Sequence record: LC727697.1 | Direction: 5' to 3' (one strand) | DNA length: 64,000 nt | Shown here: piece after piece, positions 1 to 64,000 of the stretch | Layout of the letters: each line of letters opens with the position of its first letter | Position numbering within the stretch: the first letter of the stretch is position 1 | Program-made: the position numbers and the translations under genes | Notes under the pieces: model-generated | What the model was told of the DNA's origin: nothing | Database searches by the model: none | The model's input: only the letters and a program-made list of their open reading frames with translations

Positions 1-56
1 ATAAGATTAATTTGCATTTACAACTAGGACATAAAAGGAAAGGGGCAGTTGCCCCT
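1..56. repeat. 56-bp direct repeat copy 1 (operator + terminator; truncated by window edge)
   Basis: Identical to 585-640: ATAAGATTAATTTGCATTTACAACTAGGACATAAAAGGAAAGGGGCAGTTGCCCCT. Confidence 0.95.
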
Positions 57-61
57 ATCTC

Positions 62-352
62 TTATTGTTTGGATAACTTCATTGTCAGCACTGCTACTTC
101 GAGGTCGTCTTTCATTACGCGCCAAAGACCGGTATGTGCCCAGACCACCCTACGTCCACTTACATACTCCATAATGGGACGTGCGAGCTGAGTAACAGTG
201 GTCATCTCTTCTTCAGTAGTATGACCCTTTAGTTTGAACGAAACTTCGATGTTCGGTTTCGTTATATGATTCACTGTGCGCTTACCGAGAACTTCGACAT
301 TAAACAGCGCTAGTTCTTTCTCGAAGCGCTTGTTCACAATCGACATATCCAT
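62..352 (-). CDS. hypothetical protein
   Basis: 96-aa ORF, GGAG upstream, followed directly by terminator hairpin. Confidence 0.75.
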   Translation of the reverse strand: MDMSIVNKRFEKELALFNVEVLGKRTVNHITKPNIEVSFKLKGHTTEEEMTTVTQLARPIMEYVSGRRVVWAHTGLWRVMKDDLEVAVLTMKLSKQ

Positions 353-366
353 TTACTTGCTCCAGG

Positions 367-504
367 CTAATGTGATGTGCGTCTTATCCTCGTACATGCT
401 AGCAGAGCAAGCATCGGGCTTGCAACCGAGTTCTTCGAACATACGCTGTAGGCGAACTTGGCACTGACATGCTCGAACTGTGCCTTTAGGTACTTGCGCT
501 TCAT
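367..504 (-). CDS. small hypothetical protein (45 aa, MKRKYLKAQF...)
   Basis: Manual translation; GGAG Shine-Dalgarno upstream of ATG. Confidence 0.5.
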   Translation of the reverse strand: MKRKYLKAQFEHVSAKFAYSVCSKNSVASPMLALLACTRIRRTSH

Positions 505-574
505 AGCAATTACTCCGTATAGCTACATATATGCTAACATCTTACCGCAGTAATGCAACAGGAGATTGACTTGT

Positions 575-606
575 GCAAATGCAAATAAGATTAATTTGCA
601 TTTACA
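575..606. promoter_or_regulatory. hexamer-phased operator (Fur-box-like)
   Basis: GCAAAT GCAAAT AAGATT A ATTTGC ATTTAC. Confidence 0.7.
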
Positions 607-640
607 ACTAGGACATAAAAGGAAAGGGGCAGTTGCCCCT
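585..640. repeat. 56-bp direct repeat copy 2
   Basis: Identical to 1-56. Confidence 0.95.
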
Positions 641-645
641 TTCCT
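617..645 (-). terminator. intrinsic terminator
   Basis: AGGAAAGGGGC-AGTT-GCCCCTTTCCT stem, T-run on minus strand, just after stop of 659-1114. Confidence 0.85.
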
Positions 646-658
646 GTGTTAGCAGCGC

Positions 659-1114
659 TTACTTTTTGCTGCCGCCTTTGCTGCCGCCTTTGCGGGCGGG
701 CTTAGCTTCGGCTGCCGGGGTCTCCGGCGCATCCTCGGTCTGCGCCGCCGGGGCTTCTGCTTGCGCTTCTGCCGTTGCCTGGGCATCGGTCTGCGCCGCC
801 GGCGCGGGGAGGGGTTGCCCTTGTTCGCCGTTGCTAACGGAGTGCTTTACTGCATCCTCGAACGCCCGTGCAATGCGGATTGCACTGAACACGCCTTCCT
901 GTGCAAACTGCACCTCTACGCCGTTAACGGTAGCGTGCATGCTCGCGTTCCAGCTACGCTGGGTTTTTGTGCTGTAGAGCGGGAAAGCTTGCCCTACTAC
1001 TACCCCGTTAACTTTTAGGTCGAGCACACTTCCGACCTCCTTGTTAGCGGTGCGCACGATGCGCAGGGTGCCGATGTTCTCTACCGTTACAGCAGGGATG
1101 CTTACATTAGACAT
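659..1114 (-). CDS. early protein with Ala/Pro/Lys-rich tail; paralog of 18824-19528
   Basis: GC-rich codon usage, GGAG SD; shares NGVV.GQ...R.W.A...VQF.Q..VFSAIRI.R with 18824-19528. Confidence 0.85.
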   Translation of the reverse strand: MSNVSIPAVTVENIGTLRIVRTANKEVGSVLDLKVNGVVVGQAFPLYSTKTQRSWNASMHATVNGVEVQFAQEGVFSAIRIARAFEDAVKHSVSNGEQGQPLPAPAAQTDAQATAEAQAEAPAAQTEDAPETPAAEAKPARKGGSKGGSKK

Positions 1115-1146
1115 AGCTTGTACTCCGTTGTGTTGTTTATGTGTGT

Positions 1147-1175
1147 AGCTTACTAGGGATGCTACACTGTGTCTA
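1147..1175 (-). promoter_or_regulatory. sigma70-type promoter
   Basis: TAGACA-17-TAAGCT with upstream A-tracts. Confidence 0.7.
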
Positions 1176-1462
1176 CTACTTTTTAAAAACTTTTATGCTT
1201 GCAAGCACATTGCTTGTTTGCATGTCTGTAGTGTGTAGGATTTCGCAGGTATTGTACAATTGTATATTTCTATTAAGACAGGCACGTTAATAGACGACGT
1301 CTTTTCTGCATTTTGCTATGTAAAGCTACAGGTGTGCGCATGCGCATGGGCCCTAAAACGCGCTACAAGCGCGCATAACAGCGTTTGTGCGCGTAGCTGT
1401 ACTAACGCATTGCTTAGCACTACTACGCAGCATACAGCGCTTACAGCGCTTTTAGCGGCATT

Positions 1463-1573
1463 GCAAATGTGAATTATTCTTATTCTATCTATTGTAGCAA
1501 ATAAGAATTAATCGCAATTACAAATAAGAATTATTTACATCACTAAATGCAAATAAGAATAATTATTATTTGT
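1463..1573. promoter_or_regulatory. cluster of four Fur-box-like operators
   Basis: GCAAAT GTGAAT T ATTCTT (1463); GCAAAT AAGAAT T AATCGC (1497); ACAAAT AAGAAT T ATTTAC (1520); GCAAAT AAGAAT A ATTATT ATTTGT (1549). Confidence 0.7.
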
Positions 1574-1589
1574 ATTTGCAATGATAAAA

Positions 1590-1661
1590 GATAAAGAAAA
1601 AGATAAAGATAAAGAAAAAGATATTGAAAAAGAAAAAGATATTGATAATGAAAAAGAAACT
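1590..1661 (+). repeat. 12 in-phase purine-rich hexamers GA(T/A)ANN
   Basis: G at 1590, 1596 ... 1656; units GATAAA/GAAAAA/GATATT/GATAAT/GAAACT. Confidence 0.9.
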
Positions 1662-1664
1662 AAA

Positions 1665-2009
1665 TTATTTCTTTCTTTTATAAATTATTGACTGAACGGT
1701 AATACAGAATATATAAGTCAAAACTGACATAAAATAATAACTTGTTATAAGAATGGTTATTATTAAACACGAAACAAATGTAGTTATATTGACTGGATTT
1801 TTCAATCCTATATAATATAAAGGAGTTATAAGTAAAAACAATAATAACGTCGTAAGGAACAACGAAATGGTTTGCATGAATATGTCGTGAATAAATGACA
1901 TTTTATCATATGAAAAATATATACATCCGACACTACAGCGAAATATATTAAAACCATTATACAATGGATAATGTCTTTTACTTATTATACTTTTATTATC
2001 AAACAACAT
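1665..2009 (-). CDS. hypothetical membrane protein
   Basis: 114-aa ORF with two hydrophobic segments; start uncertain. Confidence 0.5.
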   Translation of the reverse strand: MLFDNKSIISKRHYPLYNGFNIFRCSVGCIYFSYDKMSFIHDIFMQTISLFLTTLLLFLLITPLYYIGLKNPVNITTFVSCLIITILITSYYFMSVLTYIFCITVQSIIYKRKK

Positions 2010-2416
2010 ATAGGTATTAAAGATAATCGTATAGGATAAAATAAATTGTATTTCTTAATACGTTTATGCGTATGTACATGCGTATGCAAACACATATAGC
2101 ACACTCATATTCGCATTTTATATTGCAATGCAAGGTTGAGATAAGAATCCAAAATTCAAATATAACTTTTGTAATATGATTTAGGAAATATATTTCATAG
2201 AATGGTTTTTGATATAAATGTAAGTAGCTAATTAGATATGATTATTGTATTTCATTTAAAAAGTGTCCAGTAAAATGTGCGACGAGGTGTTTCTAGTGAT
2301 ACATATCCTATAGAATATTTCGCTGTACTTAACCTTATTCTCTTATTGTTTAAAATTACTATGTATTCTGTCCATTTGCTAAGATAAAAAATTGATGACA
2401 TTTAACACCTACAATG

Positions 2417-2446
2417 AAAGGAAGGGGTTAAACCCCCTTCCTTTTT
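2417..2446. terminator. intrinsic terminator (bidirectional-like)
   Basis: AAAGGAAGGGG-TTAAA-CCCCTTCCTTT. Confidence 0.8.
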
Positions 2447-2672
2447 ATTTAACTATTATCACTAATGCTATGAACACTATGCCCCATGCAATGTCTCCGT
2501 TAAATATAGCACCAATCCCGACAATGACCGAAAATACATCAATTAATGATCCTTTTCGTTCGGGCGACATAAATGCTGTGCATAGCAACAGTGCGATAAA
2601 ATACCAGATATTTCCAGTAACAATTGCAACAATAGAAGCTATGCATGCAACTATATTAGCAAGACCGCCCAT
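2445..2672 (-). CDS. small membrane protein
   Basis: Multiple hydrophobic helices; GGGG SD-like upstream. Confidence 0.7.
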   Translation of the reverse strand: MGGLANIVACIASIVAIVTGNIWYFIALLLCTAFMSPERKGSLIDVFSVIVGIGAIFNGDIAWGIVFIALVIIVK

Positions 2673-2673
2673 A

Positions 2674-3402
2674 TTATCCCCCTTGGGTCACGATGTATTC
2701 CCAATTAAGCCGGGTGACTCGACCGTCGACATTGCTGCGAATGCTCACTTGATCGTCGATTCCGCAGATGTTACCTTGTACATATTTCCATCGGGCAACA
2801 TCGTTGGGATACGAACGAAGGGGAACTACAGCCATAACTTCTTGCCCGAGATGATACCACCCGATGTCCAGATCGCTTTGCAAGCGGGCATATACGAGGC
2901 GAATCAATTCGGGACTAACAGACCATACCAAGTCTTTCTCTACATCCCACCACAAGACTGCCCCGCCGCGGATGGCCTTGCCGTCACTGAAGTAGTTACT
3001 GAATGAACAGAACTCGTCAGTAGTGTAGTCGAGGATCTCCCGACGATATTGTTCCCTGACCATCGAACCCGGTGCAAGGCACATACCATACACCGGAAAG
3101 TATCGGAAGAAGCAGCTCATGTTGCTTACTTGCAACGGCTGATCATCGTCATCGTAAACTTGAAACACCGTAGGGCTCGACTCGACTGAGCGGAAAGAAG
3201 AAACGAAGTTTTTAACACTCTCTTCGAATCCATCCAGCCGACCGGTGGTAGGACGCAACCATTTCAGCAGACCAGTGTTGTCCATGTCTACGTTTACGCT
3301 AAAAGAAAGATACTTAGACATAATATAATCTCTTATAAAAAGGTTATTTGGATCTGTTCTTGCTTTCGTGCATATTATTGCGCATATTGCTATATGCGTC
3401 AA
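2674..3402 (-). CDS. hypothetical protein (likely start MSKYLSF at 3321)
   Basis: Long ORF, GC-richer core. Confidence 0.75.
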   Translation of the reverse strand: MTHIAICAIICTKARTDPNNLFIRDYIMSKYLSFSVNVDMDNTGLLKWLRPTTGRLDGFEESVKNFVSSFRSVESSPTVFQVYDDDDQPLQVSNMSCFFRYFPVYGMCLAPGSMVREQYRREILDYTTDEFCSFSNYFSDGKAIRGGAVLWWDVEKDLVWSVSPELIRLVYARLQSDLDIGWYHLGQEVMAVVPLRSYPNDVARWKYVQGNICGIDDQVSIRSNVDGRVTRLNWEYIVTQGG

Positions 3403-3413
3403 CAGGTATTTTA

Positions 3414-3932
3414 TTATAAAAATTTGTCAGTAAATGCCTTAGCAATAGAAGTACGAATGTTAATAGGTACCCATTCGCACATGAGCAAATCTACCATATT
3501 GCACGATCCTTCCATAGAGATAAGTTTTGTAGTTGTAATATCGTTATCAAAAAGATAGTGAAGATCTGGTTCTATATCGGAAATATTTACTTCTACCCCG
3601 CCCGAATTGATAAGAGTTAGCTGCAATGGCCTGTCAAAGAAAACACCTTCTGAACTAACTCTGTCTTTTATTTCATTAACGAATTCTACCAATTCGTCGT
3701 AGCCTGTGTAAAAGCTACAGAACCAAGTTCTACGTTCTATCTTCTCGAAATACAATTTTGCAGGAAGCTGCATAATTTCTTCGTAAACTTTTTCTACAAA
3801 ATTATCCGATGAAGTATCTACTTCAAACCGAATAAAAATATTACCATTCATTTTATGAAGTTTCATTTTTACAACCTCGCATGTTGGTATCTTATATATT
3901 AAAACTATACATACTATTATGTGTGAATTCAA
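3414..3932 (-). CDS. hypothetical protein (likely start MKMKLH near 3869)
   Basis: ORF downstream of promoter 3904-3932. Confidence 0.75.
   Translation of the reverse strand: MNSHIIVCIVLIYKIPTCEVVKMKLHKMNGNIFIRFEVDTSSDNFVEKVYEEIMQLPAKLYFEKIERRTWFCSFYTGYDELVEFVNEIKDRVSSEGVFFDRPLQLTLINSGGVEVNISDIEPDLHYLFDNDITTTKLISMEGSCNMVDLLMCEWVPINIRTSIAKAFTDKFL
3904..3932 (-). promoter_or_regulatory. sigma70-type promoter
   Basis: TTGAAT-17-TATAGT with TG extension. Confidence 0.75.
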
Positions 3933-3949
3933 GCACTAAATTGTAACAA

Positions 3950-3968
3950 GTAAATAAGATTAATTTGC
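3950..3968. promoter_or_regulatory. Fur-box-like operator
   Basis: GTAAAT AAGATT A ATTTGC between terminator and promoter. Confidence 0.7.
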
Positions 3969-3985
3969 ACTTACACTTAACATTC

Positions 3986-4015
3986 AAAAGGAAAGGGGCT
4001 TAAATCCCCTTTCCT
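3986..4015 (-). terminator. intrinsic terminator
   Basis: AGGAAAGGGG-CTTAAAT-CCCCTTTCCT. Confidence 0.8.
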
Positions 4016-4045
4016 AATAAATGTAGTTCACACCCAGTGGCGGCA

Positions 4046-4243
4046 TCAAACAGCATTGGTGATTGGAAGATCTGTATAATACTGAACAAGACGTTCAGTA
4101 TACATGTATTCCTGTAAATCTAAGCGAACTGCATTGTCTTTCAGTTCGCTATAGAAATGCTCACAGTTGAGTTGCTGCATTACATCAACCCATGCAGAAA
4201 GAATTTCTCTCGATGCATGTTCTACTCCGAGTGTGCTACGCAT
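4046..4243 (-). CDS. hypothetical protein
   Basis: 65 aa, AGGAG SD, own promoter and terminator. Confidence 0.7.
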   Translation of the reverse strand: MRSTLGVEHASREILSAWVDVMQQLNCEHFYSELKDNAVRLDLQEYMYTERLVQYYTDLPITNAV

Positions 4244-4316
4244 GATATAATCTCCTGCGTTGTTTTATGTACAACTACATAATAGCACATTTAGAGCTAT
4301 TGTAAAGCGGTTTCTG

Positions 4317-4532
4317 TTATAGCAACGACAGGTCTGTCGTGTTAATAGTCTTATATATTTCACTAAAATAAAGGATATCGTAGTAAGAACCGCGCTGGCC
4401 AGTAAACATATACGATGTCCCTTCATGAACAATAATAGAAGTATCCATGATCTCGGGGTTAATTTCGTTATCTACCGAAAATTCAGCGACAACACCATTG
4501 CTACGGTTTTGAAGAATGATTTTGTATTTCAT
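4317..4532 (-). CDS. hypothetical protein
   Basis: 71-aa ORF with GAGG SD. Confidence 0.7.
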   Translation of the reverse strand: MKYKIILQNRSNGVVAEFSVDNEINPEIMDTSIIVHEGTSYMFTGQRGSYYDILYFSEIYKTINTTDLSLL

Positions 4533-4814
4533 TTGCTTTTCCTCGTAGATAAAAGAGTACTTCTTTTCTGTTCAATGCATGATAAATGCACTATTGATAT
4601 AATATCTAGCAGTTGAAGTTTCTTATCAAAATTCTCAGCAAACTTAATCTTTAGACAAAGAATGAACTTCATCTTTGTTCTTTTGGTGCTATATGCTTAC
4701 ATTTTTATTATAAACTATTATAGCATGATTGTATTTTATATAAACAGAAAGTTTGTAACAGGTTCTGCAAATTCTAATTATTTGCGATTGCATATATCAA
4801 AAAATATAGAACTA

Positions 4815-5156
4815 TTATTTTTGTTCAAAGTATACCCAAACATATGCAAACTCGGGAGCTCGCATGATATGTGCTATAACTTTCTCTTTATTACAATTAT
4901 TTAATTCATCTACTTGTTTTTTCAATTGTTGAACAGCTTTAAATATTTGTTCCTTATTCTGAGTATAAGTACACTCAAAAAAGAATCCATCATTTAACTT
5001 TCCATCGTTATCAATAAAAGCAAGACCTACCATATCTTCGCCGACAACTATAAATTTGTCAGTGACAGGAATATTGTCTAGATCGGAAATTGTAGTAACT
5101 TCGTTGAGTTTCATAATTTCTCTTTTTACTACGAATATGTAAATATTATCTATCAA
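4815..5156 (-). CDS. hypothetical protein
   Basis: ORF in co-oriented operon. Confidence 0.65.
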   Translation of the reverse strand: MIDNIYIFVVKREIMKLNEVTTISDLDNIPVTDKFIVVGEDMVGLAFIDNDGKLNDGFFFECTYTQNKEQIFKAVQQLKKQVDELNNCNKEKVIAHIMRAPEFAYVWVYFEQK

Positions 5157-5340
5157 TAATATTGTCTACTTCAGACAATGCACGCATCATATCTATTACA
5201 GACCCAATTCCTGTTACAGTTACAACTAAGGCCATAAATACTATTATAGCAGCAGGTCCCAAGCCGTATTTGATAAAGATAGCATTAATTAATACTGCAA
5301 ACATAGACGGGACCAAAGCAAACAGATGTGCAAGATACAT
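5146..5340 (-). CDS. small membrane protein
   Basis: Two hydrophobic helices. Confidence 0.65.
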   Translation of the reverse strand: MYLAHLFALVPSMFAVLINAIFIKYGLGPAAIIVFMALVVTVTGIGSVIDMMRALSEVDNIIDR

Positions 5341-5350
5341 TACTACTTCC

Positions 5351-5554
5351 TTAGTACATAATGTATTTTTCTAGAATGATAAGCTCGGCAGTTGCATTAT
5401 CTTCTTCATAATATAGATTTGGCTGAGGCATATCACCCTGTTCGGAAAATTCGTTAATAAATGCTTGTCCTAGACGGAGTGGCTGACCGGATTTATTAGT
5501 GCTATAATAGTTTGCCTTCCATTTGGCAAAATCGCACATAGATAGTTTCTTCAT
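5351..5554 (-). CDS. hypothetical protein
   Basis: 67 aa; LRLGQAFIN motif typical of small phage proteins. Confidence 0.7.
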   Translation of the reverse strand: MKKLSMCDFAKWKANYYSTNKSGQPLRLGQAFINEFSEQGDMPQPNLYYEEDNATAELIILEKYIMY

Positions 5555-5569
5555 AATATCCCCTGAATA

Positions 5570-5776
5570 TTATTTGTATTGTTGAACAGAATAATCATGC
5601 CACATTTGATGTCCTCGAATCCATTCGTTACGTTCATACGGCTCATTTTTGGTATACGGGCAGTCTGTATATTTCTGCCCTAGTTTAGCTGCATGAACAC
5701 CTTCGCTAAACGGAGAAAAAGATGCACGCTCGCACAGAAATTCATCTACCAGCATGTCTGTTGTTTTGTTACTCAT
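5570..5776 (-). CDS. ribosome modulation factor (Rmf)-like protein
   Basis: EG..AA..G.....CPY......R.EW.RG pattern resembles Rmf GY.AG..G.....CPY....RS.WL.GW. Confidence 0.5.
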   Translation of the reverse strand: MSNKTTDMLVDEFLCERASFSPFSEGVHAAKLGQKYTDCPYTKNEPYERNEWIRGHQMWHDYSVQQYK

Positions 5777-6095
5777 TATACACCTCTTGTTTTTGTTGTG
5801 TAGTTTCGCACGGTGTTTCTTTTTTATCAGATAGTGCTGCGTTACCTGCTAATCCCATTCCTACCAAACACAATACTGCCGCAACTACCAGCCCCCAGCT
5901 GGGACCAGTATTATATTTGTGCTTTTGGATATCCATTAACACATTTTCACATACAGCATACGGATCATCTCCACCGCATGCTATGCAATTACAGTATACG
6001 CTCATTTTATTTCGACCCCTCTGAGAATTGTTTGTATTTCTAATTTCTCTTCTTCTACTTCGGGTGTTGGTATAGCATATACAATTACTTGGCAA
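5769..6095 (-). CDS. membrane protein (likely start MSVYCNC at 6005)
   Basis: Single TM segment, overlapping stop/start with 6002-6277. Confidence 0.6.
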   Translation of the reverse strand: MPSNCICYTNTRSRRREIRNTNNSQRGRNKMSVYCNCIACGGDDPYAVCENVLMDIQKHKYNTGPSWGLVVAAVLCLVGMGLAGNAALSDKKETPCETTQQKQEVYNE

Positions 6096-6277
6096 TTTTC
6101 ATTTCTTGGCAATTCTGCTTCGCAAGACTTTACAAGTTCTTTATACTGCATATATAACGAAGCAGACTCAGAATTCGACGCTAGGCTGTATCCTATCAGA
6201 ATGCCAGTTACAAAAAAACATATAGAAGAAATTATTAGTATTCTTTTAGCTCTGTGTGTATCAACATATTCATTCAC
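6002..6277 (-). CDS. membrane-anchored protein
   Basis: N-terminal TM, CE...C periplasmic part. Confidence 0.7.
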   Translation of the reverse strand: MNEYVDTHRAKRILIISSICFFVTGILIGYSLASNSESASLYMQYKELVKSCEAELPRNENCQVIVYAIPTPEVEEEKLEIQTILRGVEIK

Positions 6278-6470
6278 AGAACTTCTCCTAGCTTACAGTC
6301 TACTGCCTCTTCAAATTCAGCATAAGACATTTGCTGGTTATCGAAATAAATAACGTCATGAACGGCATCATAAATGTAAGTATAAATGTTGCCGAAATAT
6401 TTAATCTGCACAGAATTTAAAAGTTTCTTTTTCAGCGACATAACTGCTACTCCTGCGGATTTATGAGTTA

Positions 6471-6499
6471 AATGTACTATGTTAACAAGCTACAGTCAA
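6471..6499 (-). promoter_or_regulatory. sigma70-type promoter
   Basis: TTGACT-17-TACATT. Confidence 0.75.
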
Positions 6500-6518
6500 C
6501 TGGTATTTTTCTTAAATT

Positions 6519-6543
6519 GCAAATAAGATTAATTCGCGTTTGC
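6519..6543. promoter_or_regulatory. Fur-box-like operator (25-bp form)
   Basis: GCAAAT AAGATT A ATTCGC GTTTGC. Confidence 0.7.
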
Positions 6544-6557
6544 TAGTTAGCAGCCGC

Positions 6558-7042
6558 AAAAAAATCCCATCTAAGGGATCCTTTTGCCCAAAAACATTCG
6601 ATTCAGACATCTGTCTTTTAAACGAATCGAAGCGGTGTTTCGGCATTCATAATTATCATCATCATAATGTATATTTAATGCTGCGGCGGCATACTCTTCA
6701 CCTCCAGGAAGCATATAATAGTTTTAGGTTAATGATTCCTACTAGCACTAAGGCATATGCCAGTAGACCGTTTTAAGACCTGCTACAAAGCGGGGTAAAG
6801 CATAGATACATACAGTGTACCTTTGTAGCTGTCCCGCCTGTAGCAGCAAGGTCTAGCAGTGTCCAGGGGCAGGTACGTCATTGACCGATTTCCGATTTAA
6901 GGAAAGGTATGCTGCGCCTTCCACGTTACTAGACCTTGTACACCTGTTTGCCGCAGCCCGCGAACATCGCGGGCGGGCTGCTTGCGGGACGGTGTCTCCC
7001 GTTTAGTGTTGCTTACAATGCGTTATGCTGTATTGCTTTGTG
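6558..7042 (-). ncRNA. candidate structured ncRNA 1 (about 480 nt)
   Basis: Promoter 7048-7076, terminator-like hairpin 6558-6581, no long minus-strand ORF, many long helices. Confidence 0.7.
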
Positions 7043-7047
7043 TGTTT

Positions 7048-7076
7048 ATAATACGTAAAACTATGCATGCTGTAAA
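7048..7076 (-). promoter_or_regulatory. sigma70-type promoter
   Basis: TTTACA-17-TATTAT. Confidence 0.8.
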
Positions 7077-7295
7077 CTGAATTTTAAAACTTTTTGTGAT
7101 CTATTTTGTAACGCATGCAATGAAAATGAAGAATATTACATTGAAAAATATATAACTATTACAGACAAAATCTAATCTTTCCTTATAAAAAGTATAATCT
7201 TTATACAGTATCTGTTTATGCATTTTTATAGTTAATATATTAAAATATATCGATACTATTATAGATACAAATGCCTAAATACTTAAATAAAGCAT

Positions 7296-7484
7296 TCATT
7301 TCATCTCAACAAAGGCAAGTGCAAATATCATAAACGATATAACACATAGAATTACTCCGCCTATGCTGAAAATATAACTACCTACTAACCCTCCTAGCAT
7401 TAATCCTATTGTAGGATTATCTACCATAAATACGCCTAGTAACAGAACAATGATACCTATTACACTTGAAAGAGCTTTTTTCAT
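7296..7484 (-). CDS. small membrane protein
   Basis: Almost entirely hydrophobic, 62 aa. Confidence 0.7.
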   Translation of the reverse strand: MKKALSSVIGIIVLLLGVFMVDNPTIGLMLGGLVGSYIFSIGGVILCVISFMIFALAFVEMK

Positions 7485-7771
7485 AACCGAATTCCTTTAA
7501 TCGGGACAGATACTACTATGCATACACTGTCTTCTGCATTACATGCAAACATGTATTTCTTTTGTCCGTCATGCATTACACATTCGAACATTCCGTTAAC
7601 AGCATTATTGCAATTAACTTTCCCTGTTAATCCAAACTCTTCGTTTAGATATGTTTCTAGATCCTGTTCCATAATGAGGGTGCTCACATCTTTATTTGCA
7701 GAATCTGCTGCATAAGTATGAGCTATTACTGTGAGACCCAAAAATGCAACGAGACACAGTGTATTTTTCAT
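7481..7771 (-). CDS. exported/periplasmic protein with signal peptide
   Basis: Start MKNTLCLVAFLGLTVIAHTYA-A after GGAGA SD; four Cys in the mature part. Confidence 0.7.
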   Translation of the reverse strand: MKNTLCLVAFLGLTVIAHTYAADSANKDVSTLIMEQDLETYLNEEFGLTGKVNCNNAVNGMFECVMHDGQKKYMFACNAEDSVCIVVSVPIKGIRL

Positions 7772-7823
7772 TGTTGTATCTCCATAATAAATGTTTTTGT
7801 ATAGTTGATTGTTGCGTATGTTT

Positions 7824-7852
7824 AATATAACACCAACAAATGCATTGCACAA
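7824..7852 (-). promoter_or_regulatory. sigma70-type promoter
   Basis: TTGTGC-17-TATATT with TG extension. Confidence 0.6.
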
Positions 7853-7980
7853 TATGCAATTATAAGCTATATAACGCGCTTTTTAACGTTAGCAATATGT
7901 ATGTATTAGCTATGCAAATTTATGCGTTATAAAGCATCTTCGGTGCAAATGCGAATTATTTACGTTTATAAAAGAAAAAT

Positions 7981-8003
7981 AAAGGGGGATAATTCCCCCT
8001 TTA
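7981..8003. terminator. intrinsic terminator
   Basis: AAAGGGGGA-TAAT-TCCCCCTTT; operator variant GCAAAT GCGAAT T ATTTAC at 7945. Confidence 0.8.
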
Positions 8004-8006
8004 TTT

Positions 8007-8363
8007 TCAAACGTTAGCTTCGTACCATTCGAAAGAAGATTTAATTTGTTCTACTTCGTTTGAAGTAATTGTTCTCGGAGTAAGAAATTCTTCATACGAA
8101 GACGGTTTAATTTCATTTACGTCGTCTTCTGATTTCAAACCGAGATACTCGCCTGTTTGAATAGAATAAACATGATACATTTGTTTGCCTTGCTTAATTC
8201 CTGCTCGATGCCCGCGGACTACCGAATCAACTACAACGCCATTAGCAGTTGAAATAGGAGTGATAACATTGAGTCGAACAACAATACGGGTATTATGCAT
8301 TTTAATACATTCCTTTCCAAAAATCGTCTTCATCTTGATATGTATCGTATTCATATATGTCAC
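8007..8363 (-). CDS. hypothetical protein
   Basis: ORF ending at terminator; start uncertain. Confidence 0.7.
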   Translation of the reverse strand: MTYMNTIHIKMKTIFGKECIKMHNTRIVVRLNVITPISTANGVVVDSVVRGHRAGIKQGKQMYHVYSIQTGEYLGLKSEDDVNEIKPSSYEEFLTPRTITSNEVEQIKSSFEWYEANV

Positions 8364-8577
8364 GTTGTTTCTTTTTGCGTTTTCTTAATACTTCTTCTCT
8401 AATAGATTTTACATAACCTACTCTACCCGGAGTTTCGTACACATAACAGCGTTTTATCTGAACCCTTATAGGAATTAAATCCATATAATGGTATACTGCC
8501 CAGATATATTTAAAATCATAACCTTTTATAATTATTTTTCTTATAGGTGCTTCTTCGTGCGGAACATCACCGATCAT
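8302..8577 (-). CDS. hypothetical protein
   Basis: 91-aa ORF in operon. Confidence 0.6.
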   Translation of the reverse strand: MIGDVPHEEAPIRKIIIKGYDFKYIWAVYHYMDLIPIRVQIKRCYVYETPGRVGYVKSIREEVLRKRKKKQRDIYEYDTYQDEDDFWKGMY

Positions 8578-8614
8578 TAGGATAGGGTAATCTGTATATG
8601 CTTCTATTTACTTC

Positions 8615-8851
8615 TTACCTATCGTCAACTACTTTGCGATTATTTGTTTCTGCCCATTCGTATATGCCTGTAAGTTCCTTACAGTTTTCGCACGAAAAAT
8701 ATACTACATTTAATGGATCATCTGCACATACTTTTGGTATTTTTATGTTTATAAGAGTGCTACCACATTTTGCACAGATGATATGTAATTTATTTGCCAT
8801 AGCTATTAATTTATCGCTTTGTTTAACAGCATTGTGCATATAGTAACACAT
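8615..8851 (-). CDS. CxxC/CxxC zinc-ribbon protein
   Basis: CAKC ... CENC. Confidence 0.65.
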   Translation of the reverse strand: MCYYMHNAVKQSDKLIAMANKLHIICAKCGSTLINIKIPKVCADDPLNVVYFSCENCKELTGIYEWAETNNRKVVDDR

Positions 8852-8886
8852 GTAATATTTAATTCAATAGAAAATATTATTACATA

Positions 8887-8956
8887 GCAAATGCAAATTA
8901 ATCTTGTTTAACTTGTAACATACAAAAGAAGCAGGAATAATTCCTGCTTCTTTTTC
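8887..8956. terminator. operator (reverse orientation) + intrinsic terminator
   Basis: GCAAATGCAAATTAATCTTGTTTAAC then AAAAGAAGCAGGAA-TAA-TTCCTGCTTCTTTT. Confidence 0.8.
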
Positions 8957-9289
8957 TCAGCTCAGTTCTTCTATTCGATTTGCTCTACGTAGAGCTTCGA
9001 CGAGAATTGATTGCATAAGAGGTGAATCAGTGTAATCTGCAATAACTTCGTAATCACTATTGCAATAAATGCAATACACATGACCTACCTTCACTTTCTC
9101 TGCATTATAAATACAGAATGTATCACTGTCGGTAGACATGATAGAATTCATAATATCTTTTACAGAAGTACTCTTCTCGATCGCCCAATCACCCCCTTCG
9201 TAAACGGAAACTGAATAACCCCGGGCAATTGCATGAGTAACAAAACCACGTACAATATAACGCATATTTCTTACACTGATAGTATTCAT
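8957..9289 (-). CDS. conserved-looking phage hypothetical protein
   Basis: GYSVSVY.G...STS...IM..TD.D...V.ADY pattern; AGGAG SD. Confidence 0.75.
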   Translation of the reverse strand: MNTISVRNMRYIVRGFVTHAIARGYSVSVYEGGDWAIEKSTSVKDIMNSIMSTDSDTFCIYNAEKVKVGHVYCIYCNSDYEVIADYTDSPLMQSILVEALRRANRIEELS

Positions 9290-9316
9290 TGCCGTTCTCC
9301 TGTGTAGAGAGAATTA

Positions 9317-9718
9317 CTAATTAGCGTTCCAGCAAGTGTCAAACACAAGCAAATCTGTTAGTAGTTTCCACTCCGCTGCGGCAAGGTATGCCGAATGTTT
9401 TTCTACAAATTCGGGACTATGTAACGAAACTGACCAGCCGTTGCCGCGAATATACACCCGTTCTTTACTCCGGGCTACCTTGCCGTCTTTACGCATTGCA
9501 TCCTTGTGATGCGGATGCCCGGCAGTGCTAGACCACTGTACTGCCATTTGATGCAGTGCTACTTCGAAAAGTTCTGCATCTGACATGTTTATGTCCAGAT
9601 CCGGCACTTCAGCATCATATATGTTTGTCCCTACATAAAACTTTGCGTAACTTTTCATGACAGACAATCCTTTATGTTTTAGTTCTGTTATTAAACTTCT
9701 ATAAACACATAATAGCAA
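9317..9718 (-). CDS. hypothetical protein (likely start MKSYAK at 9658)
   Basis: ORF downstream of promoter at about 9710-9740. Confidence 0.7.
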   Translation of the reverse strand: MLLCVYRSLITELKHKGLSVMKSYAKFYVGTNIYDAEVPDLDINMSDAELFEVALHQMAVQWSSTAGHPHHKDAMRKDGKVARSKERVYIRGNGWSVSLHSPEFVEKHSAYLAAAEWKLLTDLLVFDTCWNAN

Positions 9719-9817
9719 AACTACTATGTATTGTAACTCAAAAATTTGTAACAGAGATCCTATCTAAGTTTTCCATCTCATATCCATGTTTAGAAGTCGT
9801 TTCTATTATACAAGATA

Positions 9818-9848
9818 GCAAATGCAAATAAGATTAATTAGTGTTTGC
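9818..9848. promoter_or_regulatory. Fur-box-like operator
   Basis: GCAAAT GCAAAT AAGATT A ATTAGT GTTTGC. Confidence 0.7.
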
Positions 9849-9899
9849 AATTTAACAACTGTGTTACTAATATATTCTTTTATAGATATATTGCAAATG

Positions 9900-10076
9900 T
9901 TAGTATGTTACTCCTACCCAAAAGTAGCCTACTCGCAGGTAGCAGTGATGGCCGTCATAATATATCGGCTTACACCAAATAAAAGGTTCATTGGGTTTGC
10001 TACCCCAAGTCGGATCCCATCCTATATTCCAATCACCATAACGCACAGCCCAATATATATGTTTTAAGATATTCAT
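9900..10076 (-). CDS. small Trp/Tyr-rich protein (58 aa)
   Basis: Manual translation MNILKHIYWAVRYGDWNIGWDPTWGSKPNEPFIWCKPIYYDGHHCYLRVGYFWVGVTY. Confidence 0.55.
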   Translation of the reverse strand: MNILKHIYWAVRYGDWNIGWDPTWGSKPNEPFIWCKPIYYDGHHCYLRVGYFWVGVTY

Positions 10077-10228
10077 TTATTTTTGCCTCTATCATAATAG
10101 CTAGTTGATATTTTTGTAGTTATCATAAGATAATTACTACTTAGCATCAAAGACAAAGTAGTCATGCCTTCTTTATTGTCACTTAATACAGGAATAAAGA
10201 ACTGGAATTAATTATTCTTTATTTTTTG

Positions 10229-10282
10229 CAGTATTGATGCTGATACAAGAAACTGTAATAGTCTATATCAGCATCAATACTG
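10229..10282. repeat. perfect 17-bp inverted repeat
   Basis: CAGTATTGATGCTGATA-20-TATCAGCATCAATACTG. Confidence 0.95.
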
Positions 10283-10287
10283 ATAAT

Positions 10288-10518
10288 TTACTCTGTAGAC
10301 GTAGAAACTAGTGCTTGAACATTAATCGAGAAATTGCTATACATTTGATTAGTAAATTTCTCGAAATCATCTGATTCGACGAATTTTGCCATTGCAGCCA
10401 AAAAAGCTTTCTTTTTATCACTTTCGGGATCATCAGTAGGATGGGCATATTCACTGATAGCTTCGTTTTGGCCATGGATACCGATGTTAAAGACATATCC
10501 GTTATATTTGAGGCTCAT
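10288..10518 (-). CDS. hypothetical protein
   Basis: 76 aa, AGGAG SD. Confidence 0.7.
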   Translation of the reverse strand: MSLKYNGYVFNIGIHGQNEAISEYAHPTDDPESDKKKAFLAAMAKFVESDDFEKFTNQMYSNFSINVQALVSTSTE

Positions 10519-10572
10519 TTATGCTGCTCCTTCTGGTAGGATCATAATGATAATTCTCTCGCTTTACTTCAA

Positions 10573-10626
10573 TTATTTCTTTGCATTCTTATAAAGCTGA
10601 TTTATTGTTTCCCAGTCGGGTTGTTC
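10573..10626. repeat. 54-bp direct repeat copy 1
   Basis: 51/54 identical to 13848-13901. Confidence 0.9.
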
Positions 10627-10829
10627 GTAGATGTCATATGGGTGAGCTCCGATTCAACAGCCTGTAGTGCTGCTCGCATTCTGGCATTCTCTGCCTTTAG
10701 CTGTTCCAGCTCAGCTATAAGACTGAGAATTTCTTGTGGCTTTGCTGATGCTATTAACGCCACATAGCTATCAAATTTACAATCGAGAGCCTGTTCCGCT
10801 AGCTTCTTCATTTTGTTGATGTCAATCAT
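10602..10829 (-). CDS. ead/Ea22-like protein
   Basis: MIDINKMKKLAE...A.P..IL.LIAELE.L.AEN pattern. Confidence 0.6.
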   Translation of the reverse strand: MIDINKMKKLAEQALDCKFDSYVALIASAKPQEILSLIAELEQLKAENARMRAALQAVESELTHMTSTNNPTGKQ

Positions 10830-10853
10830 TTGGTGGCTCCTTTGAGGATTTCG

Positions 10854-11168
10854 TTAAGATCGCAGCATCTCGGCGAGTTGATCGACAGTCTCTCGCAGCG
10901 CCTCGTTCTCCGCCTTGAGTTTGTCGATCTCGTCTAGCAAGTCGAGGACGGCTCGGGGGTTGGCGGCAGCACAGAAAGTGGCGTTAGCCTTGTCCTGCTC
11001 CAAATCGCTGTAAAAGCCTTCGTTACCGATCACGACTTCGCCATTGTCCGCTCGGATTACAGGAAACAGATTCGACCATGCAATGTCATCGCCTTCCTCC
11101 CAAGTTGCATACCACGGACCCGGCGTAGCCAGTTTTGCTAGCTTTTTTATTTTGTTGGTGTCGGTCAT
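10854..11168 (-). CDS. ead/Ea22-like protein
   Basis: LAKLATPGPW...ANATFCAAANP.AVL.LLDE pattern typical of the Ea22 family. Confidence 0.7.
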   Translation of the reverse strand: MTDTNKIKKLAKLATPGPWYATWEEGDDIAWSNLFPVIRADNGEVVIGNEGFYSDLEQDKANATFCAAANPRAVLDLLDEIDKLKAENEALRETVDQLAEMLRS

Positions 11169-11356
11169 GGAATCATCTCCGCCATTTCGGTAATAGCCTT
11201 TGCTAGGGCAAGGGCGTGTTCACAGTTACGGGCGCTTTTGCGAAGTGGAGTGCTGACGATGCGCATGTTAGTCACCCAAAATGTAAGCGATTAGGCAGGC
11301 GTAAATGGCCAGTCCAGGATGGCCAGAGAAGGCAAGGACTAGAGCGATTACCCAGA

Positions 11357-11623
11357 TCATGCGATCTCCTCCTTCGCCTGCAGTGTCATGTTGAGGTTAT
11401 ATTGCTTAGCGCAGGAGCAAAGGCGGCGAAGTTCATCGTTCTCGTCCGCCATGTGAAAAAATTCGATGTTGTAGTTGTTCAGCTTCAACTTACCGCTGCT
11501 GAATTTGGCAGATACGCGATGGCCTTGCGTGTGCAGGCTAAGGCCAAGATAGCGGAGTATCGACCTGTGGTCGGTTGGGATAGGTTCGTTCTTTGTGTTG
11601 ACGACAAACAAATTGATGGTCAT
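11357..11623 (-). CDS. hypothetical protein
   Basis: ORF in GC-rich island, tightly spaced. Confidence 0.65.
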   Translation of the reverse strand: MTINLFVVNTKNEPIPTDHRSILRYLGLSLHTQGHRVSAKFSSGKLKLNNYNIEFFHMADENDELRRLCSCAKQYNLNMTLQAKEEIA

Positions 11624-11626
11624 GCT

Positions 11627-12028
11627 TCACCCGAAGTCATACGCTTTCAGAACGCCATGTTTATCGTAGCCGACTTGACCACAATCTATGCTGCCTACCC
11701 AATCAGGAAAGTTTGCATGGGTGTTGTTCTTCCAATCCACTTCAACCAAACGCTCTTGCATGACGCAAATGAAGCCTCCGATTTCTAGCCAGCGTCCGCG
11801 CGCCAAGTAGCTGCCGGAACAGCTACCTTCCCAATCGTTGCACCGCTCACCCCTGTCATTAATCGGGAACTTCAGGACGTAATGCTTAGATAGAAAGCAT
11901 GCCCGTGTGATACCAATCTTCGGCTCACCGTACTTGGCAAACAACCGATTCAGTTGTTGCTGGGCAAGTTCATTGCGGTGCTGGGCGATGAAACCGCCAA
12001 ACAGCAATTTGTCCAACACAATGTTCAT
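11627..12028 (-). CDS. minimal protein-kinase-like fold protein
   Basis: G..R..F...YVLK.P....G..CN.WE ... MQER ... D..QVG...AYDFG. Confidence 0.5.
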   Translation of the reverse strand: MNIVLDKLLFGGFIAQHRNELAQQQLNRLFAKYGEPKIGITRACFLSKHYVLKFPINDRGERCNDWEGSCSGSYLARGRWLEIGGFICVMQERLVEVDWKNNTHANFPDWVGSIDCGQVGYDKHGVLKAYDFG

Positions 12029-12052
12029 TCTGCGTGTCCTACGTGGAGACCA

Positions 12053-12487
12053 TTACAGATCCCGGATAGCTTCGGCGTTTTTTTCAAACCACTTGACTAG
12101 CTTTTGCATAGCTTCGGCTGGTGTCTTGCCCTTGATCTTGCGGAACTTGATCACTTCCGAACGATAGGGGATAGACCACGTTAGCAGCTCAATTTCGACC
12201 GGCGAACCTTCTGGCAATACATTCCCGCGATTGTCACACAAATTCATCATAAAGCGCATGTAACCGCTCGCATTCATCAGAATGCTGTTCGGGGCTTCGG
12301 AAGCGCAACCGACATTCGCAAACGAAATTGTCATCGACGGACCAAGGTTATCGGAAACCGACGCGGCGGCGATGTAATTCGGAAAAATCTTAGCCATGGA
12401 AGTTTTGAAGTCTTCGGCGGCTTGCTTGGTGTTTTCTACGATCATTTTTGAATCTCCGGGGCTGTTAGTCATGGCTTGTCTCCCCAT
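12053..12487 (-). CDS. hypothetical protein
   Basis: ORF in GC-rich island. Confidence 0.7.
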   Translation of the reverse strand: MGRQAMTNSPGDSKMIVENTKQAAEDFKTSMAKIFPNYIAAASVSDNLGPSMTISFANVGCASEAPNSILMNASGYMRFMMNLCDNRGNVLPEGSPVEIELLTWSIPYRSEVIKFRKIKGKTPAEAMQKLVKWFEKNAEAIRDL

Positions 12488-12735
12488 TTCACTTCAAGCC
12501 ACAGGTCAACAGACTGGCGTCCTTCGGCATGCACCGCACAGTCGAAGCCGAGACTACGCAACACTTTGAGGATCGCTTCGCTGCGCCGCGAGGTGCCGAT
12601 GCCGAACCCATAGGCGCGGGTAGTGTACACGTACTTTCCTTCTGCGGCTGCTTTGGCGATGTCGTTGAGGATGGCATCGACATCGTCTTTCGCTCGCGCT
12701 ATGTCACGGGCTTGCTCAGCGGTCAGTCTGCTCAT
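12469..12735 (-). CDS. hypothetical protein (88 aa, MSRLTAEQARDIA...)
   Basis: Internal ATG at 12735 overlaps stop of 12732-13055; the longer ORF-track start is antisense/overlap noise. Confidence 0.7.
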   Translation of the reverse strand: MSRLTAEQARDIARAKDDVDAILNDIAKAAAEGKYVYTTRAYGFGIGTSRRSEAILKVLRSLGFDCAVHAEGRQSVDLWLEVKWGDKP

Positions 12736-13055
12736 TTCACTGCCTCGATACCGGCTTCTTGGAGGGCTTCTTCCTGCGCCTTGAGCATTGCTTCGTAGGC
12801 TGGGAGGCATAGACCTCCTATGTAGTTTGTATCTGGGCAGACCACGGCGTCGTAGGTATCTTCCAACCAAGACGGGCACTGCCGCGGCATCGGGACGTAA
12901 TCCTTCATCAGTGCCACACGACTGGCTTTCCAGGCCTCGTAGCGTGCCTGAACATGCGGGTTGAGGTACAAGTCGTCGACTGCATTGTACGCAAGCGGTG
13001 CCGAAGAACGAGTCCGAACCCACGATTCAAATTCTTTTTTCATGTTAGGCTCCAT
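12732..13055 (-). CDS. hypothetical protein
   Basis: EFE.W...Y....VQA.YEAW.ASR pattern typical of prophage accessory genes. Confidence 0.7.
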   Translation of the reverse strand: MEPNMKKEFESWVRTRSSAPLAYNAVDDLYLNPHVQARYEAWKASRVALMKDYVPMPRQCPSWLEDTYDAVVCPDTNYIGGLCLPAYEAMLKAQEEALQEAGIEAVK

Positions 13056-13131
13056 TAAATCAAAACGTTATGTGTTACTTCTACTATACGTACTAACAGT
13101 ATACAACGTATTAGTACGTATAGCAAACGAA

Positions 13132-13719
13132 TTATTTGTCTATCCACGCAAAGTAAAATGACTTGTCCTCGGGACAACCTACTTTGATGTACTGATACGT
13201 GTCAACATCAGTATTCTCTTTTACTAGAGCTACTAATCTATCAATACAATTGAAATTTGACTCGCTACTATCTTTACGCACAAACCACGGAGTGATCTGG
13301 ATTTCTGATCCCAAATGATACATAACTGCTTTTATGTTTTTTGCAACAAACCAACTGTCAGAAATATCTACTGCACTGTGGTTAACAGTTACATAATCTG
13401 CATTATCGGGTGTTACACTAAATAGGTAATCGACATCCGGTAAACGAACCATACTAAGTGTGGCATATCCTTTAGTGATGTGTTTAGCTTCTATACCAAG
13501 TTCGTTCAGTATACTTTCAGTAGAATGACTCCAAAATTCTACTATATTGATAATAACACGCCACTGAGCTGATTGAAGGATCCGATATTGGATGATACGT
13601 AACTTGCCGGTCCACTCATAGCTTCGTTCATCCATAACTGCTTCGACTTCGATATCATCCCCGTCTTTGATATCCCATGCATAGCACATATCATTTCTCC
13701 TGTATATAGTTTTATGCAA
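13132..13719 (-). CDS. hypothetical protein (likely start MCYAW at 13689)
   Basis: AGGAG SD upstream of 13689. Confidence 0.75.
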   Translation of the reverse strand: MHKTIYRRNDMCYAWDIKDGDDIEVEAVMDERSYEWTGKLRIIQYRILQSAQWRVIINIVEFWSHSTESILNELGIEAKHITKGYATLSMVRLPDVDYLFSVTPDNADYVTVNHSAVDISDSWFVAKNIKAVMYHLGSEIQITPWFVRKDSSESNFNCIDRLVALVKENTDVDTYQYIKVGCPEDKSFYFAWIDK

Positions 13720-13771
13720 CTACATGTAATGTAGCACTTCAAAATAGAAAACACAATAGGATTAAATTTGT

Positions 13772-13838
13772 GCAAATAAGATTAATTAGTATTTGCTAAT
13801 ATAGATCCAAAAAGAAAGGGAATTATAATTCCCTTTCT
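13772..13838. terminator. operator + intrinsic terminator
   Basis: GCAAAT AAGATT A ATTAGT ATTTGC then AGAAAGGGAA-TTATAA-TTCCCTTTCT. Confidence 0.8.
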
Positions 13839-13847
13839 AAATATGCA

Positions 13848-14396
13848 TTATTTCTTTGCATTCTTATAAAGTTGATTTATTGTTTCCCAGTTGGGATGTT
13901 CAGAATCCCATACTTGCCAATTAGGATAACAAAGTTTTATTTCAGATAACCTCTTTGTAGTAACGTCATTAAACAATGAAAAATCTTCCTTCATTGTTTC
14001 GTATACATTGTCCGGTAACATGTTGTCGGCTTTTTTGTAATATTCTGTTACTTCGTTGAAACTCGAGTATTTCTTTAAAAGTCGACGAAATTCTTTTACA
14101 TTCTTTTCATATCTTGCATACAAAGGTGCTAATACGTTGAATGCATTATAATTAAATCCTATCTTATATACTACATTCATTTCTCGAAGATCTGTCATGA
14201 ATCGATTCTGAACTTCGTATAATTCGTTAAATGAAGGAGTAAGAACACCAATACGTTTAACAAACGACAGTGATGACTTGCGCTTAGATTGATCATCACT
14301 ACCTGAAGGTTCGAATTTAAATTCCAAGTCGGCAACTGGATTTACCTTGTAATGTTCTAGAAAGAAATAAAATACTTCTAATGCTTTGTAGTTCAT
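13848..14396 (-). CDS. hypothetical protein
   Basis: 182-aa ORF; its last 54 bp are duplicated at 10573. Confidence 0.75.
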   Translation of the reverse strand: MNYKALEVFYFFLEHYKVNPVADLEFKFEPSGSDDQSKRKSSLSFVKRIGVLTPSFNELYEVQNRFMTDLREMNVVYKIGFNYNAFNVLAPLYARYEKNVKEFRRLLKKYSSFNEVTEYYKKADNMLPDNVYETMKEDFSLFNDVTTKRLSEIKLCYPNWQVWDSEHPNWETINQLYKNAKK

Positions 14397-14983
14397 TCTT
14401 TATTCCATAATGTGTTTTTGTAATGTAGCATGTTTAAATCAATTTCTCTTACATAAAACTTCTTTGTTTCGTTAGTACATATAGAATGAACATGCATATG
14501 TTCTTGTAGTTCATTTACCATACTATCATTAATACAGACAAATATATCTCCTGTTTCTAATCGAATATACTTATTGTTTGAAATATAATTAAGATTAAAC
14601 GGATTCTCGTGAATTCCAATATTAGCTGTTGCCCAGCTAACTTGAGTATTCTCTTTAATATTAAAAACATTTCCACGAGGAACTGAATCGTAAAACATTC
14701 TTATATCTCCTACTCTAAATTTAGAGCAATCAGTAATAGAAATATACGAATGTACAACAGGTGTTTTTTTATCTAGTTTGACATCATTTTCTACATATGT
14801 ATAAGAAATAATTACCTTTATATAATCACGACTATGTGATATTTCAGTATGTAGGAATGTTTTATTTCTTAGTAATTTATATGAGATATATCCTGACTCA
14901 AAAGTCTTCAGATAATTTATTTTGAAATTTTCTTCTATTAGACTAGTGTATCGATTAATAGCAGCAGTCAAAGAAAATGACAT
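14393..14983 (-). CDS. hypothetical protein
   Basis: 196-aa ORF, AGGA SD. Confidence 0.75.
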   Translation of the reverse strand: MSFSLTAAINRYTSLIEENFKINYLKTFESGYISYKLLRNKTFLHTEISHSRDYIKVIISYTYVENDVKLDKKTPVVHSYISITDCSKFRVGDIRMFYDSVPRGNVFNIKENTQVSWATANIGIHENPFNLNYISNNKYIRLETGDIFVCINDSMVNELQEHMHVHSICTNETKKFYVREIDLNMLHYKNTLWNKE

Positions 14984-15140
14984 AGTATGTTCCTAATAAT
15001 CAAAACATTGTAATGTACATTTGATTTATGCAGTGTAACACATATATCAAACTGTCAACAAGTAACAGCCATATTATGCCCTTGTATACATATATGGTTA
15101 ATACTATAGTAGATATTCACAGTAGCTAACGCTACATGTG

Positions 15141-15842
15141 AATTATTGTTTAGTTTTTATCTTCATATTCATTACGATAAAACTAAACAATAATTAATTC
15201 TTATTTGTAATTATATTGCTTTTGCTCTTGCTCTTAGCGGTAAGGGTGAAGGCCCTTAGATGCTGTGCAAAGCACAGCAGAAGCGTCCATTTCCAAGTAG
15301 GTTCAGGAAATTATATTCTCCCGTAATTACGGGAGAATATAAAACCCATATGCCAATATAGGACGAGGGCATAAGTACTCAAAACCATTTCGTAATATGG
15401 ACGAGGCGGGGACCTTTTTCCTCAGATTACATCATTCTCTCATTGTTTCCAATGAATCCCGGAACATCGATGTTATATACCTATGCTAGAAAATTTACAT
15501 CAATGCTGAAGTTGGTGTGTATATTCTTTTGTATATCCGTGTGAAATACAAGCAAGAATTACACTCTGTTTCTACCAGAGCTTCATCCTTTTATTACATA
15601 TCTAATATCGGATAAGATATATAATACGTTTCGCATAGTCCTTTGCAACATTAGACATATCCTTGTCTAACGACTATACTTCAGCACCCAAAATCATAAT
15701 TTAAATAACCCACTTTTGTATGCTTTAATCTGTCTCTAACAGAACAATACTGTGGGCACGATGGGGATAGTTTCTACTACCAATATCCAATAATGGAACA
15801 GAGCTGCTTGTGAATGGAACAAAGTAGCTGTTACGACAGCAT
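15141..15842 (-). ncRNA. candidate structured ncRNA 2 (about 600-700 nt)
   Basis: Consensus promoter upstream, no ORF of 60 aa or more, nested helices, GAAA tetraloop, terminal long hairpin. Confidence 0.7.
15311..15342. repeat. perfect 32-bp palindrome
   Basis: TTATATTCTCCCGTAATTACGGGAGAATATAA. Confidence 0.95.
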
Positions 15843-15848
15843 GAACAA

Positions 15849-15877
15849 ATTATACTAGTATACACATCAAATGTCAA
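15849..15877 (-). promoter_or_regulatory. consensus sigma70 promoter
   Basis: TTGACA-17-TATAAT. Confidence 0.9.
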
Positions 15878-15898
15878 ATACTTTGATTATGTATAATT

Positions 15899-16156
15899 TT
15901 AAATCTTAAATGATACTACTTCAAAGTCTTCTACTTTAAGCTTAAACTTCTTATCCTGTTCTGTTCTTGCCGTAAGATATTCTTGTAGAGTATTCATATG
16001 ACTAAATCCGAAGCCGGATTTGTGCAGACTACGGATCCTATCAATTACATATTCTACATCTTCGTTATAATTAATTGGAGATACAGTATCTGATGAGAAA
16101 TGATCTAATTGAAGATAAATGGTATCATGTTTTTTGTTAACGTAAAGTTTTGGCAT
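15899..16156 (-). CDS. hypothetical protein
   Basis: Tightly packed operon. Confidence 0.65.
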   Translation of the reverse strand: MPKLYVNKKHDTIYLQLDHFSSDTVSPINYNEDVEYVIDRIRSLHKSGFGFSHMNTLQEYLTARTEQDKKFKLKVEDFEVVSFKI

Positions 16157-16157
16157 T

Positions 16158-16355
16158 TTATTTTACCTTATCTAAGTTAATAACTGCATCTGACCGTATG
16201 CAAACGGTGTTATTAAAAATACCACCTACTTTGTTACATTTTTCTTCTAGTACATTTATTTCTGTGTATTGTAGAATTAATACCCATACACACAAGATAA
16301 TAATTGTACCCAAACTAATCAATGGCCAATCTGTAAATCCTGTTTGTTTTTTCAT
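16158..16355 (-). CDS. membrane-anchored protein
   Basis: TM helix then C..VGG......C motif. Confidence 0.65.
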   Translation of the reverse strand: MKKQTGFTDWPLISLGTIIILCVWVLILQYTEINVLEEKCNKVGGIFNNTVCIRSDAVINLDKVK

Positions 16356-16368
16356 ATATTCCTCAAAA

Positions 16369-16773
16369 TTAATAAAACGAAGCTATTCCGTATTCTAAAT
16401 TAGAGTCAAAATATACTATATATCTTTCACTATTATTCAACAAATCTATTTGTTCTTGTGTTATTTCTGTATATTTAAATTTTATAATAGATTTATGTGT
16501 AACTAAATCATTGAGCTTAGCATAAAGATTGTCTAATACAGGCATTTCATCAGTGTTTACTTCGTTTAATATAACGGCAACACTTTCTTGCTGGCAATAT
16601 ATATAATATATATTCATTACTACATAAAGGTATTTTATTCCCTTTATACTTGTCCTACTCTTAGCACTAACACATACATGTTCCATATCTTTGTTAAAAC
16701 CATACTGAAAATGTTTATTTGCATGTATGTTTACGTACCCGATTAGTTTAGCAATTTTAAGAATATCTTCCAT
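16369..16773 (-). CDS. hypothetical protein
   Basis: Tightly packed operon. Confidence 0.65.
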   Translation of the reverse strand: MEDILKIAKLIGYVNIHANKHFQYGFNKDMEHVCVSAKSRTSIKGIKYLYVVMNIYYIYCQQESVAVILNEVNTDEMPVLDNLYAKLNDLVTHKSIIKFKYTEITQEQIDLLNNSERYIVYFDSNLEYGIASFY

Positions 16774-16774
16774 A

Positions 16775-17116
16775 TTAATTATAATAATTAGTGGGTAAAT
16801 ATTTGTTTCTGTAATTCAGCAATACGCTATGAGTGCATGAATCGGAATTAGAAAATACATGCGCATGCATGAGTATGTGTGTTTCTGCATACGGGTTGCA
16901 TTTTACTTCAACCGTTATTTTTATTATATGATCCCATATGATAGCGAAACATCCAATTTCTTGTTTTATATTCGAATATTTAAGGATTGCGACCATAACC
17001 AGTATTTTATTTAATTTATATGATTGTATTTTTTGCTGAAGAGGAACAGACAGATCAGTTATAGTGCATGCCTTATCAAAATCAAAGTCTTCTGTATTTC
17101 CGTTTTTATCTATCAT
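16775..17116 (-). CDS. hypothetical protein
   Basis: Tightly packed operon. Confidence 0.65.
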   Translation of the reverse strand: MIDKNGNTEDFDFDKACTITDLSVPLQQKIQSYKLNKILVMVAILKYSNIKQEIGCFAIIWDHIIKITVEVKCNPYAETHILMHAHVFSNSDSCTHSVLLNYRNKYLPTNYYN

Positions 17117-17131
17117 ATGTCACTACTTCTT

Positions 17132-17344
17132 TTATTTCTTGGACTGAAATTGGATAGTAACAAACATATAGCTTAACCGCGCAACACCCCAAATAACCGA
17201 TAGAAGGGAAATAAAGATAACAACTGGATTATTGTCAGTATTGTTATCTATATACATTACTAAATTTATACCGCATATAAACACAATCATTATCAACGAA
17301 GTTACACAGACGTTGTATAGCACAGTGGTAACTAATTTAAGCAT
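17132..17344 (-). CDS. small membrane protein
   Basis: Two TM helices; GGGG SD-like. Confidence 0.65.
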   Translation of the reverse strand: MLKLVTTVLYNVCVTSLIMIVFICGINLVMYIDNNTDNNPVVIFISLLSVIWGVARLSYMFVTIQFQSKK

Positions 17345-17602
17345 GTTTTAAACCCCCTACAAAGCGCATGTAAGCATGCATTTTAAAAGCAGTATGTGTG
17401 TATTGCTTGTAACGCATACCCCGCAAAATCGTGCAAAAAATGCACATTTTAACGCTATATACTGTCATGTTACGGGTACGGGACCTGCGTTTCCTACGTA
17501 AAGCATTATCTTCTTTGTTTTGCTAAAATGTATGCCGTGCGCATAGTAAGACAATCTGTATATGCTATGCAATTGAACATATCTTTTTAATCTAATCATA
17601 CA

Positions 17603-17908
17603 CTATTTTCTGAAGAAGAGAATAAGTGTAGTATACTCTTCGCAACAATCATTATTTGCCCATTGAATAGAAAAGGGCAAATTTAAATCTTTTTGAATCA
17701 AATAATTGCTCACAACTGATTCGACATTAATTTGTTCTGCCGAATCTAATTTACCATTTTTGCGAATATTTCGTATTGTAACGGTATTACACAAATTACC
17801 ATTTGTGTAAAATATATCCGAATACTTTACATTAATAGATTTTAGGGCATTAACGATTGTTGTTTGCATATGCTGAAATCCCTTTGAGGCATTCTTTGTT
17901 ATGTACAA
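17603..17908 (-). CDS. hypothetical protein
   Basis: ORF; start uncertain. Confidence 0.55.
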   Translation of the reverse strand: MYITKNASKGFQHMQTTIVNALKSINVKYSDIFYTNGNLCNTVTIRNIRKNGKLDSAEQINVESVVSNYLIQKDLNLPFSIQWANNDCCEEYTTLILFFRK

Positions 17909-18191
17909 ATTTTCTATATTTAGAACCTTCTATATAGAAACTAACAAGTATAATTAGATTGTCATCTCGCACTTGTATACATTTTGAGAACCGTCGCCCG
18001 AACAAATTGTCTATAGTATTAGTTTTGTACTGTAAGAGAGGTATATTAATCATTAATGCAAAATAAGTAACACACAAATTTTAATACATGTAAGATGTAT
18101 TGCACACTGTATTTTAAAATATCAATTGCACTGTTATATAATATATTAACAGCAAATACTTTTAATAGCAACTGATTGTTTATATGCAATT

Positions 18192-18210
18192 ACAAATAAG
18201 AGTAATTTGC
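18192..18210. promoter_or_regulatory. Fur-box-like operator
   Basis: ACAAAT AAGAGT A ATTTGC. Confidence 0.65.
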
Positions 18211-18239
18211 AATTGCAACTCATACAATAAGAAAATGAA

Positions 18240-18389
18240 TTAGATAATAAATGATACCTTAGTAATATTGAAAGAATATGTAGGCCAAATAGAAGTAGAA
18301 TTATTAATCTTAATATCTATCATATGTATACCATAAGCTTTATGATATAGTATATTAGATAGACCGTTTGATATAAAGAATATATTCAT
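18240..18389 (-). CDS. single-unit member of the microprotein family (49 aa)
   Basis: Manual translation MNIFFISNGLSNI... Confidence 0.5.
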   Translation of the reverse strand: MNIFFISNGLSNILYHKAYGIHMIDIKINNSTSIWPTYSFNITKVSFII

Positions 18390-18523
18390 ATTAATACTTT
18401 TTTATAAAAGTAATGCAAGTATTGTCTAATATAGGAACTGTCGGAATAATTATCATTAAAGAAAACGCAGGTGTGTTTACTTCTAGATAGTAGTCATATG
18501 TAAAATTATTGACTGTTATATAG

Positions 18524-18748
18524 TCATTTCTTATTCCACGACATATCTCTAATATAGTGTTCATAACTTCCTACAGGTATTGTATTAGAAATAATTTTAG
18601 ATACAAGTATGTTATTATAAAATGGATAGGTTATAAAAATATCAGCGTCGCGTGTTATTATGTCTATGTAACAGCATTGTGTCGCTGGCATAGAATACCA
18701 AGTTATTGCATACAAACTAGCTGATATAGAAAATATAGTTAAAGACAC
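18524..18748 (-). CDS. hypothetical, family-like N-terminus
   Basis: SLTIFSISASLYAI. Confidence 0.5.
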   Translation of the reverse strand: MSLTIFSISASLYAITWYSMPATQCCYIDIITRDADIFITYPFYNNILVSKIISNTIPVGSYEHYIRDMSWNKK

Positions 18749-18781
18749 AGTAGTATAGTATATAGATTATATGGTCATGAA

Positions 18782-18808
18782 GAAAGGGGAGCAAATTGCT
18801 CCCCTTTC
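18782..18808 (-). terminator. intrinsic terminator
   Basis: GAAAGGGGAGC-AAATT-GCTCCCCTTTC. Confidence 0.8.
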
Positions 18809-18823
18809 GGCGCAGTTGGGCAA

Positions 18824-19528
18824 TTACTTGCTTTCCTGCGCCGCCCCGGCGATCGCTGCGTTCTTTTCAGCGACCTTTTCGGCGCGCTCAGCTTCGCGCT
18901 TGGCCTTGCGTTCGTCAGCTTCGCGCTTGGCAGCCGCCGCTTTTTCTTCGCGTTCCTTCTTCTCGGCATCGCGCTTGGCCTTGCGTTCGGCAGCTTCTGC
19001 CTCGGCCTGCGCTTTGCGGTTGATCAGGAAGCCCTTGCCGCTGTTCGCCTTGCCGGCGCCGAGTTCAAAGACGAAGCCCAGGCGACGCAGCTTGTTGCCG
19101 ACGGAAGTGCTGTTCTGCTCGAAGTTGGCCTTGTCGACCCCGTCGAACACCAGGGTAGCTTCGTCGAAGCCGGTGTGGGTGATGGCCGCCTTGACGATCG
19201 CGATCGCGTTGCTGAGCCGGCTTTCGTCGGTGAGCGGTTTCGGACCCTTCTGCCCGGGAACTTTCGGTTCCGGGGTGTACTTGGCCGCCAGTTCCTTGCC
19301 GTCGAGCGCCTGCTCGATTTCGCGGGTGATGCGGATCGCGCTGAACACTTCCTTCTGCTCGAACTGTACGACGGTGCCATCTGCCAGTTCGACTTCGGCG
19401 GTCGCCGACCAGGTGCGCTTGCTCGGGGTGGTGTAAGTAGCCATGGTCTGGCCGATGACCACGCCGTTGATTGCCAGTGCCAGGACGTGCTGTTTGTCGG
19501 TACGTTGACGAGTGATATGTACGGACAT
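18824..19528 (-). CDS. early protein with Ala/Lys/Glu/Arg-rich coiled-coil tail; paralog of 659-1114
   Basis: Strongly GC3-rich codons, GAGG SD, tandem promoters, terminator. Confidence 0.9.
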   Translation of the reverse strand: MSVHITRQRTDKQHVLALAINGVVIGQTMATYTTPSKRTWSATAEVELADGTVVQFEQKEVFSAIRITREIEQALDGKELAAKYTPEPKVPGQKGPKPLTDESRLSNAIAIVKAAITHTGFDEATLVFDGVDKANFEQNSTSVGNKLRRLGFVFELGAGKANSGKGFLINRKAQAEAEAAERKAKRDAEKKEREEKAAAAKREADERKAKREAERAEKVAEKNAAIAGAAQESK

Positions 19529-19611
19529 GTTGTATACCTCTGTAGCTGATGGAAGGATTATGTTGTTTACTTACTACACTTTCGGGGCACTTACCCCTTA
19601 AGCTTGTATAC

Positions 19612-19735
19612 AGTGTAGAGCCTAGTTTGCATTGCGTCAAGCATTTTTTGTTTACTTTCTGCGTTGCTTACTATGTAGCGCTCTACACACTGCGTCTACA
19701 GTTCGCACTTTAAGGTCGTAGTAATGGAAAGTCAA
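19612..19735 (-). promoter_or_regulatory. tandem sigma70 promoters with A-tract UP elements
   Basis: TTGACG-17-TACACT (19612-19640) and TTGACT-17-TAAAGT (19707-19735), both preceded by AAAAAATGC. Confidence 0.85.
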
Positions 19736-19901
19736 GCATTTTTTAAAATATTTTTAAATTATTTTTTACCATCTTGTATACGCGCGCGAGCTATATATAG
19801 CAAGGTCAATCAGTATGGTGTAGAATTATAATTTATAAACAAATCAACTACTTATCTACTATCCATTTCCAAGTATGCTACCAATCCATATACTGGGCAG
19901 T

Positions 19902-20025
19902 GCAAATGCAAATAAGATTAATTATTATTTGCATATTCTTTTTCGTTGCAAATGCAAATACGAATTAGTCTTATTTACAATAACAAATGAAATTACAAAC
20001 GCAAATAAGAATTAGTCTTATTTGC
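19902..20025. promoter_or_regulatory. cluster of three 25-bp Fur-box-like operators
   Basis: GCAAAT AAGATT A ATTATT ATTTGC (19908); GCAAAT ACGAAT T AGTCTT ATTTAC (19954); GCAAAT AAGAAT T AGTCTT ATTTGC (20001). Confidence 0.75.
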
Positions 20026-20029
20026 AATA

Positions 20030-20113
20030 ACAAATGAAATAGAGATGAATAAGGAAATGAATAAGGAAGTGACAAATGAAATAGAGATGAATAAAGAAAT
20101 GAATAAGGAAGTG
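20030..20113 (+). repeat. 42-bp purine-rich tandem duplication
   Basis: ACAAATGAAATAGAGATGAATAA(G/A)GAAATGAATAAGGAAGTG x2. Confidence 0.9.
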
Positions 20114-20132
20114 AATAAGAGAATATCTGCTC

Positions 20133-20410
20133 AAAAAGAAAGGCAAACATAAGTCTGCCTTTCTGATATAAATGCTCCTCAGAACAGTCACGTGCTCTGT
20201 ATCTGGGCAAATTATGCTCGTCAGCACAACGGAGCGGTATATCTTGCCTAAGGAATTGTTATTTGTATAAAGCCCCTTACTCTTTATACTCAGCTAGAAT
20301 ATACAATACTAAGGAATCACTAGCATCATCCTTAGGTCTATCTGGTTATACCAGAATCGACATATCTAAACAACATAGGAGGTATTTACGTATGCAACAG
20401 CGCATAACTT
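20133..20410 (-). ncRNA. candidate structured ncRNA 3 (about 275 nt)
   Basis: Promoter TTTACA-17-TATACT (20417-20445); terminator AGAAAGGCA..TGCCTTTCT-TTTT (20133-20164); several hairpins. Confidence 0.65.
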
Positions 20411-20630
20411 GTATATAGTATATGCATATGTGTATGTAATGTAAATGTTATTTTTATTAATTTACAGATAGTTTCTGTTCTTAATCTTTTCTAAACTATC
20501 AAAAATAAAAGATTAGCCAATGCATCGACAACATGCGCGATTGCATTTTGCATATACACTCAGAACACAAAATGTAAATGCAAAATGCAAATGCGGATCC
20601 GAGTTTGTGCCTAAAATTGAATTTGGAAAC

Positions 20631-20673
20631 CGGAATTGCGATTTAGAATTCCAAAACCTAAATCGCAATTCCG
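20631..20673. repeat. perfect 16-bp inverted repeat
   Basis: CGGAATTGCGATTTAG-11-CTAAATCGCAATTCCG. Confidence 0.95.
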
Positions 20674-20686
20674 AATGGCCGAATAC

Positions 20687-21094
20687 TTACTGATGAATGC
20701 CCATCTGGTGTTTCAGGTACTCGAGGGCGTTGTAGCTATTGCACTCGGCTTCGCTGCGAAGCTGACCTTCGCTTGCCGGGTAATATAGATCGCCTTTGCC
20801 TTGTGCTAGCAAGAAGCACATAGCACGAACGAGACCTTCAGACTGCACATGACTTACAGAAGACATCTGTGCATTGAGAAGTTCGGTGCCGTTAAACTCG
20901 ATGTAGTCGCCGCTTTCGAGACGACTCGCAGCATGTTCACGTCCGGTCTTGCGGTTGAAGTTATCCATTTCCGAACATGCTGCTACGGAAATACGGATCT
21001 TGTTGCCGGCGGTTTCCCAGGCAACAGTAGCGCCACGGCGGTTATCGATCTGTTGAGTTTCTTCGTTGTAGAAACGAATGTGAGTATGTTGCAT
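20687..21094 (-). CDS. conserved-looking phage hypothetical protein
   Basis: G.TVA...A.CS..DNF.RK.GR..A..RL motif; GC-rich codons. Confidence 0.8.
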   Translation of the reverse strand: MQHTHIRFYNEETQQIDNRRGATVAWETAGNKIRISVAACSEMDNFNRKTGREHAASRLESGDYIEFNGTELLNAQMSSVSHVQSEGLVRAMCFLLAQGKGDLYYPASEGQLRSEAECNSYNALEYLKHQMGIHQ

Positions 21095-21129
21095 GTATAC
21101 TATACCTTTTCTAGACCATTAGTTGTTTG

Positions 21130-21537
21130 TTGAGTTTGGGTAGCACTCACCTACCCCCTTCACTGCGAGATTACTAACTGAAGGTTTTGCTTTTACGTTT
21201 AATACATGGTGTAATCTAATATCTTACAGCATGTATACGGTTGCATAGAACTTTATATCATATTAAAGTATTTTAGAAAGGACTGTCTGGGATAGCAACC
21301 ATCACCTACAGCTTCCTGATAGTGCATTCCTTCTAATACACTATCCTACGAGAAAATTTCGAAGGTTCTTTGGAAGTTTTTATGCCCATTCAAATATAAT
21401 GTGTAGGCTATAATGCCTAGGAATGAGCTGGATATTTGTTCTTTACACAGCATCTTCCAACCGTATTTGCCTGTGTATCCTGTAACATCACTGTTACAGA
21501 CTTTTTAACTTACTTAACAAGTAACTGTTTAGTAAGC
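21130..21537 (-). ncRNA. candidate structured ncRNA 4 or long structured 5' leader (about 400 nt)
   Basis: Promoter TAGACA-16-TG-TAATAT (21544-21571); long-range helix, GUGA tetraloop, G-U pair valid only on minus strand. Confidence 0.6.
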
Positions 21538-21602
21538 ATGTATATATTAGCATAATGCACTTATTTGTCTATGGTTATATTGTGTGTTTAGTAGAAAGCT
21601 CA

Positions 21603-22266
21603 TCAATTTTTATACAGGAAATCAATATATACATCTATGCCAGTATCTGGAGGCCAAGGATAAGCCCAACATTCGTTACTAGTAATATCTCCCATCACCC
21701 TTTCACTTATTATATTTGAAATACAGAATATACCTATATGATTTTTTAAATTAGTTAATATAATATATTTGTATGGTTTTGATACAAATATTAATTCACT
21801 AACACCATTAAGATTATATAGCCGTGCCATATCATGTCTTATACTAATATAATCACTAGCACTCGAAAATATTAATATTTCAATCATATGGTTTGTGCAT
21901 ATCCTTTATACATATCCTCGTAAATTCTGATACTATTAGTACCTATTAATGAAAATATAGTTATTCTATCAGCATCTCGAAAATATGTAGGTTTTGAAAA
22001 TCTAAGAATGTCATAAAAATGACAATCTATAAAGTGACATCCTCTTTGCAATTTAAATATATTGAATTTCATACTAGTATACCTGTATCTAAAAATCTAT
22101 ATATTGCAGCGTTTACATAGAATGTTTGATGTATATATTTTGTTATTGCAGGTAATACATATGTAGCGCCTACAGAATAATTATAATAGGTATCATTACT
22201 AATGTATATTCTATTCGATTTCATCAAAATAGATGAAGAATTATAAGACAGATCGAATATATTCAT
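21603..22266 (-). CDS. three small ORFs (21603-21887, 21884-22072, 22069-22266), microprotein family-like
   Basis: EILIFSSASDYI, NIFKLQRGCHFI, NIFDLSYNSSSI; overlapping stop/start. Confidence 0.6.
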
Positions 22267-24335
22267 CTACTGTAAAACTCGGATGTATTACAATTCTGCT
22301 ATTCGTTTTATATAATACACAAATTGAATCATAATTTACATCTTTAATGAAATATGTATGATAAAAAAGTCTGATAGTCATGCAATTTTGTGATATTACA
22401 AATATACGCATATCATTTAAGTATTTTTATATCTCGGGAATACCTACCGCTGTCGTTACGTTCAATTAGAATGTAATACACATTGCCTGACTTAAAACGA
22501 GCTTTCTGCAAAGATATGGAACATAATGTGAGTTGATATTGTAATAGATCATTCATATAGTATGCCTATTTAAAAGAATTCTTCTTACACTATTAAAATT
22601 TATATAAATTTATTTTCAACTGAGCACAATAATATTGTATAGTTCCTAAAAGACAATATGAATTATATATTTCTATTGAATCACTATGTTGTCTGTCTAT
22701 TTTGTAGCAACTAGCAGACAATTTAAATACCCAATCGATCATTTTAGTTTTAGATTCTAAAAGTATTTTATTTTACTTACAATCTTAATATAAAATATAA
22801 TTCTTTAATAATAGGTGATTCTTTGTTTGTATCTTTATTCATAAATTTTTATGCCGAAAAATACAACTTGTTTTTGTTAATTAATACTTCGGTGATCGGG
22901 CGGCAGAAATATAGCATGAAATAACTCAATTTCCTCGCCGGCTTTTTCATAAAAATGCAAGTGACGCCACATTAACTCCATCTTAATTGTATCCACCCTG
23001 CGTTGGAACTGTAGCAATATATCTAACATATATGTAGTCCTGTACAATAAATTACCACTAACATTTTTCCATAAATATAAACTTCAAATGTTTTATTAAA
23101 AATAGAAAAACTAATTAAAGAAACATTAAAAGAAATAAAAATAAGATTATACACCATACAGTATAGTTCGTGTAGTTTGACACGGAAAGATAGTAATATT
23201 ATTATATATTATGGAAACTGATATTACTGATCTAGTAAATGATTCAAATGATATAGACTCTACACCGCTGCATACAGTTAAAATGTAATTATATTTGAGA
23301 GTATCTATATATTCTAACATTTTAAGAATTGTTTATTAATATATAACATACCTGACTTAATATATACAATAAGACAGGAAGGCTGTCGAAAAATCTTTAT
23401 TTTATCTGCACGATTAGACATATACAACAGTGTAGTGAAATGATGATCTTGCATTATAGTTTCCCACACGTTGTATAATAATGGTAGTAGTATTTTCCGA
23501 TTGATTTAAATATAGAAACACGTAATACTTTGCTTGTTCTTCTTTCTAATATTATTTTTGACGTGTTATGTGATATTAGAACTATATTTTTACGAATCAT
23601 ACAATACTATAAAGTAATTCAATACATGTCGTATAGTTAATAAGCATATATTATATGAAAGATAATCCTATACATGCAAATGTAACCTACATTATACAGA
23701 TATAGTTCTTAAGATGCAACGCAATTATGTACAAGTGAGAGATATATTGAAATTCTTGCAGAATCATATCGCACAACATGAACTCTAAAAGTATGATTCT
23801 GAATAACAAATATAGAAACATTTTTCTTTGCTGCTCTATTCATTTATTACTCTCATGTATTAGTAATTAACGATATGTTTATTTGTATCTAATTATTACA
23901 ATGAAATGTATGTCATCATTTTTGTTTAGAAAGTTCACAACTAAAATATCACTGTTTTTACAAAAACGAAACATAATATTAGAAGTATTGTAAGAACATT
24001 CAAGGATACTGGTCATGTTATATATGCAAACGAGTCTACCATATAAAATGCAAGACCGTCTTTTGCCTTTATGAGTATCGAGTAGTATACTATATCTCTA
24101 AGTCTTGCTGTATTTGCACATATTTCGTATGCATGCGATGAAAATTCTATTATATCTTTTATACCATTCATCTTAGATATGCAACACTAATTATAATAAT
24201 TTTTTCATTACTATTATAAATGCATGCTAATAGATACGTGCTACATAGCGATGAATCTATTGTATGTGCGCATGAAGATACCTGCAACATATCATAATGT
24301 ATATCGTGATTTATAATATTTTTATTTATGAACAT
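22241..24335 (-). CDS. string of 45-56 aa single-unit microprotein ORFs below the ORF-track cutoff
   Basis: Manually translated: 22241-22411 MRIFVISQNCMTI, 22413-22556, 22593-22742 MIDWVFKLSASCYKI, 22877-23029 MLDILLQFQRRVDTI, 23314-23454 LLYMSNRADKI, 23454-23600 NIVLISHNTSKI, 23879-24016 MTSILECSYNTSNI, 24013-24171 DIIEFSSHAYEI, 24168-24335 DMLQVSSCAHTI. Confidence 0.6.
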
Positions 24336-25542
24336 TTATTCTAATTCTAACATATGAATCTGAATACACATTAATACCTGTTGGGGATATTCTAGTATAC
24401 CATCTATTAAGATAGTGTTGAATACAAACTATATTATGAATTGATACCGGCGACATAAGTGTTAACGCTTGTTTGTGTGTAAACGAACATAATGTATAGG
24501 ATATGACGACGCATTATAAAATACTAAACAATGAGCACTAGTTATATAATTAGTATTAAACCGGTGCGTATTAAGCGATAATTCAACTATATTACTTATT
24601 GGTTTTTTCATTTAATTTATATGTTAGAGTAAGAAAATTATTGCATTCTACTTGTAATATATTACATTCACATGCATCAAAATAATATATGCTGATATGA
24701 CGTACATTATACTGTATGTAGAATACGTTCTTATATAAGCCCGGGGGTATCATCATATAAAATCAATCTACCGTACTCATAATATATAATAACACTAAAA
24801 CGATTAACTGATATATAGCATGAGTTAAATGAAATGTATGTTATTTTATCAATATCTGTTGCCATTATTAAACTGTATTACATACAACCAGATTCTATAT
24901 AATTTAATATGTTCTTAGATAACATTAATTGTAAACACATAATTGCCATGTCTGTCATACATTTTAATCTTGTATACAATGCGTCTGACATGTATAACAC
25001 AAATATAGCAAGTATTGCGTGATAAGAGAAATATTCCCATTTGTTTTAATACACAACAAAGATAATTTTATTATTTTTATTTAAGAAGAAAATGTTATAG
25101 TAGCTGTCAGTTGTTATATTATATGTATGGTGACATACATACATTAATTCTAATATATTTGTTACCATTTATCTGATACGACCTGCAGAAATATATAGGG
25201 TAGTATACCGCAATGACATAAACGAGCATAGGTATACTTTTTGATCCCATAATATTTTAAATTTAAACATATTTGTACAATATGATAATTTAAATATATT
25301 ATGCATATTAATCCTTTATATAAAAGATTTTTAGAAACAACAATGTCAAAATACTCAACAAACAATACTGTATAACATGTTTTTGCGTTAAATGCAAACA
25401 CGCTACCATAAGCAGCAATGTATTTCGTCGCCGTCTTTATCACAAAACACTATACTATCATAAATAGAATCAAAACAGATAATATGTAGATTTGATTGTA
25501 GTCGTATCAACATTGCAACAGGCGGAATAAAACTTATAAACA

Positions 25543-25842
25543 TTATGACCTTAGTATAATATAATGGAGTGTTTGATACGATTTGTCGTGAATGCACATA
25601 CTGTCTATAACAAATAATATTGCGTGTGTTTTCGATTGTAAGTGTATAATTCCTATTTTGTCTGTAATAGCAGAATATTCAGCCGAAGCCCTTGCATATG
25701 ATTCACTACCCGATGGTACCAATAATCTCTTATATACAGACAGTCTGTAATAAAGTGAATAGTTATTACTATAAAATAGATATGATTTATAAACAGTTTC
25801 TATTTTATGAGCACTGTGTTGAATATACAGTATAAAATCCAT
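25543..25842 (-). CDS. two-unit microprotein family member
   Basis: MDFILYIQHSAHKI ... GIIHLQSKTHAI. Confidence 0.75.
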   Translation of the reverse strand: MDFILYIQHSAHKIETVYKSYLFYSNNYSLYYRLSVYKRLLVPSGSESYARASAEYSAITDKIGIIHLQSKTHAILFVIDSMCIHDKSYQTLHYIILRS

Positions 25843-26132
25843 TAAATATCCCTAGCATATGATGAGTGTATAATGGCATAATTTTTATCATACATATATA
25901 TTGTATGATAAGGTAAACTAAGGGTAAACTTAATAGAATTAATGGCATGTTGCAAATACACCATGCCATTCTTATCATTATTATATAACTTGAATATTAT
26001 TTCAAAATAATATACATATTTGCCTATATCCAAACAAAATATAGTATCACTGTTTATATTTTGAAATACAAATAATGCACTAAACTGTGATATTAGCACA
26101 GTTTTATGCTGAAGTGTTAATATTAAATCCAT
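25842..26132 (-). CDS. two-unit microprotein family member
   Basis: MDLILTLQHKTVLI ... GMVYLQHAINSI. Confidence 0.75.
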   Translation of the reverse strand: MDLILTLQHKTVLISQFSALFVFQNINSDTIFCLDIGKYVYYFEIIFKLYNNDKNGMVYLQHAINSIKFTLSLPYHTIYMYDKNYAIIHSSYARDI

Positions 26133-26145
26133 TTATATTTCTGTC

Positions 26146-26372
26146 TTATTGACAATATATAATACTACGAGTTTTATCATAAAAACAATATACTGAAAAA
26201 CGAAATGTTATTTGCATAGTATTGTTAGACAAATATAATATATCATATTCTTCGTTCATATTTAAAATATAATATAATGAGTTAACCTCGGTTCACGTGT
26301 TTTTACAGTTAATCCAAGTGCCTTCAACGAAATATATTTAGACTGGTTACTAATTAGTAATATATAATTCAT
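26146..26372 (-). pseudogene. frameshifted two-unit family member
   Basis: MNYILLISNQSKYI in one frame, DILYLSNNTMQI in another; one extra T in a T-run would join them. Confidence 0.55.
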
Positions 26373-26376
26373 ATCA

Positions 26377-26679
26377 TTATACATATTCGTTTGTGTCAAA
26401 CAAAGTCTCCCAGTGAATAGAAATAAAATCTACACTATCAAAAAATATACATTTACCGTGTGTTACAAACCGGTGTGTATTCTGCTGCAAATGAATTATA
26501 CCTAGTAGTTCATTAGGAAATGTTTTATAGTTAACAAATCCTCCCTTTTTATTACAAAAATATATTGAGTCGTATTCATTAATAAAGAACCTTATTTGTA
26601 AAGTTTCTATATCATAAAAACAACCTTGTATTCTTATAACTTCACTGCTAAGGATCAATATAATATCCATACTAGTCAC
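26377..26679 (-). CDS. two-unit microprotein family member
   Basis: MDIILILSSEVIRI ... GIIHLQQNTHRF. Confidence 0.75.
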   Translation of the reverse strand: MTSMDIILILSSEVIRIQGCFYDIETLQIRFFINEYDSIYFCNKKGGFVNYKTFPNELLGIIHLQQNTHRFVTHGKCIFFDSVDFISIHWETLFDTNEYV

Positions 26680-26939
26680 CAGCCAAAAATTATTACGCCA
26701 TTGTGGTTTAGTATCATAAATTCATCAAATCTATTAAATGATATAGTATCACAATTGTACTGTAAATAAAACATACCTACAATGTCATTACTAGCATGGC
26801 AATTTAGATACCCATTAATTTTCTGTATCTGATTTAGAAAACGATATAACGTGTTATAATCGGGCAGAACAAGTCGAATTTCACAATCAGTATAAAGAAT
26901 CCATTCGACATTACGCTGAAGCATTAATATTAATAACAC
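26676..26939 (-). CDS. two-unit microprotein family member
   Basis: LILMLQRNVEWI ... GMFYLQYNCDTI. Confidence 0.75.
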   Translation of the reverse strand: MLLILMLQRNVEWILYTDCEIRLVLPDYNTLYRFLNQIQKINGYLNCHASNDIVGMFYLQYNCDTISFNRFDEFMILNHNGVIIFGW

Positions 26940-26951
26940 AAATTCCGTCCT

Positions 26952-27242
26952 CTACAAACTAAAAAAATGACCGCCTTTACTATCTAGAAAACAAATCATA
27001 TCCATTTGATGTTTTTCATTAAGAAAATAAAACTTATTTGTATGCACTTGTAAATGTATAATTCCTATTACATCATTTATAACAGAGTACGAAACAAAAT
27101 GTTTCATACTGAAACCATGATGATCTATTAATGAATATGCTACTTCATTAGTATCAAAAATATCAAATCCGTGCGAAGCCCTTCTAATCGAACAACACAA
27201 TTTCTGTATAAACAGGATAAAATACATTACTAAAGTATACAA
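26952..27242 (-). CDS. two-unit microprotein family member
   Basis: MYFILFIQKLCCSI ... GIIHLQVHTNKF. Confidence 0.75.
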   Translation of the reverse strand: MYTLVMYFILFIQKLCCSIRRASHGFDIFDTNEVAYSLIDHHGFSMKHFVSYSVINDVIGIIHLQVHTNKFYFLNEKHQMDMICFLDSKGGHFFSL

Positions 27243-27514
27243 ATATATTGAATTAGATCTTCATACACATTAGTCATACGACATATTATAGAACGGGTAC
27301 TATAACTTATTTGTAATGAATGTATGCTATTCTGCAAATGCATTATACTAGTTTCGTTGTTTATACTATTACACGAACAATAGGCATACATACGCCCATT
27401 CGGCGGACGTAATAACGATACTATAGTATAATCACTATAGTCGATCATATCTATAATATAATCTGAATACCAAATCTTAAAACAACGAGACTGAAATAAT
27501 AATATTAAGTCCAT
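27230..27514 (-). CDS. two-unit microprotein family member
   Basis: MDLILLFQSRCFKI ... SIMHLQNSIHSL. Confidence 0.75.
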   Translation of the reverse strand: MDLILLFQSRCFKIWYSDYIIDMIDYSDYTIVSLLRPPNGRMYAYCSCNSINNETSIMHLQNSIHSLQISYSTRSIICRMTNVYEDLIQYICIL

Positions 27515-27517
27515 ATA

Positions 27518-27835
27518 TTAGACAAAACTATTGTATATAGCATGTTGAAGAAAACCGTTAGCAAACACCATATTAACAATAATATCTGTTTTACCAGAAA
27601 CTGATTTTAAATGTTTAACTTCTATTAACGATAGAATAGATTGCATATGCAATAATCCTATCACATCACATAAATTATTATACAAACAATATGCATCATA
27701 TGACACATGTTTTCTCCCCATAGGCAACGTAATTCCATATACGAACTCCCTATTATGCGCATTAAGCATATCAATGATTTGTTTGGTATATACAATCTCA
27801 TGACACTGAGATTGAAGTAATAGTATGAAATCCAT
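27518..27835 (-). CDS. two-unit microprotein family member
   Basis: MDFILLLQSQCHEI ... GLLHMQSILSLI. Confidence 0.75.
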   Translation of the reverse strand: MDFILLLQSQCHEIVYTKQIIDMLNAHNREFVYGITLPMGRKHVSYDAYCLYNNLCDVIGLLHMQSILSLIEVKHLKSVSGKTDIIVNMVFANGFLQHAIYNSFV

Positions 27836-27838
27836 ATA

Positions 27839-28108
27839 TTATTTCAAATCAACATGTATTTCATGTACAAACCTATTATTATTAGCAAAAGTAAAAGAAA
27901 TATAATTGTCCGTATGCATGAAAAATTTATAATTACAGTATTGTAAATGAAGAATACCAAGTAAGCAATTGATATTTCTATAATACAGTCTAATACCGTT
28001 ACCTGTAATCATAGCTATATGCTTTTCATTCTTGTTGTTAAGACGGACGTACCATTCACTATAGTCCATCTCTACAGTATTATGTTGAAGAAATAGTATC
28101 AGATCCAT
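27839..28108 (-). CDS. two-unit family member, recent duplicate of 28112-28384
   Basis: MDLILFLQHNTVE ... LLGILHLQYCNY. Confidence 0.85.
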   Translation of the reverse strand: MDLILFLQHNTVEMDYSEWYVRLNNKNEKHIAMITGNGIRLYYRNINCLLGILHLQYCNYKFFMHTDNYISFTFANNNRFVHEIHVDLK

Positions 28109-28111
28109 ATA

Positions 28112-28384
28112 TTATTTCAAATCAGCATATATTTTATGTACAAATCTATTATTATTAACAAATGTAAAAGAAATATAATTGCCCATATACTTGAATAAAA
28201 AATCATAATTACAATATTGTAAATGAAGAATACCAAGTAAGCTATTAATATTTCCATAATACATTTTAAAACCGTTATCGGTAATCATAGCCATACTATC
28301 TTCATTCTTGTTGTTAAAACGAATGCACCATTCGCACGCGTCTATCTCTACAGTATTATGTTGAAGAAATAGTATCAGATCCAT
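28112..28384 (-). CDS. two-unit family member, recent duplicate of 27839-28108
   Basis: MDLILFLQHNTVE ... LLGILHLQYCNY. Confidence 0.85.
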   Translation of the reverse strand: MDLILFLQHNTVEIDACEWCIRFNNKNEDSMAMITDNGFKMYYGNINSLLGILHLQYCNYDFLFKYMGNYISFTFVNNNRFVHKIYADLK

Positions 28385-28534
28385 AACTAGTTGTCCTGTA
28401 TATACGTTATACTACGAAATGGAATTATATTAACAAGCGTACAGTAGGTGAGTTGTATAGAGTCACGGTTTATATACGTATAGCATACTATATTCCGTAT
28501 ATGTTATGCAAACGGGAATATATAATGAAACCGG

Positions 28535-28770
28535 CCTATATAGCAAGAATTGGAAATTTTCAAAAAAAATATTTTTTATTGAAAAAGAACTTATATTTTA
28601 TAAGAAGGTCCCTATATAGCAGAAAACGGATTTTTCCAAAAAAAATCTATAAAAATGGTTAGAAATGGCTAGAAATGGAAAGAAAATGGATGTAACTGGG
28701 AAGAATATAAATGTAACTGGAAAGAAAATGGATGGGACCTATAGAGCAAGATTTCCAAAATTTTGGTCCT
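28535..28770. repeat. three CCTATA(T/G)AGCA motifs with A/T tracts and AAATGG repeats
   Basis: Copies at 28535, 28611, 28738, each followed by a TTT(C)CAAAA element. Confidence 0.75.
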
Positions 28771-28814
28771 TCTTTCTTCGGTGATGTTAGGGTTCACCGA
28801 AATATGTACTATAT

Positions 28815-29150
28815 AATTCACTTATTATTTGTACACTATCACTATCTTATTAGTATCACTCAGTATCACTCATTATTTGTACACTATAGCTATCTATCAG
28901 TATTGGTATTAGTATCACTTCTATAAGTATCACTCATTATTCACTATCTATTGGTATTATCAATCAACATTATTCATTATTTGTTACACTATAGCTATCT
29001 CAGTATTAGTATTTTAGTATTAGTATCTATCAGTATTATCACTCATTATTTGTATACTATAGCTATATCTATCAGTATTAGTATTATCACTCATTGGTTG
29101 TTACACTATAGTTTCTATCTATTAGAGTATTATCACTCATTAGTTATAGT
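28815..29150. repeat. imperfect tandem repeats (about 5-6 units)
   Basis: TCACTCATTATTTGT(T)ACACTATAGCTATCT..AGTATTAGTATT recurring. Confidence 0.85.
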
Positions 29151-29181
29151 GTAGTGATTTCTATCATTCATCTTCATTACT

Positions 29182-31468
29182 TTAATAAAGTCTTCTTGAA
29201 TAACATTTTGTATTAACTGATAACCAATTACTATTACACATAGATAAAACAAAGGGATGAATGTGTATTGTATAAATTATATGCTGAAGATAACACATGA
29301 TTATATTGTTATTATTAAAGTTATTGATATGTATGTAACAGTTGAATTTGTTATTGTATATACCTAATTCTAATAATCTATTTCTATCAGAATATAATAC
29401 AAAATCATTAGTTAGAAACTGTATTGTAGTTGTGTATGATTGTAATGTTATAATAAATTTCATTTATGGTTATAGTTATGGATGTATATAAAAAATATTA
29501 AATCCGTACATACATCATATATTTTTATTAGGTAATATGCACGTTGTAGTATATGTGTTTTAGACTGTAAATGTAGTATGCCGAAAATATCATTAAAGAC
29601 ATTATAGTCTATGTCTACTACGGTCTTTTTGTTCTTGCGTGTTATAAGATAAAAGCATTTTCTATCTGAGTTAATTAAACGATAAGTAGTATCAAATTGG
29701 GATATATATCTAGTTTTATTTTGCAGTGCGAGGATTAGGTTCATATGATAGAGTGAACTATATAGTGGGAAGTAAAGATTACTAGTGAGTTCCGTGTGGT
29801 AGATATTAAAGTTGTTTGACTTTGTATATGAAGAATGCAGATTTCGTTACACAACTTATCGTAGTTCGCACGCACATATACACGGGATATTATTTTTTGG
29901 ATCTTTATTTCTATTATAGGTTGGTCATGTACGTTATATAGTGTTAAGCCGTGACGGGTGCTGCCAGAGTGGGTGGATTTTTTAATTTGATTTACTTCTG
30001 AAGAGATAAGTTTAATATAGTCCATGTGTTATAATATAATAAACGTTTCTATGGTACATATTTCTCATTCTTATCATATAATAAGAATTTGATGATTCTT
30101 GATGTATAGTGTGTGTATTTTGTTGTAGATAGAGTATTGCAGTTTTGTCATTAAAAATACCTAGATATATGAACATAGAATTTGTTATATCTATGTCTAT
30201 TACTGGCATTTCGTCTTCTGTGTATAATTCTATAATACTATTACGATATAATATAATAGAAGTGTTATGTTGTAGTAGGAAAATAAAATCCATAATTATA
30301 TAACCAAGGTATTGTTGCAAAGATATGGATACGCTAGAAAATGGCTATGTACAATGGGATAACTAATAGTTTTTGTGTTATGTTGAATATAACAGATTAA
30401 ATCAATGTTTAGTAATAATTTGCTAATGTAAATTTTAGTTTGGCCATACATGTAATGGCAAATTATAATTTCTTTAGTTTTATTAATGACGATTATATAG
30501 TTAGCATATGCACTTATTGTATGTGTTAAATGTGAGATATGTATTATCATTTGATTTTCAACCGAATATATGATTCGTCAAAAACCAAAGCGTATGATTT
30601 TTCCATTCTTTTGATCTTCTTTATTTTATTAGATATAATAACTAACGTAGATTCTGACATTTGAAACTGGTTTATTCTTAAAAATGTCTGGCAGGTCCAT
30701 GTAGAAAATGATAAACAAAAAGATGCTACTTTTATATAATCGGTATTTACAAGAATAAATCTAACAGCATTTAGACCATCATGCGGTATGATTTTACTGG
30801 TGTTTCTTAATAATTCAAGTATTAAATTCATAATATTCTTTACATAACATTGTATTAAGTAATGAATTGACATTTAGTCTATAATACGTAATTGTGTTTA
30901 TTGTTTTTATTGAATCGCATTTGTATTGTATATACAAAGGATCTATTTCGTTAAGCATACTAAAACACATTCGAAAATTAGAAATAGTAACAACTGAGCA
31001 TAGAAACACAAATCCATTTATATTAGCAATGTATATGCCTGGACCTCTTGTATTGTTAAAATACTGTCCGTAGATTAGTTTGTGGGAATTACTTGATATG
31101 ATAAATGGTAGGTTGCACATAGGGTTTAGATGGACATTAATCTGCTCATTAAAAGAGTTTAATAATGTAGTTTCTGTACAACAACTATTTAAATGATAGT
31201 TCACATACTTATCTTTTTAAATATAGTGAGGTATGGGAGAGTTATATAATAATATTCGGTGTGAATGGTTTAATTTTATCGTTTTTGCATTATTAGAAAT
31301 ATAAAATAGTAAGAAATCAGATTCACTCATATAATGCCATAGAATGTTAGTATCTATAAATGCGGTTGGATATATTTGCGCTAATCTATTACCATACACA
31401 GTAAGTTCTAATTCATTAAACTGTGCATTTAGTTCATATGTAAAGTGTGAAAGAAGTATAACAATCAT
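29182..31468 (-). CDS. eight tandem two-unit family ORFs (29182-29463, 29460-29744, 29741-30025, 30012-30320, 30296-30550, 30547-30873, 30815-31204, 31217-31468)
   Basis: e.g. MKFIITLQSYTTTI/MCYLQHIIYTI; MNLILALQNKTRYI/GILHLQSKTHIL; MDFIFLLQHNTSII/AILYLQQNTHTI; LFYISNNAKTI. Confidence 0.75.
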
Positions 31469-31488
31469 GCATTTTTGCCCATTTAAGA

Positions 31489-34400
31489 CTATGTTATTTT
31501 TCTAAATAACGTCAAATAATATTTGTTAGAAAATACTTCTAAGAAGTTGTTATGCATTGATATTGATCTTGTGACCGATTGTATCAAAATAGGAATTATT
31601 ATATCGTTACATATAACTTTTTTAAATAATAGTACGCCATTTATAAATATGCAATTGTTATCACCTTTGTATATTTTTAGTGTGTACAAACATTTTCTAA
31701 TTCTTTTTCTAAAACTGATTTCTATAGATATAGTATCAGCTATACTACTCAGAAATATTAACAACATACACTTGTCGTTCGGTATTTTATATACCATTTT
31801 TCGATCTATACCTTATAGATAATTATAATACCACATTATTTTTTTATCAGTTAATATACGCACCCGGTTATCAGTGAATGCTATGTACCCGCATTGTTTA
31901 GATGCTATAAATACTGCCCTATTCCACAAACTAAATGGATTACTATAAAAGTTATAATTTACATTATAATAAACAGAAGGTTTTGTGTATATAGAACATA
32001 TGCCAGAGTAAATTACAATTAATCTAGCTTTATTAGATATTTCTAAAATTTCGTCATAATAAATTTTATGCATAGTCAGAATTATTTTAACCATTTGCCG
32101 TGATAATATCTTCTTCCTATAGCAAGGAAAATGTATTCATCGTCTATATCTTTAAATGATACTTTAATGTCCACAGCACCCCATACAACAAGTGATGTAG
32201 TTGTGTGCTGTAATAGTAGAATACGATATATGGAATCTAACTTTATGTTATGAAGTACAACTGCGCCTTTTCCTGTTCTTCGGTTTATCGAAAGAACATG
32301 ACCGCCTAAACTCGTTATTAACGTGATACAGTCCGTGTCAAAGAAGATTTCGGAAGTTGATGCTTGAATGTTAATGATAATATTCATATATTTTATTCAC
32401 AATTGCACATTGTTTTTTATTATTGCACATTGTGCATGTTATAGCAACTGAAAAAGTTATTGGTAAAGACCTTTCCATATAAGTGTACCATTATATGATA
32501 TGCAAATTGCATACTTATTATCGAATATTACGCGGCAAAATGATTGTATTATAAAAGGAGATAGTGTAAACACACACAAATATAAATGATGTATTCTGCT
32601 AGCAGCACGGGAACCCATGTATGGTATAGATATGCTATAAAATATGATTCCAGCAGCGTTGAACAAGTCTACACAGTTATGAGAAAATGAAGTTATATAA
32701 GTCTCTTTACTTAACAATAGTATTAATTCATCGTTCATAACATATTTGTACGAAATACAGCATCTGCTGATATATTAGATTTATTTTGACGGAAAAGTAT
32801 AATAGACGGTAAATATACCAGTTTATTTGTATAATATTGTATAATTATAGGTAATGAAATATAGTTTAACCAACTGTTATCTATATAAGGAAAATTACAC
32901 ATACCATGCAAGTGTATTGGTATTATTTTATAAAAGAATATACCTTTATTGCCAACAAAGGTAATATTTGTGTCGAATATAATACAATTTGTGTTATTAC
33001 TTATATGTAATATAAAATCATATTTCATTAAGTATAGATATCCTAATTAACACAACTAGTCATGATAACGCCATTGCAATTGCGTATAAAAGCATATCTG
33101 GGGGTGACATAAATTTCGGAACAATTTTTACTTATATAAATGATAATAAAACTATCTGTTATTAATTCGTCTACAACAATTAATGACTTAGTTTTAGATA
33201 AAAAATTTATAAAGTATACCACTTTATTATAATTTTGAAAACGCACAACATCGTCTAATAATGCTATCTGTTTAGTATTAATAGAAATTGTAAGTATTAA
33301 TTTAGTCATTTAAAGGTATATAGTATGTATAATAACTGTTTAGTGCAATAACACGACAATCTGAGTAACATGCAGCATATATTGTATCTGTGTGATAAGA
33401 TAATACCAATATATTAAATATGCATCCGGTAGGAAATAGATTTTTCATTAATAATTTATTTTATCTAATTGACATATTTAATAGTGTCACAATAACTAGT
33501 ATACACTAATTAAAATTAATGGTATGATATTTATGGTGTAACTTGATCTGATTTAGCAGATACGTTACTAAGACAATAAAATATCTTTAACTTAGTAGTA
33601 GTTACCTGTATCTTTTCTCTACCAATAATAAATAAAAGCTTATTACAATATTTAGACGTTAGTAAGATTTTTTGTTTCCAATCAAAATCGAAAATGTCGA
33701 TTGGGTGTCCTGCGGCTGAACGTATTGCATAAAATACTCTATTGTGTTTATTAATTAAATAAAATGTAGTTATATTAGAACACTGGACAGCTATCTCGCA
33801 CGAAATATAAAATATATTGTCCATCAAATTACCTATGTATTGTACAATTATATTAGTAAGTGACAATCTTAGAGAAAAATTGACCTACTTTTGTGAGCAC
33901 ATATATTTGAATTAATTCGTGATGCACAGAAAATTTAAAAATATCTGTGTAAAACTGAACTAGTGCGGGAATCTCATATATTGTCCCCCAGCCATTACTT
34001 CCGTCGTCTATCACTACCGGATGTGAATTAAGATTTTTTGTTACAACATAGATACATTTTTGATCAAATCTGTATAATAAGAATGTGCTATTACTCGTTG
34101 ATGTTATATAGTATGTATTGTTTGATATAAAAAGAATAATATCCATTTAGTGTTCCGCATTTAATTAACTTGTACACTAACATACAACACTTAATAACAC
34201 AACAGAGTTTTTATAATGAATAATACATAAGATATCACATTTTTCTGCAAATGTACTGTCACTGACCTATGTAATATAACAAATCTGTTAAAGATCTTCT
34301 GTCATCAGAATAAAAATAAAATACTACTTTATCGTATATTCTTAGTTCAGTGATGTGTTTACATTTACATGACAAAATAAAAATAAATAATTTTTTAAAT

Positions 34401-34925
34401 ACTGATATATCGAGATTTAACATAAGTGATACTGTTTTACCATATTTTACTTCTGTTATATATTTGATTATATCGTTAGAGGGGCTAGTTCGAATATATA
34501 TTATATTGTTTATATGTCCGATTGACCGGTCTATACCTATTTGTATATTATCAATGCTAGCTATACAAAATATTAAATTCATTTTATAATAAAACAGAAA
34601 TATTTATAATTACAGAAGATGAATAACAAGACGAATATGTCATATTCGTATCAACTACTGACAGTAGTATATTTCTGTTATTATTTTTTATTATAAAACT
34701 TGCATTATCTGCTCCATATGCTATCGTGTGTGTATGGTTACATAATGCAATAATATCTATACTGCAATTATTATAGGATATAAATGAACAATTATGCCAG
34801 TTTTTGAGATGATATGCTGTAAATTCTCTAGCTCCTGTAGTATTATTAATGGTAACTATACATCCGTATTCTGCTTCTAATTTTCTACTTCTTATAAAAT
34901 TCTGAACATATAATATATTATTCAT
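31489..34925 (-). CDS. ten tandem family/family-like ORFs (31489-31797, 31813-32094, 32082-32387, 32457-32738, 32735-33028, 33043-33309, 33531-33866, 33853-34146, 34259-34582, 34584-34925)
   Basis: e.g. MNIIINIQASTSEI/RILLLQHTTTSL; DFILHISNNTNCI/PIIIQYYTNKL; MDIILFISNNTYYI/PALVQFYTDIF. Confidence 0.7.
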
Positions 34926-35412
34926 TTATGATACGCCGTAACAAAGGTGTTGGATCTAATAAATTTTCAGGTCTGCTAGTATTTAATTGCCATAATCCAA
35001 TAGAATTTGTAGTTCCTTTTGTATATCGTTCTACGTGAAGCATAGACATAGGACGTCCTTTGTTCTTTTTTAACACTTGTTCTACTCTGCCGATACATGT
35101 TCCAGCTGGTACAGTATCTCCTATGTTAATCCAATTTCCTACTAATATTTCGCCGTATACCCATACACCAAATACGTCTTCTACTACTAATGCACTTGTT
35201 TTATTCCACCAAGGTGTTCCGCAACCTGGTCCTGTAAAATCTTTTATTATATTAACTACTTTACCCGATAGCATTGTAAACACAGGTTCTTTATTTTTAC
35301 AATAAAGGTCTACGCCTTCGTGTATATGATTTTTTCGTTGGTATGCAAATCCGCCCGGATGTGTGTAATCTGGGATATTATTCAATTCTATAAATGGTTT
35401 TTGAAATATCAT
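34918..35412 (-). CDS. M23/LytM-family peptidase-like protein (possibly degenerate)
   Basis: HEGVD (HxxxD) motif, PV....G.V, LHVE; the usual YxH is YGE and HxH is MLH. Confidence 0.75.
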   Translation of the reverse strand: MIFQKPFIELNNIPDYTHPGGFAYQRKNHIHEGVDLYCKNKEPVFTMLSGKVVNIIKDFTGPGCGTPWWNKTSALVVEDVFGVWVYGEILVGNWINIGDTVPAGTCIGRVEQVLKKNKGRPMSMLHVERYTKGTTNSIGLWQLNTSRPENLLDPTPLLRRIINE

Positions 35413-37496
35413 ATTATGTAGGATACGTTTATCATAGTATATGCTTTTAACTTCCGAAATGATATAGTAAACAAATGCGAAGAACTGTGTAATTGAGTGT
35501 CATTGTACGAAAAAATCGTATCTCTTGCACGATGCGAAACATTACACACATCTATTATATGAATAGGAGTACACAGTATACTGGATACAACTTTTGTTAT
35601 AGGCCTACCCATTCCGAATATAACAAAATGAAACGATGTATAATTACTCAGTCTTATTGTATACGAATATCTTGTTATATTGCATAATATACTTGAATCA
35701 GACATATCATATTGTAGAAAATGTATATTCATATACAGCTATAAACTTATTGTTGCGTTCTGTTATATATTGAATTATATAATTACCAAATACATCTGCT
35801 ATACAAAATGTAACGAAATCACTATACGCATCTTCAGATATAGACGTGCATCTAGCAGTAATTGATACAATATATGTAATGCTAGCTGACATACGATATT
35901 CTATATCTGCAATATACTTCATCTGCAATACGGGGTCTTAATATACCCACAGAGCATATAGTATTGTGCATTATATCATCTAATACATATGTACTGTTTC
36001 TATATCTGTTTTTTATAGAATACACTGTATTGACTAATTTAAATAAATCTATTTTGAATTCATTTTTATATTTTAAGGTACATAATCCTGTAGTTAAATT
36101 AGTTGCCCATAAAATTATAGTAATATTAGGTGAAATATATAACGACCATATAGTGATTGTATGGTCCATTACCTTTATACTTCGTGTATTTTTAGAAATA
36201 TAATAAATTTTTTCTATATTAGAATGCATGTCCGAGCCCATGTGTGATTTTTGTAACTATATAACAATCCGTTTCCTTTATTATTAATAATACATACAGA
36301 TCTAGTTTTATAATACATCTCTGAGGCCATTTTAATCATAAAACATTTACTAGATAAAGACAGTACACATATATCATTTTTAAATGTGTAAATGTATGAT
36401 AAGTGCTCTGAATCATGGTTTAAATTATATCTTACAAAAAAGTTTAATGTTTTTGTTGGTTTGTCATATAATCCTTCTATACTTATAACACTGTTACCTA
36501 TAACAGCCACGTTTGAGCATCCTGCTTGCATTTCTAGTATATTGTTTTCCTTCATTTCAATACCTTATTTAAGAAATAACTAAACACAAATTATATCACA
36601 TGTTTATACAAAACACACCGGATCCCAATTATGGAACCGAGAACCTTGTATATCTATATTTAAGAAACATGGATTTATACCTAATGCTACTGCACGGTTT
36701 GATTCCATTTCTAAGTATAAAGTAGGATAGTCGAAACATATAATACAACACAAGGTAGACACCAAAAATACATTGATATGTAGATTTTTTGCAAACATAG
36801 AATACAAAGACGATTCTTTGTTACTGTAATGGAATACTTTCATGTTTTCTGAGTTAACAATAAAAAACCCGTAATTGTATTTTGAGTTATCTATTTCTAT
36901 TTTGTCACAATTGCTTTGTAATTTAATGATAAACACTTAAAATACCTTATATAATTTTGTTAAATTAACCCAACACGAATGGATAGTCAAGCATTTTGCG
37001 GTTCTTTGTCCTGTACATCTAACTCAGCAATAGTTGTACAGATTTTACTAGAATTGCAATAATAAGAATATACATAAAGAAGTTACATTTTTAGTTTGGA
37101 ATTTAAATGCAAATGGTGCGTTATGGTCTTATGCTAAAATACATTCATTTATGCTAATACTATTTCGGATGAATAATTTTTACTACTAATACTATCATTT
37201 GCTATTTCATTGTATAAAATTGTACTTGAGTTACTGTCTGTCAATACTACTACTATTCTATTAATAATATAAGATGATATTTTTTGTGTTAATAGCTGAA
37301 TCTTAAATATATCTAAGTATATCAAACTATTGTTATATGTATAGTCTACAAACCACGACTGTAATGAATTTTCAATTTCTACACAATAAAATATATTATT
37401 ACCACGTCTATCTTTGATAATAAAATTATAGCGGTATGACCGGTCGTCTGGTTGTATTGTTTCCTGCAAAGCACTTAGCGTTATTATAGTATTCAT
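35409..37496 (-). CDS. family-like ORFs (35409-35732, 35882-36241, 36214-36555, 36604-36936, 37149-37496)
   Basis: NNILEMQAGCSNV/VLSLSSKCFMI; MFIIKLQSNCDKI/VFLVSTLCCII; KIYYISKNTRSI. Confidence 0.65.
36962..36990 (-). promoter_or_regulatory. sigma70-type promoter
   Basis: AAAATGC-TTGACT-17-TAATTT. Confidence 0.65.
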
Positions 37497-37604
37497 TTGC
37501 TACTAGATAAAATAAACACAAGTTTATGTTTAACACCGACATACGGTATTATATGATAATTCCTTGCTTGAATAGAAATAACAAGCATTGTTAAAAGTGA
37601 GTGT

Positions 37605-38216
37605 TTAGCCATTCTCTTCTCTTACTTTTTTTGCAATCACTTTAAACAATCCTGGATTTACTTTAAGTGCTTGAGGAATTATATTATGTCGAATTTGATT
37701 TCTATTAAAATTAGTGTCTCGGTTACTAGGATCTTCTAACCATTGTACACCATTACTTTTCGCATATTTTTTAAATTCGTTTTTTGTAGTAAGCATAAAC
37801 GGTCGGATGACATTTTTTTTCCGATACGGAATGATACGAGGCGAACCGTGCATACTATAAAACAACCACGTCTCTACGTTGTCGTCTAGTGTATGTGCAG
37901 TCATGATTTCTAATTCATGAGAGTGCAGAAATTTATATCGTTCGTTTCGCCAATGTTCTTCCCAACTGCAACCTTTTGGTTTTTTTGTGTTAATGCAGTA
38001 TACATGGCAATTTATTTTATTGTCGCTACAATAATCTCTCACAAATTGCTCTGCTTTGATATCATACTCCGATCCGTGGTTTACATGAAAGACATCGAAG
38101 TTATTTTGTGGATATTTCTTTAAGAAGGACAATGCAACCATAGAATCAATACCGCCCGAAACAGCGATACCAAATTTCTGTCCATAATATGCAATGGGTT
38201 TTACTAACTTAATCAA
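37605..38216 (-). CDS. tilS: tRNA(Ile)-lysidine synthetase, catalytic domain only
   Basis: PP-loop AVSGGIDS, HVNHG, R.ERY, TAHTLDDNVET, IRPF, W.EDPSN.D..FNRN.IRH. Confidence 0.9.
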   Translation of the reverse strand: MIKLVKPIAYYGQKFGIAVSGGIDSMVALSFLKKYPQNNFDVFHVNHGSEYDIKAEQFVRDYCSDNKINCHVYCINTKKPKGCSWEEHWRNERYKFLHSHELEIMTAHTLDDNVETWLFYSMHGSPRIIPYRKKNVIRPFMLTTKNEFKKYAKSNGVQWLEDPSNRDTNFNRNQIRHNIIPQALKVNPGLFKVIAKKVREENG

Positions 38217-38218
38217 AC

Positions 38219-38518
38219 CTAATATCCTTCCTTCATAACTAATCCAAGTACATAAGAAAAATTACACGATTCTAAACCAGTTCTTAAACTTTTTCTATAT
38301 ATATGATATGTAGTTAAGGTATCATCAGTAGTAACTGACAAGAATACCATATTGCTCCAGATATATATACATTTATAGTTCAACGATATGCGTTGTAACG
38401 CTAGTATGCTGTACATGTTTTTATGCACTGTATTGTTAGCTGTATTAGCGTTATACATGCGTTTGCACGTTATTGCAAACTTGCGTATAGCATAATGCAA
38501 ACGTGCAAAATAACGCAT
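38219..38518 (-). CDS. hypothetical protein
   Basis: GAGG SD; 5' half lies in a GA/TC-free tract. Confidence 0.55.
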   Translation of the reverse strand: MRYFARLHYAIRKFAITCKRMYNANTANNTVHKNMYSILALQRISLNYKCIYIWSNMVFLSVTTDDTLTTYHIYRKSLRTGLESCNFSYVLGLVMKEGY

Positions 38519-38521
38519 TTT

Positions 38522-38818
38522 TTAAATTCCTCTTATTTTATTAATTTCCCGCTCAACGGATGTCATAGCTCTACTAAAGGAAATATAAATGTCAGTGTCG
38601 TATAACCTCCATACAACAAATCTATATCTAACTAGAAATTTTATATATGTATACTTAACAGATATAAAAGATATATAAAAAATAGAATTAACTTTAATAA
38701 ATCTAGTTTCATTATTGATAAATGGGTATTCCTTGCCATAAATTTCGCACAAAAATGCCCCTTCGGGATTATCACCTACATAATACAATATCGGTTTCAT
38801 TTTAATTATATTTGCCAT
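38522..38818 (-). CDS. hypothetical protein
   Basis: ORF in operon. Confidence 0.55.
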   Translation of the reverse strand: MANIIKMKPILYYVGDNPEGAFLCEIYGKEYPFINNETRFIKVNSIFYISFISVKYTYIKFLVRYRFVVWRLYDTDIYISFSRAMTSVEREINKIRGI

Positions 38819-38992
38819 TCAGGAAAGACACCCATACATCCGTCTTGAGATACGTACAAATACCTACCATACTTATCTGACTTTGTAACGTATACCCATG
38901 CCTTTTTAATGTTTAATCCGAAAATATAAAAAGTTATGGTTGTAGTATTTGCACAAATTGAATAGTTTAGTATTAAACTCATACTATACCTC

Positions 38993-39214
38993 TTACCAAT
39001 ACTTTTTTCTTCGTTTATTCTTCGGTAACAAATGTTCCCCGGATAATTTTTTTATCATTTGCCGTTGCTGCTCTTGTGCAGTTTGTTTACAAGACTTAGA
39101 ACAATATAGTCCCCAACCTCTTTTAACATCGGCAATTCTTACTTCGAATACATTATTACATTCTATATTATTGCATGTTATTTTAGTTTTCTTTCCCCTA
39201 GGCGTTGTTGACAT
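38993..39214 (-). CDS. small zinc-finger protein
   Basis: C...C ... RGWGLYCSKSC. Confidence 0.7.
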   Translation of the reverse strand: MSTTPRGKKTKITCNNIECNNVFEVRIADVKRGWGLYCSKSCKQTAQEQQRQMIKKLSGEHLLPKNKRRKKYW

Positions 39215-39303
39215 TTAATTACTCGCAACAATACACTGTGTATTAGAATGCACAGTGTATATTATAGATAGTTGAATGCATGACTTACTTTGTTTCTTAC
39301 TAT

Positions 39304-39332
39304 AAAAAAAGGGCACAATGTGCCCTTTTTTT
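39304..39332. terminator. bidirectional intrinsic terminator
   Basis: AAAAAAAGGGCAC-AAT-GTGCCCTTTTTTT. Confidence 0.85.
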
Positions 39333-40298
39333 ATATTTTACTTCTTGCCAGTGGAAGAAGTAATAATTTCTTTACCGCAAACAGTGCAACGATAGCCCTT
39401 AGTAAACACGTTATGCACACGATTACCTTTGCCGTACACACTGTCCTGGAAATCATGTGCGCATTTGCACGATTTGATATTATCCACGTTTACCTCTGCT
39501 AGTTAATGTGTTGAGTGTTTAGTATACTGTTTTATAACAACGAAATCTAGCATTTTTTTAAATTCTTATAACTGGTCCAGCCTAAGCCCCCTATTTCATG
39601 CGAAATATAAGTTGTATAATCATAATTACCTATACTCATCGATCTTGTATCATAAATCATACGTCTATACAAAACTATCCCTTTTTCTCCCCGGACCCAT
39701 ATACATGTATATATGGTACTTGGTTCTATGCATATTTGGCGTGCATTATAAGACAGTTTTAGGATCATATTTAGTTTTTACCTTAGCAAAAATAAATCCA
39801 AAATCATTTACAAATGATATAATGTAAACTGTATTACCTTTTATGTCTTTTTGTACATGTTCTACTATATGTAATTTTATAGAATTATACGATAATCCTA
39901 TAATAGAGGTATTGAAATTTGGATTATATGACATATTAGAATCCTTCTTATATGCAAATATTTATTGCTTAGATTCTTAATATATTATATCTATTAATAC
40001 GTTATAATGTAATTCAGAGACATTCAGGTTATATTTGTTTTCTAAATATAATCTCACTAAGTTTGTTTAGTGTTATTATCTTTTTTAGATTTATTTTCAT
40101 TTCTTTCTTCTATACAAAACGATAATAGGTTTATAACAGTTGGTAGTAAGCAACATGTAGCTAAATTAGAAACAATGTCAATTCTTATTAAACTATATAT
40201 TTTATTAAAAATGGAAATAAAAAAATTAGAATATTTAATAGAAACAACGATTGTACTATTTCTAACTACTCTAGATAATTTACATAATAATGATAGAT

Positions 40299-40529
40299 TC
40301 ATTTGTATAACTTATTTCTCAGATCAAACAACGACTGGCATTCCACACATTTTGTTGCACTTGGTAGTATACGTTTTCTTTCTTCTCCTATTTCTTCTCC
40401 GCAATCTATACATTCGGTATAGCCAGAATTTCTTGCCATTTCTTTTCGTATTTTACTTACAGCTTTTTCTACAATTTGTTCGTGGGTTTCAGCAAGTCCG
40501 CTGTCATCTATATCAAATTCTGAACTCAT
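40299..40529 (-). CDS. TraR/DksA C4-type zinc-finger protein
   Basis: Acidic N-helix DIDD, CIDCGEEI.EER...LP.A..CVECQ; start MSSEF at 40529. Confidence 0.85.
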   Translation of the reverse strand: MSSEFDIDDSGLAETHEQIVEKAVSKIRKEMARNSGYTECIDCGEEIGEERKRILPSATKCVECQSLFDLRNKLYK

Positions 40530-40600
40530 AAAACATTTCCTTGTTATTAAACGTCCATTATTTATTATTTGTATAATAGCATAAGAAAAATAAAAATACA

Positions 40601-40636
40601 ATAAAACATTGCCCGCATTAGCGGGCAATGTTTTAT
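40601..40636. terminator. bidirectional intrinsic terminator
   Basis: AAAACATTGCCCGC-ATTA-GCGGGCAATGTTTT. Confidence 0.85.
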
Positions 40637-41274
40637 TAATATTGTTGCCAAAGATTTTTGGATTTCATTTCATTTACTAACCATGTGCAAAATTTAGCAT
40701 GCCCGGCAGCATTTAAATGCAATCCATCACCAAAATATGTTGCATTTTGGACAGGTGCTTGTTTCCCATCTATAAAATAGACATTACTATTATTAGCAGA
40801 AACAAGTGAAGTAACCCATTGTGCTGTATTTTGAAAATCTGCAAGTACATTAGTCGTTCCGTCGTATTTTAACACAGATGTATCCTTATCTTGTCGCCAT
40901 ATAGGCGAAACAATTACAACAGGTATGGTTAACGATATTGCTGCATTCAAAAAATCAGTTAAAGCATAAAAATAATCGACTGTAGTTACGTATGGACTTC
41001 CGTAGTCGTTTGTACCTAATGTACACACAACTCCGTTTAACCCGAAAAATCCATGTAATTTGCTTAATGAAGAAATATCAAACGGATCACTAGGATCAGT
41101 TCCTTTTGCTAAACGCATACCCGGGACAGACACGTTCTGTATAGATGCGTTTACTTTAAACGGTATCATAGATGCAGTGAGTTTATCTGCCCTCGGAATA
41201 ATACCACTATTACTATTTTCTAATACCCATGCCTGGATAGAATCTCCAACTAATGCCCAACGCTGTTGCCACAT
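40636..41274 (-). CDS. SGNH/GDSL hydrolase
   Basis: Blocks GDSI, G, GTND, DGLH; AGGAG SD. Confidence 0.9.
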   Translation of the reverse strand: MWQQRWALVGDSIQAWVLENSNSGIIPRADKLTASMIPFKVNASIQNVSVPGMRLAKGTDPSDPFDISSLSKLHGFFGLNGVVCTLGTNDYGSPYVTTVDYFYALTDFLNAAISLTIPVVIVSPIWRQDKDTSVLKYDGTTNVLADFQNTAQWVTSLVSANNSNVYFIDGKQAPVQNATYFGDGLHLNAAGHAKFCTWLVNEMKSKNLWQQY

Positions 41275-41335
41275 AATATATCTCCTACATAATTAAAGAT
41301 ATTTAGTGGCATTGCATTTATAAATCTAATGTGTG

Positions 41336-41854
41336 TTAATCTTTATAACACACTTGTTCTAAATCTTTGGCGTCAGCGTCGGATATTTCTAAGATTGTTA
41401 ACCAATTTTTAAAATATTTAGATAATTGATGAGATCTTTTGTGGGTGTCTTTATGATATATTTTAAAATCTTTGAAATTTTGAACCTTATCTGCTATTAG
41501 CATTTCTTTTACAGGATGAATAATATGACCTATTTTTTTAGATGCATATTCAACTGTCCAATGATCTGTTTCTTTTTTACACAAATATGTATTTGCTTTG
41601 TGTCTATATTCCATTGCAAGAAGAATACTTTTTGTTACCAGGCCGCCTGTGCTTACTACTAAATCATAGTTATTTTCAAATTCTTCGTTATTTTGGAGCA
41701 AAGGATGTAAACAAAATGCTTCTTTTACTTCGTATGAAGAATTTATTGTATCTAAAATTTTTAGACCTTCATCTATATGGTTCATTAACGGAATCCCGGA
41801 ACGTTTAGCAACCCGGGTACCATAATATTCTTTAATTAAATCATACCCTTTCAT
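41336..41854 (-). CDS. HD-domain-like protein (RelA/SpoT hydrolase-like pattern)
   Basis: NHI.E...IL ... A..LHP ... LIADKVQN; the canonical HD is HP. Confidence 0.45.
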   Translation of the reverse strand: MKGYDLIKEYYGTRVAKRSGIPLMNHIDEGLKILDTINSSYEVKEAFCLHPLLQNNEEFENNYDLVVSTGGLVTKSILLAMEYRHKANTYLCKKETDHWTVEYASKKIGHIIHPVKEMLIADKVQNFKDFKIYHKDTHKRSHQLSKYFKNWLTILEISDADAKDLEQVCYKD

Positions 41855-43455
41855 GCTGAATATTTTCCTTCCATTAAGTATATAAAACTTTTTGTGTATT
41901 TTCCTTTATTATACTGAGTATCGTTGTGCGAAGTAGTCTCGTAAGACCATTTATACCATATAGAACCGTCTGAAAAATATTCTGCCAGATCGTAGTGTAC
42001 ACCATAATGGCGTGATGAATCTATAAAAATTAAACAATAGGAACTTAATTTAAAGATGTAATCTATCATTTTATTTTAGATTTTAAGAAATTAATATACC
42101 TCAGTACATTAGTGTGTTTATTTCTGTCTGACAGACACTTACAACCGCCGTTAGTTACCATTCCTTTCCGATGCGATGGGCGAAATATACAATTGCCATC
42201 AGTACATGCACAATCTAATTGTTCTAGAAATTCGTCTATTGTCATTTACTTTACCTTCAAATACGGTTGCATTGTATATGCACTGGAATAAAATGTTCTT
42301 CGCCAAACTAATGTATAATTTATCCACATATTTAATATTTCTTTCTGGGTAGCACGATTGTACACTGGTGATATTTTCACATTAGATGCAGAAATTCTAA
42401 TTATGCGTTCTAGTTCTTCTTCTATGATGTTAATTGGGCTAGTAATATTATGGTCTAACAAGCGATGCATTTTTTTATTATTTTTGTATTCTATATATAC
42501 GCCGTAGTCGTTATAAAATTTAGATAACGAAATACGTTCTATCGAACTAGAAACTTTTAGTAGATTGATTAATTTAAATACATACTCAAAGTTCATTCAT
42601 TATACTCTTTAATTTCATAATGACTGTTCCATATGGGTTTAGGATTATTTAAATTAATAAAAACGATGGGTGATGATGATGAATCTATAGTATATATAGA
42701 TAAATGATAATATATCATATGTGCTAAGTGCATCTGTATTTTAAATATGTTTATCATTTATAAAGTTTCATTCTTGGGTTATTAATCCATCTAATATAAC
42801 TGTTATGTAAATGATTTATTCTATTAGAATAATCACTTAGATTATTAGTTATTTTAGTTGTTTCCTTATGTACTTTAAAATGAAATATGAAAGATGAAAT
42901 ACTACCATACTCTGTCGGTACTTCGAATCTAATTATAATTGATGTTGTTTTGTCCTGCAGATTTTCCATGATGATTTCGAGATATTGATACATGGAACAT
43001 AGTTTACATAGTTTAGTCATGTGCATGATTTTAAGAACCTAGAATAGCTTAATATCTCGTAGTTGGATACATTCGCACATAACACTATGTTTACTTTTTT
43101 TACTAATACTTTGAATATGTCATTAACACTGAAATCGCCATACGCATCTTTAGTGTCATAGGTTATTCCACAGTTTGGTTCTTGCCAAAATGCCGGCGAA
43201 GGACCGGCATCTGTACACATAACAAATATTCTCATTTAATTAGTATTGTTTCTTTATTTTATAAAGGGCTGCTGTGCAGTAGTGAGATAGTACGCGGATG
43301 GCGTCGTCGGCAGTGCAATTTTCGTGGCGTGCAACATACTCGCCCTCGTTAGGTTGTTGGCCAACCTCATATCTACCATCGTCGCGATATTTCCTTACTT
43401 GTACAGTATAAGTAGGATATTCGAGTTCGGCAATTATATCGAAATGTTTGTTCAT
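41851..43455 (-). CDS. small hypothetical ORFs (41851-42069, 42246-42596, 42754-43026, 43017-43235, 43240-43455)
   Basis: Co-oriented ORFs; the first two start with a family-like DY(I/V)FKL. Confidence 0.55.
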
Positions 43456-43769
43456 AACTGTGACCTCGTGTGATTTATATTTAATATACTATACTCTGTG
43501 TATTAATAAAATTGTAAATTTATTGTTTTAATGGAAAATACCAGAATGTAATACTATACTGATTTAAATGAGTATTTTCTGATTTTGCTAAATTAGATAA
43601 TAATAGTTGATTGCATTTGACATCTGCAATAATACTTTGTCTAGTAATCTTTTTCTATATAATACCTAAACTAATATTATTACAAATTATTTTAGAAATT
43701 TCAAAACTAGTATTATAAGATATGTTTTATAATGAGTAACATTATAAAATAACATTTATTAGGTTAATA

Positions 43770-43796
43770 AAAAGCGGAACAATTGTTCCGCTTTTG
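43770..43796. terminator. intrinsic terminator after tRNAs
   Basis: AAAAGCGGAAC-AATT-GTTCCGCTTTT. Confidence 0.85.
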
Positions 43797-43799
43797 TGT

Positions 43800-43889
43800 T
43801 GGCAGATACTGTAGGATTCGAACCTACGGAGCTTTTTCAAACTCACTTCCTTAGCAGGGAAGCACCTTAAGCCACTCGGTCAAGTATCT
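43800..43889 (-). tRNA. tRNA-Ser(GCT)
   Basis: Cloverleaf, long variable arm, anticodon loop CT-GCT-AA, TTCGAAT, CCA. Confidence 0.95.
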
Positions 43890-43894
43890 ATATT

Positions 43895-43984
43895 TGGCGG
43901 AGAGGGTGGGATTCGAACCCACGGGACCTTTCGATCCGCTAGTTTTCAAGACTAGTATAATAAACCAGACTCTATCACCTCTCC
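43895..43984 (-). tRNA. tRNA-Ser(TGA)
   Basis: Cloverleaf, long variable arm, CT-TGA-AA, CCA. Confidence 0.95.
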
Positions 43985-43998
43985 AAAACTAGTTAATT

Positions 43999-44358
43999 CT
44001 ATTCGTAAATTATTCTACAATGTTGTTTTCCTGCAACTCTATCTAAATAACCAAGTCTAGCTAAAATAGCTGGAGCTACATTATTATATTCATCTATAAA
44101 AGATTTAGGAACATTATATAAGTATGCACTTTGGTCATTATCGAATTCTTTACAAAAGATACCATAAAAGTGCGGAACATAGGGATTATCTTCGAATTCC
44201 TTATTTTCTAAAATCTTATCTTCTAAATACGCATCATTTGCAAATAATCTAATATTTTTATTTATTTTATTAGATTCGTATTCCGAGTCTTCGTATATAA
44301 TTTTTGCATCGGCAGTAGGAAGATATATTCCGTATACAATTTGAATTTTGGAAATCAT
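43999..44358 (-). CDS. hypothetical protein
   Basis: 119-aa ORF, AGAG SD. Confidence 0.65.
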   Translation of the reverse strand: MISKIQIVYGIYLPTADAKIIYEDSEYESNKINKNIRLFANDAYLEDKILENKEFEDNPYVPHFYGIFCKEFDNDQSAYLYNVPKSFIDEYNNVAPAILARLGYLDRVAGKQHCRIIYE

Positions 44359-45170
44359 TTAAAATTCTCTTTTGTTATTTTATGCACTTATTATACGAAA
44401 TAATTATACTTTTGTCAAATGTTATTTTGTATATTTAAAAGAAATCATCATAAGAATGTACTACAAGTATATATTTTTCTTATTAAATATCCGTCGGGAT
44501 CTATTATAAAAATATTCAAATGCTTTGAATAAAAAACACCATTAAAAAAGTAAGTAGGGGATATTCGTATAATACCTTCGTTAGCATTAATAGATATCCT
44601 AAATATGTTTTCCATAAATCCACACCGTTATTATGTGTATTTATGGTTTTATTTCTATTTAGAATAGTTATTATAATAGATATATAATGGTTATTTAAAG
44701 GTAAGTCAATTTATAAAATAATAGATAAGCTAAAAATATTTGCATGCAATTAAAAAATCAGTTGTTTTATCTACAACATATATTTCTAATTGTTTTCTAT
44801 TGCTTGTCGGTTTAGTTTTTATCGAAACACATATAGATTTTGTATAAGACAACCTAGAAATGCTATATACATTTTCACGAAAAATAGACAAATCGAGTCT
44901 AAATATGCAACCTGCCATTTAATGTTGGTTCCTTAAACAGAACAATATCAATTTATATTTTTATTCTATCTGTCTAAAAACCATAAAGCATAATTTCCTA
45001 TATTAGGAAGGTATAAACATAAACAATGAGATTTTCTTACATACAATAACTCTGTTGTGTATGCCTGTATTTCCAGCACCGTTATATTAGATGGTATAAC
45101 TAATACTTCCATATTTATCCACTACACGAATCATCGAATAGATATACCAATCAATTATATTAGAATATTG

Positions 45171-45243
45171 AGCAGCCCACGGGACTCGAACCCGTAACAT
45201 CTGACTTGGAAGGACAGTGCTCTACCAATTGAGCTAGGACTGC
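45171..45243 (-). tRNA. tRNA-Gly(TCC), no encoded CCA
   Basis: GCAGTCC/GGGCTGC acceptor, CT-TCC-AA, TTCGAGT. Confidence 0.9.
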
Positions 45244-45252
45244 ATAGTAAAT

Positions 45253-45329
45253 TGGTCTAGGCAGGAGACCTCGAATCCCCAACCTCTTGCTCCCAAAGCA
45301 AGTGCTCTACCTACTTGAGCTATGCCTAG
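45253..45329 (-). tRNA. tRNA-Pro(TGG)
   Basis: CTAGGCA/TGCCTAG acceptor, TT-TGG-GA, CCA. Confidence 0.9.
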
Positions 45330-45338
45330 ATATAAAAC

Positions 45339-45415
45339 TGGTTGCAGGGGTGGGATTCGAACCCACGATAAAAAGGTTATGAGCCTTTCTGCTTAGACCT
45401 CTTGCATACCCTGCG
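45339..45415 (-). tRNA. tRNA-Met(CAT), initiator-like
   Basis: C1:A72 mismatch, G11-C24, CT-CAT-AA, CCA; only two G-C pairs in anticodon stem. Confidence 0.85.
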
Positions 45416-45438
45416 ATAAAACTATATTGTTATATTAT

Positions 45439-45771
45439 TTACCATTTTAAATTTTTAATCTGAGAAAAATCAAATTCCGGAAGTATGCATTTATCGTCTA
45501 GATAATCTTGCATAATCTTTACATCATCAGGCGAACACGAACCTGTACTAGATTGCCACAGGCTCATTATATCTTTCGAATACATAGATCCACGACTATG
45601 TATTCCGTATCTACAGTGCATATTGTCTTTTACTATGCCAACTCTTGCTTTTCCGGCATCGAAATAAACAATATTATATATTCCGTCTATATATGAAATT
45701 AGACGTGCATTTTTTCTATTGTTACGCTTTATCCATTTTAGAACATCTGTATCATTAGAATAATTATTCAT
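45439..45771 (-). CDS. conserved-looking phage hypothetical protein
   Basis: 110 aa, GAG SD. Confidence 0.7.
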   Translation of the reverse strand: MNNYSNDTDVLKWIKRNNRKNARLISYIDGIYNIVYFDAGKARVGIVKDNMHCRYGIHSRGSMYSKDIMSLWQSSTGSCSPDDVKIMQDYLDDKCILPEFDFSQIKNLKW

Positions 45772-45799
45772 TATTTGAGGTACTCTTATATATACATGT

Positions 45800-46042
45800 T
45801 TATTCTAAAATTATTTTCCCTTTACCGTATAATTCTGTATTATACCAAGCTACAGAGTATAAGTAAATAGAATTATATTTAATATCGAATATGTATATTC
45901 CGCTAGTATCAGTTCTAATACTGAATGCTTGTTGTTGAAGCCAAAATAATTTTATTTGTAACGATAACTCTTTGCATTTCCTACAAGTCGATGTATGCTT
46001 TTTGATTGTTCTGTATTGTAGATGTTCTTTGCATCTATTCAT
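45800..46042 (-). CDS. hypothetical protein with Cys/His motif
   Basis: C..H ... C..C at N-terminus. Confidence 0.5.
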   Translation of the reverse strand: MNRCKEHLQYRTIKKHTSTCRKCKELSLQIKLFWLQQQAFSIRTDTSGIYIFDIKYNSIYLYSVAWYNTELYGKGKIILE

Positions 46043-46310
46043 ATTATTAATATAAATTTTTATACTATAATATTTTTATAGCGAGTCCAGCCTACTAAAC
46101 AGGTATTGTGCAGATTGTAGTTCGAATCAATTCCGATTAATACTCGTCCTATATAATTTTTTCGTAAGTTTAGCTGACCTGGACTGATCCGAGTTTTTCT
46201 GCACACTTCAAATATATCTTTACCTATACAACAGAAACCTTGTTTCATACTATAACGAAGAAGTCTTATGTCAAATCTTATTGTTTGCATAACACAACAC
46301 TCTTTAAAAT

Positions 46311-46387
46311 TGGCGCGCCCGGAGGGATTCGAACCCCCGACCATCCGCTTAGAAGGCGGATGCTCTATCCAGCTGAGCTACGAGCGC
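46311..46387 (-). tRNA. tRNA-Arg(TCT)
   Basis: Cloverleaf, CT-TCT-AA, CCA. Confidence 0.97.
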
Positions 46388-47293
46388 ATATCTTGTGCAA
46401 CTAATGATAGCTTTGTAATAATGCTTTGTATGCGTAACATTATATACTGTTTTGTTTGTTCGGTCAACTATTTTTATTAAAATATATATCTATACAATTA
46501 AGTAATGATCGACGTAACATTTATGAAAATAACTACCACTATTTATTAAGTATAAAGCTATTACGGATTTCTCACAAAAAGTATTTTTACTGACTACAAA
46601 CCCTTTGTAGATTTTTGCATGACATACGATGCGTTCTAAATAGTACGAATAGGAAAAAATACAGTTCATTATCATCATCTTAGCCGTACAATATAACAAT
46701 TCTTATCTAGCCGAACATACCATACTATTTCGCCAGAATAAACACAAACTATGGATTCCGACCATTTTAATAACGACAATTTACATATCAATGTTTTATG
46801 CGAAATAGTTAAAATTTTTTCCATTCTTTATTCTATGTAATAAAGTTAATAAGAAATACTAAGTATACCGCAATATCGATAATAAACAGAATTGCTATAT
46901 ATTATCTAAGCACTTCCGGTATTTGTTACAATAAAAATATTATGTATTATAGAATATAACGGAACATCGGATGCAAATAGTATCTTATCTTAAATATCAT
47001 AGTAATAGAAAGGATAGTAACAGATCTATTATCGCATAACGATATTATGTTGAAACAAGGCATGTATATTACTTCTGTTGAGTATTGTAAATTAATAATG
47101 TATTTCATTTTTTAATTCTATATTGCATTGTATTTCCATGCCATAGAAAATGTACCGATATCAAAATGTACCCATAATGTAAAAGATCTATTATTTTTTA
47201 TAGTGACTACTAACTTGTTTAATACGCGATATTCTATTACGTATGTGTTGGCAGATATATGCATTATTTCATTCATAATAAAAATATCATAAT

Positions 47294-47325
47294 AAAAAAG
47301 GAACATACCATAATATGTTCCTTTT
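47294..47325 (-). terminator. intrinsic terminator
   Basis: AAAAGGAACAT..ATGTTCCTTTT. Confidence 0.75.
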
Positions 47326-47334
47326 GTAGGAGTT

Positions 47335-47419
47335 TGGTGCCCGGTGCCAGACTCGAACTGGCACGACTTTCGTCGGGAGATTTTAAGTCTCCTGTGTCTA
47401 CCGATTTCACCAACCGGGC
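47335..47419 (-). tRNA. tRNA-Leu(TAA) copy 1
   Basis: Cloverleaf with variable arm, CT-TAA-AA, CCA. Confidence 0.97.
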
Positions 47420-47469
47420 ATATTCATTCATTATATAGTTTAAGTATAGTTTGATTTGTATATAAAAAT

Positions 47470-47546
47470 TGGTGGGACTTACTGGATTCGAACCAGTGAC
47501 CTAGCGATTATGAGTCGCGCGCTCTAACCAACTGAGCTAAAGTCCC
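47470..47546 (-). tRNA. tRNA-Ile2(CAT, lysidine) copy 1
   Basis: Anticodon arm GCGA-CTCATAA-TCGC like enterobacterial Ile2 (C29-G41, G30-C40); CCA. Confidence 0.85.
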
Positions 47547-47615
47547 GTTTGAAACATTATATGAATATTTTATTTAGACTATTGTATCTCTTTAGATACA
47601 AATGTTATTTAAAAT

Positions 47616-47691
<76 letters not shown>

Positions 47692-47717
47692 ATATTGAAT
47701 ATACAACAAAGTGTAAT

Positions 47718-47793
47718 TGGCTGGCTAGGTAGGACTCGAACCTACGACCCAATGATTAACAGTCATTTGCTCTACCGACTGAGCTACTAGCCA
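47718..47793 (-). tRNA. tRNA-Asn(GTT)
   Basis: Cloverleaf, CT-GTT-AA, CCA. Confidence 0.97.
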
Positions 47794-47843
47794 TTTAATT
47801 TTAGAATAGTTTCCTATCTTGTTAAGTATTTATATCTTTTGTT

Positions 47844-47928
47844 TGGTACCCGAGACCGGACTCGAACCGGTACGCTGCGAAGCGGGAGATTTTAAGTCTC
47901 CTGTGTCTACCAATTTCACCACTCGGGC
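47844..47928 (-). tRNA. tRNA-Leu(TAA) copy 2
   Basis: Cloverleaf with variable arm, CT-TAA-AA, CCA. Confidence 0.97.
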
Positions 47929-47950
47929 TAAAAGCACAACATCTTAAAAT

Positions 47951-48027
47951 TGGTCCCTCGAACTGGATTCGAACCAGTGACCTAGCGATTATGAGTCGCG
48001 CGCTCTAACCAACTGAGCTACCGAGGG
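47951..48027 (-). tRNA. tRNA-Ile2(CAT, lysidine) copy 2
   Basis: D, anticodon and T arms identical to 47470-47546; different acceptor stem CCCTCGG/TCGAGGG. Confidence 0.85.
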
Positions 48028-48060
48028 GTTTTTTAACTTGTTAAATAAGCTGCATTATAC

Positions 48061-48196
48061 GCTTATTATACTAAAACTTTTAAGCTATTGCAACATTTTT
48101 TATTACGTTTTGTTTGTAAACTGTATTGCGTTGTTATGTGCTTATTATACTAAAACTTTTAAGCTATTGCAACATTTTTTATTACGTTTTGTTTGT
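48061..48196 (-). promoter_or_regulatory. duplicated 57-bp promoter unit driving the tRNA operon
   Basis: 48061-48117 = 48140-48196, each TTGCAA-17-TATAAT with upstream A-tract. Confidence 0.9.
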
Positions 48197-48332
48197 TGCT
48201 GTGTTATTGCGTTATATGTGCAAATTATACGCATACTTTTATATGAAAACTATACTATATTTACAATATTTTTGGAATGTACTTTTATATAAGTAGTGAA
48301 CAGAAAGTTATATAATATACACGAAATATATT

Positions 48333-48527
48333 TCATACACTTCGGTAATAAAAGTATTTAATTACCAGGTTCCCACGTTTATCTGGTAGAATTAGAGACA
48401 TTCGTTGTAAAATATAACTAAAATTGTAATGCAGTCTTACAACTCTACTTCTGCTGCTTATATGTAATATAGTTTCAAATGTAACTATTTTGTCGTTATT
48501 CTGTCTTATATAATCATAAGTGTTCAT
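48333..48527 (-). CDS. hypothetical protein
   Basis: ILHISSRSRVV family-like motif. Confidence 0.5.
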   Translation of the reverse strand: MNTYDYIRQNNDKIVTFETILHISSRSRVVRLHYNFSYILQRMSLILPDKRGNLVIKYFYYRSV

Positions 48528-48530
48528 ATA

Positions 48531-49016
48531 TTAATATCTATCTAATTTTCTAGAAAGTTTTTCTACAAAATCTACAAATCTTGTAAATTTATATTGACTG
48601 GCGATGTTGGTTTTAAATGCAGCAGAAGTGTATGTGTGAAAACATTTTATGAGGTATTTCTTATGTTTTGCTCCGCATACCTTTAGTGCAAATCTACTAG
48701 CAAACATTTCGGAATAAAGACATTTATAAAAATCTTGTGTCTTATTATATAAAAGATACCCGTGTGTAGGACAAATAGGAGTATAGTAATCTAAATAAAT
48801 TTTATAATTAACTAATGTATGATGAATATAATGCCCTATTTCGTGCCAAAATATAGGTATAAAATTACTATTAAATACATTTACGCTAACTGTTATTTTA
48901 TCTGCGTTATCTATTTGTAAACTTCCTGTATCTAATTTTACAAAAGGATTAAATTTAATTCTATACCGTTTGCATATTCGTCTTGCAAGTATAAAATTAT
49001 ATATAGGATTATTCAT
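48531..49016 (-). CDS. zincin-like (HExxH) metallopeptidase-domain protein
   Basis: HEIGH plus downstream SEMFAS glutamate. Confidence 0.65.
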   Translation of the reverse strand: MNNPIYNFILARRICKRYRIKFNPFVKLDTGSLQIDNADKITVSVNVFNSNFIPIFWHEIGHYIHHTLVNYKIYLDYYTPICPTHGYLLYNKTQDFYKCLYSEMFASRFALKVCGAKHKKYLIKCFHTYTSAAFKTNIASQYKFTRFVDFVEKLSRKLDRY

Positions 49017-50237
49017 ATTCCCGTCATATCGTGTAAAGGAACAGAAGATTCATCTGTAACAGATGTGTCTATGTAGGCAAATTTATCGTGTATTCGGTTT
49101 GCATTCTTACTTATATAGATAATGATATCTATAGAACCGTCTTTAATGTCGTTAAACAAAATGTCAGTAAATACAATGCATTTGCATCTTCTTTTGTGTA
49201 ACGTCATTATAGCAGATAAATTAGAATCACTATAAATATGAATAAGTGTTGCGCCGCCGCGCTGGAATCCTCCTATTACAGACGTACATCTTTGAAGTAT
49301 CAGTATTAAATTTATATTCATCGAAGTATGTGCATTGCTCTTAATAGTTCTAAATCTTTAATATAGATTGCATCTTTGCCTATAGTATTGGTATTACGCG
49401 AAATATATAATATGAAATAAATGCATTTTATTCGTTTCATACATATATCTGTAAATAAGAATCCAATACCACTTCTTCTATTAATTAAAAAATATCCACT
49501 ATTAAAACAACCGAACAGTATTGTATTTTTATTATATGTTATTTTATGTAACAGTCGCTGTACAATGAATATCATAATTTAGGATTATGTTTTGGGGCGG
49601 GTAAAGAATATAGTAATTCCAAGTTCAGTATCTACTTGTGCTGTACCTGTAGAACCCAAAAATGATATTTCGTCTGAATTTATTGATATATACAATATAA
49701 AATTTTCATCATATATTCCAATATCTTGGATACTATCAATATATAATAAAAATTTCATATTACTGCTAAACGAACCTATATCCATATTGTTATAATTCCG
49801 TGCAGATATCTTGACACTTTTACCGATTCCAAATAATCTTATTTTTGGGTTTCCTAAGTAGGAAAATTTATTAACGCATGCTTGGAAACATAATATAATT
49901 TGTTCATTCATATTTAATCTGCAAAAAATTTAACTTTTTCCTGAAAATATCCAGTACCTAAACAAAATGTATCGTTATGTAGGGTTATACAGCCATAGTC
50001 ATCAGTCACAGTTATTGTTTTTATATTTGACTGGATATATAATATTGATTCTAGTGGTATAGTTTTGCCCATACATTGAACAAAAAGCATAGTGAATTCT
50101 GTATTGACTATTATATTATGTAGATATGTATTATTGTCACTATACATACACAAATATAACACATCATCCTTGCCATATTCAAATTCCATTTTATATATTT
50201 TATTAGATACAATTAACGGTATATTAACAGAGACCAT
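49013..50237 (-). CDS. four outlying two-unit family ORFs (49013-49321, 49318-49575, 49585-49911, 49914-50237)
   Basis: LILILQRCTSVI/IIIYISKNANRI; FILYISRNTNTI; FILYISINSDEI; SILYIQSNIKTI. Confidence 0.75.
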
Positions 50238-50679
50238 TAAAATATACTCCGTTTGTTAAATGTTACTTGCAAATCAATAAGTATATTTTTACTTGTATTT
50301 AATATAGTATTATAAGATTGAATGTGCATAAAGTCTGAGATAATAAAATTTTTAATTGTAACATTTCCGTAATGTATATTATAAGATAGGTTAAATCTAG
50401 AATTTAAAAATATACATCATTCTAGCAAATTATTATATTTGTAAGAATACGTACCCCTAGCGTTATAGCTGCAAAAATGCGTTATTTTGCATGCTAGTTT
50501 GCATAGTAGTGCAGTATACACAAAGCACACAAACAACGCATTATGCGCGTGTTTTGTGCTGTTTACGTATGCATTATTTTGCATGCTTTGCAGCAACTGT
50601 AAAAAGCATTTAAATTCCCAACTGTCATTGTATATCATAAAAAGAATACCATATATAGTCTAGTATCGTATTAAATAAA

Positions 50680-51765
50680 TTATATATGATTTAATACTTC
50701 ATTTATAAAACTATCATCGTATTCATATGGGTTAATTTCATCAGTTACAGTTGTTTTACGGACGATTTTATTTTTAAAGTCTACGTATAAGGGTAATGCA
50801 TTGCTAGCACTGATATATTTGTAAGATAGCCATTTCTTGGGAATAGCTACATATGTTCCGGGAATTCCGTTACTGACAAACATTTCACTAATATCGTCGA
50901 TTTCTTGATACAACGAAGGAACACCTACTGTATATTGCAGTCCGTATAGATAACTTCCGGTGCCTAGCGTCCGCCCGGTTGCCACATCAAATCTGCGGTC
51001 AAATACACGATGTCCTTCTTTTGTGCAATAATAAAACGCCTTTAAGAAATACTTTTCATATATACTCGATAGATCACCTACATCTAATTGTTTTAATTTT
51101 AGTATAACATTGTACATGTCTTCGTCATATGATTTTAATTTTTCAAATTCGTTCTTATACACATTATGATCAGAATTTATATACCATGCATATCTTCCGC
51201 CTACAAGATCTACTGCCATTTTTGCTAGACCTTTTTCTTCTTGATGATTAGGCAAGTTGATTGTCAAAAATAATTGTTTGCCACATTCAGTTGATGCCTT
51301 CCCTAGGTATATAACGGAATTTCCTACTTTATCTTTATATGCCCTAAATGGAATTAGTTCTTTTGCAGTTTTCTTTGCACTGGCAGAAATTACATTATCT
51401 GCCGGAATAATTCTATAACTACTAGAACTAAAATCAAATGAAAACTTACCTTTAATTACACCTTCCGAAACAGAAATGTTTTTTGTATGTAAAAGTTCTA
51501 CAAGAGATTCTGCCCTCAGATCAAATCTGCCATACATATCTATCTCTTTTATATATATTGCTGCTTGCATTACTTTCGCACTTCCGTGTCTAGTAGATAT
51601 ATCCTTTAAAATATGTATTTCGTCAAATATGTTTTGTACATTTCTTACACAATTTGTAAAACTGTAGGAAGGTTCAGGGCTAGTAATTTTTTTAGGCCAA
51701 ATCTGTACTTGTTTCTTTGTTTTTGTTTGTAGTTCTACGTCAGTATACCATATATTAATATTCAT
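50680..51765 (-). CDS. hypothetical protein (361 aa)
   Basis: Long ORF, GAGA SD. Confidence 0.8.
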   Translation of the reverse strand: MNINIWYTDVELQTKTKKQVQIWPKKITSPEPSYSFTNCVRNVQNIFDEIHILKDISTRHGSAKVMQAAIYIKEIDMYGRFDLRAESLVELLHTKNISVSEGVIKGKFSFDFSSSSYRIIPADNVISASAKKTAKELIPFRAYKDKVGNSVIYLGKASTECGKQLFLTINLPNHQEEKGLAKMAVDLVGGRYAWYINSDHNVYKNEFEKLKSYDEDMYNVILKLKQLDVGDLSSIYEKYFLKAFYYCTKEGHRVFDRRFDVATGRTLGTGSYLYGLQYTVGVPSLYQEIDDISEMFVSNGIPGTYVAIPKKWLSYKYISASNALPLYVDFKNKIVRKTTVTDEINPYEYDDSFINEVLNHI

Positions 51766-51845
51766 AGATATATTCTCAATACATTATAGTAAGGACATTA
51801 TAGCATAAAACAATATTTTTGTGCTAAAGGTATGCGCAGACAAAT

Positions 51846-51868
51846 AAAAAGGGCTTTAAGCCCTTTTT
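51846..51868. terminator. bidirectional intrinsic terminator
   Basis: AAAAAGGGCT-TTA-AGCCCTTTTT. Confidence 0.8.
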
Positions 51869-51881
51869 ATTGATTTTCGTT

Positions 51882-52124
51882 CTACAAAAATAGATTGTAG
51901 CATGTTATTATTGAAATTAAAATTCCTAACACAACGGGAACATAAATCCATTTATTGCGAACCCGTTTATTAACAACAAATGTGTTATACAGAGCTACTA
52001 ACATTACCACTAATGATACTGCCATAATCATAAATGTCACAAGAAAAAGTCCAATATTTCCGTCTTGCATGCTCGACCAAAACGCTGCTTCTACCGGATT
52101 TCTGTACACTATAATTTCTTGCAT
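51882..52124 (-). CDS. membrane protein
   Basis: Two TM helices; EIIVYRNP.EAAFW start. Confidence 0.75.
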   Translation of the reverse strand: MQEIIVYRNPVEAAFWSSMQDGNIGLFLVTFMIMAVSLVVMLVALYNTFVVNKRVRNKWIYVPVVLGILISIITCYNLFL

Positions 52125-52227
52125 GATAGTATCCTACTATGCGGTTTGTTGTTGCATAATACAATTAAACAGTAACTGTGTCAAAAGAAAAGCGCATATA
52201 AAAGCGCTTTTCTTTGTTTAGATTTTA

Positions 52228-53208
52228 TTAAAAATCTTTTGTTACACGAACTATCATTTTTGCACTAACAGTATTAAAGTTAGTTTTATGGGTTGCTTCT
52301 AATTTGATAATAAATGTACCTACTATAGGATCTTCTTCACCTACGGGAGGCACAACATTATCTTTAAAGAACGTGTATCTAAGAGTATTTTGAACACACC
52401 GATTATCAGGATCGGATGCACTGTCAGTAATATCTCCATCTAAAACTGTATTTTTCCATACATATGTATCTTCTTTTGCTAAAGTAAATACAGCCGGGTT
52501 TTGTTCTTTGCCTTCTGAATTACAATATGCAGTAAGAACAACGTTGTATTCTGTAGTTATATCTGTTACTGCCGGAGATACGATACCTACACAATAGTCA
52601 AACGCCCAATCTTGTGTTGAAGAAGTTAGAGATATATCATACGAACCGTCGTCGTTTATTTTTCTGTTAATAACAGAACCGCGCAAGTGTGCAGACAATG
52701 CAAGTTCAATTATATTATTTTTAGATACTAACATTCCTGATGCCGGTATTCCCGAACCAGTCCATAATGTTCCGTTTTCTTTCTTAAATGCAGTACTGGC
52801 ATTTGCAAGCAACGTTTGATTACTTGGTTGCGGGACAGAACTAGTATCAGGTTGTAATCCTGTTTCTTCGTCTACTACCCATTGTGTTTGTCCGCCGAAT
52901 TGAATTTCGCCAGTGGAATTAACTGCTACTAATCCGTATTGTTGTATTTTAGAAACAGTTATGTCACTATCTACTTCGCCTACGAATATAACCCCTTCGC
53001 CTTCGTTTAAATCAGCTAATTTAGAATTAACTAGAAAGACATCGCCTATAGTGTCGTTAACGTTTACTTTATATTTACGAGTACCTTTTTGTGCTACTAT
53101 AAAACCCTCGGCAGCATTAGTCATACCAGGTAACTTAGCATATATGCTTAACTTAGGTTGGCCCGTTTCGCTTTCACCAAACCAATCGCTTTTAATAGGT
53201 CTTCCCAT
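52228..53208 (-). CDS. probable virion structural protein
   Basis: MGRPI...FG start, G.I..QKGTRKYKV; AGGAGG SD; TAAATA upstream. Confidence 0.6.
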   Translation of the reverse strand: MGRPIKSDWFGESETGQPKLSIYAKLPGMTNAAEGFIVAQKGTRKYKVNVNDTIGDVFLVNSKLADLNEGEGVIFVGEVDSDITVSKIQQYGLVAVNSTGEIQFGGQTQWVVDEETGLQPDTSSVPQPSNQTLLANASTAFKKENGTLWTGSGIPASGMLVSKNNIIELALSAHLRGSVINRKINDDGSYDISLTSSTQDWAFDYCVGIVSPAVTDITTEYNVVLTAYCNSEGKEQNPAVFTLAKEDTYVWKNTVLDGDITDSASDPDNRCVQNTLRYTFFKDNVVPPVGEEDPIVGTFIIKLEATHKTNFNTVSAKMIVRVTKDF

Positions 53209-53293
53209 GGAAAACTCCTCCTTTACAAGATAACACTATTTAGTTATATAATGCGATAAATAAGCATATACATATAATACAGGATTAAAGATT

Positions 53294-53488
53294 ATGAAAC
53301 TTTCCGAAATATGCATACTAGAATCGTCAGAATTAGACGAAGAATTAAAACATATAAATGGAAAATGGGCACTTGTTTCTAAAAAGACAGGGAAGCCCCT
53401 TAGATATTATGAGGGTAAAGGAAAACCTTCTAAAGACTGGGTTTCTAAACAAGAAAAATCTATCCAGTATTGGAAACATAACGGATAG
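53294..53488 (+). CDS. small protein with capsid-targeting-like leader
   Basis: MKLSEICILE; GKWALVSKK...KPS..W...E..IQYW. Confidence 0.7.
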   Translation: MKLSEICILESSELDEELKHINGKWALVSKKTGKPLRYYEGKGKPSKDWVSKQEKSIQYWKHNG

Positions 53489-53494
53489 GATATA

Positions 53495-54184
53495 ATGAAA
53501 ATTTTAGAATTTAATCTAATAGAAAAGGCAAGCGAAAGTATAATATTATCTACTATTGCAAAAATAATATGGTTTGTTATAGAAAAGAATGCAGAAAATA
53601 AAATATACAATTCATACAAACTAAAAGATTTAATAAAACAAGAATATTTCGATAAGTATCCTGTTTTAAATAATATTTCCGATTTAATAATACGTCCGTA
53701 TGCGAATGAGCATCCAGAACAATACAACGGTGCTTTTATTCAAAGAACTGATGGCAAAAATCTCATAGCACTTTTTGATATAGGTCCGGATTCATATAAA
53801 AATGATATAACATACACAAATACCTTAGTTCATGAATTACAACATGCATTAGATAGTTCTAAGGGTAATCCATTATTATATAAACATACAAACAATTCAG
53901 ATAAACATAAAGAATATTTAAATCAAAAATACGAAATAAATGCAAGAATAGCCGAATTATTAAATGATCTTAAGGTTATATTTTTGCAGTATTGGGGATC
54001 TTCAAAAGAAATACCATCCAAAGAATGGTTTCTAGATAATATAGAAAAATTCGCAAAAGGTCATCAGCTTACATACTTAAAGAAAGAAAATCCAAAAGTA
54101 TGGAAACGAATAGTATCTAGATGTTACGAATTGTATGTTACATTAAAGAAAAGGGCAGAAAATCGTGCGACTGAACGAAATTAA
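53495..54184 (+). CDS. zincin-like HExxH protein, paralog 1
   Basis: LVHELQHALD..KG ... YEINARI; leader MKILEFNLIE. Confidence 0.8.
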   Translation: MKILEFNLIEKASESIILSTIAKIIWFVIEKNAENKIYNSYKLKDLIKQEYFDKYPVLNNISDLIIRPYANEHPEQYNGAFIQRTDGKNLIALFDIGPDSYKNDITYTNTLVHELQHALDSSKGNPLLYKHTNNSDKHKEYLNQKYEINARIAELLNDLKVIFLQYWGSSKEIPSKEWFLDNIEKFAKGHQLTYLKKENPKVWKRIVSRCYELYVTLKKRAENRATERN

Positions 54185-54917
54185 TTTAATCGAAACTTCA
54201 GACGAAGAACTGATTATTCAAAATATTGCGAAAATGTGTGTAGCAAACGCCGTATCATATTTCAATAATTTAAAGCAACACAGAGAAGAAATAGAAGATC
54301 AATTGTTGTTGAAAAACTACGATTGGCCGACTGTACAATTAATGTTAAGTACCCATAGTGTTGTTTTAAAAAATATAATTCCCGATGATATATTTGATAA
54401 TTTGTACAATGAATTTAAAGATATTCAGGTAGTGTTTGACATTTCCGGACAACACGGTGCAAAGAAAGGAGAATACAACTTAGTATCTAATACGATATAT
54501 GTTTATACTCATTATTATGGTAATTCTTTTAGTAATAACAAGAGTGTAGTTTCAACTATAGTACATGAGTTAAGGCATGCACTAGATAAAAATAAAGGAC
54601 AACCGTTTAAGAATGAAAAAATAAAAAGATACGATCCGGCATCTTCGGATACATATTATAGACAATCATACGAAATAAATGCAAGAATAAGTCAAGCTTT
54701 AGAACAAACTGTAGATCAATTTAGTTTTTTATACAAAAAAGGAACTGTATTAACAAAAGAAGAATTTATAAATGCATTTATAGAAAATGCACACATAAAT
54801 TATATTATGTTTCTTAAAAATGAAAATCCCAGAGCATACAAACGTATAATCAAACGTGCATATGATTTATATAATACTATAATGACTAAAATTTCAAATA
54901 ATAAAACAGGAGCCTAA
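54165..54917 (+). CDS. zincin-like HExxH protein, paralog 2
   Basis: IVHELRHALD..KG ... YEINARI; leader MRLNEINLIE. Confidence 0.8.
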   Translation: MRLNEINLIETSDEELIIQNIAKMCVANAVSYFNNLKQHREEIEDQLLLKNYDWPTVQLMLSTHSVVLKNIIPDDIFDNLYNEFKDIQVVFDISGQHGAKKGEYNLVSNTIYVYTHYYGNSFSNNKSVVSTIVHELRHALDKNKGQPFKNEKIKRYDPASSDTYYRQSYEINARISQALEQTVDQFSFLYKKGTVLTKEEFINAFIENAHINYIMFLKNENPRAYKRIIKRAYDLYNTIMTKISNNKTGA

Positions 54918-54930
54918 TGCTCCTGTTTTA
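54900..54930. terminator. bidirectional terminator between convergent genes
   Basis: TAAAACAGGAGC-CTAAT-GCTCCTGTTTTA. Confidence 0.85.
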
Positions 54931-54947
54931 TTATATAGAAACTACTG

Positions 54948-55211
54948 TTAGGTGTCTACATTTTGTAATTTTGTTGATATTTCAGTTTTAGTAGAATTAA
55001 TTTCTTTGTTTAATTCCTTTATTTCCAGATTTAGTGCTTTTTGTTGTTCCAATAATTCATTCATATTTTTAATAAGATTATCCCTACTATTAGAATACCC
55101 TGGAGAGTTTTCTTTTCCGGCAAATATAAATCCATATGTCAACGCATATATAATTCCGGATATAGCTAATATGAATACCAGTGAAAAATATGCAATGAAA
55201 TATCTACGCAT
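54948..55211 (-). CDS. membrane-anchored coiled-coil protein
   Basis: N-terminal TM, heptad tail. Confidence 0.7.
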   Translation of the reverse strand: MRRYFIAYFSLVFILAISGIIYALTYGFIFAGKENSPGYSNSRDNLIKNMNELLEQQKALNLEIKELNKEINSTKTEISTKLQNVDT

Positions 55212-55216
55212 ATTGT

Positions 55217-56665
55217 TTAGTTCCCGAAACCAATTTTTTGTTTCTTAAGTTGGACTTTAAAGTCAGGATTATCCATATTGTAAATGTCTGCTAGCGTCAT
55301 TTCGCCTTTTGCTACATATGTCCCTGTTCCGTATTTTTTGTCTAAAAGATTTTGGGATTTTTCTTTTGTTAATTTGTTAAATTCATACTCTGCATTTAAC
55401 CGACCTTTACGAGTTAATGCACTGTCAATTTCTGAAATTTTACAGTTAAACGTACAAATAAACTGACACCGAACAGCATCACCTAGAATACCGTCACTCA
55501 TGTTAAGAAGGTTAGACACTGCCGAACTGCCGCCGCCCTCCCGAGGACGGAGAATATTTTCTGCGTCTTCTACTATAAACACACTATCTTTGTGGTTCAT
55601 AACAAACGAGACAAACTGAGGTCTGGCTAACTCCGGAGCCATATCAGAAGGAACATATATGAGTTTCTTCTTTTTAGCTTTATTTGCAATGTATCGGATG
55701 AAATTAGTTTTACCAGTTCCTCGTTCGCCATAAAGGAGTGTTATACCTTTACTAGAACTAATAATTTTTTCTACTATATATTCAGATGTGTCTTTAAAAT
55801 CATCGTTATAATTTTCTTCAATAAAGGCATCTATGTTTTGCAGAGGAGTCATGTCAAACGACTCTAAATCATAACCGTGGGAATCAGCCACAATAATATT
55901 AATTTCCGGTTTTTCTTCTTTTACTTTAGGATATGCATTTGCATATACTTTTCCAAATTCTTCTACAAACCTAGCTACATTACAACTATCATTTGCAGAA
56001 ATTACCATAAACCGTACACTATCGTAAATATCTGTAATTCTAGAAATAGCTGCTTTTTCGTTTCCTATTACCCAAATTTCCTCAGATGCAACGTCTGCAT
56101 CTCGCTCTGCATCAGATGACGAATAAGATGTTATATTTGTATATTTTTTGGAGATTATATCAAACGATTCTTTACTTAGGCAAGTTTTAAATGCTTCTTC
56201 TACTGCCTTTGTGTTACAATCTATAAATGCTACCCACGTTTTTCTTATAGGCGATTCATTAAAGACATTAGAGAATTCTTCTTCCAGAGAAAACTCAATA
56301 TCGTTGCTATTACGTGTGTAAGTTCTGTTAACTTGAGTCATTCCGGCATCCTCTTTATAATTCATAATAACTTTGTTAGTGTAAGATGTGCAACCTGAAA
56401 CATTTCCTGCAGTGTTGCGTATTAATTGACAGGGTATATCGTCAGAATATATCGACGATCTTCCTGCATATTTGCTATCTCCTGCCCAACTACAGATAGC
56501 AGCATCCTCTGCTATTATATTCTTTGTAAAATAGTGATCAAATGCTCCATTTAATTTCCCGCTCATCATATGGGGAATTTTAATCTTAACTGCTACTTTT
56601 GATATCAATCTATGAGAAGATGAAAGATTTATATTACGCCGCATATATCCATCCCAACATAGCAA
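55217..56665 (-). CDS. AAA+ ATPase (BCS1-like C-terminal domain); true start probably downstream
   Basis: Walker A GERGTGKT, Walker B IVED, LLNMSDG, LTRKGR. Confidence 0.9.
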   Translation of the reverse strand: MLCWDGYMRRNINLSSSHRLISKVAVKIKIPHMMSGKLNGAFDHYFTKNIIAEDAAICSWAGDSKYAGRSSIYSDDIPCQLIRNTAGNVSGCTSYTNKVIMNYKEDAGMTQVNRTYTRNSNDIEFSLEEEFSNVFNESPIRKTWVAFIDCNTKAVEEAFKTCLSKESFDIISKKYTNITSYSSSDAERDADVASEEIWVIGNEKAAISRITDIYDSVRFMVISANDSCNVARFVEEFGKVYANAYPKVKEEKPEINIIVADSHGYDLESFDMTPLQNIDAFIEENYNDDFKDTSEYIVEKIISSSKGITLLYGERGTGKTNFIRYIANKAKKKKLIYVPSDMAPELARPQFVSFVMNHKDSVFIVEDAENILRPREGGGSSAVSNLLNMSDGILGDAVRCQFICTFNCKISEIDSALTRKGRLNAEYEFNKLTKEKSQNLLDKKYGTGTYVAKGEMTLADIYNMDNPDFKVQLKKQKIGFGN

Positions 56666-56963
56666 CTAACACTACAGCGATGCCAGATATAACACCTACC
56701 GTAGTTGCAATATTTTTCTCTGGTTTTATCAATTCTATTATTTTACAACTTTTTAATCCACATAGAAGACCTATAATACAATACAAAACTACTATAGTTG
56801 TATAAACCGAGTCGGATACCAAATTTTGTACATTATTTAATTTAGACACATAACACAGAAATACTGTAGTTACTATACAACTAAAAAGAAATATAACGTT
56901 TGACAGAACTATATAGGAAAATCCGTTATAAAAATCTAAAATATGTTTAATTATATTTTTCAT
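56634..56963 (-). CDS. membrane protein
   Basis: Three TM helices. Confidence 0.7.
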   Translation of the reverse strand: MKNIIKHILDFYNGFSYIVLSNVIFLFSCIVTTVFLCYVSKLNNVQNLVSDSVYTTIVVLYCIIGLLCGLKSCKIIELIKPEKNIATTVGVISGIAVVLVAMLGWIYAA

Positions 56964-56973
56964 TATATTTCCA

Positions 56974-57986
56974 CTATATAAAAGTTATGTTATGTTCTTG
57001 TGCGTAACTAATTAAAGATTTAAGTTTCTTATCGGATTTTCTTATTCTGTTTCTTGCTTCGTGTTGTAAGTGTTCTGGTAATTGACGTATATAGGTATTA
57101 ATTATTTCTTCTAATTGTTTATATTGCATTCCTTTGTTTGTATGACAATTTTCTTTTATTAAACTTTGCGATAACGCATATTCTTCCCTGCCTTTAGCAA
57201 CAATTATATTTTGTTCTTCTATAGATTTAAATAGTTTGTTTGCAAGCTTAGACGAATTAATTGCAGTTAGTGCATCACCTACATTATGCATATATTTGTC
57301 GAATCCCTTCATTTTAGATAAAGGGTTATTTTTTAATGCGCCGGAAGTATATGCAGATACAGTAATGTTTGATATTTCTATAAATGCAGGCGAAAGAGAA
57401 ACTAATTCTTTTGCAGAAGAAGAAATTATATAATAGTTTTTAGAAAACCAAGTTCCTTTCCTGCAAACTACTTGTCTATCTAATATGTCGCCGTGTCCAT
57501 CGTCTATCATTTTTTCTAAAGAGATGTTTATTTTATAAATTTCTAAAATAAGAGAATTTGCAACAGACCTAAATATGTTTGCATGCGAACTGTATATCAT
57601 ACAATATATTCCACTTCGCCTAAATCTACGTATACAGACAAATTATTACCTATAATTCCTATTTTTGTTTCAAACAAAAATAAATTATCCACATTAGTAA
57701 TAGTGTCTAACTTTTCTTTTGTTTTAGAGTGATATTTTGCTGCAAGTTTAATGGAATGGTATATGTTATCTTTCGATTTAACAGAAAATTCTATTATTAA
57801 TTTCTTTTTACATTTGTATGATATAAAAGAATTAGAAATAAATTCGTAGTGCTCAGCTGAACATCCGGAAATACACTTTAAAATAATAGAATTATATATA
57901 GAGAAATACCCGTAATGCTCTGTCTCTTTTTTATTATACAGATACTCGGTTATAAACTTTTCGAAATTATACATTGGTAATCTCAA
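56974..57986 (-). CDS. two hypothetical proteins (56974-57600, 57597-57986)
   Basis: Overlapping stop/start. Confidence 0.65.
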
Positions 57987-58008
57987 AAGTTTTTAAATAT
58001 ATTACATT

Positions 58009-58488
58009 TTAACACTTTTGTATAAAAACACAACTAGTTATTTTTAAATTAATTGAAGTATTAGGTTCTTCGATGTAGCAGATTAATTGTTTGTCATTAT
58101 AATAACTTCTATATCCATATAAAATATTTCCAGATTTAGTAACAACTCTGTTACTTCCTTTAAAAAACACAGTATCGGACTTTACTTCTATCCAACCGTC
58201 CAATTTAAGAGAGTTGTAAATTGTATCTATTGTTCTTTTTTGAATTGTTAATTCTAATAAATTTTCCCACGGGTTATCTTCATCACCAGAACCCCAGCAA
58301 GCATCGCACCGGCCGGGTGTTATTGCATTCCCTCCGACTGCACCTCTGTTCCACATAGCAGTAGATCCATAACAAATAATTCCGTAGCCCATACATTTTT
58401 TACAAGGATTTTTTATATGTCTTAATTTTAGACCTTGATCTTTTAATAATTCTATTTCTCTTCGGAGAGATTGTATGGTTTCATTCAT
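58009..58488 (-). CDS. DnaJ-type CxxCxGxG zinc-finger protein
   Basis: CKKCMGYG ... CDACWGSG. Confidence 0.7.
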   Translation of the reverse strand: MNETIQSLRREIELLKDQGLKLRHIKNPCKKCMGYGIICYGSTAMWNRGAVGGNAITPGRCDACWGSGDEDNPWENLLELTIQKRTIDTIYNSLKLDGWIEVKSDTVFFKGSNRVVTKSGNILYGYRSYYNDKQLICYIEEPNTSINLKITSCVFIQKC

Positions 58489-59694
58489 TTATTAATACCG
58501 GAAAAATTATATTAGAGTTTTTATCTATTTCTAATACCAAATTATAGGATTCTATTACAGGCATGCTGTATTCTGTTTTATTGATCTTAGGAAATATAAC
58601 AGTTATAGCCGAACTATTTACACTTACATTAGGTCCTCCGAGTATGTGTGAATTAGTCCAGTATGTCCACACACGTATAAAACCGCCGTAATCACCTATA
58701 TTCAAGTTTTTGTAATTATGAAGTACGATAGAATTGGATGCAATCCTAGATAGTATATAGGGAATATATTTGTATAACTCATTTGCTTTGGATATTATAG
58801 ATATATAAGAATAAAAAATTCTATTCTTCTTTAATTTGTTTGAATTTAATAATTTAATTTCAGTGGGATAGATATTATTTTCCGGATCGTCATTTAAAGA
58901 TCCATATTTATAATAAAATAAATCCAATTCGCACGAATGAATTATACAATTATAAAAATTGCTCTCAAAACATATTATGCATGAATTTCGAACTACATCG
59001 AAACTAGAAAGTCTGCAGTTATATATAAGATAGCTAACTCCAAATATATTCCCGTATTCAGACTTTCCTATTTCTTTTAAATTTAACATATTTCATCAAT
59101 ATCCCATATACTAAACTGTTTTGATATTTTGAATGTGTGTTTATATATAGTATTATAATTATACACGGTCAATGAAAAGTACAGGAAACTCCTGGAACTA
59201 AAATGTACATTACATAAATCTGTATCATTTACATGCGATATTATTTTATAATTGATGTTATTTCGTGATCCTGTGGGAGTCGTCGTTATATACTGTAGAT
59301 TGTGTGTTGTAAATTGACATTCTCTTACTTCTTTTACTATAAAAGGAATAAACATATCAAACGATATGTTTTTAAAATGGATAGCAAACGAAGTTTCATA
59401 TTTGTTAGTATGTAATATATCTGATACTTTGGTCTGTTTTTTAATGTCTTGATAGGCATAATGACCATCAGACCATGTTATCGTATTTAAAAATAATTTA
59501 TTATTTACAGAAGGCACTATTTTGATATTATATATAACTTCACTTACTATACCAGTTGAGTACCATCGTAAGATTATAGATTGATTACTTACATATGTGC
59601 CAGCTGGTTTGCATTCAGAAACACATTTAGAAAATAAAAATATATTAGCAATAACTTCAGTCACACCTACTAATAAACATTCATTTTTGAACAC
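58481..59694 (-). CDS. two hypothetical proteins of about 200 aa (58481-59089, 59083-59694)
   Basis: Adjacent ORFs of similar length and composition. Confidence 0.65.
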
Positions 59695-59822
59695 ACTATA
59701 TATCCTATTATGAAAATATAATTACAGAAACGACTAATATTTTACATTAATTATTATATTCAAAAATACATGATTGCAGGCAACATTCAACTAAAAATGT
59801 CATTTATTGTTTATTTCTTATA

Positions 59823-59852
59823 TAAAATAAGGGACATAAAGTCCCTTATTTT
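59823..59852. terminator. intrinsic terminator
   Basis: AAAATAAGGGAC-ATAAA-GTCCCTTATTTT. Confidence 0.85.
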
Positions 59853-59880
59853 ATATAAACCGAGCGCACTCGCCGCCGGT

Positions 59881-60240
59881 TTAGTCGTCAGTGTCGAACT
59901 CGAACTGATCGTCGCCGTGTTGAAGCTTGAGCATCATAATGTGCTCTTTCGGCACCCGGTCGCCGACGGCTTTTTCGTATTCATCCCAGGTGCGGATGAT
60001 GTCACCGTCCACTGCCCATGCGTTTTTCTTTTTCCCGTTGATGTGGGTGGCCGGACCGAGCAAGCGGTGCATGTTGCCCTGAATGTTCAGCCACACCTTG
60101 TTGCCGTCCTTGTCAACGATGCAGTAGGAGTCGATTTCCTGGAGAACGTATTCGGTTACGCCGCCGACTTGACCATCGACGACCTTCGAGTGCTCGGGAA
60201 ATTCTGCCAGTGCCCATGCTTCTTCGTAGCTTTTTGCCAT
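59881..60240 (-). CDS. hypothetical protein with GC-rich codon usage
   Basis: GAGG SD, own terminator, sharp GC contrast with neighbours. Confidence 0.85.
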   Translation of the reverse strand: MAKSYEEAWALAEFPEHSKVVDGQVGGVTEYVLQEIDSYCIVDKDGNKVWLNIQGNMHRLLGPATHINGKKKNAWAVDGDIIRTWDEYEKAVGDRVPKEHIMMLKLQHGDDQFEFDTDD

Positions 60241-60314
60241 TGCAAATTACCTCTCGGTTGTATTAATGTTGTTTGTTAAGCTTCTTAGCTTGATATACAG
60301 TATAGCGCAAAATA

Positions 60315-60858
60315 TTATGTTCGTCTAGTTACGTTTACTTTATTACATTTTTGCCTCTGCTGTTTAGTTGAAGACTTAGCTTTAATATAAAGTAATTTTA
60401 TTTTAGCTTGTTTACATACGGTATGCAATTGTTTAATAAGTTGTTTTACAGAATTTCGTCTAAAATTTAAAGATCTAAAATAAACATCTTTAACTTGTTC
60501 TGAATAGAACTTTGTATAATGTTGCATTAGGTCTTCATTAAGTTCTTTTTTTGTTCTTTTAAACTCTTTTATTTCTTCGATTAAAAGATTTATTTTATAT
60601 TCTATTTTTTTCATATTCCCTATATAATCTACAAGACTGTATATATTGGTCGCATTCTTCGTTAACGTAATAATTTTGCAATACTATTCCCTGGTTAAAC
60701 GGGGTTTTATAATATATTTCTATTATATTTGCTCTTGTGCTAATATATATATGAGCAACGGTAGAATAGTTTCTTATATTATATTGCATTTCAAACATTT
60801 CTTTTGTTATTGTTTTACATACCATAGTATAATCCTCATTACGATTTATAAAACACAT
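60315..60858 (-). CDS. two hypothetical proteins (60315-60614, 60595-60858)
   Basis: Co-oriented ORFs. Confidence 0.55.
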
Positions 60859-61405
60859 GATTACCTAATTTGGCAGTTTTTCTCATTTTCTTTGCCCAAT
60901 ACGGTTTGCTTACTCTGTGCGGTGCATAATAATGATCTGCGCCGTTGGTGGGATCGCTAGATAGTCTATTTATAGCCCTATATGCTACTATATTAGCTAA
61001 ATCCCATTTATCTTTTTCTTTAAAACCTTGTTTTCTACTGCCGTCGCAAGTATAACTAAATTGGCATTTATAGTAAACCACACTGTACGGGGTGTTGGGC
61101 CATCTAGTAGGATTCATGGCTCTATTTAATATCGTAAATGCTACACCTTGCATTCCGATCCTAGATTCACTACGCGCTTCATAATATATTGCTTCTGCTA
61201 CTGCCCTGCAATTCTTTCTTCTTTTACACAACGCTATATATGATTTTATTTTATCTTCATCATTTATAGCAAATTCTTCTTTTAGTTTTTCTTCTTTTAG
61301 TTTAAGGTTAGTAATGTATTCAAATTCTTTAGAATACATTTTGTCTGCTACCATACAACTTGCAGCGATAGCGAGACTAAGTAGAGTTGCCTCAGTTGTA
61401 GTCAT
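60839..61405 (-). CDS. SleB/Hydrolase_2 cell wall hydrolase
   Basis: AIYYEARSE...G..GVA.TILNR...WP....VVY...QFS ... DPTNGA.HY...GNH.FY. Confidence 0.9.
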   Translation of the reverse strand: MTTTEATLLSLAIAASCMVADKMYSKEFEYITNLKLKEEKLKEEFAINDEDKIKSYIALCKRRKNCRAVAEAIYYEARSESRIGMQGVAFTILNRAMNPTRWPNTPYSVVYYKCQFSYTCDGSRKQGFKEKDKWDLANIVAYRAINRLSSDPTNGADHYYAPHRVSKPYWAKKMRKTAKLGNHVFYKS

Positions 61406-61415
61406 GCAGAAATTC

Positions 61416-62460
61416 CTATAATTCTATTATAAGTATTTCGTCAGAATCTTTCGGAAAAGAAAACTTCTGTTTTGTTGTATGAATTCGTTTTTGATACCCA
61501 TCGGTGCATTTGTATATTTTAACAACATTTAGAAATCCTGTGTATTCTGTTTCTGTTTCTTCTAGAAATTCTAAATAACCTTCCTGTCTGATAACTATAT
61601 CGTATATTTCGGCATTACCCCGGCAAATACGTTGTTCTTTTATATAAACTCTCATTATTATATTTCTTTATATAAGATATTACTTCTGGATGTACTAAAT
61701 AATTTTTGGATGGATACACAAAAAACGAACCATTCAGTGTATTGTCGTATTTAAAAAAGTAATAGTTTGATAATTGTGTACCAAAATCATAAAAATTCAT
61801 TGATATAAGATTACATTTTGCTACAGAAATAATTCCTTTTGTATTACAGGCAATAAAATAATCCTCGTCGAGTGGCATGTCAATCGATATAGTGCAATAA
61901 TCCATGCTTAAGAGACGTTCAAATCTATATGCTCCTATAGTTGTACCTGCTAAATTACTTAACAGAAGTATTTCCGATAGATGATGTTTATGAACACATT
62001 TAAAGAAGACATAGAATCTTATATATTTTATATAAGCAACTTCGTTAAGGAACGCATAAATTGCGTTATACAGCTTTTTAAGCATAAGCGTATATAAGCT
62101 CTAGTGTTACATGTTTTTGTAGCATACGCGCAAATTAACGCGCAGTAAAGCGCGTTATTGTGTTAACTTTTTAAGTATAAGTAATTCTGTGTGTTCAGCT
62201 AGAGTGTATGTTGGCTGGTCAGCTTCTACATACTGAACAATTTCACATTCGTTGTATATGTCTTGTAAAACCGGGTTATTACGAATAGTAGTAAGATGAG
62301 ATCTAAGTTTACCTAAAGTATTGAATACTTTTCCCGGACCAGAAGTTACAAACGCCGGACTGGAAGACCCTGTGCTAAATGCACCGTCAGAAATGCGACG
62401 AATTCTATATAGTGCGCCTTTCGGTTCATATACTTTGCTATAATTAATTTTTTTCGTCAA
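61416..62460 (-). CDS. three hypothetical proteins (61416-61655, 61615-62085, 62155-62460)
   Basis: Co-oriented ORFs. Confidence 0.6.
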
Positions 62461-62968
62461 TTGAAATATCTCCTGTATATTTGTCCCAGCTAGTATGTAC
62501 GGTATTATCTTTTAAATCGTTTAACTTATGACACCATACTCCTTCGTTAGTTTCATCAAAACCTATATCATCTATCTTTAATATAGTGTTTTTATTGTAT
62601 TCGGATATATTTGGTATTTTTGCACTTATAATAGGAATAAATTTATCATACTTAGATAAATCCATTTCTAAAATTGCAGAAGAATTGCATATATCAAAAT
62701 CTAAAGTACACCAAAATCCTTTATTTAAGCAATGCAGTATCATTTGTTTCCATTTAATTACTTCTGTTATATCTATTTTGTGTAGAGGGAAACTTTGGTT
62801 AGCACCGAAATATATATGTTTACAGTTATGTTTCAGTGCATTACTTACTACTTCGTCACCGGCTTGGGGACCAGCAACAAAAAGTGTTTTTTCACCGTAT
62901 ACTGGAGTATGTTCGACTTCTGTTCCTATAAAATAAATTACTTCTTTTCTATCCATTGTTAGTTCCAA
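62444..62968 (-). CDS. conserved large-myovirus hypothetical protein
   Basis: YF.G.EVEHTP.YG.KTLFV.G ... HIYFGANQSF motif. Confidence 0.7.
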   Translation of the reverse strand: MELTMDRKEVIYFIGTEVEHTPVYGEKTLFVAGPQAGDEVVSNALKHNCKHIYFGANQSFPLHKIDITEVIKWKQMILHCLNKGFWCTLDFDICNSSAILEMDLSKYDKFIPIISAKIPNISEYNKNTILKIDDIGFDETNEGVWCHKLNDLKDNTVHTSWDKYTGDISIDEKN

Positions 62969-63861
62969 ATAATATAACCATAATTATAATGTTTCGGGCG
63001 ATTAATCCCTGTACTGAATGCACTTTTCCATTCAGTGTCTCTTTTATATCCCTTAGTCCAAAATTTATTAGGATCAAAGATTTTAGTTTCTACTATTCTA
63101 CATGCATCATTTAATGATTCGTAAAATTTATTATTATCGGGACTAGGGAAATTTATTGTAACAGATTTATGTGCTAATAGATTTAAATCTATTAAAGTTG
63201 GTTTACCTGCGGCACCTATTATTAATAAGGAATTCGTATTCAATATATTATTTGTTAAGGGTGTGTTTAAACCCTGCAGATCAAACACTATGTCATACAA
63301 GTGAATCGGTAGAGTATTATACAACGATTTATTAAAGATAGATTTATTATGAGATCCAACAACATATATTCTATTAGGATCAATATCGTGTTCTTTTGTT
63401 AAGACAGTATACAGTACAGATGCAACAAAACCAGATCCTAGAATAAGTATTTTACCTTCGTTTCTATTTAACTCTACGAATTTGTTCCAATTTTGTGTTA
63501 TTAAATTTAATGATCGAGCAATTGGTTCTAAAATATATCTAGGAGAACATTTAGGGATTTTTACATATTCTTCTGTTTTACAATTATAAAAATCTGAATA
63601 TAAATGATTCGTAGTTGTGGCTACAAAATCTCCCACTTTTACATCAGTAATTTTAGATCCAACTTTTGTTACTATACCTACACTTTCACAACCATATTTG
63701 TTACTAGCATAAGTTGTTTGGTTATAAATTACATTTAAATCATTATTGGAAACACCTACATATTTTGTTTTAACTTCAATTTCTGTATTTTTTATATCGG
63801 GCTTATCCCATACTGTTTCTTCGAATACATTGTTTATGGGATGAAAATAACGGACCTTCAT
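62959..63861 (-). CDS. MDR (GroES-like/zinc-binding dehydrogenase)-like protein, degenerate
   Basis: EIEVK..YVGV..ND ... G.E.VG.V..VG..I.DVKVGD.V ... LEP ... ILILGSG. Confidence 0.75.
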   Translation of the reverse strand: MKVRYFHPINNVFEETVWDKPDIKNTEIEVKTKYVGVSNNDLNVIYNQTTYASNKYGCESVGIVTKVGSKITDVKVGDFVATTTNHLYSDFYNCKTEEYVKIPKCSPRYILEPIARSLNLITQNWNKFVELNRNEGKILILGSGFVASVLYTVLTKEHDIDPNRIYVVGSHNKSIFNKSLYNTLPIHLYDIVFDLQGLNTPLTNNILNTNSLLIIGAAGKPTLIDLNLLAHKSVTINFPSPDNNKFYESLNDACRIVETKIFDPNKFWTKGYKRDTEWKSAFSTGINRPKHYNYGYIIWN

Positions 63862-64000
63862 TATAAATTCTCTATTTGTTTAAGTATCCATTCATCTATT
63901 AAATAATGATAACTCCAAAATCCTTCGTTACTTAAATTTTGTACACAGTTAGATATCATCCGAGAGTATGATGATTCTTCATTATAATCTATATCGAATA

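Follow-up and report, generated by a model that had tools for sequence, protein, structure and literature searches.

Fur-box-like palindromes form an array across the early region of Pseudomonas jumbo phage 30-2

The 64,000-nucleotide stretch analyzed here (the window) is the start of record LC727697.1, the genome of the PA5oct-like Pseudomonas jumbo phage 30-2 (Wroclawvirus). Its early region carries a recurring motif. Each unit spans 25 bp and is imperfectly palindromic, with a 12-1-12 geometry and the consensus GCAAAT AAGAWT w AWTnnn rTTTrC. A preliminary description of the sequence had proposed a 19-bp F-F-x-R unit, a reading that arises when positions 14-19 read ATTTGC and that gives way to the 25-bp unit. 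It had also described hexamers added in 6-bp steps, and this phasing is exact, with extra GCAAAT/ATTTGC hexamers flanking the units in strict register (GCAAAT at -6 and 0 only, and ATTTGC at +13, +19, and +25 only, relative to the unit). The motif is real and far above chance: a 19-mer search allowing up to three mismatches gave 8 matches against 0.10 expected, and a 25-bp matrix of the phage copies gave 16 local maxima of at least 13 bits within the window. The last copy ends at 20,025 and no match of at least 12 bits follows between there and 64 kb, in agreement with the earlier statement that no clear copy lies beyond 20.1 kb. The left half-site GCAAATAAGA is near-invariant (across 6 genomes, 2.5% of its columns vary), ∼88% of the phage copies have A at position 7, the right inner triplet of the consensus is variable, and ∼80% of the copies share one orientation relative to transcription.

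Each of the 17 positions listed earlier holds a copy of the motif or part of one. The copy given at position 1 is the 3' part (1-21, + strand) of a complete copy split by the arbitrary start of the record; the remaining 4 nt, at the 5' end of the copy, close the record, and GTGCAAATGCAA|ATAAGATTAATTTGC is continuous across the junction. Positions 1-56 are also the right part of a 107-bp cassette that is directly repeated (promoter part, motif, and terminator), with the second copy at 534-640, and the pair flanks a 584-bp two-gene segment missing from PA5oct and MIJ3. The motif at 581-605 (GCAAATAAGATTAATTTGCATTTAC) is joined by an in-phase GCAAAT at 575-580 (together 575-605, + strand; 36.6 bits with the phage matrix and 11.1 bits with the Fur matrix described below), and the intrinsic terminator of the upstream unit (620-645, - strand) lies 15 nt before it on the transcribed (-) strand. 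A four-copy cluster comprises the promoter-proximal copy at 1463-1487 (- strand; Fur matrix 16.0 bits), a copy at 1497-1521 (+; phage matrix 30.8 bits, Fur matrix 11.6 bits), a weaker one at 1520-1544 of which only the left half is good (+; Fur matrix 10.7 bits), and the copy at 1549-1573, which with an in-phase ATTTGC at 1574-1579 spans 1549-1579 (+) and at 22.7 bits is the top Fur-matrix match genome-wide. Adjoining this cluster is a run of 12 in-phase hexamers (1590-1661, +; GATAAA/GAAAAA/GATATT/GATAAT), each at least 4/6 identical to GATAAT, the sole run of six or more in the window.

Farther along lie an AAGATT sub-type copy at 3950-3974 (+; phage matrix 30.6 bits, Fur matrix 5.2 bits; terminator 3992-4011) and a weak copy at 4767-4791 (+; phage matrix 18.6 bits) that adds to those previously listed. 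The copy at 6519-6543 (+) falls just after a region homologous to PA5oct ncRNA002, and a predicted TTGACT-17-TACATT promoter begins 20 nt downstream on the - strand. It is followed by a copy with G at position 7 (GCAAATGCGAAT...; 7945-7969, +; Fur matrix 15.0 bits; terminator 7975-8008), a reversed copy at 8887-8911 (-; phage matrix 28.0 bits), and a copy at 9824-9848 with an in-phase GCAAAT at 9818-9823 (together 9818-9848, +; phage matrix 35.0 bits). Immediately downstream of the copy at 13772-13796 (+; phage matrix 36.8 bits, Fur matrix 9.3 bits; terminator 13813-13838) is an early gene (13132-13689, -) 96% identical to PA5oct gp52, an anti-END nuclease inhibitor as shown by experiment. At 15184-15208 (-) only one half-site is good (ACAAATAAGAAT), and this copy and the one at 1520 are weak copies or half-sites. 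After a copy at 18192-18216 (+; phage matrix 30.1 bits, Fur matrix 9.6 bits), the array ends in a three-copy cluster: 19908-19932 with GCAAAT at 19902-19907 (together 19902-19932, +; Fur matrix 16.1 bits), a near-symmetric copy at 19954-19978 with GCAAAT at 19948-19953 (together 19948-19978; Fur matrix 12.3 bits), and the near-perfect palindrome GCAAATAAGAATTAGTCTTATTTGC (20001-20025, +; Fur matrix 18.6 bits), the last copy of the window. A purine-rich 42-bp tandem repeat (20030-20141, +) adjoins this cluster.

The copies occupy a regular place between the terminator of one transcription unit and the promoter of the next, as had been described. The distance from terminator to motif is tight (about 7-16 nt, mostly ∼15), and where a sigma-70-type promoter could be predicted, by predictions that barely exceed random, the motif is centered near -63 to -70; the spacing of 17-22 bp upstream of the -35 element given earlier holds for ∼7 copies, and for predicted promoters. 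Different cassettes share homology beyond the motif into the linker and terminator, with 85-97% identity across 60-67 bp, and the 107-bp repeat flanks a two-gene indel between relatives. This would suit a motif with no dedicated protein partner, forming the conserved center of a terminator-promoter cassette that moves and spreads by recombination or, in a variant, a DNA-structural element (cruciform or bend). The promoter-early stem-loop (PeSL) elements of Arbiol et al. 2010 are reportedly mobile regulatory cassettes of this kind in T4-type phages. PeSLs and the PA5oct-type cassettes alike repeat early promoter and stem-loop modules, lie in early regions that are hyperplastic, and border the segments in which relatives differ in gene content, a likeness of architecture; the PA5oct-type cassette differs in that a 25-bp Fur-like palindrome is added after the terminator and before the promoter. 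We consider a partnerless motif very improbable, because many copies have only the 25-mer in common within otherwise unrelated flanks, the clusters of 3-4 copies lack terminators, some copies are reversed, an RNA-level check of the region gave no RNA family match and no unusual fold, and the hexamer-phased palindrome and its match to the Fur matrix would be left unexplained. Genes are also gained and lost by recombination at the cassette of terminator, operator, and promoter.

About 8 further copies lie at record positions 280,199-287,165, reaching back ∼7 kb before the window start, so that the strong copies genome-wide form one 27-kb block (280.2-287.2 kb plus 0-20.0 kb) with ∼25 copies per genome unit, roughly one per early transcription unit. 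The claimed confinement to the early region thus holds across the genome, save for a single outlying copy of 20 bits at 249,414 and a borderline match of 12.6 bits at 188,168; nothing else in the remainder of the 287-kb genome reaches 12 bits with the phage matrix. The block coincides with experimentally defined early genes, the PA5oct copies spanning 8,670-35,435 within the RNA-seq-defined early genes gp34-gp105. Five relatives conserve it with 18-22 copies each, and all Fur-matrix matches of at least 12 bits in their 34-48-kb loci fall within the block. The sole early gene outside the block, gp450, carries no motif, and the motif is therefore not required for early transcription as such.

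The Fur boxes of Acinetobacter baumannii are 25-nt palindromes with a free center (PMC3055841), and a matrix built from 21 iron-induced promoters of this species gave leave-one-out scores of 11.9-26.3 bits. When all 25-mers in the 287 kb were scored with this Fur matrix, the top 10 were phage copies in the same register (15.0-22.7 bits), and the block, with 9.5% of the genome length, held 9/9 matches of at least 16 bits and 13/18 of at least 12 bits. Within the window there were 6 matches of at least 12 bits against 0.08-0.9 expected. The column-wise similarity between the phage and Fur matrices was 17.84, compared with 5.06 ± 2.53 in shuffles, of which 0/20,000 reached this value. About half of the copies are within the score range of the iron-responsive A. 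baumannii boxes, and about half, of the AAGATT sub-type, score 5-11 bits, under the leave-one-out minimum. Identity to the E. coli 19-mer averages 11.6/19, compared with 10.25 ± 1.04 for AT-matched background. This low identity, on which the preliminary description had dwelt, is misleading, since Pseudomonadales-type Fur boxes are 25-nt palindromes of GAGAAT/GCAAAT-type hexamers and such a matrix ranks the phage copies best in the genome; as a sequence match, the Fur-box likeness is better supported than had been claimed.

Gammaproteobacterial Fur boxes (the classical 19-bp GATAATGATAATCATTATC and the 25-nt A. baumannii form, PMC3055841) share with the phage motif hexamers in 6-bp register, the core AAT-n-ATT, and outer arms AAAT...ATTT, and the A. 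baumannii form also shares the 12-1-12 palindrome with its free central base. The phage copies differ in having A for G at position 7 and G for T at position 9, a variable right inner triplet, sites upstream of rather than over the predicted core promoters as in classical Fur repression, and ∼25 copies packed into one 27-kb block of a lytic phage. The outer GCAAAT/ATTTGC hexamers are the half-site of the crystallized Magnetospirillum Fur-feoAB1 operator TTAATTGCAAATCATTTGCAATTGC (Deng et al. 2015, PMC4506495), where Arg57 reads the G, Tyr56 the Ts, and Lys15 the narrow AT minor groove (PMC4506495); there the hexamers are 1 bp apart (6-1-6), whereas in the phage they are 13 bp apart with AAGAWT inside.

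Exact matches to the motif pattern number 39 in bacterial genomes, compared with about 2 expected by chance for a ∼39-bit pattern by our own estimate, and they sit upstream of genes for TonB-dependent receptors, TonB, DUF4198, and an AraC regulator. In Pseudomonas sp. SID14000 a site nearly identical to the phage motif (GCAAATAAGATTTATTCTAATTTAC) lies 21 bp upstream of an operon encoding a FecI-type iron-starvation sigma factor, FecR, and a TonB-dependent transducer. Such sites are presumably bound by Fur, given what is established for operons of this type. In the orthologous operators of other pseudomonads position 7 alternates between A and G and position 11 among T, G, and C. These are exactly the positions at which the phage motif deviates from the canonical box, and this variation covers both of the phage's "non-canonical" features. 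With the Fur boxes of the genome collection estimated at ∼10^7, the exact matches could also be the tail of Fur-box diversity.

A Fur homologue was found neither in the phage nor in any Wroclawvirus, and a search of the 30 larger early-block proteins gave no transcription-factor domain. The annotated early-block "DNA binding protein" was rejected as a transcription factor, its match being a weak DenV-like glycosylase one. Together with the reliance of PA5oct on host RNAP, these negative searches support host Fur as the binder. They also speak against a rival binder, a dimeric DNA-binding protein with sequence specificity that the phage encodes or brings in with the virion and that controls the early block, e.g. 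by switching its promoters off or raising their activity. On that view the motif resembles Fur boxes because it descends from, or converged on, a palindrome of AT-rich hexamers. Such a protein would account for several features: the near-invariance of GCAAATAAGA, which holds information beyond what Fur matrices need and, with the orientation bias, suits a more sequence-specific binder or common cassette ancestry; positions 7 (A) and 9 (G), consistently off the Fur optimum; the strict limitation to one temporal block; and an infection for which the accessible part of the PA5oct paper reports no iron response. Most early proteins are ORFans without Pfam classification. Modified G is reported in GA/GG contexts of PA5oct DNA (bioRxiv 10.1101/2025.03.31.646159), so a 7-deazaguanine-type base would fall on the invariant G9 of the motif, and a phage protein could be adapted to it. 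However, the cassette paralogy accounts for part of the half-site invariance, iron-uptake promoters of Pseudomonas and of further Proteobacteria use the same 25-mers, and the Fur-matrix register match, the 6-bp phasing, and the adjacent (GATAAT)n-like run would all be unexplained coincidences. A phage binder, which the preliminary description had named as an alternative, is less likely but still a serious rival.

If Fur does bind, its main effect could be in trans, with the replication-amplified array, present twice per virion genome, titrating Fur and derepressing the host regulon, e.g. to supply iron to the phage NrdAB ribonucleotide reductase (nrdA/nrdB are encoded). The Fur-likeness evidence serves this decoy equally, and the ∼25 sites per genome unit, the multi-copy clusters, and the 12-hexamer run suit it. 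A parallel is the unrelated tailed-phage contig IMGVR_UViG_3300033068_002045, for which no relatives were found in the phage collection. Like the motif copies of phage 30-2, its Fur boxes are many and closely spaced, but they are canonical (AAATGATAATGATTATCATT), ∼44-45 bp apart with an 89-bp period, and form a single dense tandem array at the contig end without obvious cis target, whereas phage 30-2 has one per transcription unit. A sponge needs neither one site per unit at a fixed distance from the terminator nor a consistent orientation, and such regular placement favors a role in cis. The predicted affinity is moderate for most copies, and the host transcriptome, in the accessible part of the PA5oct paper, highlights NAD, psl, nap, Pf1, and pili genes and no iron-starvation regulon. 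A pure decoy is thus weakly disfavored and, overall, unlikely.

The reading that we favor, with evenly balanced confidence, is that the array consists of operators for host Fur acting on the early transcription units. Host Fe2+-Fur dimers would bind each 25-bp unit, and the in-phase extra hexamers and clusters would let further dimers add on. The early block is terminally redundant, and almost all of its transcription units contain one such site, set ∼15 nt after the terminator of the preceding transcription unit. The sites would thus tune host-RNAP early promoters by iron status and, taken together, would amount to a considerable sink for Fur. Binding by P. aeruginosa Fur, and an effect of that binding on transcription, we infer from sequence. 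Placement at about -63 to -70 probably points to modulation, and the high expression of early genes in rich (iron-replete) medium makes strong repression less likely, fitting activation, anti-silencing, insulation, or a mild effect better. The host-Fur reading is weakened by the A at position 7, where Fur matrices prefer G, the copies under the leave-one-out minimum, the positions upstream of core promoters, the motif-free early gene gp450, the lack of a highlighted iron-starvation response in the part of the PA5oct paper noted above, the reported G modification, and the possibility that the exact bacterial matches are a tail of Fur-box diversity.

Stx1 prophages carry a Fur-regulated toxin promoter (cf. 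PMC4506495), likewise a host Fur box on a phage genome that makes a phage-borne gene iron-responsive. That case is a single site at a moron gene of a temperate phage, whereas here an array extends across the early program of a virulent jumbo phage, which may thereby couple its first genes to the iron status of the host.

The sequence matches Pseudomonas phage 30-2 (LC727697.1) from base 1 to base 64,000 at 100% identity. This PA5oct-like jumbo phage, with a genome of 287 kb, belongs to the genus Wroclawvirus; over the first 8 kb there are ten relatives at 97-98% identity. The recurrent motif reported in the preliminary description is real, with eight 19-mer matches at no more than three mismatches against 0.10 expected. 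As to its unit, alignment of all copies upheld the 25-bp reading and not the 19-bp F-F-x-R form: the element is GCAAAT AAGAWT w AWTnnn rTTTrC (ideal form GCAAATAAGAAT-T-ATTCTTATTTGC), a 12-1-12 imperfect palindrome with a near-invariant left half and a variable right inner triplet. Hexamers are indeed added in 6-bp steps, GCAAAT being confined to offsets -6 and 0, and ATTTGC to +13, +19 and +25. Where about 17 copies had been listed, a 25-bp matrix gives 16 in the window, the last of which ends at 20,025 with nothing comparable up to 64 kb, just as had been claimed. A piecewise scan of the rest of the record added about eight further copies at 280,199-287,165, and since the record begins at an arbitrary point, inside one motif copy, the two groups form a single contiguous block of 27 kb. 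Outside this block only two matches reach 12 bits, an outlier at 249,414 and a marginal one of 12.6 bits at 188,168, which bears out the confinement of the array to the early region.

The same arrangement is found in the relatives, with Callisto, PAC2, Cassandra, MIJ3 and PA5oct carrying 18-22 copies apiece in the homologous block. The early genes of PA5oct (gp34-gp105) lie in a 39-kb terminal repeat and are transcribed from a single strand (PMC7318152), which corresponds to the minus strand in the window. In PA5oct coordinates the copies span 8,670-35,435, a stretch within these early genes; the opening 8.6 kb of the repeat has no copy, nor does the sequence past 35.5 kb. The motif is also absent from gp450, the sole early gene outside the repeat, which indicates that early transcription as such can do without it. 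In ungapped comparison, 5.0% of motif columns are variable compared with 8.9% (p = 0.009), a difference driven by the left half alone that weakly suggests purifying selection on the motif. No match to the phage pattern was found in IMG/VR, and a literature search for the literal half-site sequence found nothing relevant.

Tandem clusters of three to four copies occur at two places, 1463-1579 and 19902-20025. Adjoining the four-copy cluster, at 1590-1661, are 12 in-phase GATAAT-like hexamers, each matching at four or more of six positions (GATAAA GAAAAA GATAAA GATAAA GAAAAA GATATT ... GATAAT), the sole run of six or more in the 64-kb window. Two further repeats were observed beside motif copies. 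At about 284,287-284,336 of the record (20287-20336 of L006, a later piece of it), a 13-bp unit that reads ATTTGATAATTGG on the transcribed strand is repeated four times in tandem. Every unit includes the Fur 7-mer TGATAAT, and the repeats lie directly upstream, in the sense of transcription, of the copy at 284,262. At 20030-20141 a purine-rich 42-bp unit with a 12-bp sub-period (ATGAATAAGGAA) is repeated in tandem (2.7 copies); it adjoins the three-copy cluster and separates it from the counterpart of PA5oct ncRNA001, a highly expressed RNA.

The inverted-repeat hexamer architecture of the motif, 12-1-12 in a 6-bp register, is that of a Fur box, and the geometry is shared with the 25-nt Fur motif of Acinetobacter baumannii, for which the 22 Fur boxes of iron-induced promoters form a 25-nt palindrome with position 13 free, one of them being GATAATAAGAATTATTTTTATTTGT (PMC3055841). 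Identity to the classical E. coli 19-mer is low, as had been stated, with copies averaging 11.6/19 against an AT-matched phage background of 10.25 +/- 1.04, but this mismatch count is too crude a measure because Pseudomonadales-type boxes are 25 nt long with GAGAAT/GCAAAT hexamers. We rely on a symmetrised matrix built from the A. baumannii boxes (21 distinct sites, which score 11.9-26.3 bits in leave-one-out runs), which is not specific to P. aeruginosa. In a blind scan of the 287-kb genome with this matrix, the ten best 25-mers, at 15.0-22.7 bits, are all motif copies in the same register, and the block, which makes up 9.5% of the genome, contains nine of the nine matches at 16 bits or more and 13 of the 18 at 12 bits or more. 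In the background comparison proposed with the Fur-box reading, the window gives six matches at 12 bits or more against expectations of 0.08 (shuffled) to 0.9 (random sequence at 24% GC). Compared column by column, the two matrices have a similarity of 17.84 at offset 0 as against 5.06 +/- 2.53 for column-shuffled matrices, and the observed value is attained in none of 20,000 shuffles (p < 5e-5).

The phage consensus departs from Fur in having A for G at position 7 (the canonical G is A in ∼88% of copies) and G for T at position 9, and at position 11 in the sub-type of copies whose second hexamer is AAGATT, which scores 5-11 bits with the A. baumannii matrix. This sub-type is present in bacteria, in the operator of a Pseudomonas FecI operon, whose footprint over six lineages reads GCAAAT AAGATT..., GTAAAT AGGATT..., GCAAAT GAGAGT..., ATAAAT GAGACT... 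and CTAAAT GAGATT.... The operator toggles at exactly the positions where the phage consensus departs from Fur, which places both phage deviations among the variants that a presumed Pseudomonas Fur operator shows in nature. In the crystallized Magnetospirillum Fur operator TTAATTGCAAATCATTTGCAATTGC, Arg57 contacts the G of GCAAAT, Tyr56 the thymines and Lys15 the narrow minor groove (PMC4506495); judged by sequence, the phage motif has the G of GCAAAT and T-rich inner arms as in that operator, and mostly A in place of the canonical G at position 7.

The phage pattern has 39 exact matches in 185,579 bacterial genomes compared with about two by chance (our own estimate for a pattern of ∼39 bits), mainly in Gamma- and Betaproteobacteria, and several are isolated AT-rich 25-mers in genomes of 60-73% GC. 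The unconstrained triplet in these matches is often ATC, which makes that half ATTATCATTTGC, the canonical Fur form. The sequence class of the motif is found at promoters of bacterial iron regulons: neighboring genes encode TonB-dependent receptors (loci L017, L023 and L030) and TonB (L038), as well as a DUF4198 protein (L029), an AraC regulator (L027) and AhpC peroxiredoxins, and in Pseudomonas sp. SID14000 (L024) an operon for a FecI-type ECF sigma factor, FecR and a TonB-dependent transducer begins 21 bp downstream of the match. Two near-exact matches are themselves conserved operators, GCAAATAAGAATAATTGTTATTTRC upstream of an ahpC-type peroxiredoxin gene in seven Paraglaciecola genomes, and GCAAATAAGAATAATTTACATTTRC between DUF2177 and a small membrane-protein gene at six loci, four of them in Alteromonas/Alteromonadaceae genomes or MAGs and two in otherwise unclassified Alteromonadaceae/gammaproteobacterial MAGs. 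Taken together, the sequence tests mark the element as a probable Fur-box-type operator array, and it is somewhat more likely than not that Fur binds it in vivo.

On the transcribed strand the usual order is gene end, terminator hairpin, a similar linker of ∼15 nt, motif and next unit. The placement between a terminator and the next predicted promoter given in the preliminary description was confirmed at 581, 3950, 6519, 7945, 8887 and 13772 and at 280-287 kb, and in four standard cassettes the next SD-ATG lies 76-83 nt past the motif. The spacing of 17-22 bp to the -35 given there applies to about seven copies, in which the best σ70-like -35 starts 16-23 nt downstream and the motif centers near -63 to -70 of the predicted promoter; the remaining copies have a greater distance or none that can be defined. 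A generic σ70 scan is uninformative in this AT-rich DNA (85 sites compared with 77 expected) and the best candidates on the downstream side of the motif hardly exceed random expectation, so that all promoter positions are to be read as predictions. Because the predicted promoters begin 13-74 nt downstream of the motif, they do not show the -35/-10 overlap of a classical Fur box. The Fur-box reading is partly supported: geometry and bacterial counterparts agree with it, overlap with the predicted promoters does not.

A 107-bp direct repeat of a whole cassette, at 1-56 (with the record end, 287,115-287,165) and 534-640, brackets 584 bp that hold two small genes (62-352 and ∼355-510); this segment is absent in PA5oct and MIJ3 and present in Callisto, PAC2 and Cassandra. 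In this one case examined, the cassettes recombine, and their copies bound differences in gene content between relatives. Both in this respect and as repeated modules in the early region they resemble the PeSL cassettes of T4-type phages, which combine an early promoter and a stem-loop in a hyperplastic early region. Different cassettes are 85-97% identical over 60-67 bp.

This similarity bears on a rival explanation, namely that the motif is bound by a phage-encoded or other protein. The invariance of GCAAATAAGA (2.5% variable columns), the orientation bias, the systematic A7/G9 and the predominance of ORFans among early proteins all speak for such a binder, although paralogy of the cassettes may account for part of the GCAAATAAGA invariance. 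That the binder would be a phage-encoded Fur paralogue is unlikely, judging from a tblastn search with E. coli Fur that gave no homologue in Wroclawvirus at E ≤ 0.01. A domain scan that covered the 30 larger proteins of the early block gave no transcription-factor domain. The protein annotated in relatives as "DNA binding protein" or "endonuclease V" (record 280,586-281,074; L006 16586-17074) has a sub-threshold match to the DenV-like pyrimidine-dimer DNA glycosylase family (PF03013, 21.2 bits compared with a cut-off of 23), and a weak copy of the motif lies 86 bp upstream of its gene. We consider a binder other than Fur improbable, if still a serious competitor to host Fur. Among other candidates, an RNA-level explanation was rejected, with no Rfam hits in 1-22 kb and an ORF-free 348-nt leader (1115-1462) that folds no better than shuffles (z = -0.72); IHF, Fis, a GacA box, Zur and the motif as a promoter were rejected by eye on spacing or key bases.

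For host Fur as the binder, the published biology of PA5oct is relevant. The phage is without its own RNA polymerase and is rifampicin-sensitive, and its authors give 32 σ70-type promoters (TTGAC/TATAATA) and 36 terminators (PMC7318152); the text of their paper has no mention of the motif, Fur or iron. Early expression in their RNA-seq, which covers a single medium, is high in rich medium, accounting for 21% of non-rRNA reads at 5 min (PMC7318152), which argues against strong repression by holo-Fur. Directly downstream of the copy at 13772, on the minus strand at 13132-13689, lies a gene whose product is 96% identical to PA5oct gp52, which experiments have shown to inhibit END nucleases, enzymes that target hypermodified DNA; in PA5oct DNA itself, G is reportedly modified, as a 7-deaza-dG derivative, in GA/GG contexts (bioRxiv 10.1101/2025.03.31.646159). 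Phage 30-2 has queE, queD, folE and PTPS-like genes at 87-88 kb and 143-147 kb of the record. Since G9 (in AAGA), the most invariant base of the motif, sits in a GA step, such a modification may bear on how a host protein recognizes the injected DNA.

The early block also encodes an Ead/Ea22-like protein (10854-11168, minus strand; PF13935, E = 2.5e-10), a family known in lambdoid early regions. GC content is 41-45% at 10001-14000 and 18001-20000 compared with 26-36% elsewhere in the window, which makes the block a compositional mosaic and suggests imported morons.

That the array acts mainly in cis through Fur is, on these data, an evenly balanced proposition. Its use mainly as a decoy that titrates Fur seems unlikely: a pure decoy leaves the placement of one copy per unit unexplained, and an iron-starvation response is not among the host responses highlighted in the account of the PA5oct transcriptome. 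In an unrelated viral contig, L076 (IMGVR_UViG_3300033068_002045), canonical Fur boxes are densely arrayed in tandem at 10740-11325, where AAATGATAAT(G/C)ATTATCATTAAC alternates with ACAAATGATAATGATTATCAC in an 89-bp period of two boxes; at least 13 boxes are present and the array continues off the contig end. The contig is that of a tailed phage by its DUF4055 protein, of a phage portal family, and a weak tail-tube match, and no relatives of the array were found in the phage collection.

Fur is the master iron regulator of P. aeruginosa. We tentatively propose, as a possibility that falls short of an even chance, that nearly the whole early program, including a proven anti-defense gene, is wired to host Fur: some 25 genus-conserved operators in the terminal repeat would connect it to the host iron sensor, host iron status would gate or tune the onset of infection, and the replicating array may secondarily serve as a Fur sponge. 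In the literature searched, no lytic phage is described with an array of this kind, and, if the proposal is true, this would be, within that literature, the first lytic phage to employ a metalloregulator of its host as the global trans-factor of its early genes, and the conserved element missed by the PA5oct omics paper would gain a function. With the independent array of L076, co-option or titration of Fur would then be a recurrent phage strategy. Iron limitation is normal at the infection sites for which treatment with PA5oct-like phages is under consideration. Should early transcription depend on Fur and iron, phage efficacy would track iron availability, and iron chelators or supplements could alter the therapeutic outcome.

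Follow-up and report, generated by a model that had tools for sequence, protein, structure and literature searches.

In the jumbo phage PA5oct, four regions were actively transcribed without containing plausible ORFs, and ncRNA002 was one of them (Lood et al. 2020, PMC7318152). In strand-specific RNA-seq, ncRNA002 made up 4.65, 5.04 and 1.23% of the PA5oct phage reads at 5, 15 and 25 min (PMC7318152). These time points represent early, middle and late infection, and the RNA was among the most abundant phage transcripts in the early and middle stages (PMC7318152). The infection is sensitive to rifampicin and requires the host RNA polymerase (PMC7318152). A literature search revealed no paper after Lood et al. 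2020 that addressed either the structure or the function of ncRNA002. The PA5oct-like jumbo phages and Pseudomonas phage sp. 30-2, whose genome is the subject of this study, are placed in Wroclawvirus, the sole genus of Arenbergviridae.

Some better-known RNAs resemble the RNA of phage 30-2 in one or another respect. The GOLLD and ROOL RNAs are carried by phages, usually near tRNA genes. They are likewise large, highly structured, protein-free-looking RNAs without a known function (cryo-EM, PMC12286853). The likeness to 6S RNA is that of an abundant, stable, rod-like RNA in a setting where the host sigma-70 polymerase is wholly depended on. A polymerase decoy of the 6S kind would suit a phage that can grow on dormant hosts as well (PMC10761892). 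RsmY and RsmZ, which titrate RsmA, and CrcZ, which titrates Hfq/Crc, offer a precedent for Pseudomonas RNAs that act on a regulator. CrcZ is also similar in length to the RNA of about 485 nt described here. The prohead (packaging) RNA of phage phi29 is another structured, phage-encoded RNA, and it has a strong early promoter near the genome end. Finally, the 5′UTR-derived ncRNAs of phages (Putzeys et al. 2024, PMC10914365) also form promoter-to-terminator units that are conserved within a genus and have co-oriented genes downstream.

Identity of the locus

The DNA analyzed here, called the window below, is a stretch of 64,000 nucleotides from the sequence record LC727697.1. An initial annotation had proposed a large structured ncRNA on its minus strand at 6558-7042. 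The 801 bases around this locus were 100% identical to Pseudomonas phage sp. 30-2 (LC727697.1, bases 6400-7200). Ten other phage records matched the same 801 bases with identities of 94.7-99.6%, and all of them were PA5oct-like jumbo phages of P. aeruginosa. The phage 30-2 record has no annotation between the genes at 7296-7484 and 6274-6441, and thus lacks an ncRNA feature. Comparatively, the PA5oct record (MK797984) carries one at 21951..22401 (locus EST35_0068), described as 'putative lncRNA; ncRNA002; annotation based on RNA-Seq data'. By alignment, this feature corresponds to about 7029..6575 of the window. The two sequences were 94.7-94.9% identical over the full length and 94.9% identical over the first 353 nt. 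In both phages the RNA lies between the early genes for a 62-aa and a 55-aa protein, on the same strand as these neighbors.

Judged by the alignment, the locus of about 485 nt is the ortholog of PA5oct ncRNA002. It is therefore an already reported RNA whose existence is not new. The two share the same gene, flanking genes, promoter and terminator; both are non-coding, and high transcription is documented in PA5oct. They differ in the tip of one hairpin (H2), where a 3-nt indel and about a dozen substitutions separate them, and in an AT-rich spacer. The initial annotation had spoken of an uncharacterised phage RNA class. In the sense of undiscovered, 'uncharacterised' has to be withdrawn, because the orthologous PA5oct stretch had already been annotated and published as ncRNA002. 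'Class' was too strong a term, as all 45 loci that we collected came from one genus and were at least 93% identical.

Promoter, terminator and neighboring genes

The whole transcription unit (6558..7042, minus strand, about 485 nt) was delimited by its promoter and terminator, and it is backed by the RNA-seq ortholog in PA5oct and by its folding z-scores. The strong promoter noted initially at 7048-7076 turned out to be a near-consensus sigma-70-type site on the minus strand. It has a −35 box TTTACA (7076-7071), a 17-nt spacer and a −10 box TATTAT (7053-7048). It matched the consensus at 10 of 12 positions, was the best site within 6000-7600, and was unchanged in all 10 aligned relatives. An A/T-rich stretch lies upstream of it. 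Transcription probably starts at about 7041.

A U-tailed hairpin had likewise been reported at the 3′ end, and we confirmed it as an intrinsic terminator (6555..6587, minus strand; RNA positions 456-488). The hairpin and its tail (6587-6558) comprise a stem, a 6-nt loop and a U7 tail ending at 6558, with a folding energy of −19.1 kcal/mol and a mean pair probability of 0.98. The 3′ end of the PA5oct RNA-seq feature falls within this hairpin. A consensus terminator scanner missed it. In our reading, this happened because the upstream A-run extends the stem into the U-run and leaves no T tail to be counted.

The co-oriented downstream genes begin 117 nt past the terminator. The intergenic segment in between (6442-6557) is highly conserved, with a diversity of 0.007. 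It contains a second sigma-70-like promoter (6471..6499, minus strand; 9 of 12 consensus positions), which lies outside the RNA and would serve the next gene (ATG at 6441). The genes flanking the RNA are orphans. A weak RMF-like gene was noticed 0.8 kb downstream of the RNA.

Predicted structure

RNA positions were counted from window position 7042, and all elements described here are on the minus strand. The transcript opens with an A/C-rich 5′ leader (RNA 1-41, 7002..7042) that is essentially unstructured (−3.4 kcal/mol, z = −0.6) and has two variable sites among 18 variants. Hairpin H1 follows (RNA 42-58, 6985..7001). It has a 5-bp GC stem and a 7-nt loop, with a mean pair probability of 0.83, and is invariant. 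The GC-rich hairpin H2 (RNA 59-93, 6950..6984) has a hypervariable tip that occurs in three sequence types, the phi30-2 type, the PA5oct type and that of locus L016, which are about 13 substituted positions and a 3-nt indel apart. In each of these types, a GC hairpin still forms in this place (−17.8 to −22.3 kcal/mol), and within the PA5oct type one change converts a C-A mismatch into a U-A pair. It had been suggested that 6953-6981 can pair in two mutually exclusive registers. Both registers do exist in phage 30-2, but they are not kept in the PA5oct-type variants. We rejected a two-register switch in H2, since it is specific to the phage 30-2 type.

The core comprises three predicted hairpins. 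Hairpin A (RNA 105-196, 6847..6938; mean pair probability 0.92) is an irregular hairpin of 92 nt, in which a 12-bp basal helix is continued by an irregular rod with internal loops and closed by a 7-nt apical loop. At its base, 6847-6856 and 6929-6938 form a perfect 10-bp inverted repeat. Its variable sites were found in a loop, a bulge and an interior loop, together with one change from G-C to G-U and one singleton mismatch. Hairpin B (RNA 197-263, 6780..6846; mean pair probability 0.91) contains the helix 6833-6846/6780-6794, and its G-U pair 6838/6788 is replaced by A-U in seven variants. As hairpins A and B adjoin each other without a linker, they could stack coaxially. A 12-nt linker separates hairpin B from hairpin C (RNA 276-305, 6738..6767; mean pair probability 0.90). 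The 11-bp stem of hairpin C is strand-specific owing to three G-U pairs, and its loop varies in sequence and length, with a 2-nt insertion and substitutions that are confined to the loop. A 10-nt perfect palindrome within hairpin C (6761-6752) was not regarded as a feature. About 0.5 such palindromes per transcript are expected by chance according to our estimate, and it is lost in three variants.

Downstream of the core lies a weakly structured but conserved stretch with a GGAGG motif and a five-codon ORF (RNA 306-368, 6675..6737), of which 47 nt are invariant in 18 variants. It is followed by an AT-rich hypervariable spacer (RNA 369-397, 6646..6674; 41% of the columns variable, diversity 0.064) and by the 3′ hairpin H3 (RNA 400-455, 6588..6643) with the inner stem 6597-6604/6624-6631. 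H3 has changed either within its apical loop or by the replacement of G-C pairs with G-U. Over the full-length ensemble, mean pair probabilities of 0.90-0.98 were obtained for hairpins A-C and for the terminator. The predictions for phage 30-2 and PA5oct disagreed on the long-range closing helices, which are thus not reliable. The four helices listed in the initial annotation (6847-6856/6929-6938, 6833-6846/6780-6794, 6597-6604/6624-6631 and 6985-6989/6997-7001) were all present.

The GC content of 6750-7050 ranges from 0.47 to 0.62, against a window mean of 0.32, in agreement with the earlier remark that the core is much more GC-rich than the genome. Compared with dinucleotide shuffles, the full transcript folded with z = −6.3. 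When the shuffling was confined to blocks of 30-50 nt, z was still −5.4. Therefore, mixed composition does not explain the full-length value. For the 209-nt core (6945-6737), the minus strand gave z = −4.5 (−80.8 kcal/mol) and the plus strand z = −2.95 (−71.3 kcal/mol). The transcribed strand was thus 9.5 kcal/mol more stable than its complement, in line with the several G-U pairs that its complement lacks. When the whole window was scanned in fixed 200-nt windows with correction for GC content, the best value of the locus ranked 48th of 2554, and would be 8th if phase-optimised. This places the locus among the best-folding regions and not as a unique outlier. Other GC-rich islands are present in the window, and some parts fold comparably well for their GC content.

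Coding potential

We checked all ORFs of at least 20 aa in 16-18 variants and against Pfam. On the minus strand, ORFs of 47, 44 and 33 aa were found, each with its frame broken in some relatives. The 47-aa ORF is broken in the PA5oct type and the 33-aa ORF in four variants. The 44-aa ORF runs through the terminator, is frameshifted in one variant (L033), and had about 3 synonymous and 8 non-synonymous substitutions by hand count, which is a neutral pattern. Pfam gave no match for any ORF in the locus. A protein-coding reading was rejected, as the ORFs are interrupted in part of the variants or show neutral evolution, and match nothing in Pfam. The absence of a sizeable minus-strand ORF, as claimed before, is borne out in the sense that none is conserved. 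The records of Cassandra, Deifobo, Paride, Ettore and PAC2 place small CDSs across the locus. As no ORF is conserved, these are probably spurious.

A mini-ORF deserves separate mention. It consists of GGAGG (6705-6701), an 8-nt spacer and ATG (6692-6690), and encodes the peptide MPPQH before a stop codon at 6677-6675. All 18 variants agree in the GGAGG, the spacer, the ATG and four codons. They have TAA as the stop codon, except for the PA5oct-type variants and L046, which have TGA. In the predicted fold, the two proline codons are the pairing partners of GGAGG, and a hairpin of −9.5 kcal/mol holds the AUG in its loop. The unpaired probability of GGAGG is only 0.24-0.43. The 'ORF' may thus be just one arm of a helix. 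We also looked for such a minigene elsewhere. A degenerate scan of the JGI metagenomes gave three matches, all of which lay in another frame of one conserved protein-coding gene.

Comparison with known RNA families and search for relatives

In a comparison with the 4227 families of Rfam 15, the locus gave no match at the gathering threshold; the only matches in the window were 12 tRNAs elsewhere. At E ≤ 10, five noise matches of 11.8-19.2 bits appeared at the locus, all far below threshold. The comparison covered 6S, tmRNA, RNase P, SRP, GOLLD, ROOL, HEARO, OLE and group I/II introns, as well as small ribozymes, riboswitches, pRNA, RsmY/Z, CrcZ and CRISPR repeats. The failure of the initial annotation to recognize a known RNA family was thus upheld by the Rfam scan. 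ARAGORN found no tRNA or tmRNA gene in 6000-7500, and tandem direct repeats of the type III antitoxin kind were absent from the transcript.

The RNA also differs in several respects from those introduced above. For GOLLD and ROOL, no covariance model matched the locus even at E ≤ 10; the phage 30-2 RNA is shorter than they are, restricted to a single genus and without covariation support, and it lies about 37 kb from the tRNA array. We did not assign the RNA to the 6S family, because it has no Rfam match and its predicted hairpin A contains only small internal loops instead of the large central bubble with which 6S RNA, a rod of about 180-200 nt, mimics an open promoter. It is also about 2.5 times longer than 6S RNA. 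RsmY, RsmZ and CrcZ gave no Rfam match either, and no repeated A-rich motif was seen when we read the leader. A role in sequestering RsmA/CsrA was rejected, as GGA occurs nine times against 7.0 ± 2.3 expected (P = 0.24), mostly in stems, with only 2-3 copies unpaired. Apart from the missing Rfam match, the phage RNA differs from the phi29 prohead RNA in that its abundance falls late, at the time of packaging, as seen in PA5oct, and it is not known to be associated with virions. It is much longer and more structured than the 5′UTR-derived phage ncRNAs. In addition, the next gene here has its own conserved promoter and there is no anti-terminator alternative. A leader-peptide attenuator was also rejected, since no alternative pairing of the 5′ arm of the terminator was found and the mini-ORF stops about 90 nt upstream of the terminator.

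We then surveyed possible relatives. BLAST found no paralogs in the 64-kb window or among ncRNA001, 003 and 004 of PA5oct, and a covariance model of the core matched only itself. No relatives outside Wroclawvirus were found among phages and plasmids by blastn in distant mode. The same was true of an exact 20-mer search of IMG/VR and the JGI metagenomes and of a search of the GTDB genomes with two patterns of 24-26 nt, both of which reach little below about 90% identity. The neighboring 55-aa protein forms a single 90% cluster among 5.8 billion proteins, so that synteny offers no route to distant relatives. A search of IMG/VR for the RMF-like neighbor also gave nothing outside Wroclawvirus. The best antisense match within the 64-kb window was 17 nt at 88% (E = 3.7), which is not above chance. 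Within the reach of these searches, the RNA gene is a genus-restricted orphan without an Rfam family or an assigned function.

Sequence variation among Wroclawvirus phages

The initial annotation had proposed collecting homologs and examining their covariation. Contigs from Logan, ENA and NCBI were gathered via exact proteins of the flanking genes and yielded 45 loci with 18 distinct RNA variants, all from Wroclawvirus and at least 93% identical. The homologs were thus obtained, but covariation did not emerge: among 10 sequences of low divergence, none of the 158 predicted pairs showed a two-sided compensatory change. The 18 variants, at this level of identity, contained only one-sided compatible changes, together with the H2 tip that has been replaced and yet still folds. 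As all the variants are so similar, the structure rests on thermodynamics and on a modest test of the substitution pattern.

Among 13 loci of six kb, diversity was 0.017 in the core, 0.005 in the leader plus H1 and 0.012 in the GGAGG stretch, with values of 0.006-0.053 in the flanking genes. Comparatively, two stretches of intergenic DNA had diversities of 0.14 (7077-7295) and 0.10 (4533-4814). The RNA core is therefore 6-8 times less diverse than nearby unconstrained intergenic DNA. Within the transcript itself, two patches behave like unconstrained DNA, namely the H2 tip (25% of the columns variable) and the AT-rich spacer described above. The RNA gene is under purifying selection.

Nine substitutions were counted in the core. 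Six were unpaired (in loops, bulges or linkers), two preserved pairing (one G-C to G-U and the G-U to A-U change in hairpin B) and one was disruptive. The only pair-breaking substitution was a singleton from a metagenome contig. Of the three core insertions, none fell outside the linker and the loop of hairpin C. When the core mutations were re-placed at random, so few disruptive changes were obtained with P = 0.045 and so many unpaired ones with P = 0.027. Three changes of the PA5oct type that seemed to disrupt its 3′ module amount to a one-base register shift, and the module folds in the same way. The predicted core fold is thus supported, but not proven. It seems that selection keeps the core fold and the sequence of the two single-stranded stretches, and keeps no reading frame.

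Discussion

The promoter, the terminator, the excess of folding and the lack of a conserved ORF all agree with the earlier proposal that the minus strand carries a separate transcription unit for a structured RNA that does not code for protein. The locus is very probably a real and independent structured ncRNA. Its function is a different matter. The initial annotation had offered a ribozyme, a sponge or a scaffold, and we found nothing that points specifically to any of them.

A fold and two single-stranded stretches that are kept, no frame that is kept, and no extended complementarity in 64 kb together point to action in trans through shape, which would be the most likely way for this RNA to work. 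We tentatively read it as a stable, fold-dependent early RNA that is made by an independent gene and acts in trans as a protein-binding decoy or scaffold. Taken as a whole, this statement is the one that we favor, without holding it firmly. The role of a protein-binding decoy or scaffold, taken separately, we regard as possible and would word more cautiously still. The RNA would be a stable, high-copy ligand for a host or phage protein. The binding might take place early, while the phage is taking over a cell on whose RNA polymerase and ribosomes it has to rely. Among protein-binding motifs, GGA is not enriched. The restriction to one genus may mark the RNA as a lineage-specific accessory.

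Other explanations have to be weighed against this one, and we rank them in the order in which they are taken up here. A base-pairing regulator or sponge would use the leader (7042-7002) and the stretch 6737-6675 to pair with host or phage RNAs, with the structured core and the U-tail supplying stability and a platform for a chaperone. Such a role would agree with the finding that these two weakly structured stretches are conserved as well as the helices. It would also agree with the AU-rich single strand in front of the U7 tail and with the early abundance of the RNA in PA5oct. However, complementarity to the 64-kb phage sequence was at chance level, and typical base-pairing small RNAs are much shorter than about 485 nt. 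We consider this explanation unlikely. Less probable is a cis-acting leader. In that case, the abundant RNA would arise by premature termination of an mRNA for the genes from 6441 and represent its 5′ part, and the terminator would be passed only under certain conditions, as in attenuators and riboswitches. The separate conserved promoter at 6499-6471, between the terminator and the next gene, argues against it. H3 and the terminator form together, with no upstream competitor for the 5′ arm of the terminator, and the distance of about 90 nt between the mini-ORF stop and the terminator stem does not suit it either; Rfam contributed no riboswitch or leader match. On the other side, the downstream genes are co-oriented and begin 117 nt after the terminator, and a short ORF with GGAGG precedes the terminator. 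Many 'ncRNAs' of Pseudomonas phages are indeed 5′UTR products of premature termination (PMC10914365).

The remaining explanations are all improbable, and increasingly so. The RNA might have no sequence-specific function at all and be the by-product transcript of a GC-rich insert between a promoter and a terminator. Its confinement to one genus with no homolog found elsewhere, the lack of strict covariation (0 of 158 pairs) and the other GC-rich islands in the window would be expected in that case. The 6-8 times lower diversity than in adjacent unconstrained intergenic DNA would not be, and neither would the avoidance of helix-breaking substitutions nor the extreme abundance of the transcript in PA5oct. 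Moreover, the H2 tip and the spacer display what neutral change looks like within the same transcript. Still less probable is a messenger or dual-function RNA in which the MPPQH ORF (6692-6675) would be translated into a micro-peptide, or would stabilize the RNA by ribosome loading, or would tie up translation components as a minigene. The invariance of GGAGG, the 8-nt spacer and ATG in 18 variants and the retention of a stop as TAA or TGA speak in its favor. By our rough estimate, GGAGG plus ATG would arise by chance in 485 nt with a probability of about 0.03. A link with the weak RMF-like gene would be speculative. Nevertheless, GGAGG is predicted to be mostly paired, with the proline codons, and the AUG to sit in a hairpin loop. 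The three JGI matches all proved to be one conserved protein-coding gene read in another frame, and the longer ORFs either lose their frame in some variants or show a neutral pattern. Last comes a role at the DNA level or during transcription, for example an R-loop whose transcript primes replication beside the AT-rich patch 6646-6674, which we consider very improbable. A strong early promoter followed by an easily melted AT-rich stretch, the late drop in expression in PA5oct and the RNase H-like protein encoded by PA5oct would be compatible with it. However, the RNA is slightly C-rich and not G-rich (the GC skew of the plus strand is positive in 6750-7050), which does not favor a stable R-loop. 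In addition, iteron-type repeats are absent, no part of the locus is less conserved than the AT-rich patch, and the GC skew shows no inflection at the locus.

To return to a trans-acting RNA that works through its fold, a bolder reading would see in it the first example of a novel sort of large phage RNA, directed at the translation or transcription machinery of the host in non-growing cells. We regard this as improbable. In one version, a ribosome or polymerase decoy, together with the RMF-like neighbor, would help replication in dormant Pseudomonas. In another, the RNA would assemble with itself into a particle like ROOL or GOLLD. Neither version is specifically supported.

The existence of this RNA would not surprise a specialist. 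What our analysis adds is a domain map, the exact coordinates of the promoter and the terminator, and the exclusion of several specific functions. It also adds the observation that the core evolves as slowly as genes do, while two patches evolve freely. The PA5oct-like phages are candidates for phage therapy, and one member of the group, Paride, reportedly kills P. aeruginosa that is deep-dormant and antibiotic-tolerant (PMC10761892). These phages run their entire programme on the host RNA polymerase, and a single ORF-less RNA provides about 5% of the phage reads in early and middle infection (PMC7318152). The RNA is a well-defined target for structure probing and for the identification of its partners. 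Being abundant and cleanly divided into domains, and belonging to phages with a dormant-host biology, it is a good one to follow up.

Coding sequences annotated over ncRNA002 and variation around it

Small coding sequences labeled 'hypothetical protein' overlie the structured RNA ncRNA002 in the Cassandra, Deifobo, PAC2, Paride and Ettore records (L004, L005, L008, L009 and L011, respectively). They were assigned by automatic annotation, number three to four per record, encode 32-44 aa and lie on both strands. We checked the conservation of these ORFs among the relatives and did not find it. Because they are not kept as ORFs, the small CDSs annotated over ncRNA002 in these five records are, judging from sequence comparison, probably spurious.

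Hairpin C, one of the core hairpins of ncRNA002, carries a perfect 10-nt palindrome (6752-6761, minus strand) that straddles its stem-loop boundary. The palindrome was weakened by G-U pairs in five variants of the RNA and lost in three. By our own estimate, about 0.5 such palindromes per transcript are expected by chance.

Two stretches of intergenic DNA were hypervariable and rich in indels, namely 7077-7295 (diversity 0.14) and 4533-4814 (diversity 0.10), with 31-42% of their columns variable. In the Logan contig SRR8668314_78020, the 62-aa and 55-aa genes that flank ncRNA002 lie 81 nt closer together than they do at most of the other loci; this length difference was located upstream of the RNA.

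Other structured regions and RNA genes

Two additional GC-rich islands, at 601-900 and 18800-19400, have a GC content of 0.63-0.68, compared with a window mean of 32%. A GC-corrected scan also revealed five stretches with 200-nt windows that out-folded the fixed windows of ncRNA002: 39201-39400, 15101-15400 and 18651-18850 on the plus strand, 1351-1550 on the minus strand and 20501-20700 on both strands. More structured RNAs, or terminators, may lie in these stretches. Twelve tRNA genes form an array at 43803-48027 (minus strand), the same number as reported for the close relative PA5oct (PMC7318152).

The ortholog of PA5oct ncRNA001, a second abundant 'lncRNA' of that phage with 2.4-5.1% of phage reads (PMC7318152), lies at about 20131-20445 (minus strand). 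It has a promoter at 20445-20417 (TTTACA/TATACT) and a terminator-like hairpin near 20161-20131, both on the minus strand. A sequence comparison of ncRNA001 with ncRNA002 showed no relatedness. In PA5oct, the CDS annotated directly after ncRNA001 starts within the terminator-like hairpin. For ncRNA003, the GenBank PA5oct record (locus L047, PA5oct 102700-103700) gives the range 103065..103668, which overlaps an annotated CDS; Table 1 of the PA5oct paper gives 103065..103368 (PMC7318152).

An RMF-like protein downstream of ncRNA002

Four genes downstream of ncRNA002, a 68-aa protein is encoded at 5570-5776 (minus strand). A Pfam search matched it to RMF (ribosome modulation factor) with E = 2.5e-5 and 24.7 bits, slightly below the family cut-off of 27.9 bits. 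The same weak match was present, precomputed, in all relatives, and a sequence search of the PDB returned no match. In a phage lineage to which Paride, a killer of dormant cells, belongs, an early-region protein resembling a ribosome-hibernation factor may be of interest.

Follow-up and report, generated by a model that had tools for sequence, protein, structure and literature searches.

A probable family of three lncRNA genes with a shared folded 5′ domain in Wroclawvirus jumbo phages

Structured ncRNAs exceeding ~500 nt are uncommon in bacteria and phages, and new biology has come from most of them. GOLLD and ROOL (PMC12286853) are phage-borne, structured, ORF-free and ~0.6–0.8 kb in length, and in these respects resemble the locus described here. 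For the phage PA5oct, ncRNA004 (EST35_0353) was annotated from RNA-seq as a 619-nt “putative lncRNA” (Lood et al. 2020, PMC7318152). Five PA5oct ncRNAs were counted in the 2018 preprint and four in the final paper (PMC7318152), where ncRNA001 and ncRNA002 are abundant at 1–5% of phage reads and ncRNA004 accounts for 0.02–0.08%. ColE1 RNA II, the T4 oriF–oriG transcripts and the HK022 put RNA also consist of a promoter followed by structured non-coding RNA, although here the likeness is an analogy of mechanism only.

Phi30-2 (LC727697.1) is a 287-kb Pseudomonas jumbo phage of the genus Wroclawvirus (family Arenbergviridae, PA5oct group), and the whole stretch of 64,000 nt analysed here is referred to as the window. 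A 915-nt unannotated gap (14984–15898) separates the minus-strand early genes RVBP16_0340 (PA5oct gp049) and RVBP16_0330 (gp050). We have named the putative RNA gene in this gap copy A, and its paralogs elsewhere in the genome copies B and C. The gp34–gp105 region is reported to be highly transcribed early, on the same strand as copy A (PMC7318152). The gap is kept in 10/10 complete Wroclawvirus genomes; in half of the records automated pipelines have placed three or four very small ORFs in it, using both strands, and in the remaining records it is blank. Proteins neighbouring the gap match no informative family, the flanking proteins have no relatives below 82% identity, and the gap itself holds no tRNA genes.

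Copy A is unlike GOLLD and ROOL in that it gives no Rfam match even at E = 10, has no adjacent tRNA genes and is found in one genus only, with covariation support limited to 125 nt. It resembles PA5oct ncRNA001 and ncRNA002 as a presumed ORF-free early transcript behind a sigma-70-like promoter in the same terminal-repeat region, but it has no sequence or model similarity to either, and both of these RNAs end in canonical intrinsic terminators. Their equivalents in phi30-2 lie on the minus strand of the window, unannotated and without an Rfam match: 20155–20390 is 100% identical to ncRNA001, and 6575–7029 is 92% identical to ncRNA002, which is GC-rich and looks highly structured.

The promoter of copy A is a 12/12 match to the sigma-70 consensus with a predicted start near 15842, and both of its hexamers are invariant across 10 genomes. 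Only one other perfect TTGACA-17-TATAAT promoter exists in the 64-kb window, at 44390–44418 on the minus strand, ~400 nt upstream of two tRNA-Ser genes (43800–43984). Such a perfect promoter, followed by about 700 nt without an ORF of at least 60 aa, had been claimed in the initial annotation of this DNA, and both points are confirmed: the longest ORF in the gap has 50 aa and a TTG start that sits within the −35 hexamer, and stops crowd all six frames. The largest ORFs of the gap are broken by an indel or not kept between genomes, and a decayed gene or a set of small proteins was rejected on these grounds. ORFs starting in the region shared by the three paralogs reach 7, 14 and 49 aa. A candidate plus-strand promoter at 14778 was dropped because it is not conserved; the hexamers of the weaker promoter of the next gene (15073–15101) are conserved apart from one genome.

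Six independent Logan assemblies all end at window position 15784, which suggested a repeat exceeding the word size of the assembler, which we take to be 31 nt. The breaks are explained by a 49–54-nt repeat with 96% identity among the three lncRNA copies, which also makes short-read mapping at the locus ambiguous. Two further copies of the 5′ part were found in phi30-2 at ~69.4 kb and ~239.6 kb, oriented as copy A and each within a large ORF-free gap with all frames full of stops; the two loci span 68461–69613 and 238445–239958 of the phi30-2 genome. Exactly three places per record were identified in 11/11 Wroclawvirus records, corresponding to 10 distinct genomes with PA5oct present under two accessions. 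Copy B (phi30-2 69477 to 68859, minus strand) is the counterpart of PA5oct ncRNA004, which is better conserved than its flanks, with 99.2% identity compared to 96.4% over the surrounding 2.9 kb. Copy C lies in ~1.2 kb of ORF-free sequence, for which the PA5oct annotation shows only tiny ORFs. A sigma-70-type promoter lies upstream of the shared region in all three copies, each time with TTGACA and a spacer of 17 nt: TTGACA-17-TAAACT (10/12) in copy B, and TTGACA-17-TATAAT (12/12) with an extended −10 TG in copy C, at 239827–239799 and ~150 nt ahead of the shared block.

Copy A and ncRNA004 share the 125-nt domain (78–80% identity), the TTGACA with its 17-nt spacer, an ORF-free body, a 28-nt second block, a similar length (619 nt for ncRNA004, an inferred ~616 nt for copy A) and the same 5′ offset: the block begins 33 nt from the RNA-seq 5′ end of ncRNA004 and 32 nt from the predicted start of copy A. 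They differ in that ncRNA004 has a weaker −10 and a canonical terminator ~350 nt past its end, and sits at a strand-switch beside structural genes, whereas copy A lies in the early terminal-repeat region. Outside the 125-nt domain and the 28-nt block, the bodies of the three copies are unrelated. Our literature search found no report of copy A as an RNA gene, of copy C, of the relatedness of the three copies or of a structured domain; already known is the annotation of ncRNA004 as an lncRNA, and newly described here is a genus-restricted RNA family.

RNAalifold analysis of the paralogs predicted eight helices with 40 pairs in the shared domain, ten of them with compensatory changes (Table 1). 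The covariance model (R1) scores copy A at 173.6 bits (E = 2e-38; 15815–15675, minus strand) and copies B and C at 136–153 bits (ncRNA004 at 136–139); the next best match has 21 bits, and exactly three copies are found per genome. In the model-based alignment of 15 sequences, which comprises three paralog lineages only and is fitted to the model, 98.6% of cells are paired and 11/40 pairs (31 cells) are changed on both sides. None of 500 shuffles reaches these values, and sliding the partners by 1–3 columns lowers pairing to 34–47% and leaves 0–3 pairs changed on both sides. Loop and junction strands are invariant, and two invariant stretches of ~55 and ~26 nt flank a segment that has diverged in sequence but conserved its pairing. 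At the closing helix P1, copy B has UGGC/GCCA where the other two copies have CAGC/GCUG. Homolog covariation had been named in the initial annotation as a check on its structured RNA, and at 11/40 domain pairs with compensatory change across the three paralogs, on the promoter strand, it bears the idea out.

Several domain pairs are invariant G-U, or alternate between G-U and A-U or G-C. As G-U pairs become C·A mismatches on the opposite strand, the domain folds on the minus strand only, and the functional strand is thus the promoter strand. When the paralogs are folded one by one, a common architecture is predicted for the minus strand of all three (−30, −25.7 and −27.2 kcal/mol), and the plus strand does not give it; the thermodynamic z-scores of the domain are modest, from −0.6 to −1.8. 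The sequence TGTTCCATT occurs at two window sites only, the start of the domain and its duplicate at 15813–15829; copies B and C lack the duplicate. The 9-bp long-range helix 15504–15512/15678–15686 proposed in the initial annotation does not survive: 1.55 perfect 9-bp complements are expected per shuffle, so that it is at chance level, and it is contradicted by residues 15682–15685 forming the 3′ strand of the covarying P1. A closing helix of 15780–15773 with 15113–15106, obtained by alifold over the whole length, was likewise superseded, as 15781–15766 folds locally into hairpin H2 in every paralog.

In an alignment of ten genomes over 4.1 kb, the core of copy A (15105–15848, 744 nt) is the least variable stretch, with 2.55% variable columns compared to 4.5–16% in the flanking genes and 13% in the adjacent 121 nt of the same gap. 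Substitution sites amount to 2.4% of the core, and to 2.2% of second and 11% of third codon positions in four upstream genes; core substitutions are 4.5-fold rarer than those at third codon positions (Fisher p = 4e-9). A run of 158 nt is unchanged in 12 sequences. The core is under strong purifying selection. The variation that does occur was compared with a fold predicted from phi30-2 alone by moving the observed changes to random columns of the same base. Two compensatory pairs were observed against 0.03 expected (P = 0.0002), and five broken cells where 27 were expected (P = 0.0008). Applied to the plus strand, the test had a similar outcome, and the variation within copy A thus supports structure but does not decide the strand. 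Pair 15754/15711 changes from C-G to U-A in phi30-3, and pair 15277/15263 from C-G to A-U in Deifobo, with a C·U mismatch in two others; beyond the 125-nt domain, compensatory change is seen in one hairpin only. Folding z-scores are strong on both strands over 15050–15425, because perfect hairpins lie there, and modest over 15425–15800, with the minus strand consistently better.

All complementarities named in the initial annotation exist in the sequence, and the motif GCC(C)TCGTCC(T)ATAT does occur twice as stated there, at 15356–15370 and 15395–15407. One copy could pair with AUGGACG at 15289–15283, and the other is predicted to lie in the 13-nt loop of a hairpin. Two inverted repeats have arms of at least 12 bp, far above the 0.03 expected. 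The palindrome at 15311–15342 was considered as a terminator and rejected: on both strands its U-rich arm is 5′ and its A-rich arm 3′, the reverse of the genuine terminators of the phage. The hairpin at 15261–15279 has undergone repeated loop inversions, since its loop (15269–15271) is AAA or TTT and GAA or TTC among isolates, each pair being reverse complements; the loop sequence is thus free and the stem is kept.

Table 1. Features of copy A and its surroundings in phi30-2 (window coordinates). MFE and alifold denote predicted folds.
Feature	Position	Strand	Remarks
Sigma-70 consensus promoter	15849–15877	−	−35 TTGACA 15877–15872, 17-nt spacer, −10 TATAAT 15854–15849
Predicted 5′-terminal hairpin GCUGU-CGUA-ACAGC (+3 to +16)	15827–15840	−	MFE and alifold; invariant
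Partial duplicate of domain nt 1–17	15813–15829	−	Direct repeat, 21-nt spacing; copy A only
Shared 5′ domain, 125 nt (+37 to +161)	15682–15806	−	78–84% identical to copies B and C
Closing helix P1 of shared domain	15806–15803 with 15685–15682	−	
Shared-domain hairpin H1	15797–15786	−	
Shared-domain hairpin H2	15781–15766	−	
Long arm P2–P6 of shared domain	15765–15687	−	
Predicted nested stems 15677–15672/15640–15635 enclosing 15670–15664/15657–15651	15633–15679	−	MFE and alifold; invariant in 12 sequences
Second shared block, including hairpin GCUCUG-GUAGAAA-CAGAGU	15563–15591	−	93% identity to copy B, 89% to copy C
GAAA-tetraloop hairpin	15440–15455	−	Within the 158-nt unchanged stretch (12 sequences)
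Two copies of GCC(C)UCGUCC(U)AUAU	15356–15407	−	Invariant
Hairpin with 14-bp stem	15311–15342	−	Phi30-2 and Cassandra: perfect palindrome; other 10/12: 1-nt bulge
8-bp hairpin with hypervariable 3-nt loop	15261–15279	−	Pair 15277/15263 varies
A-rich single-stranded tract, seven A-R-N triplets	15215–15235	−	~15227 aligns with annotated 3′ end of ncRNA004
Weak copy of 23–25-bp palindromic operator-like motif (GCAAATAAGAWTAATT..TATTTGC)	15184–15207		
Long AU hairpin, 17-bp perfect arms	15195–15141	−	Arms 12% GC
Second hairpin after long AU hairpin	15143–15115	−	
Weaker promoter TTAACC-17-CATAAT of next gene (gp050, 14983–14393)	15073–15101	−	9/12 match

No intrinsic terminator marks the 3′ end of copy A, as no hairpin with a U-tract was found ahead of the next gene. 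A weak alignment places the annotated 3′ end of ncRNA004 at the A-rich tract near 15227, which would make copy A ~616 nt long; the conserved block stops at 15105. In the initial annotation the RNA ended in a long hairpin overlapping an operator. That hairpin is present, with 17-bp arms and a weak copy of the motif, but the last ~110 nt, with the operator-like palindrome and the AT hairpins, more probably serve processing or regulation than belong to the RNA body. The AU hairpin is a candidate RNase III or 3′-end-forming site. Comparable perfect inverted repeats, with 13–17-bp arms and 11–24-nt loops, are found right after other gene ends (10229–10282, 13084–13123, 20541–20590 and 20631–20673); with no U-tract, they are of the same type and likewise candidates for RNA processing.

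Operator-like half-sites number 18 in total compared to 5.7 expected, and the family is confined to the early region. Palindromic copies were seen at 1550, 6520, 9825, 13773, 19909, 19955 and 20002, and the sites span 1464–1572, 6520–6542, 9825–9847, 13773–13795, 15184–15207 and 19909–20024. At least the sites at 6520 and 13773 lie between a terminator and the next promoter. This distribution suggests that the family may be bound by a dimeric regulator of early transcription. A nut-like boxA (TGCTCTTA) with a 5-bp hairpin at 15228–15258 on the plus strand was judged coincidental, that strand not being transcribed early.

Comparison with Rfam 15 revealed no family reaching the gathering threshold in copies A, B or C, and the only matches in the window to do so are tRNAs. 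GOLLD, ROOL, 6S, riboswitches, ribozymes and Pseudomonas sRNAs are thus not found at Rfam threshold in the gap. The best match in the gap, RT-14, reaches 25 bits compared to a threshold of 48 (E = 0.5), mostly over the AU hairpin, and a retron or RT-14 RNA was rejected. Relatives beyond Wroclawvirus were absent from phage records, IMG/VR, JGI metagenomes and GTDB genomes; a single 19-mer match in IMG/VR lies inside an unrelated coding sequence and was taken as chance. Known sponge and mimic functions were also considered. An RsmA/CsrA sponge of the RsmY/RsmZ type was rejected with 11 GGA observed compared to 8.3 expected (P = 0.16), and so was a mimic of the type I-F CRISPR repeat (an RNA anti-CRISPR), for which the window contains no match within 3 mismatches to the repeat sequence used. 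For an Hfq/Crc sponge of the CrcZ type, with A-R-N or AANAANAA tracts, one seven-triplet A-R-N tract is present at 15235–15215. This AT-rich genome has many A-R-N runs, with 27 of at least five on the minus strand of the window, so the tract is weak evidence.

Copy A is probably one of three lncRNA genes that form a family confined to Wroclawvirus jumbo phages of Pseudomonas aeruginosa, with a shared folded 5′ domain and copy-specific bodies. Its own transcription is inferred from the promoter, the early transcription of gp34–gp105 (PMC7318152) and the detected paralog. Host sigma-70 RNA polymerase would start near 15842 and transcribe the minus strand early in infection, whereupon residues 15806–15682 would fold into the eight-helix domain common to the three paralogs. 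The remaining ~450–580 nt would be copy-specific, nearly base-for-base conserved between strains, and would contain several stable hairpins. Judged from the ncRNA004 alignment, the RNA most likely ends near 15227 (~616 nt), or alternatively by cleavage inside the long AU hairpin; the operator-like palindrome and then the weaker promoter of the next gene would follow downstream. Our best guess is that the shared domain is a handle for one common partner, which might be a protein of the phage or the host or else the polymerase transcribing it, and that the body carries the copy-specific function. The core claim of the initial annotation, a multi-domain structured RNA, is upheld by purifying selection, fold-respecting variation, a covarying 125-nt domain and an RNA-seq-annotated paralog. 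Its claim that this RNA is abundant is unproven: the RNA-seq-curated PA5oct annotation contains no ncRNA at the copy A locus, and the paralog ncRNA004 makes up only the small share of phage reads given above.

Two other explanations accept an RNA but assign it a different role, and we regard both as unlikely. By analogy with ColE1 RNA II and the T4 oriF/oriG transcripts, the ~600-nt RNA could be the pre-primer of a replication origin, forming an R-loop at its 3′ AT-rich stretch, and the three copies would then be three origins. Each RNA indeed borders on sequence of very high AT content (for copy A, the 12% GC hairpin arms at 15141–15195), the low level of ncRNA004 would suit a primer RNA, copy C adjoins genes for a RusA-like resolvase and a ParB-like protein, and an RNase H-like protein, gp325, has been reported in PA5oct (PMC7318152). 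Copies B and C also lie at divergent strand-switches near local minima of cumulative GC skew; GC skew was however rejected as an origin signal because it follows gene orientation anyway, and around copy A, within an array of co-oriented genes, the skew shows no inflection. Neither iterons nor DnaA boxes were seen, and known phage origin transcripts need no conserved 125-nt multi-helix 5′ domain. Similarly improbable is a cis-acting leader, in which the gap would be a long 5′ UTR and the domain would modify the polymerase or the mRNA, through stabilisation or through antitermination like that of HK022 put RNA. With no canonical terminator between promoter and next gene in copies A and C, copy A could be simply such a leader; in copies A and B the start site is closely followed by the domain, and the phage relies on the RNA polymerase of its host and has numerous terminators (PMC7318152). 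This would however leave the base-for-base conservation of ~500 nt of copy-specific sequence unexplained. In addition, the genes downstream of copies A and C are unrelated to each other, the gene following copy A has its own promoter, and ncRNA004 is a discrete 619-nt RNA after which ~1 kb holds no co-oriented gene and a canonical terminator follows.

The pattern of variation in the shared domain bears on two explanations in which RNA structure has no part. A micropeptide of ~21 aa (UUG start at 15790, DIGSRNYPHRA...) with incidental RNA structure is very improbable: 12 codons are invariant at all positions and show no synonymous change while the segment next to them diverges, and the diverged part keeps its pairing and not its residues (LLETD, PIVSG, PLETE). 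In each of the three paralogs the frame stays open over the shared region, and past the invariant part the residues of copies A and C are similar, but the stop of copy C is altered by a 1-nt insertion, and the peptide would lack a Shine–Dalgarno sequence and start at UUG. Least compatible with the G-U-dependent, single-strand-specific fold is an element acting as DNA only, such as a protein-binding platform, a recombination site or cruciforms, with the RNA having no role, and we give it hardly any credence. It would account for the operator-like palindrome and the long perfect inverted repeats of the 3′ part, for the hairpin-loop inversions, which show DNA forming hairpins, and for the variation test within copy A being equal on both strands. 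The helices of the domain are, however, kept through G-U pairs and wobble transitions that give C·A mismatches on the opposite strand, the common architecture folds on one strand only, and the helices are long-range (up to ~120 nt), unlike cruciforms; moreover, one paralog has been seen as RNA.

Further features of the genome were noted alongside this locus. Large unannotated and apparently ORF-poor gaps are also present in the early region at 1115–2444, 19529–20686 and 21095–21602. A GC island (56–61%, in a genome of ~30% GC) lies at 12450–13050, where one gene matches Pfam Phage_phiTE_015 in a related contig; gene content here differs between isolates, which suggests horizontally acquired cargo. 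Phi30-2 also carries queE, queD, a 6-pyruvoyltetrahydropterin synthase gene and folE (87249–88121 and 143591–147113), which point to a 7-deazaguanine DNA modification pathway.

The three lncRNA genes, as we read them, could also represent a new class of large functional phage RNA, be it origin pre-primers, or RNP or self-assembling RNAs built on the 125-nt handle for host take-over; this is a speculative extension with a small but real chance of being right. The present analysis corrects the tiny-ORF calls made on both strands of the gap by automated annotation. Annotation to date covers one of the three copies, and their kinship went unnoticed. A model therapeutic jumbo phage would have three genes of this kind, driven by promoters that are among its strongest, and pull-downs, structure probing and knock-outs could start directly from the covariation-supported domain.

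Follow-up and report, generated by a model that had tools for sequence, protein, structure and literature searches.

Phage PA5oct has four actively transcribed regions without plausible open reading frames (ORFs) (Lood et al. 2020, PMC7318152), one of which is labelled 'putative lncRNA; ncRNA001; annotation based on RNA-Seq data' (EST35_0036; PMC7318152) and accounts for 2.40, 5.07 and 4.68% of the phage reads at 5, 15 and 25 min, respectively (Table 1, PMC7318152). ncRNA1 and ncRNA2 both lie in the terminal repeat and are strongly transcribed all through infection (PMC7318152), and neither has any likeness in GenBank besides phage MIJ3 (PMC7318152). As published, ncRNA001 is a 236-nt feature that comes without a promoter, a structure or a function. 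No promoter has been published for the PA5oct ncRNAs because the promoter search covered only regions upstream of coding sequences (PMC7318152), and the later literature that we searched assigns ncRNA001 no function. ncRNA002, another abundant PA5oct-type ncRNA, is likewise early, structured, free of ORFs and located in the terminal-repeat region.

Two other kinds of bacterial and phage RNA invite comparison. Staphylococcus RNAIII and RsaE are C-rich-loop regulators that mask Shine-Dalgarno (SD) sites, and each of them carries several such loops. The RNA described here resembles this type in having a CCUCC-type hairpin loop able to pair with GGAGG, but it has one such loop only. With the phage and prophage Hfq sRNAs (DicF, VP882 phage sRNAs) it shares its own promoter, a U-tailed intrinsic terminator, a short pyrimidine-rich stretch that is predicted to be exposed in the first hairpin, and one single-stranded A-rich ARN-type motif; in contrast to these sRNAs it has about twice the usual length and is conserved from end to end.

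RESULTS

The locus is a free-standing ncRNA gene orthologous to PA5oct ncRNA001

The window, by which we mean the whole 64,000-nt stretch of DNA that was analysed (LC727697.1), belongs to the Pseudomonas jumbo phage 30-2 (LC727697), a PA5oct-like Wroclawvirus. The 1.2 kb around the locus is 100% identical to phage 30-2 at the same coordinates, and 95-99% identical to ten other Wroclawvirus records, which are PA5oct-like jumbo phages of P. aeruginosa. Over the initial 45 kb of the window every annotated gene lies on the minus strand, and the phage 30-2 record carries no annotation at the ncRNA locus.

The minus-strand unit is 99.7% identical over 326 nt to positions 8203-8528 of PA5oct, the region that bears ncRNA001, and the ncRNA001 feature itself (8263..8498, plus strand) maps through this alignment to 20390..20155 on the minus strand of the window. 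The two RNAs occupy orthologous positions, with the same genes on either side and the same strand relative to them, and both belong to the long terminal repeat. The PA5oct record opens with its 39-kb terminal repeat; base 1 of that record aligns near window position 28783, within a non-coding repeat island (28385-29181), and the ncRNA gene lies ~8.4 kb inward of this PA5oct-type terminal-repeat end. Near the same position two related records annotate a 'CRISPR', which is probably a mis-call of repeats. The locus is a free-standing ncRNA gene, the ortholog of the published PA5oct ncRNA001, and its product is an already known transcript.

The PA5oct RNA-seq was directional, and early transcription lay almost wholly on the ncRNA001 strand (PMC7318152). 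The sequence-only reading of the locus had proposed an independent, non-coding minus-strand transcript and had named stranded RNA-seq as the check; the published directional data on PA5oct place ncRNA001 on the strand equivalent to minus, and the RNA contigs described next show a discrete transcript there. Strand, ends and abundance are taken from these near-identical relatives and not from phage 30-2 itself.

For expression, we mapped to positions 19300-21700 the contigs assembled from four public RNA-seq runs, which come from two studies; such contigs give neither strand nor exact ends. Contigs of all four runs cover 20153-20398. One run yielded an isolated 246-nt contig (20153-20398), the sole other contig there being 21154-21502. 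In the three deep runs the summed word depth reached ~0.45-1.0 million over 20191-20352, while over 20515-20676 it was 1-20 thousand, one to two orders of magnitude below the ncRNA. No contig of any of the four runs covered 19705-19947, and the bins up to 20028 were also empty in three of the four. According to the contigs, the CCUCCU motif considered below is part of the transcript, which ends at the terminator. Two runs carry the PA5oct/30-2 haplotype and two the G20184/C20251 haplotype, so the RNA is expressed by at least two phage strains.

A sigma-70-type promoter and an intrinsic terminator delimit a unit of ~277 nt

A promoter at 20417-20445 and a terminator at 20133-20164 had been read as delimiting ~275 nt, and both elements are present. 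The strong sigma-70-type promoter (20417..20470, minus strand) is invariant in 10 phages: its -35 box TTTACA (20445-20440) is separated by a 17-nt spacer from the -10 box TATACT (20422-20417), and an A/T-rich UP-like stretch (20446-20470) lies upstream. With a score of 10/12 against the consensus it is the best promoter-like site in 19000-21500 in our promoter scan, and transcription in PA5oct is by host RNA polymerase (Lood et al. 2020, PMC7318152). The intrinsic terminator (20132..20164, minus strand) has a 12-bp stem (20164-20153/20148-20137), a 4-nt UUAU loop and a U-tract of five, the first of which pairs at the base of the stem while the other four follow it; its predicted dG is -17.9 kcal/mol (z -5.1). 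We infer from these elements that the RNA starts near 20410 and has its 3' end in the U-tract near 20134 (20134..20410, minus strand), which makes the promoter-to-terminator unit, at ~277 nt, longer than the published feature. That a stable, four-domain RNA of ~277 nt starts at this promoter (~20410), stops at this terminator (~20134) and provides a few percent of the phage transcripts from early to late is, in our judgement, very nearly certain, as each part is either shown here or is a direct consequence of the RNA-seq published for DNA that is 99.7% identical.

If the transcript were the mRNA for a minus-strand micro-protein, one of its ORFs would have to be translated, for example the 19-codon ORF at 20405-20346, whose start lies ~5 nt from the predicted 5' end. 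The ORFs in the RNA sense have 9-31 codons, and those of 19 and 12 codons do start with ATG, but none is preceded by an SD, the start of the 19-codon ORF is buried in a predicted helix and the PA5oct authors saw no plausible ORF (PMC7318152), as we see none here; there are 0 SNPs in these ORFs. Such an mRNA is highly improbable.

The opposite strand offers another coding reading, in which the bases of the CCUCCU motif form a plus-strand SD, TAGGAGGT, followed after 8 nt by the ATG (20392) of an 8-codon ORF (20376..20418, plus strand). All parts of this alternative, which the sequence-only reading had itself put forward, exist as described and amount to a textbook start, and the TAGGAGGT-8 nt-ATG pattern occurs once in the window against 0.06 expected; plus-strand ORFs are moreover called here in the Cassandra, Ettore, Paride, Deifobo and PAC2 records. 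What fails is the strand. Directional RNA-seq has the abundant transcript on the opposite one (PMC7318152), the curated PA5oct, 30-2 and 30-3 records have no plus-strand call at this place, the annotated genes of the first 45 kb all run the other way, and the 8-codon ORF runs into the -10 box from which the minus-strand unit is transcribed. We give hardly any credence to this SD or to the plus-strand ORFs annotated in the relatives. In Cassandra, Deifobo, PAC2, Ettore and Paride (L003, L004, L006, L007 and L010, in this order; locus 1533-1779) these are two 'hypothetical proteins' of 51 and 32 aa opposite the ncRNA, which are almost certainly gene-finder over-calls.

The RNA is the least variable stretch of its neighbourhood

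In an alignment of 10 genomes only 3 of the 277 columns of the ncRNA are variable (1.1%), compared with 107 of 2213 (4.8%) in the flanking genes and spacers (Fisher p 0.0017), and the ncRNA together with the 187 nt upstream has 4 variable columns in 464 (p 1.5e-5). No other stretch nearby varies as little among these genomes.

The known copies are confined to close relatives. Sensitive blastn against 50,697 phage records matched only Wroclawvirus, in 11 records with identities of 99.1% or more, and a BLAST search for a paralog in the whole 287-kb phage record returned only the RNA itself and a terminator look-alike (13808-13838). No diverged homolog was found in IMG/VR by neighbour protein or 28-mer, nor in metagenomes scanned for the neighbour protein of 234 aa, and GTDB genomes gave no match to a 23-mer; a two-motif pattern run on JGI/ENA metagenomes recovered one true copy (L024, 99.6%). 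Within 20134-20410 no Rfam family reached the gathering score and only noise appeared at E up to 10, the unmatched families including 6S, RsmY/Z, CrcZ, PrrF, tmRNA and Pseudomonas sRNAs, and ARAGORN found no tRNA or tmRNA. The other abundant ncRNAs of the phage have no sequence similarity to the ncRNA001-type RNA and lack both CCUCC and CUCCU.

Some 20 gut-phage contigs (~90-100 kb, possibly crAss-like) were considered as carriers of homologs and rejected: they share 12 + 26 nt with the RNA, but the match lies inside a 243-aa coding gene and its spacing and reading frame differ, so we judge it to be a search-selected coincidence. The match (L037:8836-9567; others in L020-L042) falls at the 3' end of the 243-aa gene, and in combination it is rarer than expected.

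The upstream 187 nt are as invariant as the RNA, which would suit a role at the level of DNA, in which the act of transcription from a very strong promoter-terminator unit, or DNA elements, would matter (e.g. for origin activation, as an insulator or for polymerase loading in the terminal repeat) and the RNA would be a stable by-product. The setting provides further points of this kind. The motif TGCAAATGCAAA (at most one mismatch) occurs 12 times in the window against 0.96 expected (e.g. at 574, 19901, 19947 and 20573); 11 of the 12 copies are in the first 21 kb (11-20584), mostly intergenic, some of them on both sides of the ncRNA gene, and the motif may serve the early region in regulation or as part of terminator hairpins. 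Directly past the terminator lies a 42-nt tandem repeat in 2.7 copies, made of 12-nt ATGAATAAGGAA units (20030-20141), and past this stretch three further A/T-rich hairpins of the TGCAAATAAG...CTTATTTGCA type (19907..20026, minus strand), which are built by a 47-nt repeat in the 19901-20133 region and are probably back-up terminators or an insulator. Yet this repeat stretch (19901-20133) is hypervariable: nowhere do the 10 phages differ more, with 9.4% variable columns and indels besides. The transcribed part is under stronger constraint than the coding genes next to it, and shuffled versions of it fold far less well, neither of which a by-product needs. A purely DNA-level role has a slim chance of being correct.

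Several features of the neighbourhood are recorded here in their own right. In PA5oct an 'extensin-like protein' CDS is annotated over the repeat stretch, with its ATG in the terminator loop; it is doubtful because the RNA contigs show almost no expression. The downstream gene at 18824-19528 has 60-63% G+C in a stretch of 25-37% and is the most variable CDS nearby (6.2% of columns), and its counterpart in PA5oct is a virion 'structural protein' by mass spectrometry. On the other side, a perfect 16-bp inverted repeat (20631-20673) behind the gene at 20687-21094 is probably the terminator of that gene, and in Cassandra seven clustered changes (20647-20657) look like a hairpin-loop inversion.

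The RNA is predicted to fold into four domains, with a natural variant that would shift the balance

The 277-nt RNA has a predicted minimum free energy of about -85 to -86.7 kcal/mol (z -4.5 against shuffles), distributed over four modules, the last of which is the terminator. The 5' hairpin domain (20345..20408, minus strand; z -2.3) is predicted to present CCUCCUAU (20382-20375) in its apical loop, overlapping the ACCUCCUA of the earlier reading (20383-20376), and the bases of this loop have unpaired probabilities of 0.95-0.98 in three of four haplotypes by partition function. In the central domain (20247..20336, minus strand; z only -1.4) CCUAAGGA (20336-20329) would pair with UCCUUAGG (20254-20247), leaving a predicted single-stranded AAUAACAA at 20263-20256. 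The 3' domain (20165..20243, minus strand; z -3.7, dG -26.1) is modelled as a three-way junction closed by AGAUAU/AUAUCU, in which GCUCC (20235-20231) is paired with GGAGC (20178-20174), and it contains the U/G polymorphism at 20184. No helix has covariation support because every known copy is at least 99% identical.

The bases at 20329-20336 had been called switch-like for having two possible partners, and both partners exist: in the RNA sense CCUAAGGA has a perfect 8-nt complement at 20254-20247 and a 7-nt one, UCCUUAG, at 20315-20309. This three-way complementarity is only mildly unusual, being seen in 4.8% of dinucleotide shuffles, and the two predicted folds differ by a few kcal/mol. When four natural haplotypes are folded by partition function, a natural SNP at 20251 flips the predicted ensemble, which in silico bears out the switch-like reading. 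With U at 20251 the CCUCCU loop is open and the distal helix forms with a probability of 0.97; with C (Deifobo, MIJ3, 30-3 and Paride) the proximal hairpin dominates (0.87), and ~55% of the ensemble has CUCCU paired to AGGAG (20179-20175), extended by GUAAAU/AUUUAU. The PAC2 haplotype is intermediate between the two predicted folds.

The three SNPs inform the fold to a limited extent. U20251C, which is found in five genomes and in the metagenome copy L024, acts in these models by breaking an A-U pair of the distal helix. U20184G leaves one arm of the 3' junction re-registered, and C20344U (PAC2) changes G-C to G-U in a possible small hairpin. Viable phages are found on both sides of the predicted balance, which would mean either that both folds work or that the central helix is not critical.

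Base-pairing in trans and protein binding as possible modes of action

Our tentative preference, and the most likely mode in our assessment, is that the RNA would be a trans-acting riboregulator and pair with mRNAs. The best seed candidate would be CCUCCU in the apical loop of the 5' hairpin, where it is predicted to be exposed, which could cover strong SD sites of the GGAGG type, sites that are absent from the phage's own early genes. The competing partners of CCUAAGGA would give rise to two global folds, in the second of which AGGAG (20179-20175) would partly mask the CCUCCU loop.

The phage's own messages were examined for complements to the loop. An anti-SD core motif had been noted at 20376-20383, and ACCUCCUA is indeed there in the RNA (20383-20376); the 8-mer itself occurs twice in the window against 0.9 expected and is not over-represented. 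Taken one by one, the motifs of the earlier reading are real but no more than mildly unusual. The complement of the loop 13-mer (at most two mismatches) has 10 sites in the phage, compared with 9 for a control pattern, none of them at a start codon, and the two best (12810-12822 and 101791-101803) are inside coding sequences. Duplex energies of the whole RNA with 94 early translation starts average -13.5, compared with -12.95 for shuffled RNA (z -1.8; 4/120), those of the loop alone give z -1.4, and the best duplexes are scattered along the RNA. The best single duplex, of -23 kcal/mol with the start of the gene at 659-1114, was set aside as a target, since it was matched in 38 of 120 shuffles and the pairing segment is buried in the 3' domain. 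GGAGG is found in none of the RBS regions of 94 annotated early phage genes (0/94), the motifs in these upstream regions being of the AAGGA, AGGAG and AGGTAT types, and the 64 kb have only 14 instances of plus-strand CCTCC, the sequence that minus-strand genes would carry in their mRNAs as GGAGG.

The earlier proposal of a trans-acting anti-SD sRNA thus divides in two: the ncRNA is real and its loop is predicted to be exposed, whereas SD occlusion, though not refuted, is unsupported, as the loop complement is not enriched, the duplexes with early starts barely beat shuffles and the 94 RBS regions hold no GGAGG. Against the loop mechanism there are also four phages in which the loop is hidden in about half of the predicted ensemble. 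We consider it rather unlikely that the RNA works by an anti-SD loop; a preference for strong host-type GGAGG sites is possible. Features of the Hfq type are present, in the form of a U-tailed terminator after an A/U-rich stretch and one single-stranded AAUAACAA, and these are common, not specific.

Base-pairing more generally has to contend with conservation that spans all 277 nt and not a seed only, a pattern that a protein-binding or architectural RNA fits equally well. For this reason, that the whole molecule is conserved, the main rival is a protein-binding role, in which the RNA would serve as decoy, sponge or scaffold and so titrate or organise a host or phage protein, e.g. Hfq, an RNase, RNA polymerase or a ribosomal or defence factor. 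It is like RNAs of the 6S, CrcZ and RsmZ types in its size, in its strong modular fold and in being very abundant throughout, conservation is uniform over the full length and 190 nt upstream, and no significant mRNA target emerged among the phage sites and early starts that we examined. Nevertheless the RNA has no repeated protein-binding motif, and the Rfam search up to E 10, which included 6S, RsmY/Z and CrcZ, gave no match. An RsmA/CsrA sponge would carry several GGA in loops, and here there are two GGA, both in predicted stems; a CrcZ-type Hfq/Crc sponge would carry several AANAANAA motifs, and there is one (20263-20256). Protein binding is an unlikely alternative to the base-pairing riboregulator that we prefer, though the main one.

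DISCUSSION

Taken as a whole, our explanation, a known ncRNA gene whose RNA would most likely work by pairing in trans, is in our view somewhat more probable than not. A more elaborate version, in which the RNA is a conformational mimic of the 3' end of 16S rRNA, one fold soaking up GGAGG RBSs and the other masking the loop, is very unlikely. If it were true, translation would be biased toward phage messages, GGAGG sites being typical of host mRNAs, and which of the two folds prevails would depend on the natural variant at 20251.

To the published annotation our analysis adds the exact boundaries of the unit, from promoter to terminator, and a model of its fold in four domains, together with a natural SNP that is expected to shift this fold and a CCUCCU loop that is predicted to be exposed. 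No new kind of system is shown; these additions give a few hypotheses open to experiment in place of an 'unknown lncRNA'. Virulent jumbo phages make a few extremely abundant ncRNAs. Because this one provides 2-5% of the phage transcripts and no stretch nearby is more conserved, it is almost certain to have some function.

Follow-up and report, generated by a model that had tools for sequence, protein, structure and literature searches.

The stretch of DNA analyzed here (64,000 nucleotides, hereafter the window) matched the PA5oct-like jumbo phage Pseudomonas phage sp. 30-2 over positions 1-64000 with 100% identity. The window was 98% identical to PA5oct, and ten other Wroclawvirus records, PA5oct included, shared 96-99% identity with it. 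Its orientation is opposite to that of PA5oct, a window coordinate corresponding approximately to 28,658 minus the PA5oct coordinate. The region of interest belongs to the direct terminal repeat of PA5oct, which is 39 kb long (PMC7318152) and in which a 508-bp gap (21095-21602) separates two minus-strand genes: an upstream gene at 21603-21887 (EST35_0033 in PA5oct) and a gene encoding a protein of 135 amino acids at 20687-21094 (EST35_0035), which forms the coding part of the transcript described below. In PA5oct and PAC2, a minus-strand coding sequence for 35 amino acids is annotated within the gap, at 21346-21453 (EST35_0034, 'gp34' or gp034); six other records annotate no minus-strand ORF between 21095 and 21602, and 30-3, Callisto and MIJ3 annotate nothing there. 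Structured and non-coding RNAs abound in the surroundings. Of the RNAs published for PA5oct, ncRNA001 maps to about 20156-20391 of the window, directly downstream of the 135-amino-acid gene and approximately 700 nt past the leader, and ncRNA002 maps to about 6250-6700.

A promoter had been proposed at 21544-21571 in the initial annotation, and it was indeed present on the minus strand, with a -35 hexamer TAGACA (21571-21566), a 16-nt spacer and a -10 hexamer TAATAT (21549-21544). In a consensus scan, 9 of the 12 hexamer positions matched a sigma-70-type promoter, and the -10 element was of the TG-extended type (TGC TAATAT, 21552-21544). Both hexamers were unchanged across the 10 genomes. Transcription would start approximately 7 nt past the -10 element, near position 21538 (± 10 nt).

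To describe transcription of the region, we used four RNA-seq runs (X1-X4) from one 2020 study, in the form of assembled, unstranded contigs whose depth is a crude measure of abundance. The contigs carried PA5oct-specific letters (A at 20726, A at 20927 and C at 21585), and the runs therefore derive from PA5oct infections. RNA depth climbed more than 50-fold at about 21517-21545 in the four runs (bins 21517-21617 versus 21416-21516). Summed word depth ranged from 478 to 5,700 upstream of about 21555, versus 0.1 to 0.94 million over 21516-20709, in all four runs. Low-depth contigs that read through from upstream broke at 21502-21555, a pattern that a very strong start near 21538 would produce. 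Depth was unbroken from the leader into the 135-amino-acid gene in the four runs, although contigs do not distinguish a single long RNA from two neighboring abundant ones. The earlier statement that no terminator precedes gene 20687-21094 was also borne out, with no minus-strand terminator-like site between the promoter and the gene.

Just past the stop codon of this gene, a hairpin of 16-18 bp was found on the minus strand (20631-20673). Depth dropped 4- to 17-fold in the bin containing this hairpin; one bin further on, the drop had reached 20- to 370-fold, its extent varying by run. The hairpin may constitute the 3' end or the terminator of the unit; its U-tract consists of UUU only, and the efficiency of intrinsic termination is presumed. 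Depth climbed again over ncRNA001, and the level over leader and gene was comparable with that of the published RNA. In PA5oct, the highly transcribed early genes are those 'between gp34 and gp105' in the terminal repeat, and early transcription proceeds almost only from the Watson strand (PMC7318152), which corresponds to the minus strand of the window. Together with the onset of depth, the published gp34-gp105 block indicates that the promoter heads the highly transcribed early block.

Transcription from the predicted promoter yields a long leader and runs on into gene 20687-21094, in agreement with one of the readings initially offered. Continuous depth and the lack of a terminator delimit a 5' untranslated leader of approximately 445 nt (21095-21538, minus strand) on the mRNA of the 135-amino-acid gene. 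The unit exhibits a promoter motif, an abrupt onset of depth, continuity into the gene and a leader without a coding signature. By comparison, the 5' UTRs of PAO1 have a median length of 46 nt, with none longer than 300 nt detected, and those of phiKZ are mostly 31-40 nt long (PMC8244752).

A length of 445 nt, far beyond these host and phiKZ values, is one of the observations in favor of another reading, in which the leader is, or yields, a separate stable ncRNA, either processed or transcribed on its own, that acts in trans in host takeover like ncRNA001 and ncRNA002. Depth over the leader was 2- to 6-fold above that of the 3' half of the gene in two of the four runs (X1 and X4), but it was flat from leader to gene in X2 and X3, and abundance is only poorly reflected in contig depth. 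Adapter-joined contig ends clustered at 21354-21365 in three runs and in both polarities, and were also found at 21319 and 21106 (among the 24 of the 81 loose ends that were listed); ends of the same kind for ncRNA001 fell near its published ends (PMC7318152). Moreover, the 2018 preprint gives five ncRNAs, versus four in the final PA5oct paper. Against a separate RNA, the leader contains no minus-strand terminator at which such a molecule could end, and, as described below, it has neither an Rfam family nor a paralog in the window. We consider a separate ncRNA of this kind unlikely. Its more specific form, in which the leader is a fifth abundant genus-specific ncRNA, cleaved near 21354-21365 and/or 21106, belongs to an RNA-rich early module in which related phages carry Y RNA-like and tRNA genes at the equivalent place, and acts in trans on the RNA-handling machinery of the host during takeover, appears unlikely.

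The gene that follows the leader is real, as indicated by the excess of changes at third codon positions (13 of the 15 variable sites in ten genomes). Its product had no significant Pfam family (sub-threshold matches only, with E-values of 0.13 and worse), a sub-threshold and unannotated PHROG match, no PADLOC family and no sequence match in the PDB. An AlphaFold2 model of the protein reached a pLDDT of 90.7; this fold matched nothing in the PDB or the AlphaFold DB clusters and was found only among uncharacterized viral proteins (BFVD). A word-indexed protein search returned the protein's own cluster only. An exhaustive HMMER search identified homologs on contigs of uncultured phages, with 33-45% identity, which are considered further below.

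Coding capacity within the leader itself was limited to small ORFs, and under a third reading at least one small protein would be produced from it, from the 35-amino-acid gp034 or a 16-amino-acid ORF at 21150-21100, in which case the unit would be a small operon. All 10 genomes carried the 35-amino-acid ORF (21346-21453) in intact form, the PA5oct and PAC2 records annotate it, and the upstream part of the terminal repeat is densely packed with genes of 35-60 amino acids. Intactness is uninformative, however, at more than 97.6% identity. Only four of the seven variable sites of the ORF were at third positions, with three synonymous and four non-synonymous changes; these numbers are small, but they display no third-position excess of the kind found in the real gene. 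In addition, the Shine-Dalgarno-like GGAAG of this ORF directly abuts its AUG. The 16-amino-acid ORF is preceded by a strong Shine-Dalgarno-like AAGGGGGU and its stop lies 5 nt before the main AUG, but its start is buried in a pair of predicted hairpins (HP8/HP9, probability 0.99). The remaining leader ORFs had no usable ribosome site free of hairpin, and none of the leader ORFs matched a family in Pfam or PHROGs. Translational coupling through an upstream ORF was also considered and rejected, as upstream ORFs in the divergent relatives were not conserved, sharing neither sequence nor position. From its pattern of substitutions and its ribosome site, gp034 is probably not a gene, and a protein-coding role for the region is quite improbable.

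We then compared the predicted structure of the leader with that expected by chance. The minus strand of the 451-nt region folded with a z-score of -4.0, and its plus strand with one of -4.25. Across the window, the genome background in 450-nt steps on the minus strand had a mean z-score of -1.6 (sd 1.8), and the leader ranked 15th to 22nd of 141, depending on how the sd of the shuffles was pooled. The predicted structure thus represents a moderate excess, which is not exceptional for this genome. Folding was not strand-specific overall, with a local-hairpin energy of -104.6 kcal/mol on the minus strand versus -98.4 kcal/mol on the plus strand, and a test of strand by the number of G.U pairs (6 on the minus versus 9 on the plus strand) did not discriminate between the two.

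At the level of single elements, only 0-3 of 200 shuffles folded equally well for six of the seven hairpin windows, the exception being 21277-21317 (17 of 200); the windows were picked after folding, and the shuffle comparison thereby favors them. The 9-bp long-range helix initially described between 21235-21243 and 21458-21466 was present and 100% complementary. When the leader was shuffled with its dinucleotides preserved, 35% of the shuffles also contained a perfect 9-bp inverted repeat, so that this helix by itself proves nothing. In the central domain, two near-isoenergetic long-range closures were predicted, either 21458-21466 with 21235-21243 (probability about 0.29) or 21431-21442 with 21247-21259 (about 0.35), and enforcing the 9-bp helix cost only 0.6 kcal/mol.

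Folded from 21538, the leader was predicted to be hairpin-rich, with about eight local hairpins on the minus strand, which included the individual stems named at the outset. From the 5' to the 3' end, the first of these was HP1 (21508-21537; 7 + 5 pairs, pair probability 0.95, -9.7 kcal/mol, z -2.4), which would begin 1 nt from the start at 21538, itself placed only to ± 10 nt by contig depth. In Paride, a change at 21527 converts a C-G pair of HP1 to U.G, a pair that is kept on the minus strand only. HP2 (21480-21499; 8-9 pairs, pair probability 0.98, z -3.6) exhibited 8 perfect pairs and, on the minus strand, the GUGA tetraloop that had been claimed for it; one of its pairs is lost in Callisto, at 21498. 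On the plus strand, HP2 is followed by a T-run, which gives it a terminator-like appearance. HP2 was followed by a weak element (21443-21477), and then by HP4 (21384-21428), an 8-bp stem enclosing an inner 5-bp hairpin at 21404-21419 (probabilities 0.82 and 0.96, respectively; z -3.5).

HP5 (21318-21345), an 11-bp hairpin with the loop AGAAGG, deviated most strongly from the shuffles (z -7.7; 0 of 200 folded equally well) and was unchanged across the 10 genomes. Its sole mismatch, C/A, on the plus strand becomes, as first described, a G.U pair on the minus strand. It was followed by HP6 (21277-21317), a branched or irregular structure and the weakest element (z -1.55), and by HP7 (21202-21236), a hairpin of 12-13 bp (z -2.9) that competes with the 9-bp long-range helix for positions 21235-21236. 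In PAC2, the loop and closing pair of HP7 carried five substitutions and a 2-nt deletion, and its stems were unchanged. The further stems expected at about 21138-21185 were found as two adjacent G+C-rich hairpins, HP8 and HP9 (21138-21184; probability 0.99 each, z -2.7).

The 3' side of HP8/HP9 is occupied by a G-poor, C/A-rich linker of about 43 nt (21095-21137, minus strand), predicted to be unstructured, with a weak Shine-Dalgarno sequence, AAGG, located approximately 10 nt 5' of the AUG of the 135-amino-acid gene. The last 53 nt had a minimum free energy of -0.6 kcal/mol (z +1.6), and 194 of 200 shuffles folded at least as well. The probability of being unpaired was mostly at least 0.8 in the C/A-rich part of the linker and lower near the Shine-Dalgarno sequence and the start codon. 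The ribosome site was nevertheless unpaired in the minimum free energy, centroid, constrained and alignment folds.

A translational riboswitch or thermometer requires the reverse of an open ribosome site, and this finding bears on the initial proposal that the leader senses a ligand or temperature on behalf of the 135-amino-acid gene. A long structured leader before a single gene, with alternative long-range pairings nearly equal in energy, would suit such a role. The Rfam scan that had been suggested, performed with Rfam 15 at gathering thresholds, gave only tRNAs in the window, and a permissive search of 20400-22000 (E ≤ 10) gave no family match inside 21095-21602, riboswitch and thermometer families included; no curated covariance model for an aptamer matched the leader. 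An expression platform was likewise not apparent, as the transcribed strand contains no terminator/antiterminator pair, intrinsic terminator or attenuator, the Shine-Dalgarno sequence is unsequestered, and RNA depth is continuous into the gene in the four runs. RNA thermometers of the ROSE or fourU type hold the Shine-Dalgarno sequence and AUG in a weak hairpin; here, every predicted fold placed these elements where the leader is least structured. A riboswitch or thermometer is exceedingly improbable.

Other RNA classes were also searched for in the leader and its surroundings. The covariance model of YrlA (RF02553), which describes a Ro-binding stem and a tRNA-like domain, gave no match, either in positions 1-40000 of the window (E ≤ 0.05) or within 20400-22000 (E ≤ 10). 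A ToxI-type RNA antitoxin (type III), in which a tandem repeat array is parted by a terminator from the toxin gene downstream, was rejected: tandem repeats (TRF) in the leader were limited to a 14-nt unit present in 1.9 copies, no terminator precedes the gene, and the 135-amino-acid protein had no PADLOC match. A sponge for RsmA/CsrA was rejected as well, with 5 GGA motifs found versus about 6 expected, a lack of enrichment that also speaks against the trans-acting ncRNA discussed above. Finally, the C/A-rich linker contained, by eye, no AAnAAnAA and was not assigned to the Crc/Hfq 'CA motif' class.

The distribution of the leader was narrow. A distant blastn search of 50,697 phage records found it only in 11 Wroclawvirus records, with 97.6-99.8% identity, and no paralog of the leader was found in the window. 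Scans of IMG/VR for divergent copies, with the protein and with a profile, found nothing, and a metagenome scan returned one identical copy and two remote ones. Nucleotide diversity was 1.07% in the leader, 0.97% in the 135-amino-acid gene, 1.7-5.6% in the small upstream genes and 0.47% in the ncRNA001 window.

These data bear on a further reading, in which the leader is a transcribed but functionless spacer, for example what decay has left of former genes, protein-coding or RNA, behind a strong promoter and ahead of a horizontally acquired G+C-rich gene, with incidental hairpins. Its structure score stays within the range of the genome background, in the upper part, folding of the plus strand is just as strong, the long-range helix does not exceed chance expectation and the sequence is not conserved outside the genus. 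Moreover, the G+C content is 36% in the leader, 49% in the gene and 25-28% in the windows upstream, a contrast that suggests a mosaic origin. On the other hand, 19 of the 444 columns of the leader were variable (4.3%), versus 13 of the 135 third codon positions of the gene (9.6%; Fisher p = 0.03), and the leader thus changes at under half the rate of the adjacent third positions; the difference was more pronounced when changes were counted as events, with the PAC2 cluster as one event (p = 0.004). This comparison of sequences provides moderate evidence of constraint on the leader. Several hairpins, with HP5 foremost, individually lie far beyond their shuffles, the ribosome-proximal stretch is unusually structure-free and recurs in divergent relatives, and 445 useless nucleotides would presumably be costly on one of the most abundant transcripts of the phage. 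A functionless spacer appears distinctly unlikely.

Covariation neither supports nor refutes the predicted structure, because the 10 genomes are 97.6-99.8% identical. In Cassandra, positions 21433 and 21257 have both changed, converting an A-U to a G-C pair in helix 21431-21442/21247-21259 of the single-sequence minimum free energy fold; with random placement of the observed substitutions, at least one such compensatory event occurred in 3% of cases (0.03). The RNAalifold consensus preferred the other closure, 21458-21466/21235-21243, with no compensatory pairs and a covariation term of -0.18; it contained six pairs with one-sided, wobble-keeping changes and four pairs that are broken in some genomes.

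The contigs carrying homologs of the 135-amino-acid protein fell into four groups: A (L010, L011 and L012), B (L013), C (L014) and D (L018 and L019). The gene was preceded in these groups by gene-free stretches of 935, 750-876, at least 267 and 651 nt, respectively. Synteny with the next gene, encoding 244 amino acids, is suggested by its position in the relatives, whose DNA similarity to the region of that gene consisted of two short matches of 32-41 nt. No significant similarity to the leader was found in the relatives by short-word blastn or with an nhmmer profile (best E = 0.084, driven by the gene start). The last ~60 nt before the gene recurred in groups A, B and C in character only, as a hairpin, a G-poor linker and a Shine-Dalgarno sequence.

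The gaps of groups A and B contained YrlA-like matches (36-46 bits, below the Rfam gathering score of 69), each accompanied by a second module carrying a tRNA-like T-arm. The gap of group D contained a true tRNA; behind it came a hairpin resembling a terminator and, near the gene, a site that looked by eye like a promoter. RNA genes thus precede the homologous gene in several relatives, with Y RNA-like matches in two divergent ones and a tRNA in a third, which adds to the case for a separate ncRNA in the window. The content of the group D gap further indicates that genes of this family can be preceded by a long gap that is not a leader.

Taken together, the anatomy of the locus makes it on balance probable that the region is the cis-acting leader, approximately 445 nt long, of an extremely abundant monocistronic early mRNA, with a stabilizing and translation-enhancing role. 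A strong host-type sigma-70 promoter with an extended -10 element would start this mRNA near 21538, and the message, of approximately 850-900 nt, would extend through the 135-amino-acid gene and end at hairpin 20631-20673. In the 39-kb terminal repeat of PA5oct-like jumbo phages, this transcription unit would come first in the block of strongly transcribed early genes. The stem-loop predicted at the 5' end, or within a few nt of it, and the chain of stable hairpins that follows may shield the message from 5'-end-dependent decay of the RNase E/RppH type, a stabilizing role in cis that we propose by analogy with 5' UTRs of the ompA type. The G-poor stretch of about 43 nt could keep the ribosome site, with its weak Shine-Dalgarno sequence, open and serve as a standby or enhancer-like site. 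The leader would be constitutive, sensing neither ligand nor temperature, and the outcome would be a long-lived and well-translated early message.

Transcription from 'gp34' onward has already been published; what is new, to a modest extent, is that the stretch is interpreted as a long leader of non-coding character instead of a coding sequence. If this reading is correct, the gp034 coding sequence of PA5oct-type genomes needs to be re-annotated as part of a non-coding leader, and the first early unit of a candidate therapeutic phage family, which is also among the strongest, would have a 5' UTR about ten times the length usual in Pseudomonas and phiKZ. The leader would provide a natural element for studying the abundance and translation of early messages in a phage reliant on the RNA polymerase of its host, and promoter and leader together could be used as a strong expression cassette. 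The locus alone reveals no new mechanism, its length and abundance being its notable features, and it is one more sign that a large share of the terminal repeat of these phages is devoted to RNA elements of unknown function.

Among known systems, ncRNA001 and ncRNA002 of PA5oct (PMC7318152) are the closest in setting. The leader shares with them the phage lineage, the terminal repeat, the strand and a comparable abundance, as well as the absence of an Rfam family and of similarity outside the genus. Those two RNAs were called non-coding since no ORF follows or lies within them (PMC7318152), whereas the leader runs into a real gene, had been annotated as a coding sequence (gp034) and shares no sequence with either. 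The ncRNA001 window is also more conserved (diversity of 0.47% versus 1.07%). With the shuffle sd of each window, its fold had a z-score of -7.3 versus -3.3 to -4 for the leader; with a pooled sd, the two were similar (-3.65 versus -3.94).

The rhlI-leader sRNA, given as reference 36 in PMC8244752, is a small RNA derived from a Pseudomonas 5' UTR. Like RNAs of this type, the phage leader is an abundant 5' UTR that could release a stable fragment, with fragment ends that cluster internally; unlike them, it has no terminator or attenuator for release, and the fragment is a candidate only.

YrlA (RF02553) is comparable in place, as a putative YrlA-like RNA occupies the long gene-free stretch before the homolog of the 135-amino-acid gene in two divergent relatives, and in architecture, both being multi-helix RNAs closed by a long-range stem. 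The window differs in having no YrlA match and, by eye, no tRNA-like T-arm motif.

The ompA leader of Escherichia coli is a stabilizing 5' UTR with a 5'-terminal stem-loop. The phage leader is approximately three times longer, comprises about eight hairpins, has no sequence relation to that of ompA and has an inferred 5' end. What the two would share is the position of a long leader on a very abundant mRNA, with a predicted stem-loop that would lie 1 nt from the inferred 5' end in the phage, an unstructured region before the ribosome site, and an effect that is proposed here to be constitutive and exerted in cis.

A 94-aa plus-strand ORF (20849-21133) is annotated in the records of Paride, Ettore, Cassandra, and Deifobo, and the 135-aa minus-strand gene (20687-21094) is missing from these annotations. 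In the minus-strand frame, 13 of the 15 variable sites fall at third positions, which, together with the existence of remote homologs, shows that the 135-aa gene, rather than the plus-strand ORF, is the real one. The AlphaFold2 model of its product was confident (pLDDT 90.7, pTM 0.82), and a search of this model against the PDB and the AlphaFold DB fold clusters returned nothing at E <= 0.001 or TM 0.4. The conserved N-terminal region of about 65 residues (H..R..G.T.A...C..D.F..K.G) defines a family of small proteins in phages, with about 70 representatives and no Pfam coverage. Read on the plus strand, the predicted leader hairpin HP2 (21480-21499) precedes the sequence ACTTTTT and is scored as resembling an intrinsic terminator, with no plus-strand gene nearby; antisense transcription might be stopped there.

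A 9-mer, TATACATGC, has three copies within 450 nt on the transcribed (minus) strand: at the promoter and transcription start (21536-21544), in the middle of the leader (21229-21237), and across the start codon of the 135-aa gene (21091-21099). Counting both strands, the 64-kb window has six copies in total, versus 1.5 expected. The first two of the three copies belong to a repeat of 20 nt with 80% identity. The 9-mer could represent a candidate operator or protein-binding site, or the trace of a duplication.

In Cassandra, the hairpin behind the 135-aa gene (20631-20673) has an 11-nt loop (20647-20657) that reads as the exact reverse complement of the one shared by the nine other genomes, with the same stems in all; this is a clean inversion of the spacer between inverted repeats, which explains seven of the 'variable sites' recorded at this loop. 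In PAC2, five substitutions and a 2-nt deletion are found within 10 nt (21214-21223), in the loop and closing pair of the predicted leader hairpin HP7, and both stems are untouched despite these changes. Unlike the change in the Cassandra loop, this one is not a simple inversion.

Predicted structure is unevenly distributed over the window. Using 450-nt minus-strand windows, with the tRNA region left out, the mean fold z was -2.24 for positions 1-21600 versus -0.99 for 21600-64000 (Mann-Whitney p = 6e-5), the more structured side being the early, highly transcribed block downstream of the leader promoter. The published PA5oct ncRNA001 maps within 20103-20506 and reaches an RNA depth (summed RNA-seq contig depth) of about 1 million. 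When the minus-strand windows were ranked by fold score, the most extreme first, the one over this RNA came second with the per-window shuffle sd (z -7.3) and 16th with the pooled sd (-3.65). Its stretch shows the lowest variation nearby (diversity 0.47%), adapter-joined contigs end at 20389 and 20175, close to the published ends, and a promoter-like site is present at 20445-20417. The stretch 19850-20155 is hypervariable, with a diversity of 14% and 45 variable sites per 100 nt among genomes that share about 98% identity elsewhere; it overlaps a repeat-rich gene that is annotated in PA5oct as 'extensin-like protein'. Strong predicted structure was also seen in the windows beginning at 6695, 7595, 15245, and 18395. 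In addition, G+C-rich islands (45-63%) were observed at 20687-21094, 18824-19528, and 10000-14000, the first corresponding to the very highly expressed 135-aa gene (49% G+C). The rest of the terminal repeat has 25-35% G+C. These islands suggest either that genes were acquired or that codon usage has adapted to a host rich in G+C.

Among uncultured phages, two contigs (L010 and L013) encode a homolog of the 135-aa protein with 43% identity, preceded by sub-threshold matches (36-46 bits) to Y RNA-like elements (YrlA, RF02553). Each also carries a second module, homologous between the two, which contains a GGTTCGAATCC T-arm as well as a closing stem. These matches and modules are located at 737-838 and ~1243-1397 in L010 and at 769-836, 1137-1240, and ~1462-1610 in L013, and ARAGORN called no tRNA in them. 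In a more distant relative (L018/L019), whose homolog has 33% protein identity, the 651-nt gap before the homologous gene contains a true tRNA (51 bits; L018 1897-1979, L019 144-226), followed by a G+C-rich terminator-like hairpin and, as judged by eye, a promoter-like site, all inside these 651 nt.
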